The position numbers and the translations under genes are program-made. Below the pieces are notes generated by a model. That model made no database searches. It was not told the origin of the DNA and saw nothing but the letters and a program-made list of their open reading frames with translations. A stretch of 64,000 nt of DNA from Octopus vulgaris (taxonomy: Eukaryota): positions 54,994,001 through 55,058,000 of the forward strand of contig OX597820.1 of the NCBI GenBank assembly GCA_951406725.2, given 5' to 3'. Shown in pieces: positions 1 to 64,000 of the stretch; position 1 is the first letter of the stretch, and each line of letters opens with the position of its first letter.

Positions 1-283
1 CAGTCTCTCTTACTGTGTGGAATGTTCCTTTATTCATTGCCTGCTACCAAGCCTAGTATGTGCACTTCTTGTCTTAACTCTCTCTGTATCTTTCCCTCTC
101 ACTTAAAGTGTGACTGTAGAACTCAACCAACCAGTGTTTATATTAGCTATTATTCTATAGAGATTGTTATATCCAAAACAAAATGTCTTTTTTTTTTTCT
201 AGTTACAATGCATCTTTAAAAGAAAAAAAAGATCTTTCAATTATCAATTTTGCTATGCAGAAATAATATCCAAACTTTACCTT

Positions 284-346
284 TCATAGGTCTGCAATCT
301 CATTGACCGGCCCGGTACATGTTGTGATAATACGGTTAATCTCTTC
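284..346 (-). CDS. GnRH: oct-GnRH / corazonin-type precursor, second coding exon (EEINRIITTCTGPVNEIADL*)
   Basis: Acceptor tttacttctttcag|GAA at 347/346, phase 0 and in frame with the previous exon; 20 codons then TGA at 286-284. Completes an 89-aa precursor matching the octopus GnRH precursor C-terminus as I recall it. Not in the ORF track. Confidence 0.95.
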   Translation of the reverse strand, partial: EEINRIITTCTGPVNEIADL

Positions 347-1692
347 CTGAAAGAAGTAAACAATATTGAATGTAAATATGCATGTTAAGCTGGAACAAAC
401 GGGTTTAATTTAAAAACTACTGAGTGAGAATCAAAATTGAGCAGCTAGTAGGAACTCACCAGATATTCACCCAGTACTCACTGTTTATTCTCTTTTATGT
501 ATGTCATTTGTATCTGCAAGCTTACTTGAATTTAAATATGTATATGCAAACATGTAATGCATAAGTGCAAATATGTATATGCAAACACATAGCTTTAACC
601 ACCCAACATATGTGTGCGCTAAAAAGGGGGCCTCTTCTTCATGGTCATTCAAATTGCTAGAAATCTAAATTTTCATCAAATCACACTATATAGTTTTTTA
701 AAAAAGGATGACACATTGTATAATGCAGTCTTAGATACACATGATACCAGAAGAAAATCTTTGATGGAACATTGGTCAGATAATAAAAAAGTTGACTCTG
801 AACATCAACAACAACAACAATTTATAAATATACATTTTTTTCATTCAATTCAATTCTAGTCATATAATAAATTTAATGAAACTAAATTTTATTATTTTAC
901 ACCCAGTTCATCATGTTTCTATATACCTGGGTGGTATCAGTTAATTTTACAGCTGGGTATGTACCTCCCAAATTCCTTTCACCAAAGTATGTGTTGCTGT
1001 TCCTAACCACTCCAGTTTATCTTTACTTTCTTTCCTTTTTATTTTTGACTACTTACCCTCCTGACACCCTTGAACCATATCAGGAGAGACGTAGCTGTTA
1101 CAATCATAGTGAAGGCAACCTGTCTACAATCTTGGTTGTTCTAAGTTGCAAATGAGGGCCCTGAATCCAAGTTAGCATCTGCAGTGCTGTACTGCAATAA
1201 GACACAATGACTTTTTTTTCTTTGATGGGAAGTGTAGGCCTAATATGCTGCCTAACTTATCACCATTCCCTGGCAGAGTTATGTTTAGCTCACATGCACA
1301 ACAAAATGCTTCATAACATTAACAGTTTACACTCAAAGCCGTTTAGTCAATAGTGTAGCACTTAAACTGTACAGCCATTGATTTTTAAACACTTGCTTTA
1401 GAATATAGATTGTTATGTATTATAGATTTTGTATAATAATCTGATAAAATACATATCTGTTAGGCTATACTGAATTTTCAACCAAAATTTGACATTGTAT
1501 ATAAATTAAGTTTTGTTGGTTCTAAAATAAAGCTGTTACAGAAGAAAGTTATCTAAAAATTTGTAACTCCCTGCCTCCCAAACAAATCTTTCAGAGACTA
1601 TCCACATTAGCAAGGTTTTAAAAGCTGTAAAGATATACTGAAATGGACAACAAATGACAAAAAGAAAATTATGAAGGATATGCCGAACTTAC

Positions 1693-1899
1693 ATCTAAAA
1701 TTTTTTCTATCAAAGCCTTTGTTTGTTGTCTGAAGTGACACTGAATGTCTGAGAGTGCACTACGTTTACCTCCGGGGTGCCATCCATTGCTAAAGTGGTA
1801 GTTTTGTGCTTGAGTCTGCAGACACAAAGATAGCAGCAACATGGAGAATATGAAGAAAGCCATTTTTCTGGAGCTGGTTGTTGATGCAATAGCTGACAT
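1693..1899 (-). CDS. GnRH: oct-GnRH / corazonin-type neuropeptide precursor, first coding exon (signal peptide, mature peptide, GKR site, start of associated peptide)
   Basis: ATG at 1899 gives MSAIASTTSSRKMAFFIFSMLLLSLCLQTQA-QNYHFSNGWHPG-G-KR-SALSDIQCHFRQQTKALIEKILD (69 aa). Hydrophobic signal peptide; mature peptide at 1806-1771 is the known octopus GnRH dodecapeptide; amidation Gly plus KR. Ends at phase-0 donor GAT|GTAAGT (1693/1692). Upstream acceptor ctgctgtttatttcag|ATC starts the exon at 1934. Confidence 0.98.
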
Positions 1900-3024
1900 A
1901 ATGATGTTTGCTGGTAGAATTGGATAAGTTAGATCTGAAATAAACAGCAGAAAGCCTGAGAGGAAGTTTTTATGAAATGATGTAAGATAGCAATACATGT
2001 TTTCAAGAGAGAATCTCCGCACTTTGCTGCGGTGATAAATACTGGGAACCGATTTTGGCATGAACTTATTGCTCAGAAGTGTGGTATTATTTATGGTCCC
2101 CTACCTTTTTAAAAAAAAAATTAAAAATCGCACTACTTGGTTGTAGATTGTGTTATGTATATTGAACTCTCAATATTGCACTCTAGATTAAGGCAGTAAA
2201 TTAGTGTAATTATTATTAGTGTAATTATTATATGTAAGAGGCCAGATACATCCAATTTCAACATAAAACATGTAGAATATTTGGGCCAGATATTACTGGT
2301 TTAAATACTAAAGGGTTAAGCTGTTATGTAGTTGGAGATATATTTATCTCCAATAACAGCACCATATTTATCATCATTATCATCTGCTTGTCTAAAATTT
2401 ATAGTCTGTTAGCTGAATGTATTTTACTATAGTTATCATCATCACTGCCACATGCTGATGTTTAGTGTTTATTTAAACTGGAATTATTATTGTACAGATT
2501 TAGTTTTCTTCTGTGTACATGGTGTTGATATGTGAATGGATTATGCAGCTATTCATATATGTATATAACACAAACTACAGATCTCTCTCCCTGATAATAA
2601 ACTACAGATCCCTCTGTAGGAATTTGTTGCTATATATATATATATATATATATATCAGAAATACTAAATTTCTAAATCTCTCGTAGAGACATGTATATAT
2701 ATATATATATAAAAGAGTATGTTGTATATATGTTTTTCTCTATGTGTGTTGGGTATACAAATTGCTATATCTGTGTGCTAGTGGATGCATATTGTTGTAT
2801 ATATGTATTGAAATGTGTACTGTATTTTATATAAATTGTTATATATGTGGTTTAGATATGCACATTGCTGTATGTGTGTGCTGGTGTGTGGCACATGTAT
2901 GAAAGCAATCTCTTGGACAAATGAAATGATCAACAAAGCAAAACAGACACTGCTGTACACATTAACCTTTTGACAGTTGAAAAGTTTTTTTTTGTTTTGT
3001 TTTTATGTTCCTGTTATATGAAAG

Positions 3025-3530
3025 CCAGTGAGTTGGCAGAATCATTAGCATGCCAGATAATATGCTTAGTAGCATTTCGTCTGTCTTTACATTCTGAGTT
3101 CAAATTCCACTAAAGCTGACTTTGCCTTTCATCCTTTCAGGGTTCTTAAAATAAGTACCAGTTGTACACTGGAGTCAATGTAAACAATTGCCCCCCCACC
3201 CCACCGCCGCTACAGTTGCTGCCTTATGCCAAAATTTGAACCCATTATTTTCCTGTCACACACACACACACACACACAACATTGATGTTCATTATTGGTA
3301 GATGAAACTAAAGCTTCACTGCATCAAGTCTGAAACATTCAACGGGCAAAATGCTTAGCAGTATTTCACCCGTTGCTACGTTCTGAGTTCAAATTCCACC
3401 AAGGACAACATTGCCTTTCATCCTTTAGGGGGCCAATAAATTAAGTACCAGTTGAGTACTGGGGTTGATGTGACTGACTGCCCCCTTCCCCACAAAATTC
3501 AGGCCATGTGCCTATAGTAGAAAGAATTAT
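3025..3530 (+). mobile_element. Two tandem copies of tRNA-derived SINE family A
   Basis: Shared ggcagaatcattagca...ttctgagttcaaattcc...ctttgcctttcatcctt...aagtaccagtt with (ATT)n tail. Confidence 0.8.
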
Positions 3531-3549
3531 TATTATTATTATTATTATA

Positions 3550-4150
3550 TCAACCCTTGCATTCTATTGAGGGTTAGTGGTGAGCAAGACTGATGATGTT
3601 GAAAAGACTCTAGGCATCAACGAAGAGAAACTTAACACTTTGTACTGGAAGACCTACAGCCTGAGAAGTGTGGTTGACTTCCATGAATCCCTGGCTTAGC
3701 AGTGCTACGAGGAGAGCATTATCAGGTTGGGGAAAAAACTGTACAGAAATGGAAATACTGTCAGCTGGGCCTGTCTAAGATGTATGCTGAGTAATGAAAC
3801 CACACTGTTTGCACATATTCAGTTCCAAACATTACTGATTTCTGGAGTTATGTCAAACAGTTGCTGTCACATAAAAGACATGGTTCTTAGCTGAGTCTAT
3901 TATGAGGATTACTTTGCCATCTTCCTTTGTCCAAGAAGGATAGGCAGTTTTCTTCTGCTAGTGGTTATAGTAAAAGAGATGTACTGTAAGGTATGATGGA
4001 TATGACCAACAGGTTTGAAGGTAGACGCTTTGCTTTTCAGCCAAGTTCTTAACTTCTTCAAGCTTCATTTGAAGAGGAAGGTAAGGGTTGAGAGGGAGGT
4101 GTCATCTTCCAGAAAATATGCTGGAAAGTAGAAATAGTTGTCTGGGGTTG
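3550..4150 (+). mobile_element. Decayed L1/Tx1-type LINE 3' fragment in GnRH intron 1
   Basis: Broken frame SLA*QCYEE...KLYRNGNTVSWACLRCMLSNETT...AH resembles the zf-RVT CxxC..ET..H zinc knuckle region; stops and frameshifts. Confidence 0.55.
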
Positions 4151-5289
4151 TCAAAGTTATCTGGTATATGTGGGGATTTGTTCCTTTTTTGACCTCAGAT
4201 GGTTGTCCCCTATTGGGACATCTGTTTCATTTTCATATTTTCTACAAAAGTATTACATACTTTTGCTTTCTATGTTGGCTTGATTTCATACAAACATACA
4301 TTTAGTAATTTGTTTCTGTAATATTGCCTTCATCTACTGCGCTTCTGGCAAATAAGAAATAACTTTTATCATCATTATGAAGGGCAAAAACTGTAGACAG
4401 GCTAAATACCATTTAGCAGTCAATTACAGTCCTCCTTGTTCTTAGTTCAAACTTCATTGGATTTGACTTTGATTTTCATCATTGCAAGATTGATGAAATA
4501 AAGTACCAGTAAATTACAAAGTCAGTTGAATTGACTGTACTTTTCCCCAAAATATGTGGTCTTCTATCGAAATTAGAAATTAGTATTATTGAAGTTTGTC
4601 ATTTGTTACAAACAGTAGAGCACCAGATTAAATGCTTTGTAATATTTAGTTTCATCTCTGAATTTTGAATTGAAATTTCCCAATGATTGAATTTATCTTT
4701 TAGGGTCAGTAAAATAAGCATAAGACATAAGCCAAGATTAATACAGCTGATTGACTGTTTACCCTCACCCTAAAAATCCTTGGTTTTTTGCTAGTATTAA
4801 AAATTAATGTTAGGATTAGAAAGTATAATGGAGTATATAAAATAGTATATAAACTAAAATCTTCCAGTATTTAGTTCAAATCCTGCCAGTGTAGGGCCTT
4901 ATTCTTGGGTTGATTTGTAAGTATCAGTAGTATGCTGTGGTGAATTCAGTTGGCTACACAATTTCCCTATAAATACATGGCCTAATGATAATTATATATG
5001 TTATATTATAGACTAAACTGGATACTATTAAACACTTGAGTTGGATTTCAAAAGCGAAAAGTATTGAGCTTGATTCATTAATGCATTTTGTACCATTCTT
5101 CCCTCTGAATAAGATATTGGTGTTCAGAATGTAGTTGTTGTGTGAACTTTAAACAAATAATTTGGTGTGAGAAGATATTTATATATAAATTAGTAAGAGA
5201 GAAAGAACGAGAATTAGAATACAGTAATTAAATCATATAATATCAGCTAAAGAAAATGCAGTGTTATGTAATATCCTTTCTGCAATACG

Positions 5290-5490
5290 CACAAGGCCTG
5301 AAATTTTGTGGAAGGAGGCTGGTTGATTACATCAGCTCCAGCATTCGAACTGGTACTTATTTTATCAACCCTGAAAGGATGAAAGGCAAAGCTGACTTCG
5401 ACAGAATTTGAACTCAGAATCTAAAGGCAGAAGAAATGCTGTTAAGTATTCTGTCAAGTGGGGTAATGTTTCTGCCAGTTTGCCTCCTTA
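5290..5490 (-). mobile_element. SINE family A copy
   Basis: Reverse complement of the family A core (ctggtactta...aaaggatgaaaggcaaag...gaatttgaactcagaa). Confidence 0.8.
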
Positions 5491-5722
5491 TAGTGTGATG
5501 TAATATAATTTTAAAAAATTTTTAGTGGAAGCGTGGATTAGAAAACTCCAAAATACATATAGTATAGAAATAGCCCTCTTGTTTCTCTTTTTTTTAAGAT
5601 AGTTATTGAGAAGGAAAATCTATATGTGAAGTTAACAAATCAAGGTATAAGAGAGAGAGAGATAGAGAGACCATGTAAAAGAAATTTTGTTTTTTTAACA
5701 AAGGAAGATTTTGATATTTTAC

Positions 5723-5779
5723 CTTTAGTGTGGAACTTGAGTTTGTTCTATGTATCAGGTTCAGGACGCTGTTCAGAGT
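5723..5779 (-). other. GnRH: Probable non-coding first exon (5' UTR) of the GnRH/corazonin gene
   Basis: Non-repetitive 57-nt segment between an Inr-like TTCACTCT and a donor AAAG|GTAAAA (5723/5722), just downstream of a TATA-like box. Would splice to the acceptor at 1934 (intron ~3.8 kb). Confidence 0.7.
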
Positions 5780-5890
5780 GAAGGAATCTCCTCAAAGTGG
5801 TTCCTTTAAATAGAGAGATCTTGTCGCATCATCACCATCACTACAAGAACCACCTATTCTTCAGTGCTCCCGCCCAAACTGTTGCATAAA
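5775..5890 (-). promoter_or_regulatory. Putative core promoter of the GnRH/corazonin gene
   Basis: TATTTAAA at 5812-5805, ~33 nt upstream of Inr-like TC(A)CTC (A at 5779); GC box GGGCGG at 5875-5870; C/EBP/PAR-bZIP-like TTGCATAA at 5882-5889. Confidence 0.6.
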
Positions 5891-6474
5891 TCTAGAAACA
5901 AACACTGACAACAACAACATCAACCACAACAACAATAATACTGATGCAGTATAAGCAATAGGTGGTCATGATGACAATGATAATGATGATGATAGAGATG
6001 AGGATGATGTGCAAATGTATTATTTAGCAACAAAGGTGGGAAGGCCATGGAATTGCCCAAACAAATCATTTCTGACATTGTCAACCTGGTGGTGGTGGAG
6101 GTGTCAATGATGCTGCATTTTTGATGATGTAGTGTTGTTGTGATGGTGAAAGAGGTGAGTTAAGGAAAGTGAAAGTTAGTGGATTGGGTGGGTGTGGGGT
6201 CTGAAATTTTTATGTGTCTCTACTGCGTATGTATGTGTATTATGCCTGTATTCACGAATAATTGTTTTTATGTGTGTGTCTTGGTATATGCTTTTATACA
6301 CACACACACACACACACACATATATTTGTATGTATGTCATGTTACTCTTACCATAATTGATATCCATTTGTTTTTTTCCATACATAATGCATAATAGAAC
6401 TATGTAACATGCCTAGGTACATATATATTTGCATGTATAAGCAAATACACATATACACACTTATATAAATAAAG

Positions 6475-6510
<36 letters not shown>

Positions 6511-7072
6511 TACACTTATATAAATAAATACACATACATGTGTGTGTGTGTGTGTGAGTGTATTTTATGTATGTATGTAAACATACACATAAACATACAT
6601 ACAAAAGAGATGGAATTATGTCCCTCCCCACCTTATAGAATTTTTCAGCTCCACCTCCTCATTGTTGGTGATGCAGCATGCTACTGGTTTGTGTCCATGT
6701 GATGAGGATGCAGTCAGAGTGCAGGCGTAGATGCCTGTGGAGAGGTGTGGCAGAACTGTAGCGAGGAAGAAGGAAAAGGAAGATGAGGAGGGAACTTAGT
6801 GCTGTGGGTTGTCTTTATACTCTCTGGCCACTGGTCAGTCACTTGTTCTCGGTACATGCATACACACACACACACACATACACACACAAACAAACACACA
6901 CATTCAGTTATACACCCATTCATTTATAACACCCACTCATTTGATCACACCTTCACATACACATAAACAGACACATGCACACACACATCAATGCATACGT
7001 ACATGCGCACACACACACACACACAGGGCAAGGTAAATATTTATGTACTTGTGAAAATGTAGAAAATTCAAA

Positions 7073-7129
<57 letters not shown>

Positions 7130-7157
7130 CATGTGTGTACACGCCTGCGTGTGTGTG

Positions 7158-7204
<47 letters not shown>

Positions 7205-9104
7205 ATATATATTTATATACACATACATACATGTCATTCAATTATAGTGTAAGTGGTTGTTTACATACACACACACTGACTAACAAACACATTGTTATAT
7301 AAAAGCACACATTTAAAACAACGACACGTACGCATATACAAATATATGTCAATAGTATAATAAATGCATAATCTTTATAAATGCGTGCACACACACGCAC
7401 ACACAAAAAGACATGCATGTATGTTGTAAATGGTTCTGCATCAATTTCAACGATGAATATTTCTTTTGTTTTGATCAACTAAACTAACTAATCTTTGAAT
7501 TAGAATGTAGGTGGCTGTGTACTCCACAGATGCATATACACTTAATTTAACTCTCAGCCAGGATTGGCATGGCAGTGTGTGACAAGGCTGGTCCTTTGAA
7601 TTATAGATTCTGTCCATCCAGTAGGCTTCTATGGTTTGCGTCTACACTTTTTCACTTACAAAGCTTGAGTCGACCCAAGGTGATTGTAGAAAGTACTTTG
7701 CCAAGATGCTGAGTAGTGGGATTGAACCTTGGATCTCATGAATGCAAAGTAGAATTCTTAACTACTTGGATAGTCTACATCCTGTTATACACATTAAACA
7801 AACATATACCTGCATATTGTATATACTAAAAACAACCAAAAAAACACCCTTACAACTACGCGTATGCAAAAATATAAATATACATATATAGTTATCAATA
7901 CATTCATATTGATAGATACATGATCATCACCATCACTGTCATCATTTTAAAGTTTGCTTTTTCCACATTTGCATGGGTTGGATTGAGTTTATTGGGGTGG
8001 ATTTCCTATGGCTGGATGTCCTTCCTATTGTTAGCCCTCACCTGCTTCTAAGTAAGGTAATATTTCCCCTTCCTCCATGGTTAGACATATTTTTGCAGAA
8101 TATTAGAAATGAATGACTCTGCTCATATGAGAGTGAAAAACTGATTCATGACTTACGCAATGCCAAGACAAGGGGACAAACAAGGGGCACACACACACAC
8201 ATGCACACTCAGAGGTTTCTTTTGGTTTCCATCTATCTAATCCACTCACAAAGCTTTAGGTGGCACAGAGTTGTAATAGAAGACACTTGCTTCCAGGGTG
8301 CCATGCAGTGGGATTGAACCATGGCACTGAAGCTATGTGGTTGGGAAGCAACCATATTTACCATGCAACCATGTCTGCACCTATATATATTCATGTCTTA
8401 ATTGATTAGATCAGGCCATTGAATAATAATACATGAAACAAATTCACCCACGTTGTCACAACAGATGTAGCACCCATGAAAACTACACAAAACATATATA
8501 TTGTATGCTACAAAAATAAGTCATAAGCCAGAACAGTGCATGTGTCTCACCAAACTACAAACTCGTAGTTGTATTACAAAACCACATGAATGAAAATTCT
8601 TCTTTTCAACATGAAACCACAAACTAGCAAACCACAGAATGTACCTCAGGAAACAAGTGTCCTGTACAAAATCACGGAATTTGTAAATTTTGTAACTAAG
8701 ACTTCATAACATTGGATACAAATCTTCAACTCTCATCCATTTAACTTGTATTTACAACAAGGAACTTTCACAACTCCTGATAACAGTCATGAAAATACTA
8801 GTTGGCAATCTACAATTTGACAGAATTCTTCAAAAAAGAAAAGAGAAAAAAAAAGATGAATAACTGTGTGAAATTTCCTAAGATTGAATAGTTGTATGAT
8901 GTTTATGTGTATGCATGTGCGTGTGTATATATCATCACCATCATCATTTAACATCCATGTTCCATGCTGGCTTAGGTTGGATTGCTTAACAGGTTCCATT
9001 GGGTCAAAGGACTACATCATACTCCAGTGTCTGCTTTAATATGGTTTTTTTGACTGGATGCCCTTTCTAACATCAACCAATTTATATTGTGTTCTGGGTG
9101 CTTA

Positions 9105-9154
<50 letters not shown>

Positions 9155-9399
9155 TTATATATATAATATAATATAATATAAAGAGAGGAGATTGTCATCC
9201 ATATAATGATGATCATTTCACAGCCTTAGTCATGGAAAAATAATTTATTTTAGTGTATAATAGATAATAAGTATCGTATATGCAGTATTAATATATACAT
9301 TATTTATATATAGCAGTTGTTTGATTTATAAATTAATACGGGTAAAAAAAGCTTGTTCATCAGGTCAAAGAAAATTACGGTTATTTATATATGAATACA

Positions 9400-9788
9400 T
9401 AGTATATATTCTTTTATTTGTTTCAGTAATTTGTCTGTGGCCATGCTGGAACACTGCCTTAATGAGTTTTTTAGTCAAAGAAATTGACCTCCAGCACTTA
9501 TTCTTTGTAAGCCTAGTACTTATTCTCTTGGTAATTTTTGCTGAACTGCTAAGTTACGGGGGACATAAACGCACCAACATCGGTTGTCAAGTGATGGTGG
9601 GGAGACAAGCACAGACACACACATATATGACAAGCTCCTTTCAGTTTCTGTCTACCAATTCCACTCACAAGGCTTTGGTCAGCCCAAGGCTGTAGTAGAA
9701 GACACTTGCCCAAGGTGCCACGCAGTGGGACTGAACATGGAACCATATGGTTGGGAAGCAAGTTTCTCATCACACAGCCATGCCTGCA

Positions 9789-9790
<2 letters not shown>
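9400..9790 (-). mobile_element. tRNA-derived SINE family B copy
   Basis: Reverse complement of gcaggcatggctgtgtg...ttcagtcccactgcgtggcaccttgggcaagtgtcttctacta...gagtggaattggtagacagaaactgaaag. Confidence 0.8.
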
Positions 9791-9823
<33 letters not shown>

Positions 9824-9999
9824 AAATTCAGTCATTCTATAGAGATCCATGTAATGGTGGAGGTGATAAAATTAATCAATTAAAAACTGCTGAATACAGC
9901 ACACCACCATGGCCACTGCCTGAAACTGATATAAAAAATATAAGATAAAGAATTTATTATTATTATTATTATTATTCAGTAGTCTTATTTTTATCAGAT

Positions 10000-10290
10000 G
10001 CTTTCAATGCACTACCAAGTACAGCTGTGTGTGCCTTGGGGATATGCTGTGGTTTGTTGTGGTGCTCTTATTTTCATGTATTGAAAGTGCTTTACGTAGG
10101 ATGTGTGCGGTACCTAGTAGTGCTGTTTTCTGTATGTTATATACATTCATAAGTCCTAATGTTTTTGTTATGTATTTGTCTGAATGTTTTTTTAATCATG
10201 CCTAATGCACCTACTATTATAGGAATTGTTTCTGTTTTTAGGCTCCACATTCAAGTTACTTCTATTTCCAAATCTTTGTATTTTAAGAGT
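10000..10290 (-). mobile_element. R4/NeSL-type (restriction-like endonuclease) LINE 3' fragment
   Basis: Minus strand reads KYKDLEIEVT*MWSLKTETIPIIVGALGMIKK, the typical RLE C-terminal motif; flanked by (ATT)n. Confidence 0.75.
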
Positions 10291-11032
10291 TTTATTATTA
10301 TTATTGTTGTTACTGTTATTATTATTATTGTTGTTATTATTATTATTGTTGTTATTATTTTTTGGTTGGTTTTTGCTTTTTATTTGTACAAGTTGACTCC
10401 AAGTCTCACCCAGAGGCATCAAGAGACAACAAGTTAGAAGTTCAAGTCAGTCTTATGACTAGGGTACCATATTTTTGATTTTGCAAAGAATATTGTTCTT
10501 GAGATTGTCTGTCAAAACATAAGAAAATTAAAATTATTATTATTATTATTATTATCTTGGTTTGGCTCAGATTTGGTCTTATTCCTGGTAGGATTTATGG
10601 GGGTAACAGGTTATTATTATTATAATTATTTCTATTATTATTATTATTATTATTGTTATTGTTGTTGTTGTTGTTATGGCTGGGTTCCAACCTAGGCCAA
10701 AGAATATATGCACATCTGTTTAATGAGTTGGATGTTTTACAAAGATATTTTATTGCACCAATCATAAACACATGCACTGGTTCTGTTTCACTTCTTTGTT
10801 ATTTGCCATTTGGTTGGTTGGTTATTTGACCAACCGACTGAGCAATTGATTGCTTAATTAGACAATTAAATAATCAGTCAGTTGTCTGTCATTTACAACC
10901 TTATCAATGACACGCTCAGTCTCCTCTGAGACTGCTTCAAATCTGTTTGTCTTCGAATTGATACCTATGTTTATGTAGTTGTGTGGTCATGTACTTGAGA
11001 AGGGAAGGGTGGGAGAAAAGGATGTATATTAT

Positions 11033-11220
11033 ACTAGCTTCAGTTGGTTTGATCTCTAATTATTTACTAGTTTCAATTAGTTTGATCTTTGATTGTACAC
11101 TGGTTTGATCTCAGATAGTATATTAGTTTCAATTAGTTTGATCTTTAATTTATTGCTAGTTTCAGTTTGTTTGATCTCTGATTGTATACTAGTTTCAGCT
11201 GCTTTGATCTCCGATTGTGC
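11033..11220. repeat. Degenerate ~33-bp minisatellite (~6 units)
   Basis: Consensus actagtttcarttrgtttgatctytrattgtat; an inverted partial unit at ~11362-11382. Confidence 0.8.
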
Positions 11221-11927
11221 ATATTCAGAACACCCAAATAGTACTTAGCTGGATTTCAATTAGTAACCTTTATTTTCTGTACTAAGGTTAATCACTATTA
11301 TAGATTGGATCCTGTCTGTACTCTGTACTATTTATCTGGGAATAAAACATCTGATGGTGACCAGAGATCAAACTAATTGAAATGTCTAGATGTTAATATA
11401 AAAATAAAAATGTTTTACCTCTAGAGATGAGATTACTGGTTTGAAAAATGATGATCTTATTAACAACAATTTATTCAGATATTTATATCTTTAATGTACT
11501 GATTCACTGTCGATTATTTAAGTTATTAGAAATGTTGCACATGGAATAATGGTCTACTACTTTACTGATTCTACGATATTTTAGGTTGTGCACCAAGAAA
11601 ACCATATAACTACATTATTTAAATCATCTGAAGAACTAAGTAAATTTATATTTGTGTGTATGTGTGTGTGTCTGGGTGTTGTCCAACACTTGCAGGCATG
11701 GGGAACAAGGACATAAAATGGTGACAGTGGTATATTCATGTTAAATCTTCTAATTCATATGTTTTCAGTATATGAATTGTCACAAAGTGCTATGTAAAAT
11801 GCGGCATGGAGTTGTACATTGAAATATACTGGAGAATAACGCAATCTATATGCATTGATATTTAACGTAATATTTATAAACATAGATTGTGTATGGTATA
11901 TGTAAGTGCATAACTGTGCAACACATA

Positions 11928-11982
<55 letters not shown>

Positions 11983-14049
11983 TTCAGCAAGCAATAACCA
12001 TGCCTCTAATAATTCTCATTGTTCAGGCATGATTATGTGGATACAGACTTTTGTAGCGGAACTTCATGGTTTTGAGTTCAATATCACTGCAAGGCACCTT
12101 GGGCAAATTCTTTCTTGGAAGCAGGATTGGTAGATGGAAACTGTATGAAAGCCTCTTGTATGTGTGTGTGTGTGTGTAAATGTTTATTTTCCCTTGAGAA
12201 AAACTGGTGTTACACTGACATTCTCAGTCCTGCGAGTCTGTACTTTTGATGATAAGTAGAAGAAACAAATCTCTTGAAAAGCAAGTAAAGGTTTTTGATA
12301 GGAAGGACATCCAGTTGTAAAATAAGCTTCAGTAATATGTATTAGTCGAATCCATATTAGCATGGACAAATGGATCAACTCTGTAATGTCGTTGGCATTA
12401 GGAAGGGCATCCAGCTGTAGAAACCTAGTCAAAATTGACAGTAGAGCTTGGTGTAGTCCTCTGACTTGTCAGCTCCTGTCAAACTGTCCAACCCATGCCA
12501 GCATAGAAAACAGATAATGATAATGACATATTTTGTGAACTGTTGAAATAGCTGATGTTTTTTTCTTTCTCCTTTTGTTGACCACCAGTATTGTGGTGTC
12601 AAATTTTCTACACATAACTTCACTGAGGCTAGCAGAGTCATGTACTTTGTCTAAGAGTCACTACACTGCTACAGACAGTTGTTAAACTTAAATCAAACTT
12701 CCCAATGCTGTAGCTATTCAGCTGTTCCTAAAAATGGTTTCATGAAGTTTTCTTTGCCCATAAATCCAGACTATCCAATTATTGTCTTATTTCATTTAGG
12801 TGTCTCTGTTTCCTTCGTCCTTCTCTTCTCCCAGCCCTTTGTGTGTGTCTTCAGATCAAAGATAAATGTACAGCCTGGAGCTTTACACATACATCTATTT
12901 ACCATTTCCTCTGTTCAGACTATATTACAATGAAATCAATAAAACACAATTTTTCTGATTTCTTAATTTTTATTTTAGTTGCAATTTGTTTCAGACTATT
13001 TGTAGTCAGTGCTTTCCTTTCTTTGATTTTGGTGATTCAGTTCTTGTTAAAGTGACCATCAGTATCTAGTCTCATTTGTGGTTTAATTACTCTGGTATTT
13101 TGCCATCTGTTATTCATTGAGTTCCTTTTTTATTTTGTTTTGGGGTTTCTTTTTCTTGTTTTTATTTCCACTGTCCATGATGGTCTACCATCTCTGTTAA
13201 TTTTCCATCTTCTCCTTGTCATTGCCAGACAATGGGAATTATGCTGAGGGTTATGGCAGTGGGAAGAAGTCACTTTTTTTTTTGTTTTTGGAATTGTGGA
13301 TAAGTTGAGGATAAGTTGATAAGTAAAGAAGAGAGCAGCAGAGACTGCAACAAAAGCTACAACTAGCAGAAAATGATGTTCTCAAAGTACCACTGATCTT
13401 AATTCCAGAAACAATTTACCATTCAATGTCAATTGAATTGCAAGCTCTCGGGTGCTTCTCTGTTACATGTGTAGCAGTTGTGTTTTCTGCCCTGCATCTC
13501 TAGTCTTATAACTTTTCTTTTTACATTCTTGATAGATCACATCCCAGAATAGCTCTGTAGTTTTTGCAAGTCATTAGGACTTGTATGTCCATACATACCT
13601 ACCTCACTGCAATTTATTCCTGTTAACCTTGGTGCTTACTCTTTGCTCATGCTGTGTCACAAGAGCCCAAATAAGCTAAAGGTTCAATGTGCGAGTGCCA
13701 ATATCTTTCACCTTGACACCACATTAAGTACTGTGACATGAATCTCTGTGCTGGTATGTTACACATCAGATCAACATGCCATTTTGTTTCATCTTCAGTA
13801 TTGAATACCATGCACATTGTTCCTTACACTCTATTCCAGTTAATAGATGAGATATTGTTCCATATATTGGTGAGCATTACTTTCACTTGTTGCTTTGAGA
13901 TCACAAGGATCCCCACTCTGCTTCTGTTTGTGGCAAGACAGAAGTATGTTATTATCCTTTTTGTCAGTTATTCAGTGAATTCTTAGTAAACATAACCAAC
14001 TGACTCTGTAGGGGCAGGGTAAATTAAAGAAAGAAGAGAAAGATAGTTT

Positions 14050-15130
14050 AGAGGAATTGTATCATATAAGGAAAAAGGAATTTGGACAATGATTGAAAAA
14101 GAATACAGTAATGGAAAAAGCTGCCAAAATTAGAAAATATAAAGAGACAACCATTGTAAGCAAAATCAGTTCTTTCAATCAAGCCAGAAACAGCTTTTTG
14201 ATGTTTTTGAAGATTGCATAAGACTGAATGTTGAAGTCAAGCAAACTGGTGAGAAGTTTGGGGAAAAAATGTCAACCACAATAATAAAGTTCAGTGGATA
14301 AAGCAAGTGGAAAATTATTCTGAAAATGTTGAGGCACAGAAAAATTATAGTATCACAAAAGTAATATAAAAAGATAGGAAAATGGAAAAAGCAAGACCAA
14401 ACCCGGTCCGTGGTTACTGGCTGAAAGAGTTTGTTTGACAAGTATATGCATACCAATAAAAAAGGAACTACCACTGTGGTACTCCCCCTTTTGACAGGCA
14501 CTCAATATGATGAACCTGCCTAATGCTGAGTGACAAATTGAAAGGAAACTCTGTCTCAAATTACCAACCAAGTTGGTGTTTACAAATTATGTGGAAATTC
14601 TTAACAGGAATAATTGTAAAAGAGGTATACCAACACCTATATGAGAAACACCTAATGCTTGATGAAAGAAAAAGCCATTGAAAAGAAGTGTAGGAGAACA
14701 AAAGACCAGTTTCATCATCATTGTTTAAAGTCTGCTTTCCATGCTAGTATGGGTTGGACAATTTGACTGAGGTCTGGTGAACCAGATGGCTGCACCAGAC
14801 TCCAATCTGATCTGGCAGAGTTTCTACAGCTGGATGCTCTTCCTAACGCCAACCACTCTGAGAGTGTAGTGGGTGCTTTTATATACCACCGGCACAAGGG
14901 CCAATCAGGCAGTACTGGCAACGTCCATGCTCAAATGGTGCTTTTTATGTGCCACCTGCACAGGAGCCAGTCGAGCGGCACTGGCAACGACCTCACTTGA
15001 ATGTTTTTTCATGTGCCACCAGCACAAGTGCTAGTAAGGCGACATGACTGACAAAGAGAGAGGGTGACAAATTTATGCATTATGTAGTCTGATTATAGAA
15101 AAGCATATGACCTAGTCCCACACTCCTAGA
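14050..15130 (+). mobile_element. Decayed R4/NeSL-type LINE reverse transcriptase fragment, interrupted by a SINE
   Basis: NYQP..CLQIMWKFLTGIIVKEVYQHL (~14560-14640) and DYRKAYDLVPHS (~15091-15126) correspond to RT motifs NYRPI and D..KAYD.V.H. Confidence 0.7.
14712..15045 (-). mobile_element. SINE family C copy ((GAT)n tail)
   Basis: catcatcattgtttaa...ccatgctagtatgggttggac...tttctacagctggatgctcttcctaacgccaac. Other copies at ~8935, 12385, 23042, 26183, 29840, 36010, 42325. Confidence 0.8.
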
Positions 15131-15206
15131 AAAAACTGGTGTAAAAATGAATGAAACTGAGGAGTTGTACATTTAATAAGTATTATCAATATTAACCATG
15201 TACAAG

Positions 15207-15420
15207 ATGGCAAGCTGGCAGAATCATTAGCATGCTGGCCAAAATGCTTAGTGGCATTTCATGTCTTCACATTCTGATTTCAAATTCTGCTGAGGTTGAC
15301 TTTGCTTTTCATTCTTTTGGGGTTGATAAAATAAGTACCAATTGAGAACTGGGCTCAATGTAGTTGAGTTACTCCCTCTCCCAAAATTGCTGCCTTTGTG
15401 TCAGAATTTGAAATCAATAC
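15207..15420 (+). mobile_element. SINE family A copy
   Basis: Full-length family A; further copies at ~25092, 25610, 37905, 45160, 48555, 48752, 50165, 61740. Confidence 0.8.
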
Positions 15421-16646
15421 TAAACATATAGAGAGAATTTATTCCACTAACAAAACCTTCTTCACATTTGCCAAAAGTGAGATGTCACTTATGCAAAGCT
15501 ATATTAAAATACATTTTATATTAATATTCTCAGGTATTCTATTCTTAATTTTAGTACCCCCCTACTAGTTTTTGTGCTCTTACTACATGGCCATGGGTGT
15601 GTAGCCAAGAAGTTTGCTTCTCAACTACATGGTTTTAGATTCTCTCCCACATGGTTTTAGATTCACTTAGGCAAGTGTCTCTAGCTGTAGTCTTGGGCCA
15701 ACCAAAGCCTTGTGAGTGGATTTCATTTACAGAAACTGAAAGGTGCTCTTTGTGCGTATGTGTGTGTGTGTATGTGTGTGTTCTTGTCTTGATATCATGT
15801 GATGATTGTGAATGATCATCACCATCATGCAAGCAGTATCCTTCTATGAAACATGTCTGCTTATGAGGAAATATTATCTTGCTTGGAAACTGGTGAAGGT
15901 TGGCAACAGGAGGGGCAACTGACCATAGAAAATCTGCTGCAGTAAGTTCTGTGTGGCCTATGGAAACATGGAAAAAATGGACATTAAAATGACAACAACA
16001 ATGATTAGAATGTTGTATGTGTGATACACAGAACATACACTTGGCTGGAGTGAAGTAAGATCAGTTGGTGGCGTGGGGAAGATGTTATAATTTGGTTTCC
16101 TAAAGTGACTCCCTTCTTTTTATTCCAGCTACTATCAGGACGACAAGGGAATGAATAATTATTGAATTTTAAGTTTTATTTCTTTAATAATCATTAAGAA
16201 ATTGTCATCATCACCTCCATTATTATTGTCATCATCATCTTTGGCATCATCATTGTCATCGGCATCATTATTATTATTCCCTTGTGACAAATAAAGAACC
16301 AATTATTGCTGGTGTTGATGCTGTTATCTTTATTGTTGATGTTTTTTTTCAAATTTTTTTTTTTTTTCAATTGATTGACTGTCTACTAAAAGATTTCTAA
16401 AAATAGTGTGAACATTCTGGAATGTTCTTGGGAAATGCTATTAAAACTATGAAGATTTTCAAACAAGTTCTTGGCTGATGGTTGGTCGTCATTGTTTCAT
16501 TTTTGTTGTTTTTCTTTTCCGCTTCCGCACTTTGTTTATTTTTGTTTCATTTTCCTCTCATATTTTGTTTTGTCTTTCTTGTGTGCAGATAAGTGACTGT
16601 TCTCTTTCCCACTCACATTTACTCTCACTCACTTGCTCTCACTCTC

Positions 16647-16680
<34 letters not shown>

Positions 16681-16809
16681 CTTTGTTGTTTGGCTGCTCT
16701 AATTGATGAGTAAGTGAACTCTATCTGTTGTTTCTTGTTCTTCATCTTTTTTCTATCACATGTATGTGTGGGTGTGTATTTCATATATACATATATACAC
16801 ACACACATA

Positions 16810-16950
<141 letters not shown>

Positions 16951-16962
16951 ATATATATATAT

Positions 16963-17007
<45 letters not shown>

Positions 17008-17094
17008 TATTAGAGACAAAACCACTATTTTGCAAAACAAACAAGGAAAGACTTAATCAATACATAAAATTTTAATAAATAGTCAAAAAAACCG

Positions 17095-17137
17095 CCACTA
17101 CAATCGTTTCTTGTCTTGATCGACAATCTTCAGGTGG
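17095..17137 (-). ncRNA. Minimal type I hammerhead ribozyme motif, inverted copy
   Basis: Exact reverse complement of 17958-18000, lying in the loop of the 17001-17255 inverted repeat. Confidence 0.72.
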
Positions 17138-17247
17138 ACTTCAATAAGTCAGTTTCAAATTAGTTTTTTTGACTATTTATTAAAATTTTATGTATTGATT
17201 AAGTCTTTCCTTGTTTGTTTTGCAAAATAGTGGTTTTGTCTCTAATA

Positions 17248-17296
<49 letters not shown>

Positions 17297-17298
<2 letters not shown>

Positions 17299-17585
17299 TC
17301 ATCATCATCATCATCATCATCGTTTAACGTCCGCTCTCCATGCTAGCATGGGTTGGACGGTTCAACTGGGGTCTGGGAAGCCCGAAGGCTGCACCAGGCC
17401 AGTCAGATGTGGCAGTGTTTCTACAGCTGGATGCCCTTCCTAACGCCAACGACTCCGAGAGTGTAGTGGGTGATTTTATGTGCCACCGACACAGGTGCCA
17501 GACGAGGCGGGCAGACGGCCACGCTCGGATGGTGTTTTTTATGTGCCACCGACACAGGTGCCAGACGAGGCTGGCAGACGGCCAC
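17297..17585 (-). mobile_element. Young-looking SINE family C copy inside the inverted duplication
   Basis: CpG-rich copy with an internal ~48-bp direct repeat (17475-17522, 17538-17585); inserted in (TA)n. Confidence 0.8.
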
Positions 17586-17614
17586 ATGTGTATATATATA
17601 TATATGTATGTATA

Positions 17615-17704
<90 letters not shown>

Positions 17705-17957
17705 TGTATGTGTGTGTGTATATATGTATATATGAAATACACACCCACACATACATGTGATAGAAAAAAGATGAAGAACAAGAAACAACAGATAGAGTTC
17801 ACTTACTCATCAATTAGAGCAGCCAAACAACAAAGGGGAGAGAGAGAGAGAGAGAGAGAGAGGGTGAGAGTGAGAGCAAGTGAGTGAGAGTAAATGTGAG
17901 TGGGAAAAAGAGAACAGTCACTTATCTGCACACAATTTGAAACTGACTTATTGAAGT

Positions 17958-18000
17958 CCACCTGAAGATTGTCGATCAAGACAAGAAACGATTGTAGTGG
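17958..18000 (+). ncRNA. Minimal type I hammerhead ribozyme motif (Penelope-like)
   Basis: CCAC-CUGAAGA-UUGUC(GAUCAA)GACAA-GAAA-CGAUUG-UA-GUGG: full catalytic core, 4-bp stem I, 5-bp stem II, short near-palindromic stem III, GUA cleavage triplet. Confidence 0.75.
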
Positions 18001-18175
18001 CGGTTTTTTTGACTATTTATTAAAATTTTATGTATTGATTAAGTCTTTCCTTGTTTGTTTTGCAAAATAGTGGTTTTGTCTCTAATAATATTTTATAATA
18101 TTTTACTATAAAATTGGATTTAATCCTAAATCTGATTTTTTTCCCTGTAAATTTGGATTTATTCCCTAATATTTA

Positions 18176-18179
<4 letters not shown>

Positions 18180-18252
<73 letters not shown>

Positions 18253-18365
18253 CACATATATATATATATACACATATATATATATATATACACATATATA
18301 TATATATACACATATATATATATATACACATATATATATATATACACATATATATATATATACAC

Positions 18366-18396
<31 letters not shown>

Positions 18397-18463
18397 CACA
18401 TATATATATATACACATATATATATATACACATATATATATATATACACATATATATATATAT

Positions 18464-18508
<45 letters not shown>
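18180..18508. repeat. Compound (TA)n/(TATATATATACA)n microsatellite
   Basis: Directly visible; source of several spurious YIYI ORFs. Confidence 0.95.
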
Positions 18509-18509
<1 letters not shown>

Positions 18510-18521
18510 TTGTGCTTGGAA

Positions 18522-18575
18522 CAACATAAACATGTGTGTGTGTGTGTGTGTGTGTGAACGTATGTGTTGCTGTAC

Positions 18576-18619
<44 letters not shown>

Positions 18620-18636
18620 GTACAGCAACATATACG

Positions 18637-18715
<79 letters not shown>

Positions 18716-18723
18716 TTATGTTG
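18522..18723. repeat. Fold-back palindrome centred on (TA)n
   Basis: caacataaacatg(tg)n aacgtatgtgttgctgtacatgtg (ta)n cacatgtacagcaacatatacgtt (ca)n catgtttatgttg; one mismatch in the unique arm sequence. Confidence 0.9.
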
Positions 18724-21462
18724 ATGATCACCTGTTTGTCTTGAAACAATGCCCTTGTTTCTCACCTTTTCCAAAATTTGTACACAAATCCAAAAATCCT
18801 CTCAGAACAACACATAAAAAAAAAATCTCATGTCTGAGCTCCTTCAGAGTGATGCAGGGAGGATTCAAGGGATTGTTAGTTGTGATGGTGTGATAGGAGG
18901 AAGTATTAGGGTGAGGTGCAGAAATGGTGTTCGTTTATTCTCTCAAACTCTCTGGTTTTCTTTCTCTAGTTTTTCTTTAATTTCTCTCTCTCTTTTTCCT
19001 CAACACTTCCTTCTCTCTTCGTCTCATTCTGAGTCTTTCTCTCACACTGATGCAACACACACACACACACACTTTCTCACTCATCTCTTGAAATGACAAT
19101 GTACAAACAGTATTTAAAACTCAAAGATGGTAGAAAATCATATCTTCTTTAATTATTTTTACTTTTAAGTGTGTTTACATTTTAAAATATTTGAGTATTA
19201 TGCTGAATGAAGCTAGTTAGCTCTTTATGGTTCATAAATGTGAGTATAGGAATACTATCTTTGTTTAAAATGGTTTGATGTCATACTGACGTTGGCCTTC
19301 AAAGTATGATTTGTTTGCGGAGTGATTTGTGTTGTGTCCTTAATTATACATATTCAGTTTAAAAGCATAAGTCATGTTTGAGGCAGTTTGCTAGACTTTT
19401 GTTTCATTTTTGTTGGTTTTGAGATGCTGGAGTTTGCAATTTTGGTGACAAAATTTGAGGTAGAAAGGTATGAGAATTTAATAGTGTATTTGTTAAAAAT
19501 TATGTATTTGTGTTGTGTTAAGATATTTCTAATGATTGAAGACAACTCTGGTTGCTGAGGTTTTAACTGCTAAGTTATAAGATGTGTTGTAGTAGTTAAT
19601 GTTTTCATGTTTGTTGTATTTTGGGGCTCTGGGTTGAGTGTCAGTGTATGCCTACTTGCCCTTAAAGCCACTATCAGGTACATCATTAAAATATTGTGGT
19701 GAGCCTTTAAAAATTTGTGCATTAGTTGATAACTATAAGATCCTGAGGAATATTCTTTTAACTTCTTAATCATGTATTTTGGGTGATTTGATTGCAATTG
19801 AATGTAGTGTAGGTACTCATTGGCTTTGTATAATGTATTATATAAAAAAGTATTCAGTTCAAGAATTACATGTATATATAAAGGTACGAGAGTGTGAAGA
19901 GAGGAGTAGTATGAGATAGAATAATAAATAACAATGAAAATGGATGAAAGTAAAAGAATAGGAGTAATGGATAGTGTTTGATACCAATAATGAGTGATAA
20001 TTGGGTAGGGAATAGAATATGAAGTTGTGCTAGTAATAAAGAATGGGCAGTGGAAAAGGGGATATTGAATATGGACAGATCCAGTGTGATGGGAGAGAAA
20101 TAGAGTGAAAGAGGGAGGTTAGTAGTAGAGGACAAAGTAATGAAGGAGTGGGGAGAATGGTGTATAGAAACTTTTTGAATCTAATTGTCAAAAGCCATGG
20201 AGGTATAATACAGTCAAATCTCCATTACCACTATCATTTTATATCCTATTTTTGCATGCTTGCATGAGTTGGCTGGGTCCTCTCCTGTATGGCACAAGAA
20301 ATGACATAGAATCTCTCTTCAGTCTTTTTTCGGCTCCTTGAGATTCAGCCTCTTGAGTTTATTCCTCATCACTTTGTCCTATGTTTTCTTTAGCTTCCCT
20401 TTTCCACAAATTCCATCCACTTTGAGTGCTTGGCATCTCTTTATAGAACTGACAGCCAAATACACATGCAAATTTTAAAATAAGATTACTGTAAAGCACG
20501 TTTGATAATATCAAAGCATTTACAATAACTGTGTGCATGTGCATGTGTGCATGCAGTGTATTCTTGTCAGTGACTAGGTTACAGTTCATGCAATGAAAAT
20601 GTTGATACTATATAGCAAATAATAAATGTTTAAGTGAATTTATAAGTTTTCTGTGCATTTTTGAATGGCTAACATGTCTCCCATATTGATTGCTTTAGTT
20701 TCAGTGCATAATGCAGATTAAATCACTTGCTTAGCAAGTATTCCACACACACACACACATACACACACACAAGACTACAGGTGCTAAAGCTGGCTAATAA
20801 GGCAGGTGAGGAAGTGATACCATGTTGCTTTCGGCAAGAAATTCACAAGTGAGGAGAGCTTGGTGACAGGGTTCATTATCATCATGAAGAATCCAATTCT
20901 TTGTGCTCCACAGATCAGCCACTTTCACCGAATGTCCTCCCTCAGATGCTTTAAAACGTTGCTGTAGAACTCTTGATAGACTGTTTAGCCCCGGAGGTGG
21001 GGATTTTCAATGCACAATACATTCCTGAGGTTGATGCTTGTGGCAGGTCTTCCAGATCACTTATTGTCTTCCAGGGATATACTTCCACTCTTGAAGTACC
21101 CGTATCACTCAAAACATTGTGTATGACCCATTGCCATATCACCGTAAGCTTGCCAAAGCATACTCAATGTCTCTGTAGCAGACTTCCCAAGTTTAATGCA
21201 AGATTTTTCATTGGCTCTTTGTTCCTATCCATGACAAAATCACAGACTACAGCATGCATGTGATGACAAAAGCACAAATTTCACAACTTGCAAAGTAAAC
21301 ACAGCTGTGTCACTTGGCACACTGCCTCATGAAGGTCACTGTTAACTCTCACTGTGCATGTAACCATGTGCTGCCATCTGTTGGTGTGCTCAGGAACTTT
21401 TTGATACTACCTGATATGTATGTGTGTTCATATATACATATATGCATACATACATTTCAATA

Positions 21463-21668
21463 TGTGACCGCATGTGTATTGTTGGCGATTTTCTTTCTCC
21501 ATCTTCCCTTCCTTGGACTTTTCCTTTTTCTAACGTTTCTGATGAAGAGCTCCACTCGAAACGTTAAATCCTCCATCTTTCTTTCCTTTTCTGAGTGTCC
21601 AGTAACACTATACTTGTTCCATGTCCTCGCATTGTGTTTTCTCTTTGTTCATGTTTGGATTAACTATA
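21463..21668 (+). mobile_element. Short interspersed element with hammerhead-like core (Penelope-derived?), copy 1
   Basis: ~205 bp, homologous to 22497-22702; contains GUUU-CUGAUGA-a-GAG(CUCCA)CUC-GAAA-CG-UU-AAAU at 21535-21569; flanked by TA/TACA repeats. Confidence 0.6.
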
Positions 21669-22047
21669 CATACATATGTATGTACATACATACATACATT
21701 CATTCATTCATCAAACATTCATGTTGGCATGAGTTGGACAGTTTTACCAGGAGCTAATAAGCCAGAAGACTGCCAAGCTCCACAGCCTGCTTTGAGAGGA
21801 TATGGGTATTGAAGGGGGTGGCTTTGTATCAGTTGAATAGAAGTGAAAGTATGACAGAGGGATTGAAACAGGTGTCTTGCTGTGGAGGAGATTCATGGTT
21901 ATCCCAGTCAGAGGGAGAGAGTGAGTGAGCGAGTGAGAGAGATGGTGGCAATGTGCCAATGTATATTCTCAAGGTACAAGAATGAAAATATAAACTGGAT
22001 GGTAGAGGAATATCCAGGGTACAAGGGAGTTCAACAGTTCATGTGTG

Positions 22048-22093
<46 letters not shown>

Positions 22094-22496
22094 AAGAAAT
22101 TTAATTCACAATATATGGATTCAAGTAATCCAGTAGTACTCATAAAAGAAAAAAAAAACTCCTTGATGTATCATCCTACAAAACATATAGAATATATAGT
22201 ACGATACAAGAGAAAACGATAAGGAGTGTATAAAGTCATAAATCTCAGAGAAATAGTTTGACAAAATTTTATTTAACAAAGACTTTCTTTCACCTGAGGA
22301 TGAAGCATAAATTCTGCATTATTTTGAAGGACTTTTTGCATTAATGCAGGCATGTAGGTAATTTATTTATTATTAAATATAATAATATAAATTACTTACA
22401 TGTTTTTAAATTACGAAACAATTTGTCATGATTTTAGAATTTTTTTTTATTGTTAATGTTCTCTGTCATCATTTATGACTTTATATATATATATAT

Positions 22497-22702
22497 GTGA
22501 CCGCGTGTGTACCGTTGGTGATTTTTTTTCCTTTGTCTTCCTTTCTCTGGATCTTTCCTTCTCCTATGTTTCTGATGAAGACCTCCGCTCGAAACGTTAA
22601 ACCCTCCTTCTTTCCTTCTTCCCTGAGCATCCAATAATACTATATTTGTTCCACGTCCTCACGTTGTTGTGTTTTTTTGTGCTTTCTTGTTTGGATTAAC
22701 TA
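22497..22702 (+). mobile_element. Short interspersed element with hammerhead-like core (Penelope-derived?), copy 2
   Basis: Homologous to 21463-21668; hammerhead-like core at 22568-22602 with a stem II mismatch; inserted in (TA)n. Confidence 0.6.
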
Positions 22703-22815
22703 TATATATATATATATAAGTTCAGCAAAATTTAGATTCAAATGAATATGGTACTTAAGCTTGATGCACCAGAATTTTGTATGGTGTTATCCATATAAAT
22801 CCATGGGGGTGATTA

Positions 22816-23029
22816 TAATCAAAATAAGCAACAAGAATATCTTCAGTAATTTGGTACGATTGTTTCACGCTGCATCATTTTTGATGTATTGATGGAAAAC
22901 CTCTATAAATGGCTGGTGATTGCTCAACATTTTAAAACTGTTGTAATACTTACAATGTTTAATAAAATGACATAGCATGAAACGATCGTACAAAATTACC
23001 GAAGATATTCTTGTTGCTTATTTTGATTA
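22816..23029. repeat. Imperfect inverted repeat (~65-bp arms), MITE/fold-back-like
   Basis: taatcaaaataagcaacaagaatatcttcagtaatttggtacgattgtttca... pairs with ...tgaaacgatcgtacaaaattaccgaagatattcttgttgcttattttgatta; followed by (TA)n. Confidence 0.8.
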
Positions 23030-23987
23030 AATATATATATATGGCGTTGGGAAGGTCATCCAGTAGTAGAAACTATGTCAAATCAGACTGGAACCTGGTG
23101 CAGCTCTCTGGCTCATCAGCTCCAGTCAACCTGTCTAACCCATGCTAGCATGGAAAGTGGACATTAAACAATGATGATGATGATATATGCATATGAAGCT
23201 TGGTGCAGTTCTCCAGCTTGCCATCTCTGGTCAAACCATCCATTCCATGCACAACGGATGTTAGACGATGATATGCATGCATGCACACATACACACACAC
23301 ACACTTGGTGGCGATTCTTCTCACATTGGTGTGTGTGTGTGTGTATACGTATGCATGTCTGTACAGATGATGCTCTTAGATGATGTTTTTAAAAATCGGC
23401 ATCACCACCACCACGTGGGTTCACTTTATCCAGAGATAAACTTCAAAGGTGAAATAAAAAGAAAATCTTTAATTATCTTGGTGCATTAAGTTGATGGAGT
23501 GTTGTTGTCACCGTTGTTTTTTAATCTTATATTGTGTTTTAGTTATTTTCAATTGTTGATGTTGGTTATTGTATGTGTTGTTATTATTGGTGGTGGTGTT
23601 GGCGATGATGATGTCAGTGTTGTTGTTTAACCAAAAGTCAGCTCCAGCCATGACAATCCAATTTTTATGTCTTTCACTTTTTTTTGAAGACAACAGTGTT
23701 GTGATTTGTAGATGATTTGACAGCTATTTCTAGCAAGTGTTGGTACTTGCCAGTAGTACTGCTGTTGTTGTTGATCACAGTTCATGATGGTGGTCATGTT
23801 ATTGTTGGGAAATGTAGTTAATGTTGTTTTTAGTAGGTTGTGGTGGTGGTGGTAGTGGTGGTGGTGGTGGTATTCTCATTGTAAATAGGTATATAATATT
23901 CTTTTTATTTCACCTTATCATCAAAGCACACCTCAGTGGGATGTTTGAGGCTTATGTGTTTATGAGAGATAATCTCTGTGTGTGTGT

Positions 23988-24018
<31 letters not shown>

Positions 24019-25484
24019 TAAGAGAGAAAGAAAGAGATTCCTAGTTAATTTTAATATGATACTTTTATTGTTCTCACCTAAAATTCCATTTGCATTTATT
24101 GTTTTTTTGTGGGTTAACAACTTTCTGATGCCATCCTACACTTTGCTATGATGATGTGGTGCTGGTCTTGTGCTGATTGGCAGTGGAATAGTAGTTGTAG
24201 TGTTTTGTTTTTCTGTTTTCCTTTTTTTTTTTTTGTGGGTTGTTTAACCACTCCCAGACAGATTAAATTGACTTTTTTAAGCTACTGTTAACAAGTCCCA
24301 ATCTAAAACCTCTGGCTTCATTTATAGTGTAATAGCATGTAGTTATGAGCTAACCTTATTTTGAAAAAGTGACCACAGCTCTCTTCTGCAGACTAAGGTT
24401 TCTTTCCTTGGTCTGTGCTAGAGTAACACACTTAACCTTGAATTCCTCCTTACCATTTTACTCATTTTTTTTTTCTTGGACATAATCCTTATCATCTATT
24501 GATTGCACTTACATTTGTGTCAGACCAGATGACCAGTGTGCCATACTTCATCAGCGTCCTATAAGTTCATAAGAAGTCATTCCACCACTGCCCTCCACCA
24601 GGATTTTTCACTGACATTTTAACTGTTTCATTTCCATATTCCTGTTGAAACACACTGCCTTTTTTTCAATTAACTTTGAAAATAAGGAAGAATTTAATAA
24701 AAGTAACTTTGTTGTCATTAAGTTGGTGTTGGGAACATGAATTAACATGAAATTTCAAGGGAGACTTTAATTTAGACCACTTTAACACAATTTTTTAAAA
24801 ATCTTAGAACCATAGGAAGTTTCAGGTAGATCGGCCTCAGTGATTTATCCTCCCATTGGTGTCCTTGAGCTGCTGTCATGTTGATCAGCTGTTGAGCAGC
24901 CCTGCTGTCAATGCTGATCAACTGGTTAGGTCTTCATACAGTTTCTTTGATAGCCACACAGTACATAACCAGCTGGGTTAATTTGGAGTCACTTCAGACT
25001 TATTCACACTAAGTCCAGAAATGGTGATTTCTTTTGACCAAGCAGGATATATCAACTGCTGATCATATTATTATTATTTCAAGGAAAAAAATGGCAAGAT
25101 GGCAGAGTTGTTAGCAAGTCAGGCAAAATGCATAGTGACATTTCATCTGTCTCCATGTTCTGAGTTCAAATTCTGCTGAAGTCAACCTTGTCTTTCATCC
25201 TTTCAGGGTTGATAAAATAAGTACCAGCTGAGTACTGGGATCAATATTATTGACTTACCCCTCCCCCAAATTGCTGGCCTTGTACCAAAATTTGAAATTA
25301 TTATCATTTCAGGGAAATTTTGGGTGGAGGGGTTTCTTAGTTATCCCTAGAGGTCCCCCTGTATCAGGAAGACCACATTACTATCACCTTTCTTTTTTTT
25401 TACTGTTGTATACTATGTGTACTTTCTTTCTTTGATTTATTGTATACCATCTATACTTCCTATAATGTTTTAATATATCATCTC

Positions 25485-25516
<32 letters not shown>

Positions 25517-26062
25517 GTAGTAGTAGTAGTAGTACTAGCAGTAGTAGTAGTAGTATTAGTTGTAGTAGTAGCAATAGTAGTAGTAACTGTAGCAGTAGTA
25601 GTAGTATTTGGCAGTATCATTAGAGTATCAAATAAAACACTTTGCAGTATTTGTTCTGGCTCTTTAGACTCTGAGTTCAAATCCTGCCAAGGTCAACTTT
25701 GCTTGCCGTCCTTTCGGGGTCGATAAAATGAGTGACAGTCAAGTACCGGAGTCAATGTAATTGACTTCCCCCTCCCCTCAAAAACTGCTAGCCTTGTGCC
25801 AAAATTTGAAACTGTTGTTATTATTATTATTATTATTGTATGTGATACATATATATCAGTTTTGTATCATAAGCATACTGGGTACTTTTAGTGGTCCTCC
25901 TGACTTTGTATCCATGAATATCTAACACACACACACACACATATGATATGAGTGTTTCATGTAAAATCATACTTTAAAAAATCATGCAACAAGTACATTT
26001 TATCTTGGGCAAAACTTTGGAGTCACTGTCAACATTTTGTTTATATAATAAATATATATGTT

Positions 26063-26102
<40 letters not shown>

Positions 26103-26142
26103 TAAATATAATATATATAACATATATATATATAATATATAT

Positions 26143-26185
<43 letters not shown>

Positions 26186-28323
26186 CACCCACTACACTCA
26201 TGGAGTGGTTGGCGTTAGGAAGGGCATCCAGCCGTAGAAACACTGCCAGATCAAACTGGGCCTGATGCAGCCTTCTGGCTTCACAGACCCCAGTTGAACC
26301 GTCCAACCCATGCTAGCATGGAAAGCGGACGCTAAATGATGATGATGATGATGATGATAATTATCAAAACTGCAAAAACTTCACAAAATATCATATGTAT
26401 GTATATTGCCTTACTTACTCTTCACTCACTCACCTATTGTCTAGAGAAGCTTGGAAACTTTAATCTTCATATGTTAAAAAATACTTTGAGGATAGACAGA
26501 AAGTGTGTATGATATACTGGGTTTGATTGAATCAACTGGCCAGCTGTAGCCAGCTTCTTCAACTGCTCCCCCATTCTCTTCTTTATGTTCAGCACTTCAC
26601 ATCATCACCTGCTTTTCGTGAGCCAATAAGGAGGCTTTATGCAGCCACTAGACCTGTACAAAAAAAAAAGCAACCAAATCTCCCTTGAATTATGGCCTAC
26701 CATTTAAAAACAAAAAAAAAAGGAAGAACATATTGGATAATGATACACGAGATGCACAATGTTTGAGTAAAAGAAGGAATGGCCACCATTGGAACACCAT
26801 TGACCATAGATCTGCTCAGTCACTGCTGACCCTGGGCTAAAGAACAAGAACAGTTTGTAAGCACCCTTCGATGCAGCTGTCTGCTCCTCCTCCTCCTGCT
26901 TATAGATACCATCATCACCAGAACCACCATTATTCTCATTGTTACTTCCATCACCTTCTGTGACTTCCATGACCATTACCACTGATTTCATCCAATCCAC
27001 TCTATTGTGGATTAAGTATGAAGAGCATCTTTACTATTGGTAATGTTAACCACTCTGTGTGTCAGTACCACCATCACCACCTCCACAATCATTACCACCA
27101 TCACAATTGTCATCACTCTTTCCTCTACTACCACCACTATGATTATCACATCACAGTTTTATCAATGCTGCTGCCATTGTCACCATCATAACTACCCCCT
27201 TTCCCCCCCCCAACACCGCTGCCACCACTCACCATCATTACTGCCCCTCTCCCTACTACCACTCAACCATCATCACCTGCCCATCTCCTCCTCCTCCTCC
27301 TCCTCGTTGTCCTCCTCCACTCTCTGTCTTTTGTTAATGTATGTGCAGCAGCTGAATTAGTTCCAATTGACAGTTTTACTCCACCATAACTTCTGATTGA
27401 TGTCACCGACTAGGCTGAGAGTGAGAGGTTTTCAAGGGTGGAGGGAAAGAGGGTGTCTTTAGTGGGTTGAAGAAGGGCAGAGTTGATATTGGTTTTTATA
27501 TTTTATTAACATTTTCAAAATTGTTTTCTGTAGATGCTTCCATAAATTGCCCTTCTTATACCTGCACACATACATACACAACATGCCCAGGCAAACTCCT
27601 TTACACATACATTCAACCATGACAGCATATAATATACACACATACTCTTAGGTACATACTTACACATGTACAGACACACACAGAGCTATTTTGATGTACA
27701 ATACATACACATACAAAGACACTATCTGTCTAACACTCTTTCACATATACTTACACATTTATGTTCCTTCATCCACAAACAAAAGGATACATGATACTGA
27801 AATGCAATATATATATATATATATATATATATAAGCACACCTCTTATAGAATCTTTTTTCACACACATGCATATTGATAAAACCATTCCTTTATGGGTAT
27901 ATTCATAAACACCCATATGCAAATGAACAGGCATGCACATTCTTTTACACTCTCATTTGGGTATACAAACCCCCTATACATATAAACATTCATGTCAATC
28001 TAGCTATCTCTCTGGATACCCACATGTATAAACATTTCTAAACACTGCCATAAGCACTTCTGTTCACACGCATACTTATACGTGTATATCACTACTCAAA
28101 AGGAAATACCCATGGGTAATATGTGCATACATATGGTCATTACATGCAGAAAATCCCTCGGTTGCTCCAACCCAACTTGTCCCAACAGTGTTTTCTCCAT
28201 CACCTTCAATCAGTGTGTTCTAGAATTAGCATGGATCCTTGGCAAACTCTGCCCCCCCCTCTCTCTCATGTCCCATCACTCCATTTGTATTTCAGTTTGA
28301 GAAGAAAATATATATGCATATAG

Positions 28324-28484
28324 CTGCAGGAGTGGCTGTGTGGTAAGTAGCTTGCTTACCAACCACATGGCTCCTGGTTCTGTCCCACTGTGTGGCACCT
28401 TGGGCAAGTGTTTTCTACTATAGCCTCGTGCCGACCAAAGCCTTGTGAGTGGATTTGGTAGATGGAAACTGAAAGACGCCCGTC

Positions 28485-28532
<48 letters not shown>

Positions 28533-28760
28533 ATGTGTGTGTATATGTTTGTGCATCTGTGTTTGTCCCCACCAACATCGCTTGACAACCGATGCTGGTG
28601 CCTTTACGTCCTCATAACTTAGTGGTTTGGCAAAAGAAACTGATAGAATAAGCACTAGGTTTACAAAAAATAAGGCCTGGGGTCGATTTGCTCGACTAAT
28701 GGCAGTGATCCAGCATGGCTGCAGTCAAATGACTGAAACAAGTAAAAGAATAAAAGAATA
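28324..28760 (+). mobile_element. tRNA-derived SINE family B copy with internal (TA)n
   Basis: A/B-box-like head tggctgtgtggtaag...ggttctgtccc, core ccttgggcaagtg, tail agtaaaagaataaaagaata. Other copies at ~8200, 15588, 37040, 37617, 43575, 47395. Confidence 0.85.
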
Positions 28761-28859
28761 TGTGTATGTGCATTTAAAGGTTGTTTACATGTGTGTCTGT
28801 GTACACGGATAGATAAATAGATTAATAGACAGAAGAAATGTTTATATATATAAGTACTA

Positions 28860-29010
28860 TATGTATAAGTGAATGGAACTTTTGGAAGAGAGAGACCCAG
28901 GAAGACATGGGATGATGTATTGAAGGACAATCTCAAACGCTGAGTTTCTCAAAGAATATGACAAAGGACCAAGATCTGGCACTTTGCTGTACTCAAGAAG
29001 ACACTACCAC
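28860..29010 (+). mobile_element. RTE-related LINE 3' end fragment
   Basis: VNGTFGRERPRKTWDDVLKDNLK matches the G.R.RGRP.KTW...V..DL C-terminal motif. Confidence 0.55.
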
Positions 29011-29291
29011 CACAGCAGAATTCATATCCTAAAGCCACCTTAGTAATGCATGTCCATGAGGGGCTCTACCCCTTCACCTTTGTTCTTCCACCCACATTTC
29101 ATTCCCTGACATCCATCAATCTCTCTTTCACCTGGGAGCAGAATAGGCACATATTACACCTACTGGTTTTCTCCGTTCCCTTTCTTCTGCCACCTAGTGT
29201 CTCCACTAATCATCTATTTTCTGAACCTTCTCTCCCCTCCCTGTACTGCTTTCTGTCATCAACTGCTTAACTACCTGCTATCACCCTCAAT

Positions 29292-29473
29292 GCTCTCCAC
29301 CTTCAATGCCCTTCACCTTCAGTGCCTTCCACCTTCAATGCCCTCCACCTTCAATGCCTTCCACCTTCAATGCCTTCCACCTTCAATGCCCTCCACCTTC
29401 AATGCCCTCCACCTTCAATGCCCTCCACCTTCAATGCCCTCCACCTTCAATGCTCTCCACCTTCAATGCCCTC
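29292..29473. repeat. 16-bp tandem repeat (CCCTCCACCTTCAATG)n, ~11 units
   Basis: Directly visible; produces the spurious periodic ORFs 29197-29772 and 29306-29815. Confidence 0.95.
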
Positions 29474-30549
29474 ACATGTCTACTGCAATCCCCACTCCTA
29501 AGCATCTTTTATGTTTTTCTTCATCATTTGCTACAGCCACACCATCCTGCTCACTCACCCAGCCCAAACCTCTACAGCACCTATTCTCACCATCCTCAAT
29601 GTCCCTTGAGGGCATATCCCAACACATTCCCACCATCATTTCGCTCACTATCACTCACTTTATCTTACTCTCCAACTCACACACTTTTGTTTTCCAGCTG
29701 CAATATCCATGTATTTACTCTACAGCAGGACATCTATATCTGTCCCCTCTATATCTTAAATCTCTCAACTGACTCAAAAACACATCCCTCAATACTACTC
29801 CTCCATCCCAGTTGAGGGCCCTTTGTTTTGCAAGGAACTTGGTGGCTCTGCTGGTGCCACATAAAAAGCACCCAGTACACTCTGTAAAGTGGTTGGTATT
29901 AGGAAGGGCATCCAGCTGTAGAAAGCATGCTAAAACAGACAATGGAATTTGGTGCAGCTTCTGGCCTTGCCAGCTCTTGTCAAACCAACCAACCCATGCC
30001 AGCATGGAAAATGGACATTAAATGTTGATGATGATCTTTGTACATCCAAATGAGTATGTCAAGGAATGTGTGTGTGCATATTCATTTATACATAGATGTT
30101 TGAGTAAATCCATATAAGAATAATTCTGTCAATATTAACATGTCTGTGTGTGTGTAAAAACAATGTAATCTCTGACTTTACCAACAATCAATCTATTGCT
30201 CCCATTCGTATTGAAAATAGTTTTAAACATTCACTTAACTCCATCACCTTGAATAATTTTCCTCTTCAGTGGCTATTTGTATGGCTTTCCTAGAGTTAGA
30301 CCGACTGTCAATTTAAACACTTACTACTTATTAGTGACTTGTAACCTTTGAGAACTTCTACGAAACTAATATCCTTACTGAGTATGTTTCTACAATGGGC
30401 ACATACCAACCTTGTCTCTTTCATCATCACAAAGACACAATCAATGTTAGTATCCAGGAAACAGACTAGTACTGCACTGTCTCTAGTCATGAACAATACA
30501 ACTAAAAGTTTCAAAGTCACTATAAGAGCCAGACTTTAAAATTGTTTAT

Positions 30550-31030
30550 GACTTCCATCCCTACATAACATTATCAAGATCCCATCACTGGAAATATTTC
30601 AGTCCTAAGAAGCTACTGGTCCTTTACAAAATACAAGTAAGACCCACACCAAAATACTGCTGATGCATTTAGGATGGCACTACTACTACTGTACATACAC
30701 AAACATTCTAGACCATTTCTAAAAGTTTCATTCAACAGAATAGTTGTGATTCACTCATGAGACAATAACTGGCTCACAGATACATAGCTTCCGCTTTTAC
30801 CCATCAGTTTTCATTCTTCTACTACTCTGAACTACCTGCATACTCCTCTAGCCACACCCATTTATCTCCTCCATTTCCCCTTGCCCTATCACCCACATAT
30901 GGTTTCACCTCCACAACCCAGTATGGAACCCTTTGCCTAATCCTTCCTTCTTGTTTGCACTATTCTACACCTCAAACATTAACTCATAATTCTTCAAAAT
31001 GAATATAAACTACATTACTGCTGCCAATCT
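30550..31030 (+). mobile_element. Decayed CR1/L2/Jockey-group LINE 3' fragment
   Basis: KYFSPKKLLVLYKIQVRPTPKYC*CI*DG resembles the LYK..IRP.LEYC..IW motif downstream of the RT domain. Confidence 0.55.
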
Positions 31031-31864
31031 ATGAGAGTGGGCTTACAAAGGTCATGGATATTGCCCTTCTTTCCTTGATTTATCAACATCATCAATATTT
31101 TTATACTTCTTTTCTAAAATCGCATGAGTTAGATAGAACATTTTGAGGTAGTGTTTTACAGATGGATGTCTTTCTTGACACCAACTGTTTTAGATATTTC
31201 TTAGAATATGCATAGCTACAGTGAACCTAATCTAAAAACCAAGATATACACAGCAACATATACACAGGTTTGTGTTACACATAAACACATTTTCTTGAAA
31301 TGACTGGAAAGTGCATAACTACATAACCTCTTGAAACATGTATATCATTAAATGTATTTGAAATACCTGAATTACCAATAATTGGTTTCTGTCACTTTTC
31401 AAATATTATGGAACTCATGTTGCCAACAATCTAGTCTACCTTTGCTGAGAAGTAGGATGTTGATTTAAACACTGATACTGAAATATCTGGAAATGTACAT
31501 TGCATTAAAGCAAACTACTAAAGATATATGTATAATCAAGAGAATTGATTATATGATTTCTCACAGTAATTTACCAATTCTATCTCTTTCCTTAGTTGTA
31601 TATGTATGTATGTGTGTAGAACATTACTGACCTCTGTCTAGTGATGTTCTAACTTTCACTGCCTACTTTTTCTTTTTACAGACATAACGTATCTTTGACT
31701 ATACTATCATATGTGTCTGATTTGAAGATAGTAAATAGGATGTGGTTTGAGGAATATTTGGCTCCTATTTCTAGAAGGTCAAATGACCAAGTAGCCACCA
31801 CAAGATCCAGTCTGTGTTGCAGTGGTACTGGCTTGTGTCTTAGTTCTTAGTTACCTTCTGAAGT

Positions 31865-32100
31865 CATACTGACTCATAAGGACCAGGTTTCCGGTTTCAT
31901 AGTATATGTATATTCCCCACCTGGACAGGATGTAGGTCTGTTGCAGGATTACTCATTTTTGCCAGCTGAGTGAACTGGAGCAACATGCAGTAAAGTGTTT
32001 TGCTCAAGAACACAAAGTGTCGCCCAGTCTAGGAATTGAAACCACAACCTTACAATCATGAGTCCAACACCCCAATCACTAAACCATGCACCTCCACAGT
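31865..32100 (-). mobile_element. tRNA-derived SINE, further family
   Basis: Minus strand gcatggtttagtgattggggtgttggactcatgattgtaaggttgtggtttcaattcc then gtgttcttgagcaaaacact; related head at 46577-46680 (+). Confidence 0.65.
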
Positions 32101-33333
32101 GGCTCTGTGCCTCAAAGACTCTGAAAGCTATGTTAGTAGAGCACAAGCTCCTGTTAAGGGCCATTCATGTTGGACAGGTCAAAGATTAGCGGCCAGAATA
32201 ATATAGACCACCTCTTTTCAGTGGTAAAAATGCTTTTGCATAGGACAAACAGCTGCACCCAGGAAAAAGGCTAAGTTACAGAAGCATCAATGACCATCCA
32301 AAACCAACAAGACTTGGAAGAAGAATGCCTTCTCTCAGGGAAATATATTGCAGTGCCACAAAATCTGAAATGAAAAACATATTCTGAAGTGTAAGCGGTG
32401 ATTGATAGGCCATACATTAAGGAAGCCAGCATCCTGCATTACATGTTAGACCCTGCTCTGGAACCCACAAGGGACACAGAAGAGCGGATGCCATAAAAAT
32501 AGCTGGAAGTGAGATACTGAGTCAGAGCTGAAAAAGCAGCAATCCAGATGGAAAGGAGTTTACAAGACAGTCCAGATATGAGAAGACTGGGAAAAAATTG
32601 ATGGTCTATACTCCATAGGGAGTGAAGGGCTTGAGTAAATGACACATTCTTACAACGACCTATTTGTATTGTTGCTGTAGTGTAATTGTTTAGCCCTGAT
32701 TCAGGAGGATGTATGACCAAAACATGCCATCCATGACTATCCCATTTATGTTTTGTTTTCATATGCACTATATCTGAGACTATTTGTATCTTTAGATCCA
32801 ACATTTATTTGTATTTTTAGGATGGTAGGATATGATTTGAGTAAATATTTGACTGCTATATCTTGCAGGTGAAGAATGTAGATGCTCTTTAGTTGGCCGT
32901 TAATAGCAGTGGCTAGTTGACTTTGCATTATTAACAGTGGGTGATAATAAAGGCAGTGTTAAAAGTAATGTTCCTATTGCTGCTGGTGTCCATAAGGACA
33001 ATGATGATGATAATGCTTCTGTTGTTGCTGTCAGTGTTTGTTATTGTCTTCCATTGTACATCAATGAAGCTGTGATTTCAGTGGAGGCAGCAAGAGTGTT
33101 GGTGGTGGTGGTAATGATGAGAAGGAGGGGCTGCAATTCTACATCATCCTGTAAATTATTCCCTCCAACCTACCACCCTTTCTGCTCTCCTCCCTGAAGA
33201 TCTAGTGACTTCCGACAATAATAATTAAAGAGAATATGGTTGAAGTTGACAATTTAATTAGTAATACTTAATTGCCTCATAGATTCGGAAATCACACCCT
33301 CTCTGTTTCTCTCCCTCTTTCTCACTTTATATG

Positions 33334-33374
<41 letters not shown>

Positions 33375-34112
33375 CACACATACATACATACATACATACA
33401 TACATACACACAAACACACACAGATATTTATATATATATGTATATTTTCCTCTTCCATCCTGTTCCCCATCTATCTTTCCTTCCTCTTCCCCTGATCTCT
33501 GTTTTTTTTATTTTATATATTTTTTGTTTGTGTATGTTTTGTGTGTTTTGTCCGTAATCATGTGGCTAATTATTGTTGCCATCATTTTCACTACACTCAC
33601 ACATACACACACACACACTCACAATATTTTATAAACACCTCTTAATAATGTCAACAGATTTTTATGACCTTTTCTCGTATTTCTTTGTTTTTGTAACTAG
33701 TGATGGTAACAATGGGAAAACAGTCATCCAGTTTTAGTGTTGTTGTTATTGTTCTTGCTATAGTATGAATGATATATTTGTATTCAGGTTAACATTTTGG
33801 TATTTTAGCTCGAGAATTAGTTGTCTGGAAATTGATAAATTTCTCCTCATCCTCAAAATAAAACTTGTGCAAGTATCGCTTTGAGTTCAGCTGTTTTCAG
33901 AGTACTTGTTTCTCTGTTTATCAGTCCATCTGTTTGTCTGTTGGATTCTTTCTACTCCTAGTTCTCTCTTACTTCTTCCCATAATGCCCCACTCTATCTT
34001 TCCTCACCCAGATTCTCTTTTTAGGAATTAACAAGAAATTTTATTTGTTTATTACATAATTGAATTCAGGGCAAGTTTTAAAAATTCTCCCTTTTTCTCT
34101 CTCCTGCTAACC

Positions 34113-34280
34113 CAGTCACTCTGTCTACCTTGGTTACCAAGTCCCCCTGGTAAATAAGTCACTCTGTTCATTCCAGCTGATCAAGTCTCTTTTTCCACTC
34201 CAGCTGACTAAATGTCTCTGTCTACTCAATCGGGCAAAGTCCCTCTGTATTCTCCAGCTGTCTAGTTCCTCTGTTTCCAG
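34113..34280. repeat. Degenerate 27-bp tandem repeat
   Basis: aagtcactctgttcattccagctgatc / aagtctctttttccactccagctgact / aaatgtctctgtctactcaatcgggca / aagtccctctgtattctccagctgtct. Confidence 0.7.
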
Positions 34281-35218
34281 AGGATCTATCCCTTTAACTG
34301 CTTTTTGATTATCAACTTTCTAAAGATTGATAGTCAGTTCAGTTATTAATTCACAGTTTTTTTGTTTTTGTTTTTTGTCTATATGCACATACATATTCAG
34401 ATATTTACAGAAAAAGTTTTAGGATCTGGTGATTTAACAGTGGATTTTTTTTTTTTTCCTTTCCCTAACACTCTTCCACTGCGAGACATAAATGGTATTG
34501 GTGATATCTATTTTTCAGCAAGATATGTTAAAATACCTTTATGCTAGTGTGTTTTTGATTGAATGTAAGCTTAGTTAACATATAAACCTTGAATGTAGGG
34601 CTGTCATCTCTGACCAGTGGCCATACCATAATCCATTTGCTTTCCTTTACAATCATCAACTATATAATTTAATCATTAGTCAGAAGATCTTTGTGATCTA
34701 TCTCACCCTTCATGATACAATCCACTATCAACATTTACATCTTTAGATTACATTAGACTAACCCAGCCTCAAAGGATTTCTTTGGCCAACCCTTTTCTGT
34801 ATTCCTGTATTCTCTGAACTTTTTCTGCTCTGTTTTTACTCTGGCTGGTACACTTTTGAACACCCTCCAGTTTGGTATGCATGTGTGTGTGTGTTCCCAG
34901 CAGACCACCCTGCTCTGTTGGACACACCCTGCCTTGTCTTCTGTGTTATGTCCTTAGTCATCATCGACAGTGATGGACAAATTGTGTGTGTGGCATGACA
35001 GATTGTTACAGTAAGGTCTAGTAAATGGGGCCAGTCATGGTACCATGAAAAAAGAATGGTCCAGTAAATCATTTTGATGATAAGCTATACCATTCTGTAA
35101 CTCCTGGTAAATTAGCATGATGCTCCTCTGTAATATGTAGATTCTCAAATCCCCAGCAGGTGCAATTGTGGTGATTAACTGAACCATTTAATTTAAATGT
35201 AACCTCATCCCTCTAAAC

Positions 35219-35542
35219 CAAGGGTTCTCAAACCATTTTTTATCTATGGACCCCTTTGATTACCATTTTATTCTGGTGGACCTCTGTAGCTATTCGATGT
35301 TTAAAAACTAGTTTTATAGAAACTTCTTTCAAGATTTCTATTTCGTTTTTCACACACTAACTTCTATAGATTGAACTATGTAAAATGTTAGAGAAACATG
35401 CAAAAACATACATCTAAAGTAAACTTTTTCAGGGGCCCTCAAAATACTATTGTGGTTTCCCAGTTTACTATTTTGTTGTATGCACCCCAAAAATCTTATA
35501 TGAACCCTCATGGGCCATGTGAAGCCCAGTTGAGAACCACTG
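35219..35542. mobile_element. hAT (Charlie-like) MITE with 8-bp target-site duplication
   Basis: TIRs CAAGGGTTCTCAA / TTGAGAACCACTG; identical 8-bp flanks CTCTAAAC at 35211-35218 and 35543-35550. Confidence 0.9.
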
Positions 35543-36179
35543 CTCTAAACAGTCTTTGTTGGCAAGTGTGCATCTTCTTCACATCTTGCCAAGTACTGCT
35601 CACAAAATTCTACTCTTTGGTCTGGAATCATCTTTATACAGAATATGGGCAATTCTTGGAATGTAACTGCTTGGCTTGTAGGTTTAAAAGTCTGGTTTCT
35701 TTATAGACAAACCTTGTGTTATATGATACTTCAACATCATCTCTCTCTTGCTCTCTCTCTCTCTCTCTCTCTCTGACCAGATAACCAAGTACCTCCTCTA
35801 TAACAAGACACCTGTTTCTCTCTGTCACACTCTAATCTTCTATGATCTAACTCAAGACCACCTACTCAAATACCACAGGTTCTTTGTCTTGCAAGTTACT
35901 TGGTGACCCCGTAAAACACATACAATCCATATTGTAAAGAGGTTGGCACTTGGAAAGGCATCCAACAGTAAAAACCATACCAAAACTGACCTCACCTTTG
36001 CATGTGCCACGTAAAAAGCACTCAGTCCACTCTGCAGGGTGGCTGGTGTTAGGAAGGGCATCCAGCCGTAAAAAGCCATGCCAAAACAGACACAGAAATC
36101 TGATGCAGGCTTCAGTGTGGCCAGCTCCTGTCAAGCCGTCCAAATATGGAGAGCAGATATTAAACAATGATGATGATGA

Positions 36180-36213
<34 letters not shown>

Positions 36214-39200
36214 CTGTGTGATCGAAAACTTTTCAGGAATTGATTCTTTTTCCATTACATCACCAACTTTTTTTGTTTCTGTGGCTAATAATTTTACTTT
36301 GCATCATGCTTTAAGTATTTCCATATTGAAACTTGATTATCATCATATTTTTATCACTTGTATGTATGTTTAACTTTTTATCACCGTCATCAACTGTGTA
36401 ATTTTATTTTTCCTCCTCAATTACACTTGAGCAGAATACAGACAATTGCACAAATTCAATGGAAAGCTAGTCAAACTAATCACCAAAAGATTCACTGCAT
36501 ATTTAACTTCAAGACAATTTCTTTTATCGGAAGATATATGATGATTATTGAAAGTCCTCTTTTTGCCTCAACAGAACTCAGAGCAATGGTATTAATGATA
36601 TATTTAGTCCTTTGTGCTGTTGTTGGACTTTCATAATTATGAAAGCTTTGGGTAACATTTTTTATATAATCACGGAAATGATTAACACAGATTTTATAGT
36701 GAAATTGTTTCTAGAATTATTACAGGTTTTCTTCAGCTATTTCCCAGGGGATAACAACTTCATTAAGTTCATCAAGAATCTGAGTTAACATCGTTTACCA
36801 ATACAAACATTTCACTGCTAGTTTTGTATGGATTATTGCTTGAGTGTATGCTATGAAATTCCATCAACCTTAGTTTTATCTGTTTTATTATTACATCTTA
36901 TAATCCTTGGTGTGGAAAAATTATGTTTTTAATATTTGTTAAACTCAATGTTCCAAAATACTTCAGTTGCTAAATCCTTGTTTTCAAAGCCCCCACCCTC
37001 ACCCCCATTTGCTTTGAAATTTTTTAAATGATTTGATCACAGGCATGGCTATGATTAAGAAGCTTGCTTTCCAACCACATGATTTCGGGTTCAGTCTCAT
37101 TGTGTGGCAACTTGAGCTTGTGTCTTCTACTATAGCCCTAGGCCAACCAACTAAAGTCATGTTTGTGGATTTGGTAGAAACTGAAAGAAGCCCATTGTAT
37201 ATGTGTGTTTGTGTGTGTCTGTGCATGTTTGAGTCTACCCTTGTTTTGACATCATGTGATGGTTATAAATGGGTATCACTGTCATACAAGTGATGTTTAT
37301 TTCTATTCTCCTATGAAAAACGTTTGACCAAGGAGAAATGTTACCTCTTTTGGAAACAAGTGAAGGTTGATGGCAGGAAAGACATCAGACTGAAGAAAAT
37401 CTGTCTCAACAGATTATGGCTGACTCATACAAATATTATCCTCTTCATTAATTTTTTCACTTTTTGATAAACTGAATATTTTGATTGTTAAGTGTTTAAA
37501 TAAAAGGAAAGTTCTTGTAATATATCCTCCAGAAAAGATATGCTGGGAAAATGGTTAGCCATTCTTAGAAATTTTCCCTTTGTAGAAAGAAATTCAAACA
37601 ATCCTAGGTAAGAGGGCACAGGCATGGCTGTGGTAAGAAGCTTGCTTCCCAACCACATGGATCTGGGTTCAGTCCCATTGCAAAGCACCTTGGGCAAGTG
37701 TCTTCTATAGCCTCAGGCTGACCAAAGCCTTGTGAATGGATTTGGTAAACAGAAACTGAAAGAAGCCCGTCATATGTGTGTGTGTCTTTGTGCTTGTCCT
37801 CCCATCACTGCTTGACAACCAGTGTTGGTTTGTTTACATCCCTGTAACTTAGTGGTTCAGTAAAAGAACTGATAGAGGAGTCGATTTGTTCTCTCTATCG
37901 ACTCCTTCTGAGATTAAAATTGCCTGAAGTCAACTTTGTTTTTCATCTTTTCAGGGTTGATAAAATAAGTACCATTTGAGCACAGGAATCAATGTAATTG
38001 ATTTATCTCTTTCCTTAAAATTGCTGGCCTTGTGCCAAAAGTAGAAAGAATTATATATAGTTACTAATAACTTTTATTTATTTATTTATTTATTTTATTT
38101 GCTAGCTTATTTTATTTTGATCTTTTCATTTTATCTTATTTTGGATAACCTGGAGCTAACAGCCCAAATGTGAAATTTCCAAAAATATTATTCGAATATT
38201 TCATTAGAAATTTTATTTTAAACACATTATTATAATACAAAGATAATACAAAGCAAATTTTAATTTAAGCACATAATTATAACACAAATAGAGATTTCAT
38301 TGAAACAAGTTATGATAATACAAACAAAAAGTAAGAATTAAGAATGATATTTGCCTGTAACCATTTTGAATCAGGCTGTCAAATGACGCACAGACTCATT
38401 GGCGGTAGTAAATTTTTAAAAACTAAGCTTGATGCTTGCAATATGATTGTGTAGAAATATATATTGTTGCAACTGCAAGTGGTTGTAAGTCACATAAGTT
38501 GCAAGTTGATGAGTGTCTGTCAGTGTGTGCTCGTGGTATGAGATAGATTTACATGCTGATAGTAATACATAAAATAGTAAAGTCTTTGGGTAGAATGCTT
38601 TGCGGTATTTGCTCCAACTCTTTTGCACAAACACACAAATTGAGGGCAGTAGATGTGCAAAATTGTAAAAGGTTTCAATAAAATGCCTTGTATCTGTTCT
38701 GGCCCTTTGCAATCTACAGCAATGCCTGCAATGACACTGTGACACTGGTGTCAAGCTTTATTGGCTCATGTCTGCAGCCTTTCCCTTGCATAGACATTGG
38801 TGGCACAAGAAGGAGAGATTTGTATGCATAGATAACTGTCAGTCTTCCTCTAAAAATCTTGTCCACATCTGTGCATGCATATACAAATGCATGGTCAACT
38901 TTGACAAAGAGAGGCCCTACATACATGAGTAAATGTGTGTGTTTGTGTGTGTAAACATACATACATATAATCCCTTCTACCATAAGCTCAGGGCCTGAAA
39001 TTTTGGAGGAGGAGGCTAGTCAATTGCATCAACCCAGTACTCAACTATACTTGATTTATTATTAAGGTTACCTGTGCAACTTGTAAATATACAGTTCTTT
39101 TTCCTACTTGCACTCCATCATCACATGACTAAAAAGAGGCAACGATCACGCTGGGATGGTGCTCTTATAATTTAATGCAAAAAGAAAACCTAGAAAAAAA

Positions 39201-39886
39201 TGAATTTAATTATTTTATCATGACTTTCATTCCTTTTTCAGTGATCAGTGATTTAATGTGGAAGTTTAAATTGTCATATAATTTGAATAATATTGTCAAA
39301 GAAGTAGAATTTTTTAATTTATAAAGAGACAATATTTAAGCAATAACAACAAATACAACAAATTTTATAAGTATTGAAAGCTCCTTTTTTTGTATAACTA
39401 CTCCCCTGTAACATTATTTTTTGGCATAATATCAAGTAGGTCTTTACAATTGCAAAGTTATTATTAAGAAGACAATTTTTACTGAAGTTCTCTCTCCATG
39501 AGCTACTAGCATTTTTTAAACCATTATACAAAAAGCATATAATATGCAAATCAAAATATTATTGAGTGTCAAATGTGAACAGTGCCAACCGCAAACATAC
39601 ATAAATAATGACTAATCACATACCTCTGAAAAATTAACAAAATTAATAAAGGTTAAGAAGTCTGTTTTTAAAAAAGGTCTTCCATATCAAATTGATATTT
39701 TTAATTTGAAATTATTGGAAAAATGTTCACGTTTGCACCCCAACTGGAAATTATGCATTTGATATGGGGAAATGTTTGATTTTTAGAACTCTACAGAGTT
39801 CTATGATTTAATTTTAGTAATTGCTTTGTGACTGAATCCTACCATAATACATACATCCACACATATATACATGCGCACATTATATA

Positions 39887-39937
<51 letters not shown>

Positions 39938-39938
39938 A

Positions 39939-40120
39939 CAGGTGATACCTTGCAGTACAAGTTCAATTCGTTCCATGACGGAGCTTGTTTTACGATTTAC
40001 TCGTTTTACAAATCAATTTTCCCCATTGAAATTAACTAAAATATAGTTAATCTATTCCAGCCACCCCAAAACCACCCAAAAATAATTTCTTATGGGTTTT
40101 AAAACAGAAAAGGTGCTGCA
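39939..40120 (+). mobile_element. Tigger-like DNA transposon left-end fragment
   Basis: TA|CAGGTGATACCTTGCAGTACAAGTTCAATTCGTTCC...TTTTCCCCATTGAAAT resembles pogo/Tigger MITE ends; no partner TIR found. Confidence 0.45.
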
Positions 40121-40280
40121 CGGAATTTTGTCAGTGAATAGGTGATGGTCTCAAAGCGACAAATAAATTTTGACAAATTAAATTTAAATGTTGAAGTGAA
40201 TCTAACGGATTTTGTGTGTTTCTTAAATGGCTTTTAAACACCTTCCACACTGCAATTGTTATATATATATATATATATAT

Positions 40281-40869
40281 GGTGGTTGTCTACTCTTTAT
40301 GCATAGTTTGAGCATCTCCTGTACCTACACCTCAGCACCATCATGGCGTCTGATGTGGCTTTTTAAACCAGACAATGTTCTGAAAAGACACCCACATAGA
40401 TTGCACATCTGATGTGGACCACCAAGAGCTGCAGATAAGTTCTGATCTTTGTGGATCTTAAGATGTCTTTTGAGGCCTCTGTTGGATTTGCAAACCTTCT
40501 AGCATACACTGCATTCGAAGGTGTGCACAGACATATAGGCAGAATAGTTGGTGGAGGTTCGTTTTCCATGGGTTCACAGATGAGATTTGAGCCCAGCAAG
40601 AGACAGGCATGGTCTGTCACAAACTGTGCACACAAAAGGTCATTGTCATTTACCTTCTTGATCACAACATTCTTCCTTAGATCTCTTTTGAGTTATCCTG
40701 GCCTCTTCAAATGCTTTCACTCCACTCCACACTTTTGTTCTCCATCCAACTTGATTGGAAGCAAGAGTTTCTATGTTTTCTGAATCCATTCCAAGGGACT
40801 TCATAGTAGTCCTTATGCCAGCCTTAAACCTTTTTTTAAGTTTATGCCGTTTCTCCTCTGCAAGTTCAC
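40281..40869 (-). mobile_element. RTE-type LINE, non-inverted 3' segment
   Basis: Minus strand: (G)ELAEEKRHKLKKRFKAGIRTTMKSLGMDSENIETLASNQVGWRTKVWSGVKAFEE, then C2H2-like C..CGCLFRTLSGLKSHIRRH; ends in (TA)n. Confidence 0.8.
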
Positions 40870-41236
40870 AAAAGGATGGAAAAATACAGGTGCGAATTAA
40901 AAGGGCAGCAAAAGCATTTGGTGGCTTGGAGTCACATGTTTGGTGCCAGTGATGTATAAATGAGAATACAAAGCTGGCTCTTTACAAATCATTTGTCTTA
41001 CCATCCCTGTTGTAATCTTGTGAAACATGGACTTGTTATGAAAGGCATTTTAAATTGTTAGAACAATTCCACCAAAAATGCCTTCATTGCATTTTAAACA
41101 TTAAATGGAGTTCTTTTACTCCATTGCATCTGCTGACATCACCTCAATTAAAGCTATGATTTTGAGGAGCCAAATGATATGGTGTGGCCATATTGTTCGA
41201 ATGGTTGATGAACGCATGCCAAAAAAGCTGTTTTAT
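40870..41236 (+). mobile_element. RTE-type LINE, inverted upstream segment
   Basis: IQVRIKRAAKAFGGL...TKLALYKSFVLPSLL*SCETWTCYERHFKLLEQFHQKCLHCILNIKW...WCGHIVRMVDERMPKKLFY, typical RTE/BovB-like post-RT region. Confidence 0.85.
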
Positions 41237-41249
41237 ATATATATATATA

Positions 41250-41805
41250 CATGAGCAAAACGCCCTCCTCCCACCCGTCCAATGGACGGTGCTGAATCAT
41301 ATCTGCTGAATAAAAAGCAATTAGTGTTTTCTTTTCATTAAAAATAATTAAGCATGCCTTTATTTCAATAAAATTTTTGGTTTTGTTAAATGAAGTTAAG
41401 GCAAAAAAAAACTTCTTGAGAAACCAAATAGTCTTTCCTTCATGCGAAGTTTGAAGAAAATATCTCTTTTGCATCTTACTTTTTTGGTCTCTTAAATATA
41501 CTGCATTTTGTGGCATTATTTCAAGCCAGCCAGTTTTTTTTTGCACAAACTGCATGTGCATTTTTCTCGTGTACGCATAGTATCGATCGCAACAGCTGAT
41601 GTACTTGTGCATACAAATGCACATTCCCATGGCTTTATCAATCGCATTCTCACCTGGAATCGTCTTTTGTAATTTTTTAAAGACTTATACACACCCTGAT
41701 ACCGTTGGTATCTACATGTCAAATTTGAGCGCAATCAGATGGAGGATGCCCGAGATCCTTGAAGACACACACACAGACAGACAGAACGGATTTTATATAA
41801 TAGAT
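41250..41805 (+). mobile_element. Possible non-autonomous Helitron/Helentron-like element
   Basis: CpG-retaining block with short hairpin (ccgtccaatggacgg) near one end and (CA)n(GACA)n followed by ttttatataatagat at the other, an end structure seen in DINE-1/Lep1-like elements. Confidence 0.4.
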
Positions 41806-44782
41806 TTCCGAATTTGTATGAATGTGTATAGAATAATATATCAGTTGAATAAAGTTAAAACATGGTCTGGTTTTCACATTTTTTTTATTATGGTATTTTA
41901 ACATCAAAAAAATATTTTGTAATGTTCATAAAGTTCAATTAGCACTTTCATACGTTCATAGTAATCATCAGATTTCAAAATGTATTTAACTGACAGTCAA
42001 GTTCTTGACAACTGTAGCACCTCTTAGAACACTCCAACAAGCTGAGTTTTTGGAATATGGTTTTGGCCAATCTGCTTGCAGCTTAAACATCATCGTTTTC
42101 TAAGCGTACTGATATTCTATAATTTGTTTATATTCAAATGTTAAAGATATTTTTTAATCCAGATCATTAACTGGTTGTTATTTCCGTTCAGAACAGGTTT
42201 GAACATTTTAATAAACTGTTTTTTTTTTATCTTTCTTCCAACCTCACTTGTGTTCTGTAGTTTGTGGAAAGGAAAAAATCATATATATAATATTATATAT
42301 ATATATATATAGCATGCATTATACTCTCAAAGTGGTTGGCAATATGAAGGGCATCCAGCCATAAAAACCATGCCATATCAGACTGGAGTCTGGTGTAGCC
42401 TTACATCTTGCCAGCCCTGGTCAAACTGCTCAACCCATGCCAGCATGGACAACAGACATTAAATGATCATAATGATGATGATCCATGTATATGTATGTAT
42501 ATTTGTATGCATATATGTATGTATATATATTATACACACATACACTCATCTAGTGTGTTTGCTCATTTGTTGTGAATAATGGCTGTACAAATGATGTTAT
42601 TTACTTGCAGTCAACTGCAAAAGCATGTTTGGTCTTCTTAACATGTTATGCGATGTTTGTAAAGAAAAGACTATTTCATGTGGTGTCATTTATTCTCAGC
42701 TCTCCATTTAAAAATGTTTGGATTCATTGTTCAACAAATTTATTATTAGTTCTCCTGGAAACAAGTGGGTGACAAGAATTGCATCTGGCCATAGAAAACT
42801 GCTGTAACATACTCATCTGACCCATTCAAGCATGGTAAACCAAATGTTAAATCATTGCTGCAGCTGCATTTGTTCATTTAAGATTCGATTTTTTTTTTTT
42901 TTACAGAATTTACTTAATTGTTCTTAATCTCAAAAAAAATGTTTCCATCTTCTTTAGTATAGAAACATTAGGGGGTTTTATCTCCAAAAAGTAGATACAA
43001 ATCAATGTTTGTAGTCATATTTTTTTATATTGATTAGCTTCTGTACATTTATTTTCATTTGAACCCTTCATGTTTCCAAACTCTATCCTCTGGATATGGA
43101 GTAAGTTATATGTTATATCACTGGGGCAATTTTTTTGTGTTTTTTTTTTTCATCCTTGCTTTTTATCCATCCCTAATACACTATCATTGGTACTGTGTTT
43201 TTTGTTTTGAATTTTTTTAATATTCCTATTTCTATTTCTAAATCTTAAAAAGTTTCTAAAATTAGAATTTCGTTCAAGGAGATATTTTCCTCAACCAAAT
43301 TTTGTAACATCTGTAAGAAAGCAAATGTTTCGTTATATTTTTGCTTCTGTTGTTATTGATAATGATGTCTGATCTCACTACTAGTCTGTACAAGTAGCTT
43401 CCATATTTTAATGTCTCTATCATTTTATTATTTTTGCTATGAAGTTGTGACAAAGACTCTTGAAGTTGATGTACAGTATAATAATTTGTGTGTGTATAGA
43501 CAATACTAGTCAATCTGAGATGATGAGGCCATACAAATGTTTCTTTGTAGGTTTCATACAGTACAAAGTCATTGTAGTTGTGGCTGTGTGGTAAGAAATT
43601 TACTTCCCTACTACAACTACATGGTTTGGGGTTCAGTCTCATTGCAGGGCACTTAGGGGTAGTATCTTCTACTACAGCCTTGGACCAATCAAAGCCTTGT
43701 GATTATGTTTGGTAGACATAAGAGTAGATGTTAAATGATGATGATATATATATGTTATTTTTTATTAATATTTAGTACAAGCAACAAGTGACTCAGTTGC
43801 TGAGAGTTTCATGCATTAGCTACTTATTAAATCTGTATATGTATATATGTATGAATGAATAAATGAATATCTCCTTGCTTTGACTTCATGTAATAGTTGT
43901 AAACATGTGTCACCATCATGTAAGCAGTGCCTGTCATTTTCAGCCTTCTGTAAAGTCATGTCTAGCCATGGGGGAATATTTCCTTATTTGGAAACAGCTG
44001 AGGGTTGCCAACAGGAAAAGCAGCCACCTGTAAAAAAAAAACCCTGCTTGACTCATACAAACATGGAAAAATGAACATTAAAACAATAATGATGCAATCA
44101 TTGCAGGTCATCTTGCTTACGGTTTTTGTTAGGTGTGCAAAGCAAGTGACTTAACATCTGGTGAGCTGTAATCGTTTATTAAATTCTTCCATAATATAAG
44201 TTTTTACAAAAGAAAGACAAAAAAAAAGAAAAAAAGTGGAAAAAAAAAGAAAAAAGTAAGAGAGAAAAAAAAACATCAATTCAGTACCGAGTTCTTCATT
44301 GGTTGCGCACCCATCTTGTATAACTGAAGCAAAATCTTACTGGTCTATGTTTGCTTCTCATGTTCTAATAGAGTACTGTTCATCAAAAGTCTTTCTTCTT
44401 ACCATGCTTTTCTAGGATCAATCCCTAAGTATGCCACCTTGGGCATGTGTCTTCTACTGTTGCAATAGATTGATCAAGATGTTGTGTATGAAATGTATGC
44501 ATGTGTTTTGCTACACAAAGCAATAGTTTGTAAATTTGAATTGAGCAGCAGGAAAGGCATTTCCAGATTACCAGCCTTTTGTTATTATTGTTGTTGTTGT
44601 TGTTGAAGAAGCTACTTCAGACAGACAGGCCCAAGATATTGATATATGTTTTAGCAAATCCTGGTAAAAGTGCCTTGGCCCTTTTCAGTTCAAATTTAAA
44701 TTTCACTGAAGCCTTCTGCATTTACTTGAACTATTGTTTCCTGTATTGAACTAATATTTAAAAACTGTGTTCTGTCTTTCAG

Positions 44783-44880
44783 ACTTGTGATAGTAATTTG
44801 AAACAAAAGACTGAAGTGGTTGCCAAACTAGAAGAGAAAACTGAACAACTAGTAAATACACTGAAAGAAATGGAGAAAAA
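44783..44880 (+). CDS. RUFY: Internal coiled-coil exon of a RUFY-family (RUN and FYVE domain-containing) gene
   Basis: tctgtctttcag|ACT...GAAAAA|gtgagt; 98 nt, phase 0 to phase 2; encodes TCDSNLKQKTEVVAKLEEKTEQLVNTLKEMEK. Aligns without gaps to the vertebrate RUFY2 segment [32 protein letters not shown] (recalled; 11/32 identical, most others conservative). Not in the ORF track. Confidence 0.85.
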
Positions 44881-45353
44881 GTGAGTCTTTGTTTTTTGTT
44901 TGTTTGTTTTTAAATTTTTTTTTTTCTATTTGAGTACTGTTCTTTTAAATTCTTGTCCTCGTTGTTCTTGTTACTGTTATAATTTCTTATTATCATCGTC
45001 AGCAGCATCATTGTTGTGTAAACATTTTATGATTGCTAAAAATCTTTCTACAACACTTCATAAATACACTTCCCTGAAGCAAGATATTTAGGGAAGAAAA
45101 TTTTTTTTTTTTTTATTACCATTATTATTATTATTAGTAGTAGTAGTAGTATATTTTCAATCTTTACGTTCTGAATTCAAATGCTGCCAAGGCTGACTTT
45201 ACCTTTCAATTTTTCGGGATCAATGAAATAAATACCAGTTGAGTACTGGGGTCGATGTTATTGACTTGCCTCCTCCCACAAAATTTCAGGCCTTGTGCCT
45301 ATTGTAAAAAGGATTATTATTAGGGAAGGATAGGAAAATAATAGATTTATAAG

Positions 45354-45620
45354 CCACGGGTATATGGCGTAGTGGTTAAGAGCGTGGACTACTAACCCCA
45401 AGATTCCAAGTTTGATCCCAAGCAGTGACCTGAATAATAATGATAATAATAATAATAATAATAATTATAATATCGAAAAATACCTTAGGAATGAGAACCC
45501 AGGTTTGAAATTTCCCCAAGACACCTGATGAAGGCTGGAGGGTATATCAACAAACAAGATGAGGACAAATATCTGTTAAGTGTAAATAATGTACATAATT
45601 CCTCATCTCTTAAATATAGA
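45354..45620 (+). mobile_element. tRNA-headed element with (AAT)n spacer and partial hammerhead core in the tail
   Basis: tggcgtagtggttaagagcg (A box)...aagtttgatccc (B box-like), (AAT)n, then acac-CTGATGA-aggctg at 45525. Confidence 0.55.
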
Positions 45621-45677
45621 ACTGTAATATTATTATTATCATCATCATTATTATTATTATTATTATCATTATTATTA

Positions 45678-45890
45678 AAGGCAGTGAGCTGAGACAATCA
45701 TTAGCGTGCCGGACAAAATGCTTAATGGTATTTCGCCTGTCGTTGAGTTCAAATTCCGCCAAGGTCGACTTTGCCTTTCATCCTTTTCAGGGGTCAATAA
45801 ATTAAGTACCAGTGAAATACTGGGGTCAAAGTAATCAACTAGTCTCCCTCCCACCAAATTTCAGGCCTTGTACCTTTTGTAGAAAGGATT
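45678..45890 (+). mobile_element. SINE family A copy
   Basis: ggcagtgagctg...gagttcaaattccgccaaggtcgactttgcctttcatcc...aagtaccagtg. Confidence 0.8.
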
Positions 45891-48800
45891 CATCTTCTTA
45901 TCATTAGGGTAGTGGATTGACAGAATTGCTAGAGCACTGTATTAAATGCCTTGCAGTTTATCATTTTGCTATTTATAATCAAATCCTGATGAGGTTAAAT
46001 TTAACCTTCATCTAGTCAGGTTTGATAAAATAAAGTACTTGTGAAGTACTGAAGTCGGTAGGATCAACTAACACTGTGCCATCAAAAATTTCTGACCTTG
46101 TGTCTAAACTGGAAACTGTTATTATTTATTAATGGTAGGTGACAGAATTGGTGAAGCATCAAATTTTGTTTTTAGACATTTTAAATGGTTTTGTTAAATT
46201 ATCTAATAATAATGATAATAATAGTTTCTTACATTAGTAAAAGATCACAAATTTTGTAGGGAAGGAGGATGAAAAAAAGACAGCTTCCAATGAAAGCAAC
46301 TTATTCTCTTTTGAAACAAAGAGGAGGCCTCAATTTTATCAATGACCTACAAGAAATAGCAAGTAATTGTCCCTCAAATGAAACCTCACCATCTTAAGGA
46401 AAGAAGAAAGGACACATTGAACCTTGATGTAAAAAAGAGACAGGATGGTCATAGTTGAAATACCTTTAATCATAGATCTGTTTGATCAGAATTGACTTGA
46501 AGCTAAACAACTGCAAACTATGACAACAACTTCAACCTACTCTCTTTCAAAAGAGAGAGAGAGAGTGTGTGTGTGTTAAGGCATATGGCCTACTGGTTAG
46601 AGTGTTGCACTCAAAGTCATGAAACAGTGGTTTTGATTCTTGGACCATGCATTGTGTTGTGTTCTTGATTAAAGCACTTCTAATACAAAGAGAATGGTGT
46701 AATTTCAATCACTTGTAAGCCATGAAACTGGATAACTGGTCTGATGAGTCCTAGGGTTCAATGGTATCTCCATGTATGTATAACATTACCAAAACCACAT
46801 CACAATGACCAAATTCTTGTTTAGAGTCAGAAAATACTTCAGCCCCTGATTAGTTTGCTCCCACATAGGAGAACGTCTATATGGGACAGTGCTGCTGTTT
46901 TTCATGAATAAAAGTATATTTACTGATTGGAATAAAAACTCACTCTTTAGAGTACGTGGGCTAAAACCACAGCGGTGCTGCTTCCTCTTTCTGCTTCTTC
47001 TTCTCTCACTACAATAATGTCTTCCATTTCTGTGAATCAGCAAGTTGCATACTCTATCTGTTGCATCCTCCTGTCTGACCCTATCTGTTGCATCTGCTGC
47101 TCTCACCTCCTTGTTACGGTTCCTGTATCCTCTTCCCCTAAACCTTACACTAAAAGCCTTTCTTAGTCTTTCTTTCCAGAACTGCAGCCCTTTGGGATTC
47201 ATTACCCCTTTCCTTTGAACTTTGAATTAAACAAGAGTCCCATTACACTGGAAGAGCCTACACATATCGTGGGTGTTAGCCTTACTCCTATGACTAAGTG
47301 ATGATATGAAGAAATAGATAATTGAATTGGCCCTATTACATTACTGGTATTTTTTTATGTTTGAAAAAGAATCCCAAAATTTGAATGCAGTCAGTATCTT
47401 GTATCTTTTATCATTTACTTAAGTCTTGAGACTATGGCCATTCTAGGGCACCACCTTGAAGAATTTTAGTTGAATAAATTGACCCCAGTTGTAGCTTTTT
47501 TTTAAAGTCTGGTACTTATTCTATCAATCTGTTTTGCTGAACTGCTGAGCTATGCACACATAAACACACCAACGCTGATTGTCAAATGGGAGTAGTGGAC
47601 AAACAGACACAAAGACATACATAGATATCTATGATGGGATTCCTTCAGTTTCCATTTACCAAATCTTCTCACAAGGTTTTGGTCAGCCTGAGGCTATAGT
47701 AGAAGACACTTGCCCAAAGTGTCACACAGTGTGACTGAACCCAGAACCATGTAGCTTGGAAGCAAACTCCTTACCACACAGCCACAAAATTTAATAATGT
47801 GATGCATTTTAGTCTGCACTCTACTGCTTTGGCCATCTACAAGAATTTTAAAGATTTCTAAAACCAGTCCAAAAGGCCATGTTTTTGTCGGGAAGATGTA
47901 GCAGGTAGTAAACTGAATGGCTATCATCATCATATTACTAATACTTATTTCATTGATTGAAGGGATGAAGGAAATAATGATCCCAGCTGATTCGATGTCG
48001 GAACAAAGGAAGATCAAAGTAAATATGAAATAGGTGTGGGGATTCAGTTTGTTGGCATGCTACCACTTTTATCACTCTACCACTGAAACTACTACTACTA
48101 CAATAATAATAATTATCATGAATCTCATAATAGTCATCATAATAAAGATGATGACATAAACATAGTCTCAACTTCCAATCCCACCCAGTCCCTTTCACCC
48201 TCCCCTCTCAGATTATCAAATTGACAAATTAATTTCTGATTTATGATCTCATTTATTTTCTTTATGATTATCAGCTCTAATTAACTATTCTGGTGTGCCT
48301 AAATATTTAATATTTAAAGTCTAATCACACAATCCATTTTGTGTGGTTCCTTCCAACACCACCACCACCACCATCACAGCAACAACAACAAAAAAAGAAG
48401 AAAAACCAGCAAATATTTTTTTAGGTTGAATATTTTTTTTGCTTGTGTGTTGCTTATTGTTTTTTGTTATTCCAAATCATAACCTGGGTCATCAAAATGA
48501 CTTTATGTGTACTACTACTACCACTGTTATTATTGTTATTTCTTCTGACTCATTACATTCTGAGTTCAAATCCCGCCAAGGTTGACTTTGCCTTTCATCC
48601 TTTCGGGGTTGATAGAATAATTACCAATTGAACACTAGGGTTGATGTAATCCCCTCCCCACAAACTTAGCCCCTCCCACACAAACTTATTGGCCTTGTGC
48701 CAAAATTGAAACCATTATTATTATTATCATTATTATTATTACTATTATCATGATGGTGAACTAGTAGAATCATTAGCACACTGAACAAAATGCTTAGTGG

Positions 48801-49467
48801 TACTTCATCTGTTGCTACATTGTGAGTTCAAATTCTGCTGAGGTCAACTTTGCCTTTCATCCTTTCAGGGTCAATGAATTAAGTACCAGTGAAGCACTAG
48901 GATCAGTGCAATTGACTAGTCCTCTCTCCCAAAATTTTAGGCCTTGTGCCTTTAGTAGAAAGGATTATTATTATTATTGATATCACATAGTATCCAATAT
49001 TATGATGTAGATTAAATATATTGTGTGTATCAGAGGTTTGTACTGTCTGTCAAGTCGCAACAAGGACCTCAGACAGACATTACTTTATGCAATATGCATG
49101 CAGCTCCAATTAAAGCCAATTTTTGCAATACACCAAGATTGTAGGGTATTTCTAAAGTGTCCCGGTGTTTCTTCAGATTGGGTGGTATTGAACTCAATGT
49201 TCTGATGACAGCAGGAACAACCTTTACATTTGACTCTTACAGCTGCCACATCTTAGCAATCTCAGTTCTCAAGTCTCTGTATTTGTCATTATTATTATTA
49301 TTTTGGCATTTCTTCTGGCTCATAACATTCTGAGTTCTAATTCCACCAAGATCAGCTCTACATTTCAAATCTCTGGATCAATAAAATATAATATCAGTCC
49401 ATTATTGGGATCAATGTAATTAACTGACCATTCCTCTAAAATTGCTGGCTTTGTGCCATAACTTGGA

Positions 49468-49501
<34 letters not shown>

Positions 49502-50055
49502 GTGAGAGCAGCGCATGCCATCAAAGTGACACTGGGGTACAAATATATGAAGCCCAATATATCCATCATGATTACATGTCCAATAAGAGTTCACTAGGTA
49601 CATGCACCACAACCATTTGTGCATGATATGGTGATATCATATAAAGATAAACAGCGCATGACCTTGCAGGTGGGGCCCAATTAGATTTCTTCAGGTCAAG
49701 TAGCCCATCCCACTCGAAAGGTCCCTGAATAAGGGTTGTTTAAGAATGTTGAATGAAACACCCATATCTCCAGAGGTGAATTATTCAGACCCCTAAAGAA
49801 TTCCTCTCAACATATGGCTATGATGCTCTCCCACTGCTTCTGCTTGTGATCAGAGATACACATATCATCAACCACCAAGGGACATGCTCAACTGGTTAAA
49901 GTCAAACAACTGACAAGCAAATCTGTGGTATTGAGCAGAATATTTGCTGTAGCCCATCTTTTACACCAAAACAAAGCATGTACATAATAGCACTTCCAAT
50001 CAGTTAAGATCAAAGGCCATGAGAGCCATTGCCTGGTACTGAATCAGGGCATTTT
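49502..50055. mobile_element. Unclassified interspersed repeat between (ATT)n tracts
   Basis: Higher-GC 550-bp block bounded on both sides by (ATT)n microsatellites, as expected for a microsatellite-targeting retroelement remnant; family not recognisable. Confidence 0.4.
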
Positions 50056-50086
50056 ATTATCATTATTATCATTATTATTATCATCA

Positions 50087-50142
<56 letters not shown>

Positions 50143-53100
50143 TTGTTGTTGTTGTTGTTATTTGGATTGGCAGAATTGTTAGAGCATTGGACAAACTGCT
50201 TTGTGCTATTTCTTTCAGCCCTATACAATCTGATTTCAAATCCTGCTGAGATCAACTTTGCCTTTCATCCTTTCGGGGTCAACAAAATAAAGTACCAATC
50301 AAGTATTGGGGTCGATGCTGTCATCTAATCCTCTCCCCTCAAAATTGACGTACTTGTGCCTAAATTGGAAGCTATAATTATTGTTATTGTTTAAATCTTC
50401 TTTATTTCTCTTCAACCAACACAGTTAGATTTCAGCAAACTCTGTATATTGTGTATTACTGATTATAAATATTTAATATAAGACGCAAGAGTTGTTTTGT
50501 TTTATTTTTTATTTTATTTTTTATGGAAGTTGGTCACTGTAGGAAGGCCTGTGCCTATGACCTTCTTCAGACTCTCCTACACTGGAAACATACATACAGC
50601 TGATGCCCGTCCAGCTTTATTTTCTACAAGAGAAACACGGGTGATGGGTAGGGGCTTGGTTTGATTGATCGTAATAGTGCAAACACTTCAAAAGATACCC
50701 AAAGACCACATGGTAAGGTTAAAACTGGTAGCATGTTAAGCCTACCACCCAAAAGATTAGAACAGATTAAAGCCATTATATAATTTATTTTTGAGGTTTT
50801 GCTTTTAAAGATCTTACTTGGGTCGCTTTTGGTTTTTTGGGCTCTCTTGGATGGACAAAACCAGCAGGTCCATGAAAAACTGGTAACAGGCCTATGGCAG
50901 ATGTGAAATGTAGGTCCTGTTTCAACTACTCTTCATATATTTTAATATATACTAAATGCTCATGATTTATATATGGCTACAGTCATATACATGAATATAC
51001 CTATACTGTACATGATGTACTTAAAAGCAATGGAAAAGAATAGAAGAATTAGAATGAGTTATAAAAATGATAATTCTTTATCAAAGGTTCATTGCTTTGC
51101 CTCTAACTGGCAAGAAAAGTCTCCATTAAAATTGTAGGCTCCTGCCTACTAGTCCAGCTGGACCCTGCTCTGCACAGACCTACAATTATGCTCCAGTGAT
51201 ATACAGGAGCTTGTTAGTTGATGTTTCCACACACTTCAGGGGTCAGTTGAACTAAAACTTCAGTGGATGTAAAACAAATCTATCTCTGCATAGGATGTCA
51301 TCCTATCACAACTCACTCAAATGTTCTAGCTTCTATTTCTGAAAGATAGAAATATTAAAGCATGTAGAATACAGCATGTTCTGCTATTCGGCACAATCAA
51401 ACACTGGCTGTGCATTTGTGAACTAGTGAAACACGACCTGGTAATCTAGTAGTAAATCCAATTCACTATTTTGTCTTGACTTCCAGTATTTTTCTATCTG
51501 TCTTTCTCTCTGTCTCTCCTTTTCCCTGACTTTATCTATCTTTCTGTCTCTTTCTTTGTATTTCTGTTTGTCACCCATTCCCTTTATCTTTCTACCTCTT
51601 TGTCTTTAAGTTGTCTTTAATTTCAGACTCTCTACCCATGCATGTTTTTCTATTTCTATCTTCCAGTCTCTTTCTGTCTCAGTGTGTCTGTTTTATTATC
51701 TCTGTCTGTCTGTTTCTCAATGTCTGTCTGAGTGGTCAGCATCTGAAGTCTATGTTTACCTGTTTTGTATGGAAGTCTCTTACTTTGCAGCTTCATTTCT
51801 CTTGAACACAAAACTGATGGTTCCAAATGTCTCAGTCATCTTAACCCCCTCTCAAATATCTTTTGTCATACAAAACATGTATGATTTATATGAATACATA
51901 AAAATCACTCAGGACTTCTTAAAATCTGTAATATTGGAAGTTAAGTTTTAGAAAATACTGATGCACAACTTCAAAATTTACCTACAATCACTTTAAGTGC
52001 TCCCCAGGAGGGGGAAAAAACCACTATCATTACAGCAAATCCCTCAAATGACTTGTACCATTTAGCACTACAGCATTAGATATTTACATGCCTAATGCCT
52101 GAAATGAGTTGTTAATAAGGTCGTTATTTTCCTGTCAATTAACTTAAGGCTCAAAGTACATATTTGTAATATTGATATGTCTACAATGTTTTAATCACTT
52201 TCATTTCTGTTTCTCATCATTTGTCTTAATTCTCTTATCAACCAAGAACTGGTTTAGTAGATAAAGAACATTGTTACCCTTAGTTTAAAAATAAAGATTC
52301 CTAGTTTGAATCCAACCTGTAACTATATGTAAGGCAATAACATGCTTGATGATGGCTGAAGATCACATTGTTCAAGAGACACAGCTGATAGTCCGGAAAA
52401 CAAGTAATCTTGCTTTTAGGTGGTAGAACCAGTAGTGCATCTGACAAAATAATTTTGTTTGGTTACTGTCCTCTTTTGTTTTGAATAAAACCCCTCGAGT
52501 TTATTTTTGTCTTTCATCTTTTCAATAAAGTTAGATACCAGCCAACTACTAATCATCATTTCTTGTCTCTATGTCAATGGGTTCTGCTTGAAACACTTCA
52601 AACATTTATCCTAAAGTGTGGGAAGGGAAAAAGCATCCAAGAGCTCAGGTTTGTTACTGGTTCTTATCAGGATTCAAACATAGTTGTCAGTGTATGTGAT
52701 ATAGGTCTAAAATAATTGTGTATTGAGGAGAGAAAGGTACCTGGCTCCTACATTTCCTCATTAGATATTCTCAGTTCTGTGAATTTCATGGCTACCAAGA
52801 AGAGGTGAACTTTTCAGACCTGGTTTCTGATGGAGGAGAAGTAACCCCTCCTTCATCTGTTCTGCAAGCCTTCTCTTAAGGTTAGCTTTCCTTCATTAGG
52901 ATCTCTTTTTTACTATTTTCATATTTTAATGCTACTCTCAACAATTGTCACCTAGTTTTTTTCTACATGCCTTCTTCACTGATGATTGGCATTTGAGTGG
53001 AATTACTGGTTGGAACCAAGAAAGGAGGTCTACTTCCATCTGCTAGGACATAACCCTGTATCTTTCTTTCCTTGGTACAAGATTGTTTTAGACCAATATG

Positions 53101-53449
53101 AAATACACTGACAGCCATGTTTGAATCCTAACAATGATCAGTTACGAATTATCTTGCTGGCTTCTTCCTGTTCTGGGAGGCTGAAGCAAAAGTGTTAGCA
53201 AATAGTTTCCCACCAGTTACATGCTTGAATTACGGGCAAAAAGAAAATATATGTACATATAACTGGATAAATAAATCATGAGTTGGAATGTTGCTTCAGC
53301 AGTGATGCACCAGCAAATGAAATTCAACTGTTTCTGATAAGCACTGGATCCAGTGAATGAGCTGCACACAAGTAAAGAAGGTTGCTTGGTGTTAGGTGTG
53401 ATAAATAGAAATTAACTGTTTAATGTTTTATAATCAGTAGCATCAGTAG

Positions 53450-53835
53450 GCTCAGGTGTGGCTGTGTGGTAAGAAGCTTGCTTCCCAACCACATGGTTCT
53501 AGGTTCAGTCCCACTGCATGGCACCCTGAGCAATTGTCTTCTACTATAGCCTCAGGCTAGCAAAAGCCTTGCAAGTGTATTTGGTGGATGGAAACTGAAG
53601 GAAGCCTGTTGTATACGTGTGTGTGTGTGTGTACTTCTGTGCATGTCTTTGTGTCTGTTTGTCCCCCCACCCCATCACTGCTTGATAACTGGTGTTGGTG
53701 TGGCAAAAGAAACCAATAGAATAATTATTAGGCTTTAAAAAAAATAATTCCTGGGGTCAATTTGTTTGACAAAAACTATTCAAGGCGGTGCTCCATCATG
53801 GCCACAGTCGAATGATTGAAGCAAATAAAAGAATC
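53450..53835 (+). mobile_element. tRNA-derived SINE family B copy
   Basis: Same head, core and tail as 28324-28760. Confidence 0.8.
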
Positions 53836-54282
53836 AACTAATGGGTGATTAGTCCTGTTGATTTCCATTGAAGGAAGCTGCAGAGGTACTTGGAAGGTCA
53901 GTGTTCTTGAGTTTTTCCAATAACATCTAGAAATAACTTCAGATGGGGATCAAATACTTATTTTCAAACTAAGATATATTTTTTAATGTCTAAAATTCTT
54001 GGAAATGAAGGCTAAATCTAAAAACTTTCATAACATTGATTTTTTAACAATAGCTCAAAACCAGATAAATTATTGGGAAGAGCCATGTTAATTCTAATGG
54101 ATCTTCAAGGTACTTCATAAATTCATACACCCTCTCTCTTTTGAAAGAAGAACTGTAAAGTCAACTCCAGTGGACTTGAAAGTTGTAGGCAAAAAGTTGT
54201 AACTACATACTACAAACTATTGTTTATTTCAGTATTCTACTTTCTTGCATTTACCATGCTGAGAGATCATTAGCAACACAAA

Positions 54283-54313
<31 letters not shown>

Positions 54314-55011
54314 GTATATAAATATATGAATTTACAACTAGGTTAGCTGCAGACTTGGCTTTGTGAATTCTTCTTTCAACTTCATAGTGCTTACCTCAAC
54401 AGTTCAAATGCGAAATCTGAATTTGCAGAGCTGTTCAACCAAAACTCAAGTCATAAAATGTTAAAGATACAAAATAGGCTTTACCATATTATTTCTAATT
54501 TTCAATCGTTTTTGTTTCATTAGGAATTTTTATTGATACCTTTATTAGTTATTTTTAATATACTTTTTATAGTTTTTTTTTAAATTGTATTTCTACATAT
54601 TACATAATATTATTTATTTGTATGTATAATTATTTTTATCTGTCATTATTTATAACATTTTATTATAAGCTTATTATTATAGTACTTTTATATAAACATC
54701 ATCATCATCATCATTATTATTATTTATTATATTTTTACATAAAGTTTTCAGTGTAGAAAATTCTTCCTTAAAACATTAAAATTTTATACAAATATGATTT
54801 TGAAATTTTTATTTATTATTTATTTATTTGTTGCTGATAATTTATTTTATTTATTACAATTTTTTCATCAGTTTCCATCCTTTATTTTTAATAAATTTCT
54901 TATTTATTCTCTTCTGTTCATCTTTTGTCAGCTTTTACAATGAAGTATGACAGCAACATAGTTCTATTCTTTTATCTGCCTTATCCTTTTTCTTTGTTTC
55001 AAACATATGGG

Positions 55012-55051
<40 letters not shown>

Positions 55052-55566
55052 AATGATTCTGACACAAGCCAGGTTTTTTAGTTCACATTGTCGATGTTAA
55101 TTTGAATCTTGTTTTTAAAAGAAAAAAAAATTACACTGATGACTATTAGGATTATCTTGATGATGATGTTGATGATAATTTATATAAAATAATAATAATA
55201 ATAATAATAATAATAATCAAATCTGATAAAAGAATGGAACAATAATGATTATTAAATTTATAATTATAATAAAGATTTCTAACAACTATATATATATATA
55301 TATATAAATTAGTATACATTTTTATACACAAAAGAGGTGACCTTAACAGGACACCTTACATGCTGGAAAGGACAGTTAAAGCACAAACCACGAATAGGAA
55401 TAATTTCAAAGGAAATGAAAAATATAAATATTTCAATAGTTACCCTTATACTTGAGTTTCAACATCAATGTGCAAATAAAATGATTTGCCATCCATGTTT
55501 GTATATATATATATATATAGTGTGTGTGTGTGTATATATGTGTGTGTATATATGTGTGTGTGTGTG

Positions 55567-55605
<39 letters not shown>

Positions 55606-56723
55606 GTGTGTATATATATGTATGTGTGTATATATATATGTGTGTGTGTGTATGTATACACCCATACATATGTATATACATGTAGCAAATTAAATAAATC
55701 ATATCAAAACTATTGATACATCCATAATAACAATACGATTGCCATCCAATACTTGATACGATGATACAATCACTATCTGATACTATAATACAATCACAAG
55801 GAATATTATTTCAGTGTCACCACCCGATTACCCAATACTACAGCACAATCTCCACAATCCAAACGGGATATACTCTACACACAACAAACAGGCAAAACAC
55901 TAAAGTAACATCAGAAACGTGAAAAAACACCTTTCCACACTACCAAAAAGACAAAGCTGCACTGAGCCTGCAAAACATAGAAATTCATCTGGTGGTGCAT
56001 GAAGAACTCATAAAAAAATTCTTGAAAACTGTTGATATTAATAATGATGATGATTTCTAACACTGAAACAACATCACAACTCAAATGAGAATTGTCCATC
56101 AGTTTTCACTGCTGTATGGTGTTGGGCATCAATCTCAGGATAGATGAATGTACAGAATATGAACCAAGTAAATGAAATAATAACATACAGTTTAGATAAA
56201 ATGACCTAATCCTATCTGTTTTCTGTATGTTGTTTTTTATATAATAATAATAATAAATAATTTGGACAAATAGCTATAATTTAATTAGTGTGTTTAAATG
56301 TTGAGTAGAGCTCTGGCACAGTTTAGGCTACCTGTTGTCATCTACAGTCGTGTTACACTTCTGTTGGATCTACTTGAGGAACTATGCAGTGGTAGTTGCG
56401 GTAATAGTATTAATTAATAGTAGGAGATGGATTTCATAATAGACTTTTATTAGGTACAACATGTTTTGGCCCCTCAATCTGGGTCTCTTCAGGTACATTG
56501 ATAAAGAAGTCTCACTAGAGATTTTTAGTGTCGGCTGGCTTATTGTTATATGCCCATCATGTTAGGGAATGGATAAGAGCAAGTAATATTATAGAAACGC
56601 AAAAAATTCAAATATGAACGTGGAAATCTTGCATTCCAGTTTAGATAAAATGACCTAATCAGCTTTTGCTGTCATAACTCCTTAGAGGAAAAAGTATTAA
56701 TTAATACTATATATATGTATATA

Positions 56724-56864
56724 CAATAGTACCTTGGTTTTGAAACAACTCTGATCATGAATAAATCGTGCTTTATCTCCTGTCTTTCTCATATTCATTT
56801 AATACAGTGGTACCTCAGTTTACGAACATCTCTGATCACAAATAAATCATGCTTTATATATCTG

Positions 56865-56895
<31 letters not shown>

Positions 56896-56910
56896 CTCTA
56901 TCTATATGTA

Positions 56911-56951
<41 letters not shown>

Positions 56952-57265
56952 GTGTGTGTGTGTGTATATTTGGATGTATTTCTCCATTTTCTTATTTTGT
57001 ATTATGAATTTGTGGTAAAACATTTTACCTTTGCCCATATAATACAGTAAATGAATTAATTGCATCGCAATTCTTAACATTTATGTATTAACTTTGTTGG
57101 GTACTTCACTAGCAGTATATTGGATATATGTTATCCCATGGAGGGTTGCATTTACAACCCCTATCTCAATTTGTATATATATATATATATATAGATATAT
57201 ATATATATAGATATAAAGCACAGTTTATTCATGATCAGAGTTGTTTAAAAACCGAGGTACTATTG
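56724..57265. mobile_element. pogo/Tigger-like MITE with ~50-bp TIRs
   Basis: TA|CAATAGTACCTTGGTTTTGAAACAACTCTGATCATGAATAAA ... TTTATTCATGATCAGAGTTGTTTAAAAACCGAGGTACTATTG|TA; a second diverged left end at 56805. Confidence 0.75.
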
Positions 57266-57659
57266 TATATATATTTATACATTTTTAATGATTTCTGCGA
57301 GAGGCTGTAGGCACATCAGGGCATACACACACATGTGCACACATATATCTCACCTAATATTCTCCGTCCTATGACTTCCAGTCTTCTCTTATGAACAAAA
57401 CTATTTTGTTTGGTGTCCTGCTCCCCAGGTGTAGGTGTAAGCATCACTTTTGTATTACCAAAGCAATATTACGTTCAAAACTAAACATAAGCTTCAGAAA
57501 ATTTATCCATTATATATTGCATGTCTTCTGAATGTGCTACAAAATCCTCATCATCAGCATACATTAGCTCTTGAACCAGTGCCTTAAAATTCTTGGATTT
57601 GCTGTTAAAATCTTCTCAGATTGAAAATTCACCTAGAGGTATGGAACCTTATATGTACA

Positions 57660-58650
57660 CCTCTGTTACGGTCATTTTTAGAATACCAAAGGCAAGTACT
57701 GCATTTAGCAAACTAAACAAAAATGAGTGGTCAGACAGTGGTGTTAGCTGGCAGACAAGTCTTTAAAGCTTGCATCCTAACAACCCTGTTGTACAGCTGT
57801 GAGACATGGATAGTTTTCTAGTACCATCTGAAATTACTTGAGAGATTCCATCTGAAATGCCTCAGGCAAATTCTGGCCATGAACTGGACATATTTGATAC
57901 CAGACATTGACATACTTGAGAGATCTCATTGTTCAGCTATTTCGTCTCTTATCAAAAACCAGGTGTGCTCGGCAGGTCACATCATGCAAATGAATGAGAG
58001 GCTCCCAAAGAAAATATTCGATGTTAAATTAATGCAAGGAAGAAGGACACATCATAAACCCAGGAAAAAATTCAGAGACTGCATCAAAGAGAACCTGAAG
58101 GGTATAAGAATTGATTTAAATCATTGGAAAGAGGAAGCACTGGATCAATCAAATTGGAGAGCAAGGATTACGTCCGCATGTAAAATGTTGAATGAAAAAG
58201 AGTGGTGTATGCAAAACTAAAGAGATCTCTTAAGAGAAGGAGAATTATCAGACACTACTAACAAATAATTGGGACTGTAATATTTGCCAACATGTTCTCA
58301 GCAAATCACACTGCGTATCCAATCTGAAGGCCCACAAGGATCAAGAGGCACAAACAGATCAGATAGAAGCATTGCTGGCACCTCCAGGCTTCACTACATA
58401 TCTGATCTACTATAAGACATGCAAGACCAATCCTGGTCAAAAATACCACCTCCGGGTTCATCAACAACAACTGCTGCAAACTAATAAGATTAATCTTGTG
58501 CAACCACAAGATCACATGTCACTTGTGTTCAGTACCATGTAAGTAATTGGCTGGCCTGAGAAGTCATAGCCTTGCATGTGTAAGGATGGAAGGAAATCAG
58601 AACAATCAGGCTGAATGTGAGATGGCTATCATCTGAAAAGATGAAGCAAT
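57660..58650 (+). mobile_element. Decayed RTE-type LINE 3' fragment
   Basis: ACILTTLLYSCETWIVF*YHLKLLERFHLKCLRQILAMNW, then ORF 57879-58220 (AGHIMQMNERLPKKIF...PRKKFRDCIKENLK); same clade as 40281-41236. Confidence 0.85.
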
Positions 58651-59011
58651 TATCATTCTCCATTCTGGTATTTATAGCTTTATCTAATTCAAGATCCAGT
58701 GTAAAACATGACTCTTACTTTAGTGAAGAATCTATATTTCAGAATTGTTTTTACCTTTGCAAAATAAATTAAGAATGAAATTTTATTTCCCTTTTCCATT
58801 AAAATTTTCAGCTTTCCTGTTACACATTTTGCTTTTTAGTTTAGTCTTATTTTAAGTATTGCTTCACACACTTAACACAAAGTATTCTTTTAAACTTGTT
58901 TCACTATGGTTTGTTTGTATTGGGCCTACTGAAAGTACCAGTGGCTTAGTGGATAAAGACATTTACTAAATGTAGTTTAAAAATAATGTTTCCTAATTCA
59001 AATTCTGTTTA

Positions 59012-59528
59012 CCGTAAATCCTCGAGTATAATTCGCATTTTTTCCCAAAATTTAAAGGTCAAAATCCCTAGTGCGTACTATATACAAGGTTGAAAATGAA
59101 AAATATTTTCTAAGCAATGTCCGAGTCTATTTGCTGTCCTGCAATGTTTATTCAGATGCATTTTGTGATGCCGGGCACGAAAATATCTTAAGCTAAGCCT
59201 GAAAGCAATGAAGTAAAAAGAATCATCTATAACTTGCAGTAAGCAACATTTATTAAAATAAAGGTATTCAGAACACAGAATAACTTGTAACAAAAACAAT
59301 TTGCAAACATATTTACATTCCCCTATAACAGTTAAGAGCATCACCATTATTGTATTACACATGCGCGGAGTTGTTTGTTCAACTAGGTGCTGCTAGCTTA
59401 ATTACGCACAACTCAAGTTAGAGAAGTGGTGCGTATTATACACAAGGTTTAGGTTTTTCAGAAGTACAGCCCCCTAAAAATCCCCTGCATATTATACTCA
59501 AGGGCAGGCTATACTCAAGGATTTATGG
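59012..59528. mobile_element. Tc1/mariner-pogo superfamily MITE with TA TSD
   Basis: TA|CCGTAAATCCTCGAGTATA ... TATACTCAAGGATTTATGG|TA terminal inverted repeats. Confidence 0.85.
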
Positions 59529-61570
59529 TAAGTAAATATATACCAACATATCTAGGAATAATTCTTTGTGGCAGTGAAAGATTAAATCAATTTGAGCATA
59601 GTGTGTATGCATGTCTACATGTACATTTATACATAGATAAAATCATATTTTAATATCCACTTTCCCATGGTTGCATGGATCGGACAAAATTTGTTGAGGT
59701 TTATTTTCTACAGCCAGATGCCTGTCCTGTGGCCAACCCCACCTATTTCCATACAAGCTAACATTTACCCTGACCAGACATGCTTTCATGGAAGATGGAG
59801 AACAAGCAACATTGCTTGTATAACTGTTACTTGTTTACATCTACTACATGATGTCAGAATAGGGAGACACAGACACACACTAATACACATTTATACATAT
59901 ATTACACACATATATATATATATGTGTGTGTGTGTGTGTATTCTCACATGATGGGCTTCTTTCAGTTTCTGTTTACCAAATACTCTCACAGCTTTATACA
60001 TCTCTAACAATTGGCTAGAAAATTACAATCTTTATTAGCAACTCATCTCAAACACTTTAACTTTTAAATTATTTCCCACTTTCTCATGATCATTCTGTGT
60101 GTGTGTGTGTGTTCATAAATATTCATTTATTCATATATATTTTCACATTGATGTCATGTGATTTATATCTTTATGGGTTTTTTTTTTCAATATATGAAAG
60201 TTACATAATTGTTTTGCTGTTGTTGTCGTTGTAGCTGTTGTGTCAGCATTGTTTATTGTTTGATTTATTTGTATAAATTATTACACTTGCATATACATGC
60301 ATGCATACATTTGTTTGTGTATGTGAGTATACAGTCATACAAAGCGACAGACACACTCGATCACTCCACATATTACATTTAAGAACCACAAATCAAAACT
60401 TCACACGTATCTATCTACATGATACACACACACTCACACACACACACATACATAATTCTTGCTATATTTGTTTTATTTATTTGTTTTATTTATTTGTTTT
60501 ATTTTTTGTTATGTTGCATTTTTATTTCATCAGAATTTTAAGTTGTACCTAAATTTTTCATTTATTATTGTTGTTACTTGTGTTCCTGCTATTATTCAGT
60601 ATTGTACATTATATATTATTTGATAATATTTTATTTAAGAATGTCATCGTTATTACTGTTGTTGTTGTTGTTGTTGTTGTTGCTTGCATTTATTGTTTTG
60701 TACTTTTATTTGAATTTATTTATTTGTGTTTTTTATAAATATATGCCTTTAAGTTTATATATTTATGACTTCTTGTTGATGCTGCTGCTGTTATCAATAT
60801 TGTGCATTATATTTTGTTATGGTTGAAATATGTGTACATACTTATATGTACATGTGTGTATGTGTGTGTGGTGTGTGCATATATATATATATATATATGT
60901 GCTATACACACACATGCACACTCTCAACCTTATTGTATATTTTGCTTTCATTATTTAATGTCCATTCATTGTTATGGTTATTTATCAATATTGTGCATTA
61001 TATTTTAAAATATGATTGACACACACACACACACACACACAGATTATATTATTTTTATTTTGCTTTTATTTTATGGCTACTATTGTTGTTGTTGTTGCTG
61101 CTGCTGTTGTTTTACTGATATTTTTTTTATAGGTATTTTTTTAAAAGTATTTTTAAGTTTTATTTAATTTTTCCATTTGATTGTTTTACATTTTTTTTTC
61201 TCTTGTTTCTTTCTACTTCATTAAGCCTTGTTGTTCTTCACAACCATTTTGCCCTGCTCCCTACTTGCATGCCCCACCCCACCCCCCACTCCCAACATAT
61301 ATCTTTCCTGTCCGTTACCTCACCAGTAGTCAATCAAGCCTATCACCTAGCTCAGACCATCTTCCAATCTTGGTAGTTGCATCAATGGTTTCACCTGAGT
61401 AAATTATTTTACTGAAGAAATAGATTTTTTTTTTACTTATTAGATAATCACTAATCAAAACAAATTCCTCAAAATTTAGTTTTTTCTTGTCATCACACCT
61501 TATGTTTTTTCTTTTGTTCTAACCATTTTTTTCATTTTTGTGTCTTTTGTTTTTGTTAATTACCATTATA

Positions 61571-61608
<38 letters not shown>

Positions 61609-62419
61609 CAATCTCACCAGTATTTTTGGGGCTCTCAGAAGGGACTCTTACTAAATTATTATTCTTCGTGTAAAAATAAAGATGTTAATGATAATAGTAT
61701 AGCAATGAAATTGACTATAATAAATATTATTACCCATGCTGGAAAAAATGCTTAGTGGCGTTTAATCCACCTTTACATTCTGAGTTCAAATTCTACCCAG
61801 GTTGTCTTTACCTTTTATCCTTTTGGAGTTGACAACTGGGGTTGATGTTATTGTCTTATCCCCTCCCCTGAAATTGCTTGCCTTGTGCTAAAGTTTGAAA
61901 CCATAATTATTATTATTATTATTTTAAGTTGATAAAAAATATCAGTCATTGATTAAATTGAGTACATTTGTGGTTTTGTGCCTGAAGCAGAATTTATTGT
62001 GGTATACTATACCACCTTGTCCACTACAAGGCCCAGTCTTTGTTGTGGTGTGGTGGCTTGCATGTCTGAATGACCCCAAGAGTTATACCAGCAGAGCACA
62101 ACCTCCTGGTAGAGTCTCTCGTGCTGGACAGGTCAAAGGATAGAGGTTAGACTAATACAGACTGCCTTTTTTCCAGAGGTAAAAATGGATATTCATGGAG
62201 CTAACAATCCTATCTAGAAAAAAAGCTAAGTTACAGAATTATCAACAACAATTTGAAATCAACAAGATCTGGGTGAGTAAGTCTTCCCTCAGGGAATCAA
62301 AAAAGGCAGCCTAGAGTTGAGAGTAGTGGGGTCAATGGCCTATGCACTGTAGGGAATGAAGAGCTTAAAGAGAATAATACCACTTTGTGCCACAATGGTG
62401 TGCAATATACCAACTTGTA

Positions 62420-62660
62420 GGGTGGCAAGCTGGCAGACTTGTTAGCACACTGGGCGAAATGCTTTGCGGTATTTCGCCTGCCTTAATGTTCTGAGTTCAA
62501 ATTCTGCTGAGGTTGACTTAGCCTTTCATCCTTTTGGCGTTGATTACATAAGTACCAGTTATGCACTGGGGTCAATGTAATTGATTTAATCCCTTTGTCT
62601 GTCCTTGTTTGTCCCTTCTATGTTTAGCCCCCCCCCATGGGCAATAAAGAAATAAGTATA
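62420..62660 (+). mobile_element. SINE family A copy (variant tail)
   Basis: Family A head and core with a different 3' end (…gcaataaagaaataag). Confidence 0.75.
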
Positions 62661-64000
62661 CCAATTTGTAGTATTTGCCAACAGGGTGCATGATATCCCC
62701 TCATGGTGCCTATTAAGTGTTGTACTATACCATTATGTGGTATCTATTAACAGCAATGTACTAAAGCATTTTGTGGCATACTATCTTGAAAATCTATTAC
62801 TAGTAATATGCTCTGCTATTATTTACTATATCATTTTGTTGTGTGCATTAGTATGGTGTAATGTGTAGTGTCCAGTAGTATGTATAGTAATATATTGTAG
62901 CATTTTGTAGTATGCAGTTTAGTTATAGCACTTGGGTACCACCTACTTAAAGATAGGTGAGGCTCAGCCATTAAAAGTTAAACATCTTTACTATTGATAG
63001 AAAGGAATAGCAAGTCCCAGAATACAAACCAACAATCTAATGTCATGTTTTGTATTCTGCTTAGCCCATCCTCAGTGCTTGCATGTGTATATGTATATAT
63101 ATGTTGATGTTTCAACATTCTATAAATGTAGATATTTTCATTACTTAATTTCATTGATTATTTGTCATATTAATTATTCTATTTCATCTTTCTTTCTGAC
63201 GTATTTGGCAACATTTTTTTACACTGTTTTTTTCCTTTTTGTCTCTTGTTATTTTGCTTTATGTGTGGGTACATACTGCTCCTTCATATAATGCCGCTCT
63301 GGTTGTCAGTATTCATAACTATGTAGGCAACCTCAGAAACGTTTACTAAAAGACCTTTCTGTATTGATTGGTCATCTTGTAAGTGGGGGCGTAAGTACAT
63401 ATGTAAGTACGTGTATATATGTGTGTATGCTTTCATATATATGCATTTATGTGTGTATGTGCTAGTATACACACACACTAGCATGCTAGTGTGCTAGTGT
63501 GTATACAGTGTTGTGTAGATAAAAAGTAACTAGAAATGACCCAGAAATGTTCTAAACGAAGGCATATTCACTTTAATAGAATACTATTGCATTTCTCTTG
63601 AAAAACTATCTTTCATGCAAGAAATAAAATTGTTTTCCAATATTTGTGTAGCACTCTGGTCTCTAATACACCAATGTGCCACTGATAGTCATGCAGTACC
63701 AATATATTTTTGTAATCTAAATGGCATATATCTAATTCAAGCATAGAATAAGAACAAAGCATTAAGTAAATGGGAAGATAGTTTTATTTCATGTGAGACT
63801 GTTCTTTAATTCTTAAGATAATTTGAAAAAGAATGCAAACTGGAGTATCATGAGGTACATAACTCATGAGTATAAAATAATTCTTATAATGTGTGGAAAC
63901 TACCTTGTCCAGAGAAAACCAATATATTCAGGTATTGAAACTACAATATATGCAGTGATAAAGAACTGATATAAAGAGTTATGGTAAACCCCAGGTTATA

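What the first reader, a model, noticed from the sequence alone, without database searches (positions are those of the whole stretch)
284..44880. GnRH/corazonin neuropeptide gene appears nested antisense inside a giant RUFY intron
Seen: a complete minus-strand neuropeptide coding unit at 0.3-5.8 kb, and a plus-strand internal RUFY exon at 44.8 kb. I found no preceding RUFY exon (expected ...LEKDIHEKQDT...LRQQL...MY.KLQ, phase 0) in 1-44782. Established: RUFY proteins are Rab/ARL8 effectors, and RUFY3/4 couple endolysosomes to dynein-dynactin in neurons. Inference: the upstream RUFY exons lie left of the window, so the reproductive neuropeptide gene sits in a >44-kb intron of a vesicle-transport adaptor. 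This allows shared enhancers, transcriptional interference or sense-antisense dsRNA, and gives a synteny marker for the GnRH-versus-corazonin orthology question.
Basis: partly seen in the sequence, partly recalled or inferred. Interest (0 to 1): 0.8.

Follow-up and report, generated by a model that had tools for sequence, protein, structure and literature searches.

The report
Corazonin gene anciently nested inside RUFY
The octopus hormone gene known as oct-GnRH (a corazonin-type peptide) lies backwards inside one 56-kb intron of the trafficking gene RUFY, a clam-like bivalve shows the same layout, and the pairing likely dates back over 500 million years, which makes it a likely landmark for finding this hormone gene in molluscs and their relatives.

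Summary
Confirmed and extended. The window lies on an Octopus chromosome (G000:C7). Sixteen plus-strand exons over 211 kb rebuild a 639-aa RUFY protein exactly, with GT-AG at all 15 introns. The whole oct-GnRH/corazonin (CRZ) gene lies antisense in intron 10 (55,847 bp, the longest). It has four exons; the 3'-UTR exon lies left of the window.

The layout is not octopus-specific. A clam-like bivalve contig (L024) carries CRZ antisense, 5.2 kb from RUFY exon 11, with no exon 10 between them. CRZ and RUFY records share a contig length in 10 of 10 comparable species (chiton, bivalves, gastropods, a brachiopod). Their accession numbers are 1-11 apart in 4 of 4 molluscs, but about 10,400 apart in a starfish. 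The scan noted the same nesting earlier in a probable annelid (e1-7908766, not checked here).

Most likely this is an old lophotrochozoan nesting, kept because breaking it would break RUFY. No functional coupling is shown, and the exons do not overlap. Both genes are well known; I found the nesting in no searched paper. It is a new member of a known kind (synapsin-Timp-like). It marks CRZ within Lophotrochozoa but does not settle GnRH versus CRZ across Bilateria.

The parts
5723..5780 (-). CRZ/oct-GnRH exon 1 (non-coding). The 5' end is approximate; a TATA-like TATTTAAA lies at 5811-5804 and the GT donor at 5722.
   Evidence: Joint 1934/5723, skip 3788, in runs X4 and X18 with 44 letters on the short side; sequence
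1693..1934 (-). CRZ exon 2: ATG at 1899, signal peptide, mature peptide QNYHFSNGWHPG starting at 1806, GKR cleavage and amidation site
   Evidence: (E 4.8e-39)
281..346 (-). CRZ exon 3: last 20 codons, stop at 286-284, donor 3 nt after the stop
   Evidence: Joint 345/1692, skip 1346, CT..AC on the + strand, in X1, X4 and X5
1..280 (-). In-window part of CRZ intron 3. It leads to exon 4 (3' UTR), which lies outside the window at G000:C7:54992645 and leftward (window -1355 to about -1763; AATAAA at about -1716).
   Evidence: The loose end of an X5 contig (409 letters beyond 281) matches L004:8616-8645 exactly behind an AG acceptor. Only its first 30 letters were matched.
44783..44880 (+). RUFY coding exon 11 (98 nt, residues 416-448, coiled-coil region)
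1..44782 (+). In-window part of RUFY intron 10 (whole intron -11064..44782, 55,847 bp, GT..AG, phase 0; longest of 15 introns, 27% of all intron length). The preceding RUFY exon 10 (168 nt, residues 360-415) lies outside the window at G000:C7:54982768-54982935 (window -11232..-11065).
44881..64000 (+). In-window part of RUFY intron 11 (33,740 bp; exon 12 at 78621-78707)

Best explanation
The corazonin-type (oct-GnRH) gene sits whole and antisense in intron 10 of the single RUFY gene, and this is likely an ancient lophotrochozoan nesting that has been kept because it is hard to undo, not because the two proteins work together. Each gene would be transcribed from its own promoter in opposite directions, and RUFY splicing removes the 56-kb intron with the CRZ gene in it (structure shown; promoters inferred). 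Any inversion or translocation breakpoint between the two genes would cut RUFY. CRZ could leave only by being copied elsewhere with its control elements, which probably lie in the same intron (inferred). The pair therefore travels together through genome rearrangement, with RUFY as a bystander host.
For: Octopus structure: 16 exons give P0007 with 0 mismatches in 639 aa, and all 15 introns are GT-AG. The exon 10/11 junction is present in 21 of 21 octopod RUFY protein records checked. CRZ and RUFY each match one locus in the genome. Bivalve contig L024 has RUFY exons 11 and 12 (98 and 87 nt, the same sizes as in octopus) on the strand opposite CRZ, exon 11 starting 5,161 bp from the CRZ ATG, and no exon 10 in the remaining 6.6 kb that holds the CRZ exons. 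CRZ and RUFY records share a contig length in 10 of 10 comparable species, including a 331,860-bp abalone scaffold and a 343,324-bp Lingula scaffold. Accession numbers or locus tags are 1, 2, 5 and 11 apart in Patella caerulea, Argopecten, C. virginica and Liolophura. Against coupling: no exon overlap, and no conserved intronic element above two control introns.
Against: Outside octopus, nesting itself is shown for only one 9.7-kb contig of an unnamed bivalve, and exon 10 lies beyond its end. The other species show linkage or adjacency only, read from contig lengths and accession order. Most gene overlaps in animals are short-lived, with only three kept between Ecdysozoa and deuterostomes (PMC2330155 section 6), so long retention may itself hint at selection. 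Expression of the two genes was not compared. A blastn of octopus against one bivalve cannot exclude diverged shared enhancers. Lingula has a second RUFY record on another scaffold with no CRZ record seen there.
Confidence: 0.62

Rival explanations
1. The nesting is ancient and kept by functional coupling. Strong CRZ transcription in neurosecretory cells would interfere with RUFY elongation or isoform choice, or shared intronic enhancers would co-express a peptide with an endosome/vesicle adaptor.
For: Linkage is kept across molluscs and a brachiopod, although overlaps are usually not conserved. Intron 10 is the longest RUFY intron, with 42.9 kb between the CRZ ATG and exon 11. RUFY exons 9 and 12 are variably included. 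Overlapping human genes tend to be co-expressed (PMC2330155 passages).
Against: There is no exon overlap, and no conserved non-coding match above control introns. The exon 10/11 junction is constant in 21 of 21 records. The same spacer is only 5.2 kb in the bivalve. No expression data were obtained.
Confidence: 0.2
2. CRZ and RUFY are old neighbours, but true nesting is limited to some lineages such as cephalopods and some bivalves; elsewhere they are simply adjacent.
For: Accession order and shared scaffolds cannot tell nested from adjacent. Overlapping pairs often have adjacent, non-overlapping orthologues.
Against: The same intron and orientation occur in octopus and a bivalve. Moving a gene from beside to inside the same intron twice is unlikely (inference).
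Confidence: 0.16
3. The arrangement is an assembly artefact or a chance insertion in one octopus genome.
For: Octopus introns are very large (209 kb in this gene), so chance nesting is plausible a priori. No read was laid across the RUFY junction.
Against: There are no gaps in 264 kb, the exons are colinear and exact, each gene has one locus, and the same layout or linkage occurs in other taxa.
Confidence: 0.02

Closest known systems
oct-GnRH precursor (O. vulgaris BAB86782 / Q8T8D2) and lophotrochozoan corazonin-type ('GnRH-like') precursors
   Same: 88 of 89 residues are identical and the mature peptide pQNYHFSNGWHPG-amide is the same. It belongs to the same profile family as the Lingula precursor labelled CRZ in PMC8557429.
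   Different: The gene product is not new. What I did not find described is its position inside RUFY.
RUFY (RUN and FYVE domain) family, 'RUFY2-like' of molluscs
   Same: RUN (E 1.2e-37) and FYVE (E 5.1e-19) domains around a coiled-coil region. The best solved relatives are the RUFY3/RPIPx RUN domain and the RUFY1 FYVE domain. Identical to the O. vulgaris record P0007.
   Different: It is a single locus, so probably the pro-orthologue of vertebrate RUFY1/2/3 (inference, no tree built). Dynein-adaptor roles of RUFY3/4 are recalled knowledge and were not tested.
Synapsin-Timp nested antiparallel pair
   Same: A small secreted-protein gene nested antisense in an intron of a larger trafficking gene and kept across phyla (PMC2330155 section 6; PMC4860685 passage).
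   Different: Syn-Timp is kept from fly to human. CRZ-RUFY appears limited to Lophotrochozoa: the starfish records are not adjacent, and arthropods could not be tested.
GnRH/CRZ-vasotocin-NPS synteny block of amphioxus, human and limpet
   Same: Uses gene neighbourhood to trace GnRH-superfamily genes (PMC3969558; PMC10321317).
   Different: It involves other neighbours. RUFY has 0 occurrences in the PMC3969558 main text. The only neurophysin-family match in this genome is on another contig, C22.

Membership tests
Antisense intron-nested gene pair | All exons of the inner gene lie within one intron of the host, on the opposite strand | tested here: met
   Four CRZ exons (about 5780 to about -1763) lie within -11064..44782
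Antisense intron-nested gene pair | Host exons on both sides are spliced together | tested here: met
   GT-AG phase-0 intron with an exact protein rebuild; junction present in 21 of 21 octopod records. These are database gene models; no reads were laid on the junction.
Deeply conserved nested pair (Syn-Timp kind) | Same host intron and orientation in distant taxa | tested here: met
   Octopus and bivalve contig L024; exon 10 lies beyond the end of that contig
Deeply conserved nested pair (Syn-Timp kind) | Conserved across phyla | tested here: inconclusive
   Same 343,324-bp scaffold in Lingula, nesting not seen directly; starfish records not adjacent; arthropods untested
Corazonin-type precursor | Signal peptide directly followed by one pGlu...amide peptide and a G-KR site | tested here: met
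   the signal peptide was judged by eye, no predictor was run
Corazonin-type precursor | Homology to precursors classed as CRZ | tested here: met
   The profile finds Lingula XP_013384764 (E 2e-9), labelled CRZ in the PMC8557429 supplement. Pfam Pro-corazonin does not hit P0014.
Corazonin-type precursor | Activates a receptor of the CRZ-receptor clade | not testable with these tools
   Literature only: oct-GnRHR is activated by oct-GnRH and clusters with insect CRZ receptors (PMC5592718 passages)
Corazonin-type precursor | Number of coding introns (one in CRZ, two in GnRH, for deuterostomes) | tested here: inconclusive
   Octopus has one phase-0 coding intron, but bivalve contig L025 shows three coding pieces. 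The two papers state the rule oppositely (PMC10321317; PMC4923880).
RUFY family | N-terminal RUN, central coiled-coil region, C-terminal FYVE | tested here: met
   RUN and FYVE. The coiled coil is inferred from composition and homology.
RUFY3/RUFY4 subtype | Specific orthology to vertebrate RUFY3 or RUFY4 | not tested
   No tree built; single octopus locus, named RUFY2-like by the sources

The most novel reading that the evidence does not exclude
Corazonin entered RUFY intron 10 before molluscs, brachiopods and annelids split and has been held there for over 500 million years because the two genes are regulated as a unit. Transcription of the hormone gene in neurosecretory cells would tune the endosomal adaptor that hosts it.
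Probability: 0.17. Interest if true: 0.75.

Novelty: new member of a known kind. Interest (0 to 1): 0.42.

Why it matters
Nested pairs that survive between animal classes or phyla are rare, and this one holds a much-studied hormone gene. RUFY exons 10 and 11 are far better conserved than the peptide precursor, so they give a positional way to find unannotated or diverged corazonin genes in lophotrochozoans. They could also tell which of duplicated annelid CRZ genes is at the ancestral site, and separate CRZ-type from GnRH/AKH-type genes in that clade. As a practical point, large deletions or silencing at the CRZ locus, and unstranded RNA counts, can be confounded by the host gene. It does not change what either protein is known to do.

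Tried and rejected
RUN-domain search of the own genome: 3 matches, none on C7, because the domain is split over exons; replaced by a protein search.

First hand-set exon boundaries were wrong for exons 3, 4 and 12 and were corrected.

Second GnRH/AKH-like peptide in the 264-kb region: the motif scan found only oct-GnRH. The genome search gave two weak extra places (E 2.2 and 6.6), not followed.

Conserved non-coding elements, octopus intron 10 against L024: best E 0.025, weaker than control intron 1 (E 1e-4, AT-rich); rejected.

Rfam at gathering threshold: 0 matches in the window.

A TATA-like site and donor at 6820-6632 (minus strand) as an alternative first exon: no joint listed and little or no cover in the 4 runs; left open.

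No listed run is on record as RNA. RUFY splicing across intron 10 was not examined with reads.

Metagenome scan: 6 loci from 23 candidates. L024 was informative. L025 and L026 carry CRZ but are 2.6-3.1 kb and show no RUFY exon. L027-L029 look like chance matches. The prokaryote genome scan gave 3 weak loci that were not examined.

Arthropod test by accession numbers: RUFY accessions were obtained, but no matching corazonin accession was found (0 papers). Amphioxus RUFY XP_035671590 and GnRH XM_035819417 belong to different number series and were not compared. The search for an alternative RUFY first exon returned nothing and that script ended in an error.

Paper searches with no hit: corazonin + RUFY; 'RUN and FYVE' + GnRH + synteny; nested genes + octopus + intron + neuropeptide; corazonin + 'within an intron' + 'opposite strand'. 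In one search none of the 15 listed papers (of 93) contained RUFY2.
Full report
Where the window lies. It is G000:C7:54994001-55058000, + strand. The RUFY exon matches RUFY records of Octopus vulgaris, O. sinensis and O. bimaculoides, and C7 has the same length (128,554,073) as the contig of the O. vulgaris record. I infer O. vulgaris. Positions left of the window are given as zero or negative window coordinates.

The neuropeptide gene. The minus strand encodes an 89-aa precursor: signal peptide, QNYHFSNGWHPG, GKR and a C-terminal peptide. It differs from the published oct-GnRH precursor at residue 4 only and equals the O. bimaculoides entry. I laid 4 of the 24 listed runs; they are contigs whose RNA status is a guess. 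The joint 345/1692 appears in 3 of 4 runs and the joint 1934/5723 in 2 of 4. One contig continues 409 letters past position 281, and its first 30 letters match window -1355 leftward behind an AG acceptor, with AATAAA about 360 nt further on. The gene therefore has four exons: non-coding (about 5780-5723), 1934-1693, 346-281, and a 3'-UTR exon outside the window. It has one clear locus in the genome.

The host gene. I held 100 kb on each side of the window. Sixteen plus-strand exons from -96858 to 114386 translate to P0007 with 0 mismatches, and all 15 introns are GT-AG. A genome-wide search puts the strong matches of this protein on C7 in that order; matches elsewhere are weaker RUN or FYVE hits. 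The region has no N. Intron 10 runs from -11064 to 44782 (55,847 bp, phase 0), is the longest intron, and contains all four CRZ exons. The exon 10/11 junction is present in 21 of 21 octopod RUFY records examined, whereas exons 9 and 12 vary. The protein has RUN and FYVE domains, and its closest solved relatives are the RUFY3 RUN and RUFY1 FYVE domains.

Is it conserved? No other animal genome could be searched directly, so I used three routes.

(a) Direct DNA. A metagenome scan with a 38-sequence precursor alignment returned 6 loci. L024 (9,686 bp) has a CRZ gene on one strand (ATG 8275, next exon 8840). On the other strand it has RUFY exon 11 (3114-3017) and exon 12 (1620-1534), with canonical splice sites and the same lengths as in octopus, 98 and 87 nt. 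An exon-10 profile that scores the octopus exon at 107 bits finds nothing on L024. Exon 10 must therefore lie beyond the CRZ gene, which places CRZ in intron 10 in the same orientation. Exon 11 is closest to Mercenaria and Mya RUFY, so the contig is from a clam-like bivalve (inference). L025 and L026 were too short to inform.

(b) Contig lengths. A profile search gave 74 proteins. I looked up 15 precursor clusters in all and compared them with RUFY records. In 10 of 10 species with a contig length for both genes, the lengths are equal: Liolophura, Argopecten, Mytilus californianus, M. galloprovincialis, Haliotis rubra (331,860 bp), H. asinina, H. rufescens, Aplysia (2,126,268 bp), Patella caerulea and the brachiopod Lingula (343,324 bp, one of its two RUFY scaffolds). 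Magallana gigas and H. cracherodii lacked a RUFY contig, and cDNA-only and unnamed records had nothing to compare; these were left out.

(c) Accession order, where both records come from one series. P. caerulea locus tags SNE40_005553 (RUFY) and 005554 (CRZ) are consecutive. Argopecten has XP_069124530 and ...532, C. virginica XP_022319567 and ...572, and Liolophura XP_064606057 and ...068. That is 4 of 4 molluscs within 11 numbers. Chance is of order 1 in 1,000 per species (my estimate, no call), and accession order tracking gene order is my assumption. Routes (b) and (c) show linkage, not nesting.

Where it stops. Asterias rubens CRZ is XP_033633412 (PMC10321317 supplement) and its RUFY is XP_033643854-857, about 10,400 numbers apart, so probably unlinked. 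The amphioxus gene now classed as CRZ is reported between vasotocin and NPS genes (PMC3969558 passages; reclassified in PMC10321317 passages). Arthropods could not be tested. I could not check it and count it as a lead only. The ages of the cephalopod-bivalve and mollusc-brachiopod splits (over 500 million years) are recalled.

How it most likely works. Shown: two complete genes on opposite strands, one inside an intron of the other, with no exon overlap, so the mature mRNAs cannot pair. Inferred: separate promoters, and retention because any breakpoint between the genes cuts RUFY and CRZ would need to move with its control region. Octopus intron 10 and the bivalve intron share no sequence above control introns. 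The distance from the CRZ ATG to exon 11 is 42.9 kb in octopus and 5.2 kb in the bivalve. Transcriptional interference or shared enhancers remain possible, since long-lived overlaps are rare (PMC2330155 section 6), but nothing here shows them. I give 0.62 to ancient nesting with a bystander host, 0.2 to functional coupling, 0.16 to old adjacency with patchy nesting, and 0.02 to artefact.

Comparison with what is known. The peptide is the published oct-GnRH. Its receptor clusters with insect corazonin receptors (PMC5592718 passages), and recent work treats the group as corazonin (PMC8557429 passages and supplement; PMC6969523 passages). Coding-intron count does not help here: the two papers I read state the rule oppositely, and bivalve L025 has three coding pieces. 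The arrangement works like synapsin-Timp. Four searches for the nesting found no paper, and none of 15 listed papers contained RUFY2. The library lacks most subscription papers and the search does not cover supplements or figure images, so synteny figures naming RUFY could have been missed. RefSeq annotations already hold both genes in several species.

Papers seen. Passages: PMC3969558, PMC4923880, PMC5592718, PMC4860685, PMC6969523. Passages and section 6: PMC2330155. Passages and supplement parts or hits: PMC10321317, PMC8557429. All others: search listings only.

Verdict. The feature is real and, as far as searched, undescribed, but both genes and this kind of arrangement are known. It is a new member of a known kind, with interest 0.42.

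Noticed in passing
window 281/280 and L025:1065-1457: The octopus intron 3 nt after the stop codon may be the counterpart of the second coding intron of bivalve CRZ genes, which show three coding pieces. Coding-intron count is then unreliable for separating CRZ from GnRH in molluscs.
   Followed up: partly
protein P0158: An unnamed 466-aa precursor with about 11 tandem corazonin/AKH-like peptides, each followed by GKR (Pfam AKH 56.6 bits). Multi-copy precursors are unusual for this family (recalled). The organism was not looked up.
   Followed up: partly
protein P0223: A 362-aa ENA-only record on a 1.83-Mb contig with a CRZ-like peptide followed by a long repetitive, dibasic-rich tail.
   Followed up: partly
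Lingula records P0046 and P0236: Two near-identical RUFY loci on scaffolds of 936,639 and 343,324 bp; the CRZ record is on the latter. This may be a haplotype duplicate or a real duplication.
   Followed up: no
window 1935-2101: Contigs of runs X1 and X5 run from exon 2 into the 3' part of intron 1 (to 2101 and 2051), which suggests unspliced RNA, DNA, or a second start site.
   Followed up: no
window 108805-108843 (outside the window, right): An extra RUFY exon (TTDAV...PTIL) is used in some isoforms, and one O. bimaculoides record ends there without the FYVE domain.
   Followed up: no
window 16629-17075 and 17324-17887: A local duplication within intron 10: the same translated stretch occurs twice, about 700 bp apart, among AT microsatellites.
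   Followed up: no
window 40646-40981 (-) and 57822-58220 (+): Short frames that resemble decayed non-LTR retrotransposon ends (recalled resemblance); no Pfam match.
   Followed up: partly
window 29110-29815: A tandem repeat giving long open frames (repeating PPSMPSTFNALHLQC-like units) in intron 10.
   Followed up: no
G000:C22:32072698-32072904: The only neurophysin-family match in the genome is on C22, not on the CRZ/RUFY contig C7.
   Followed up: partly
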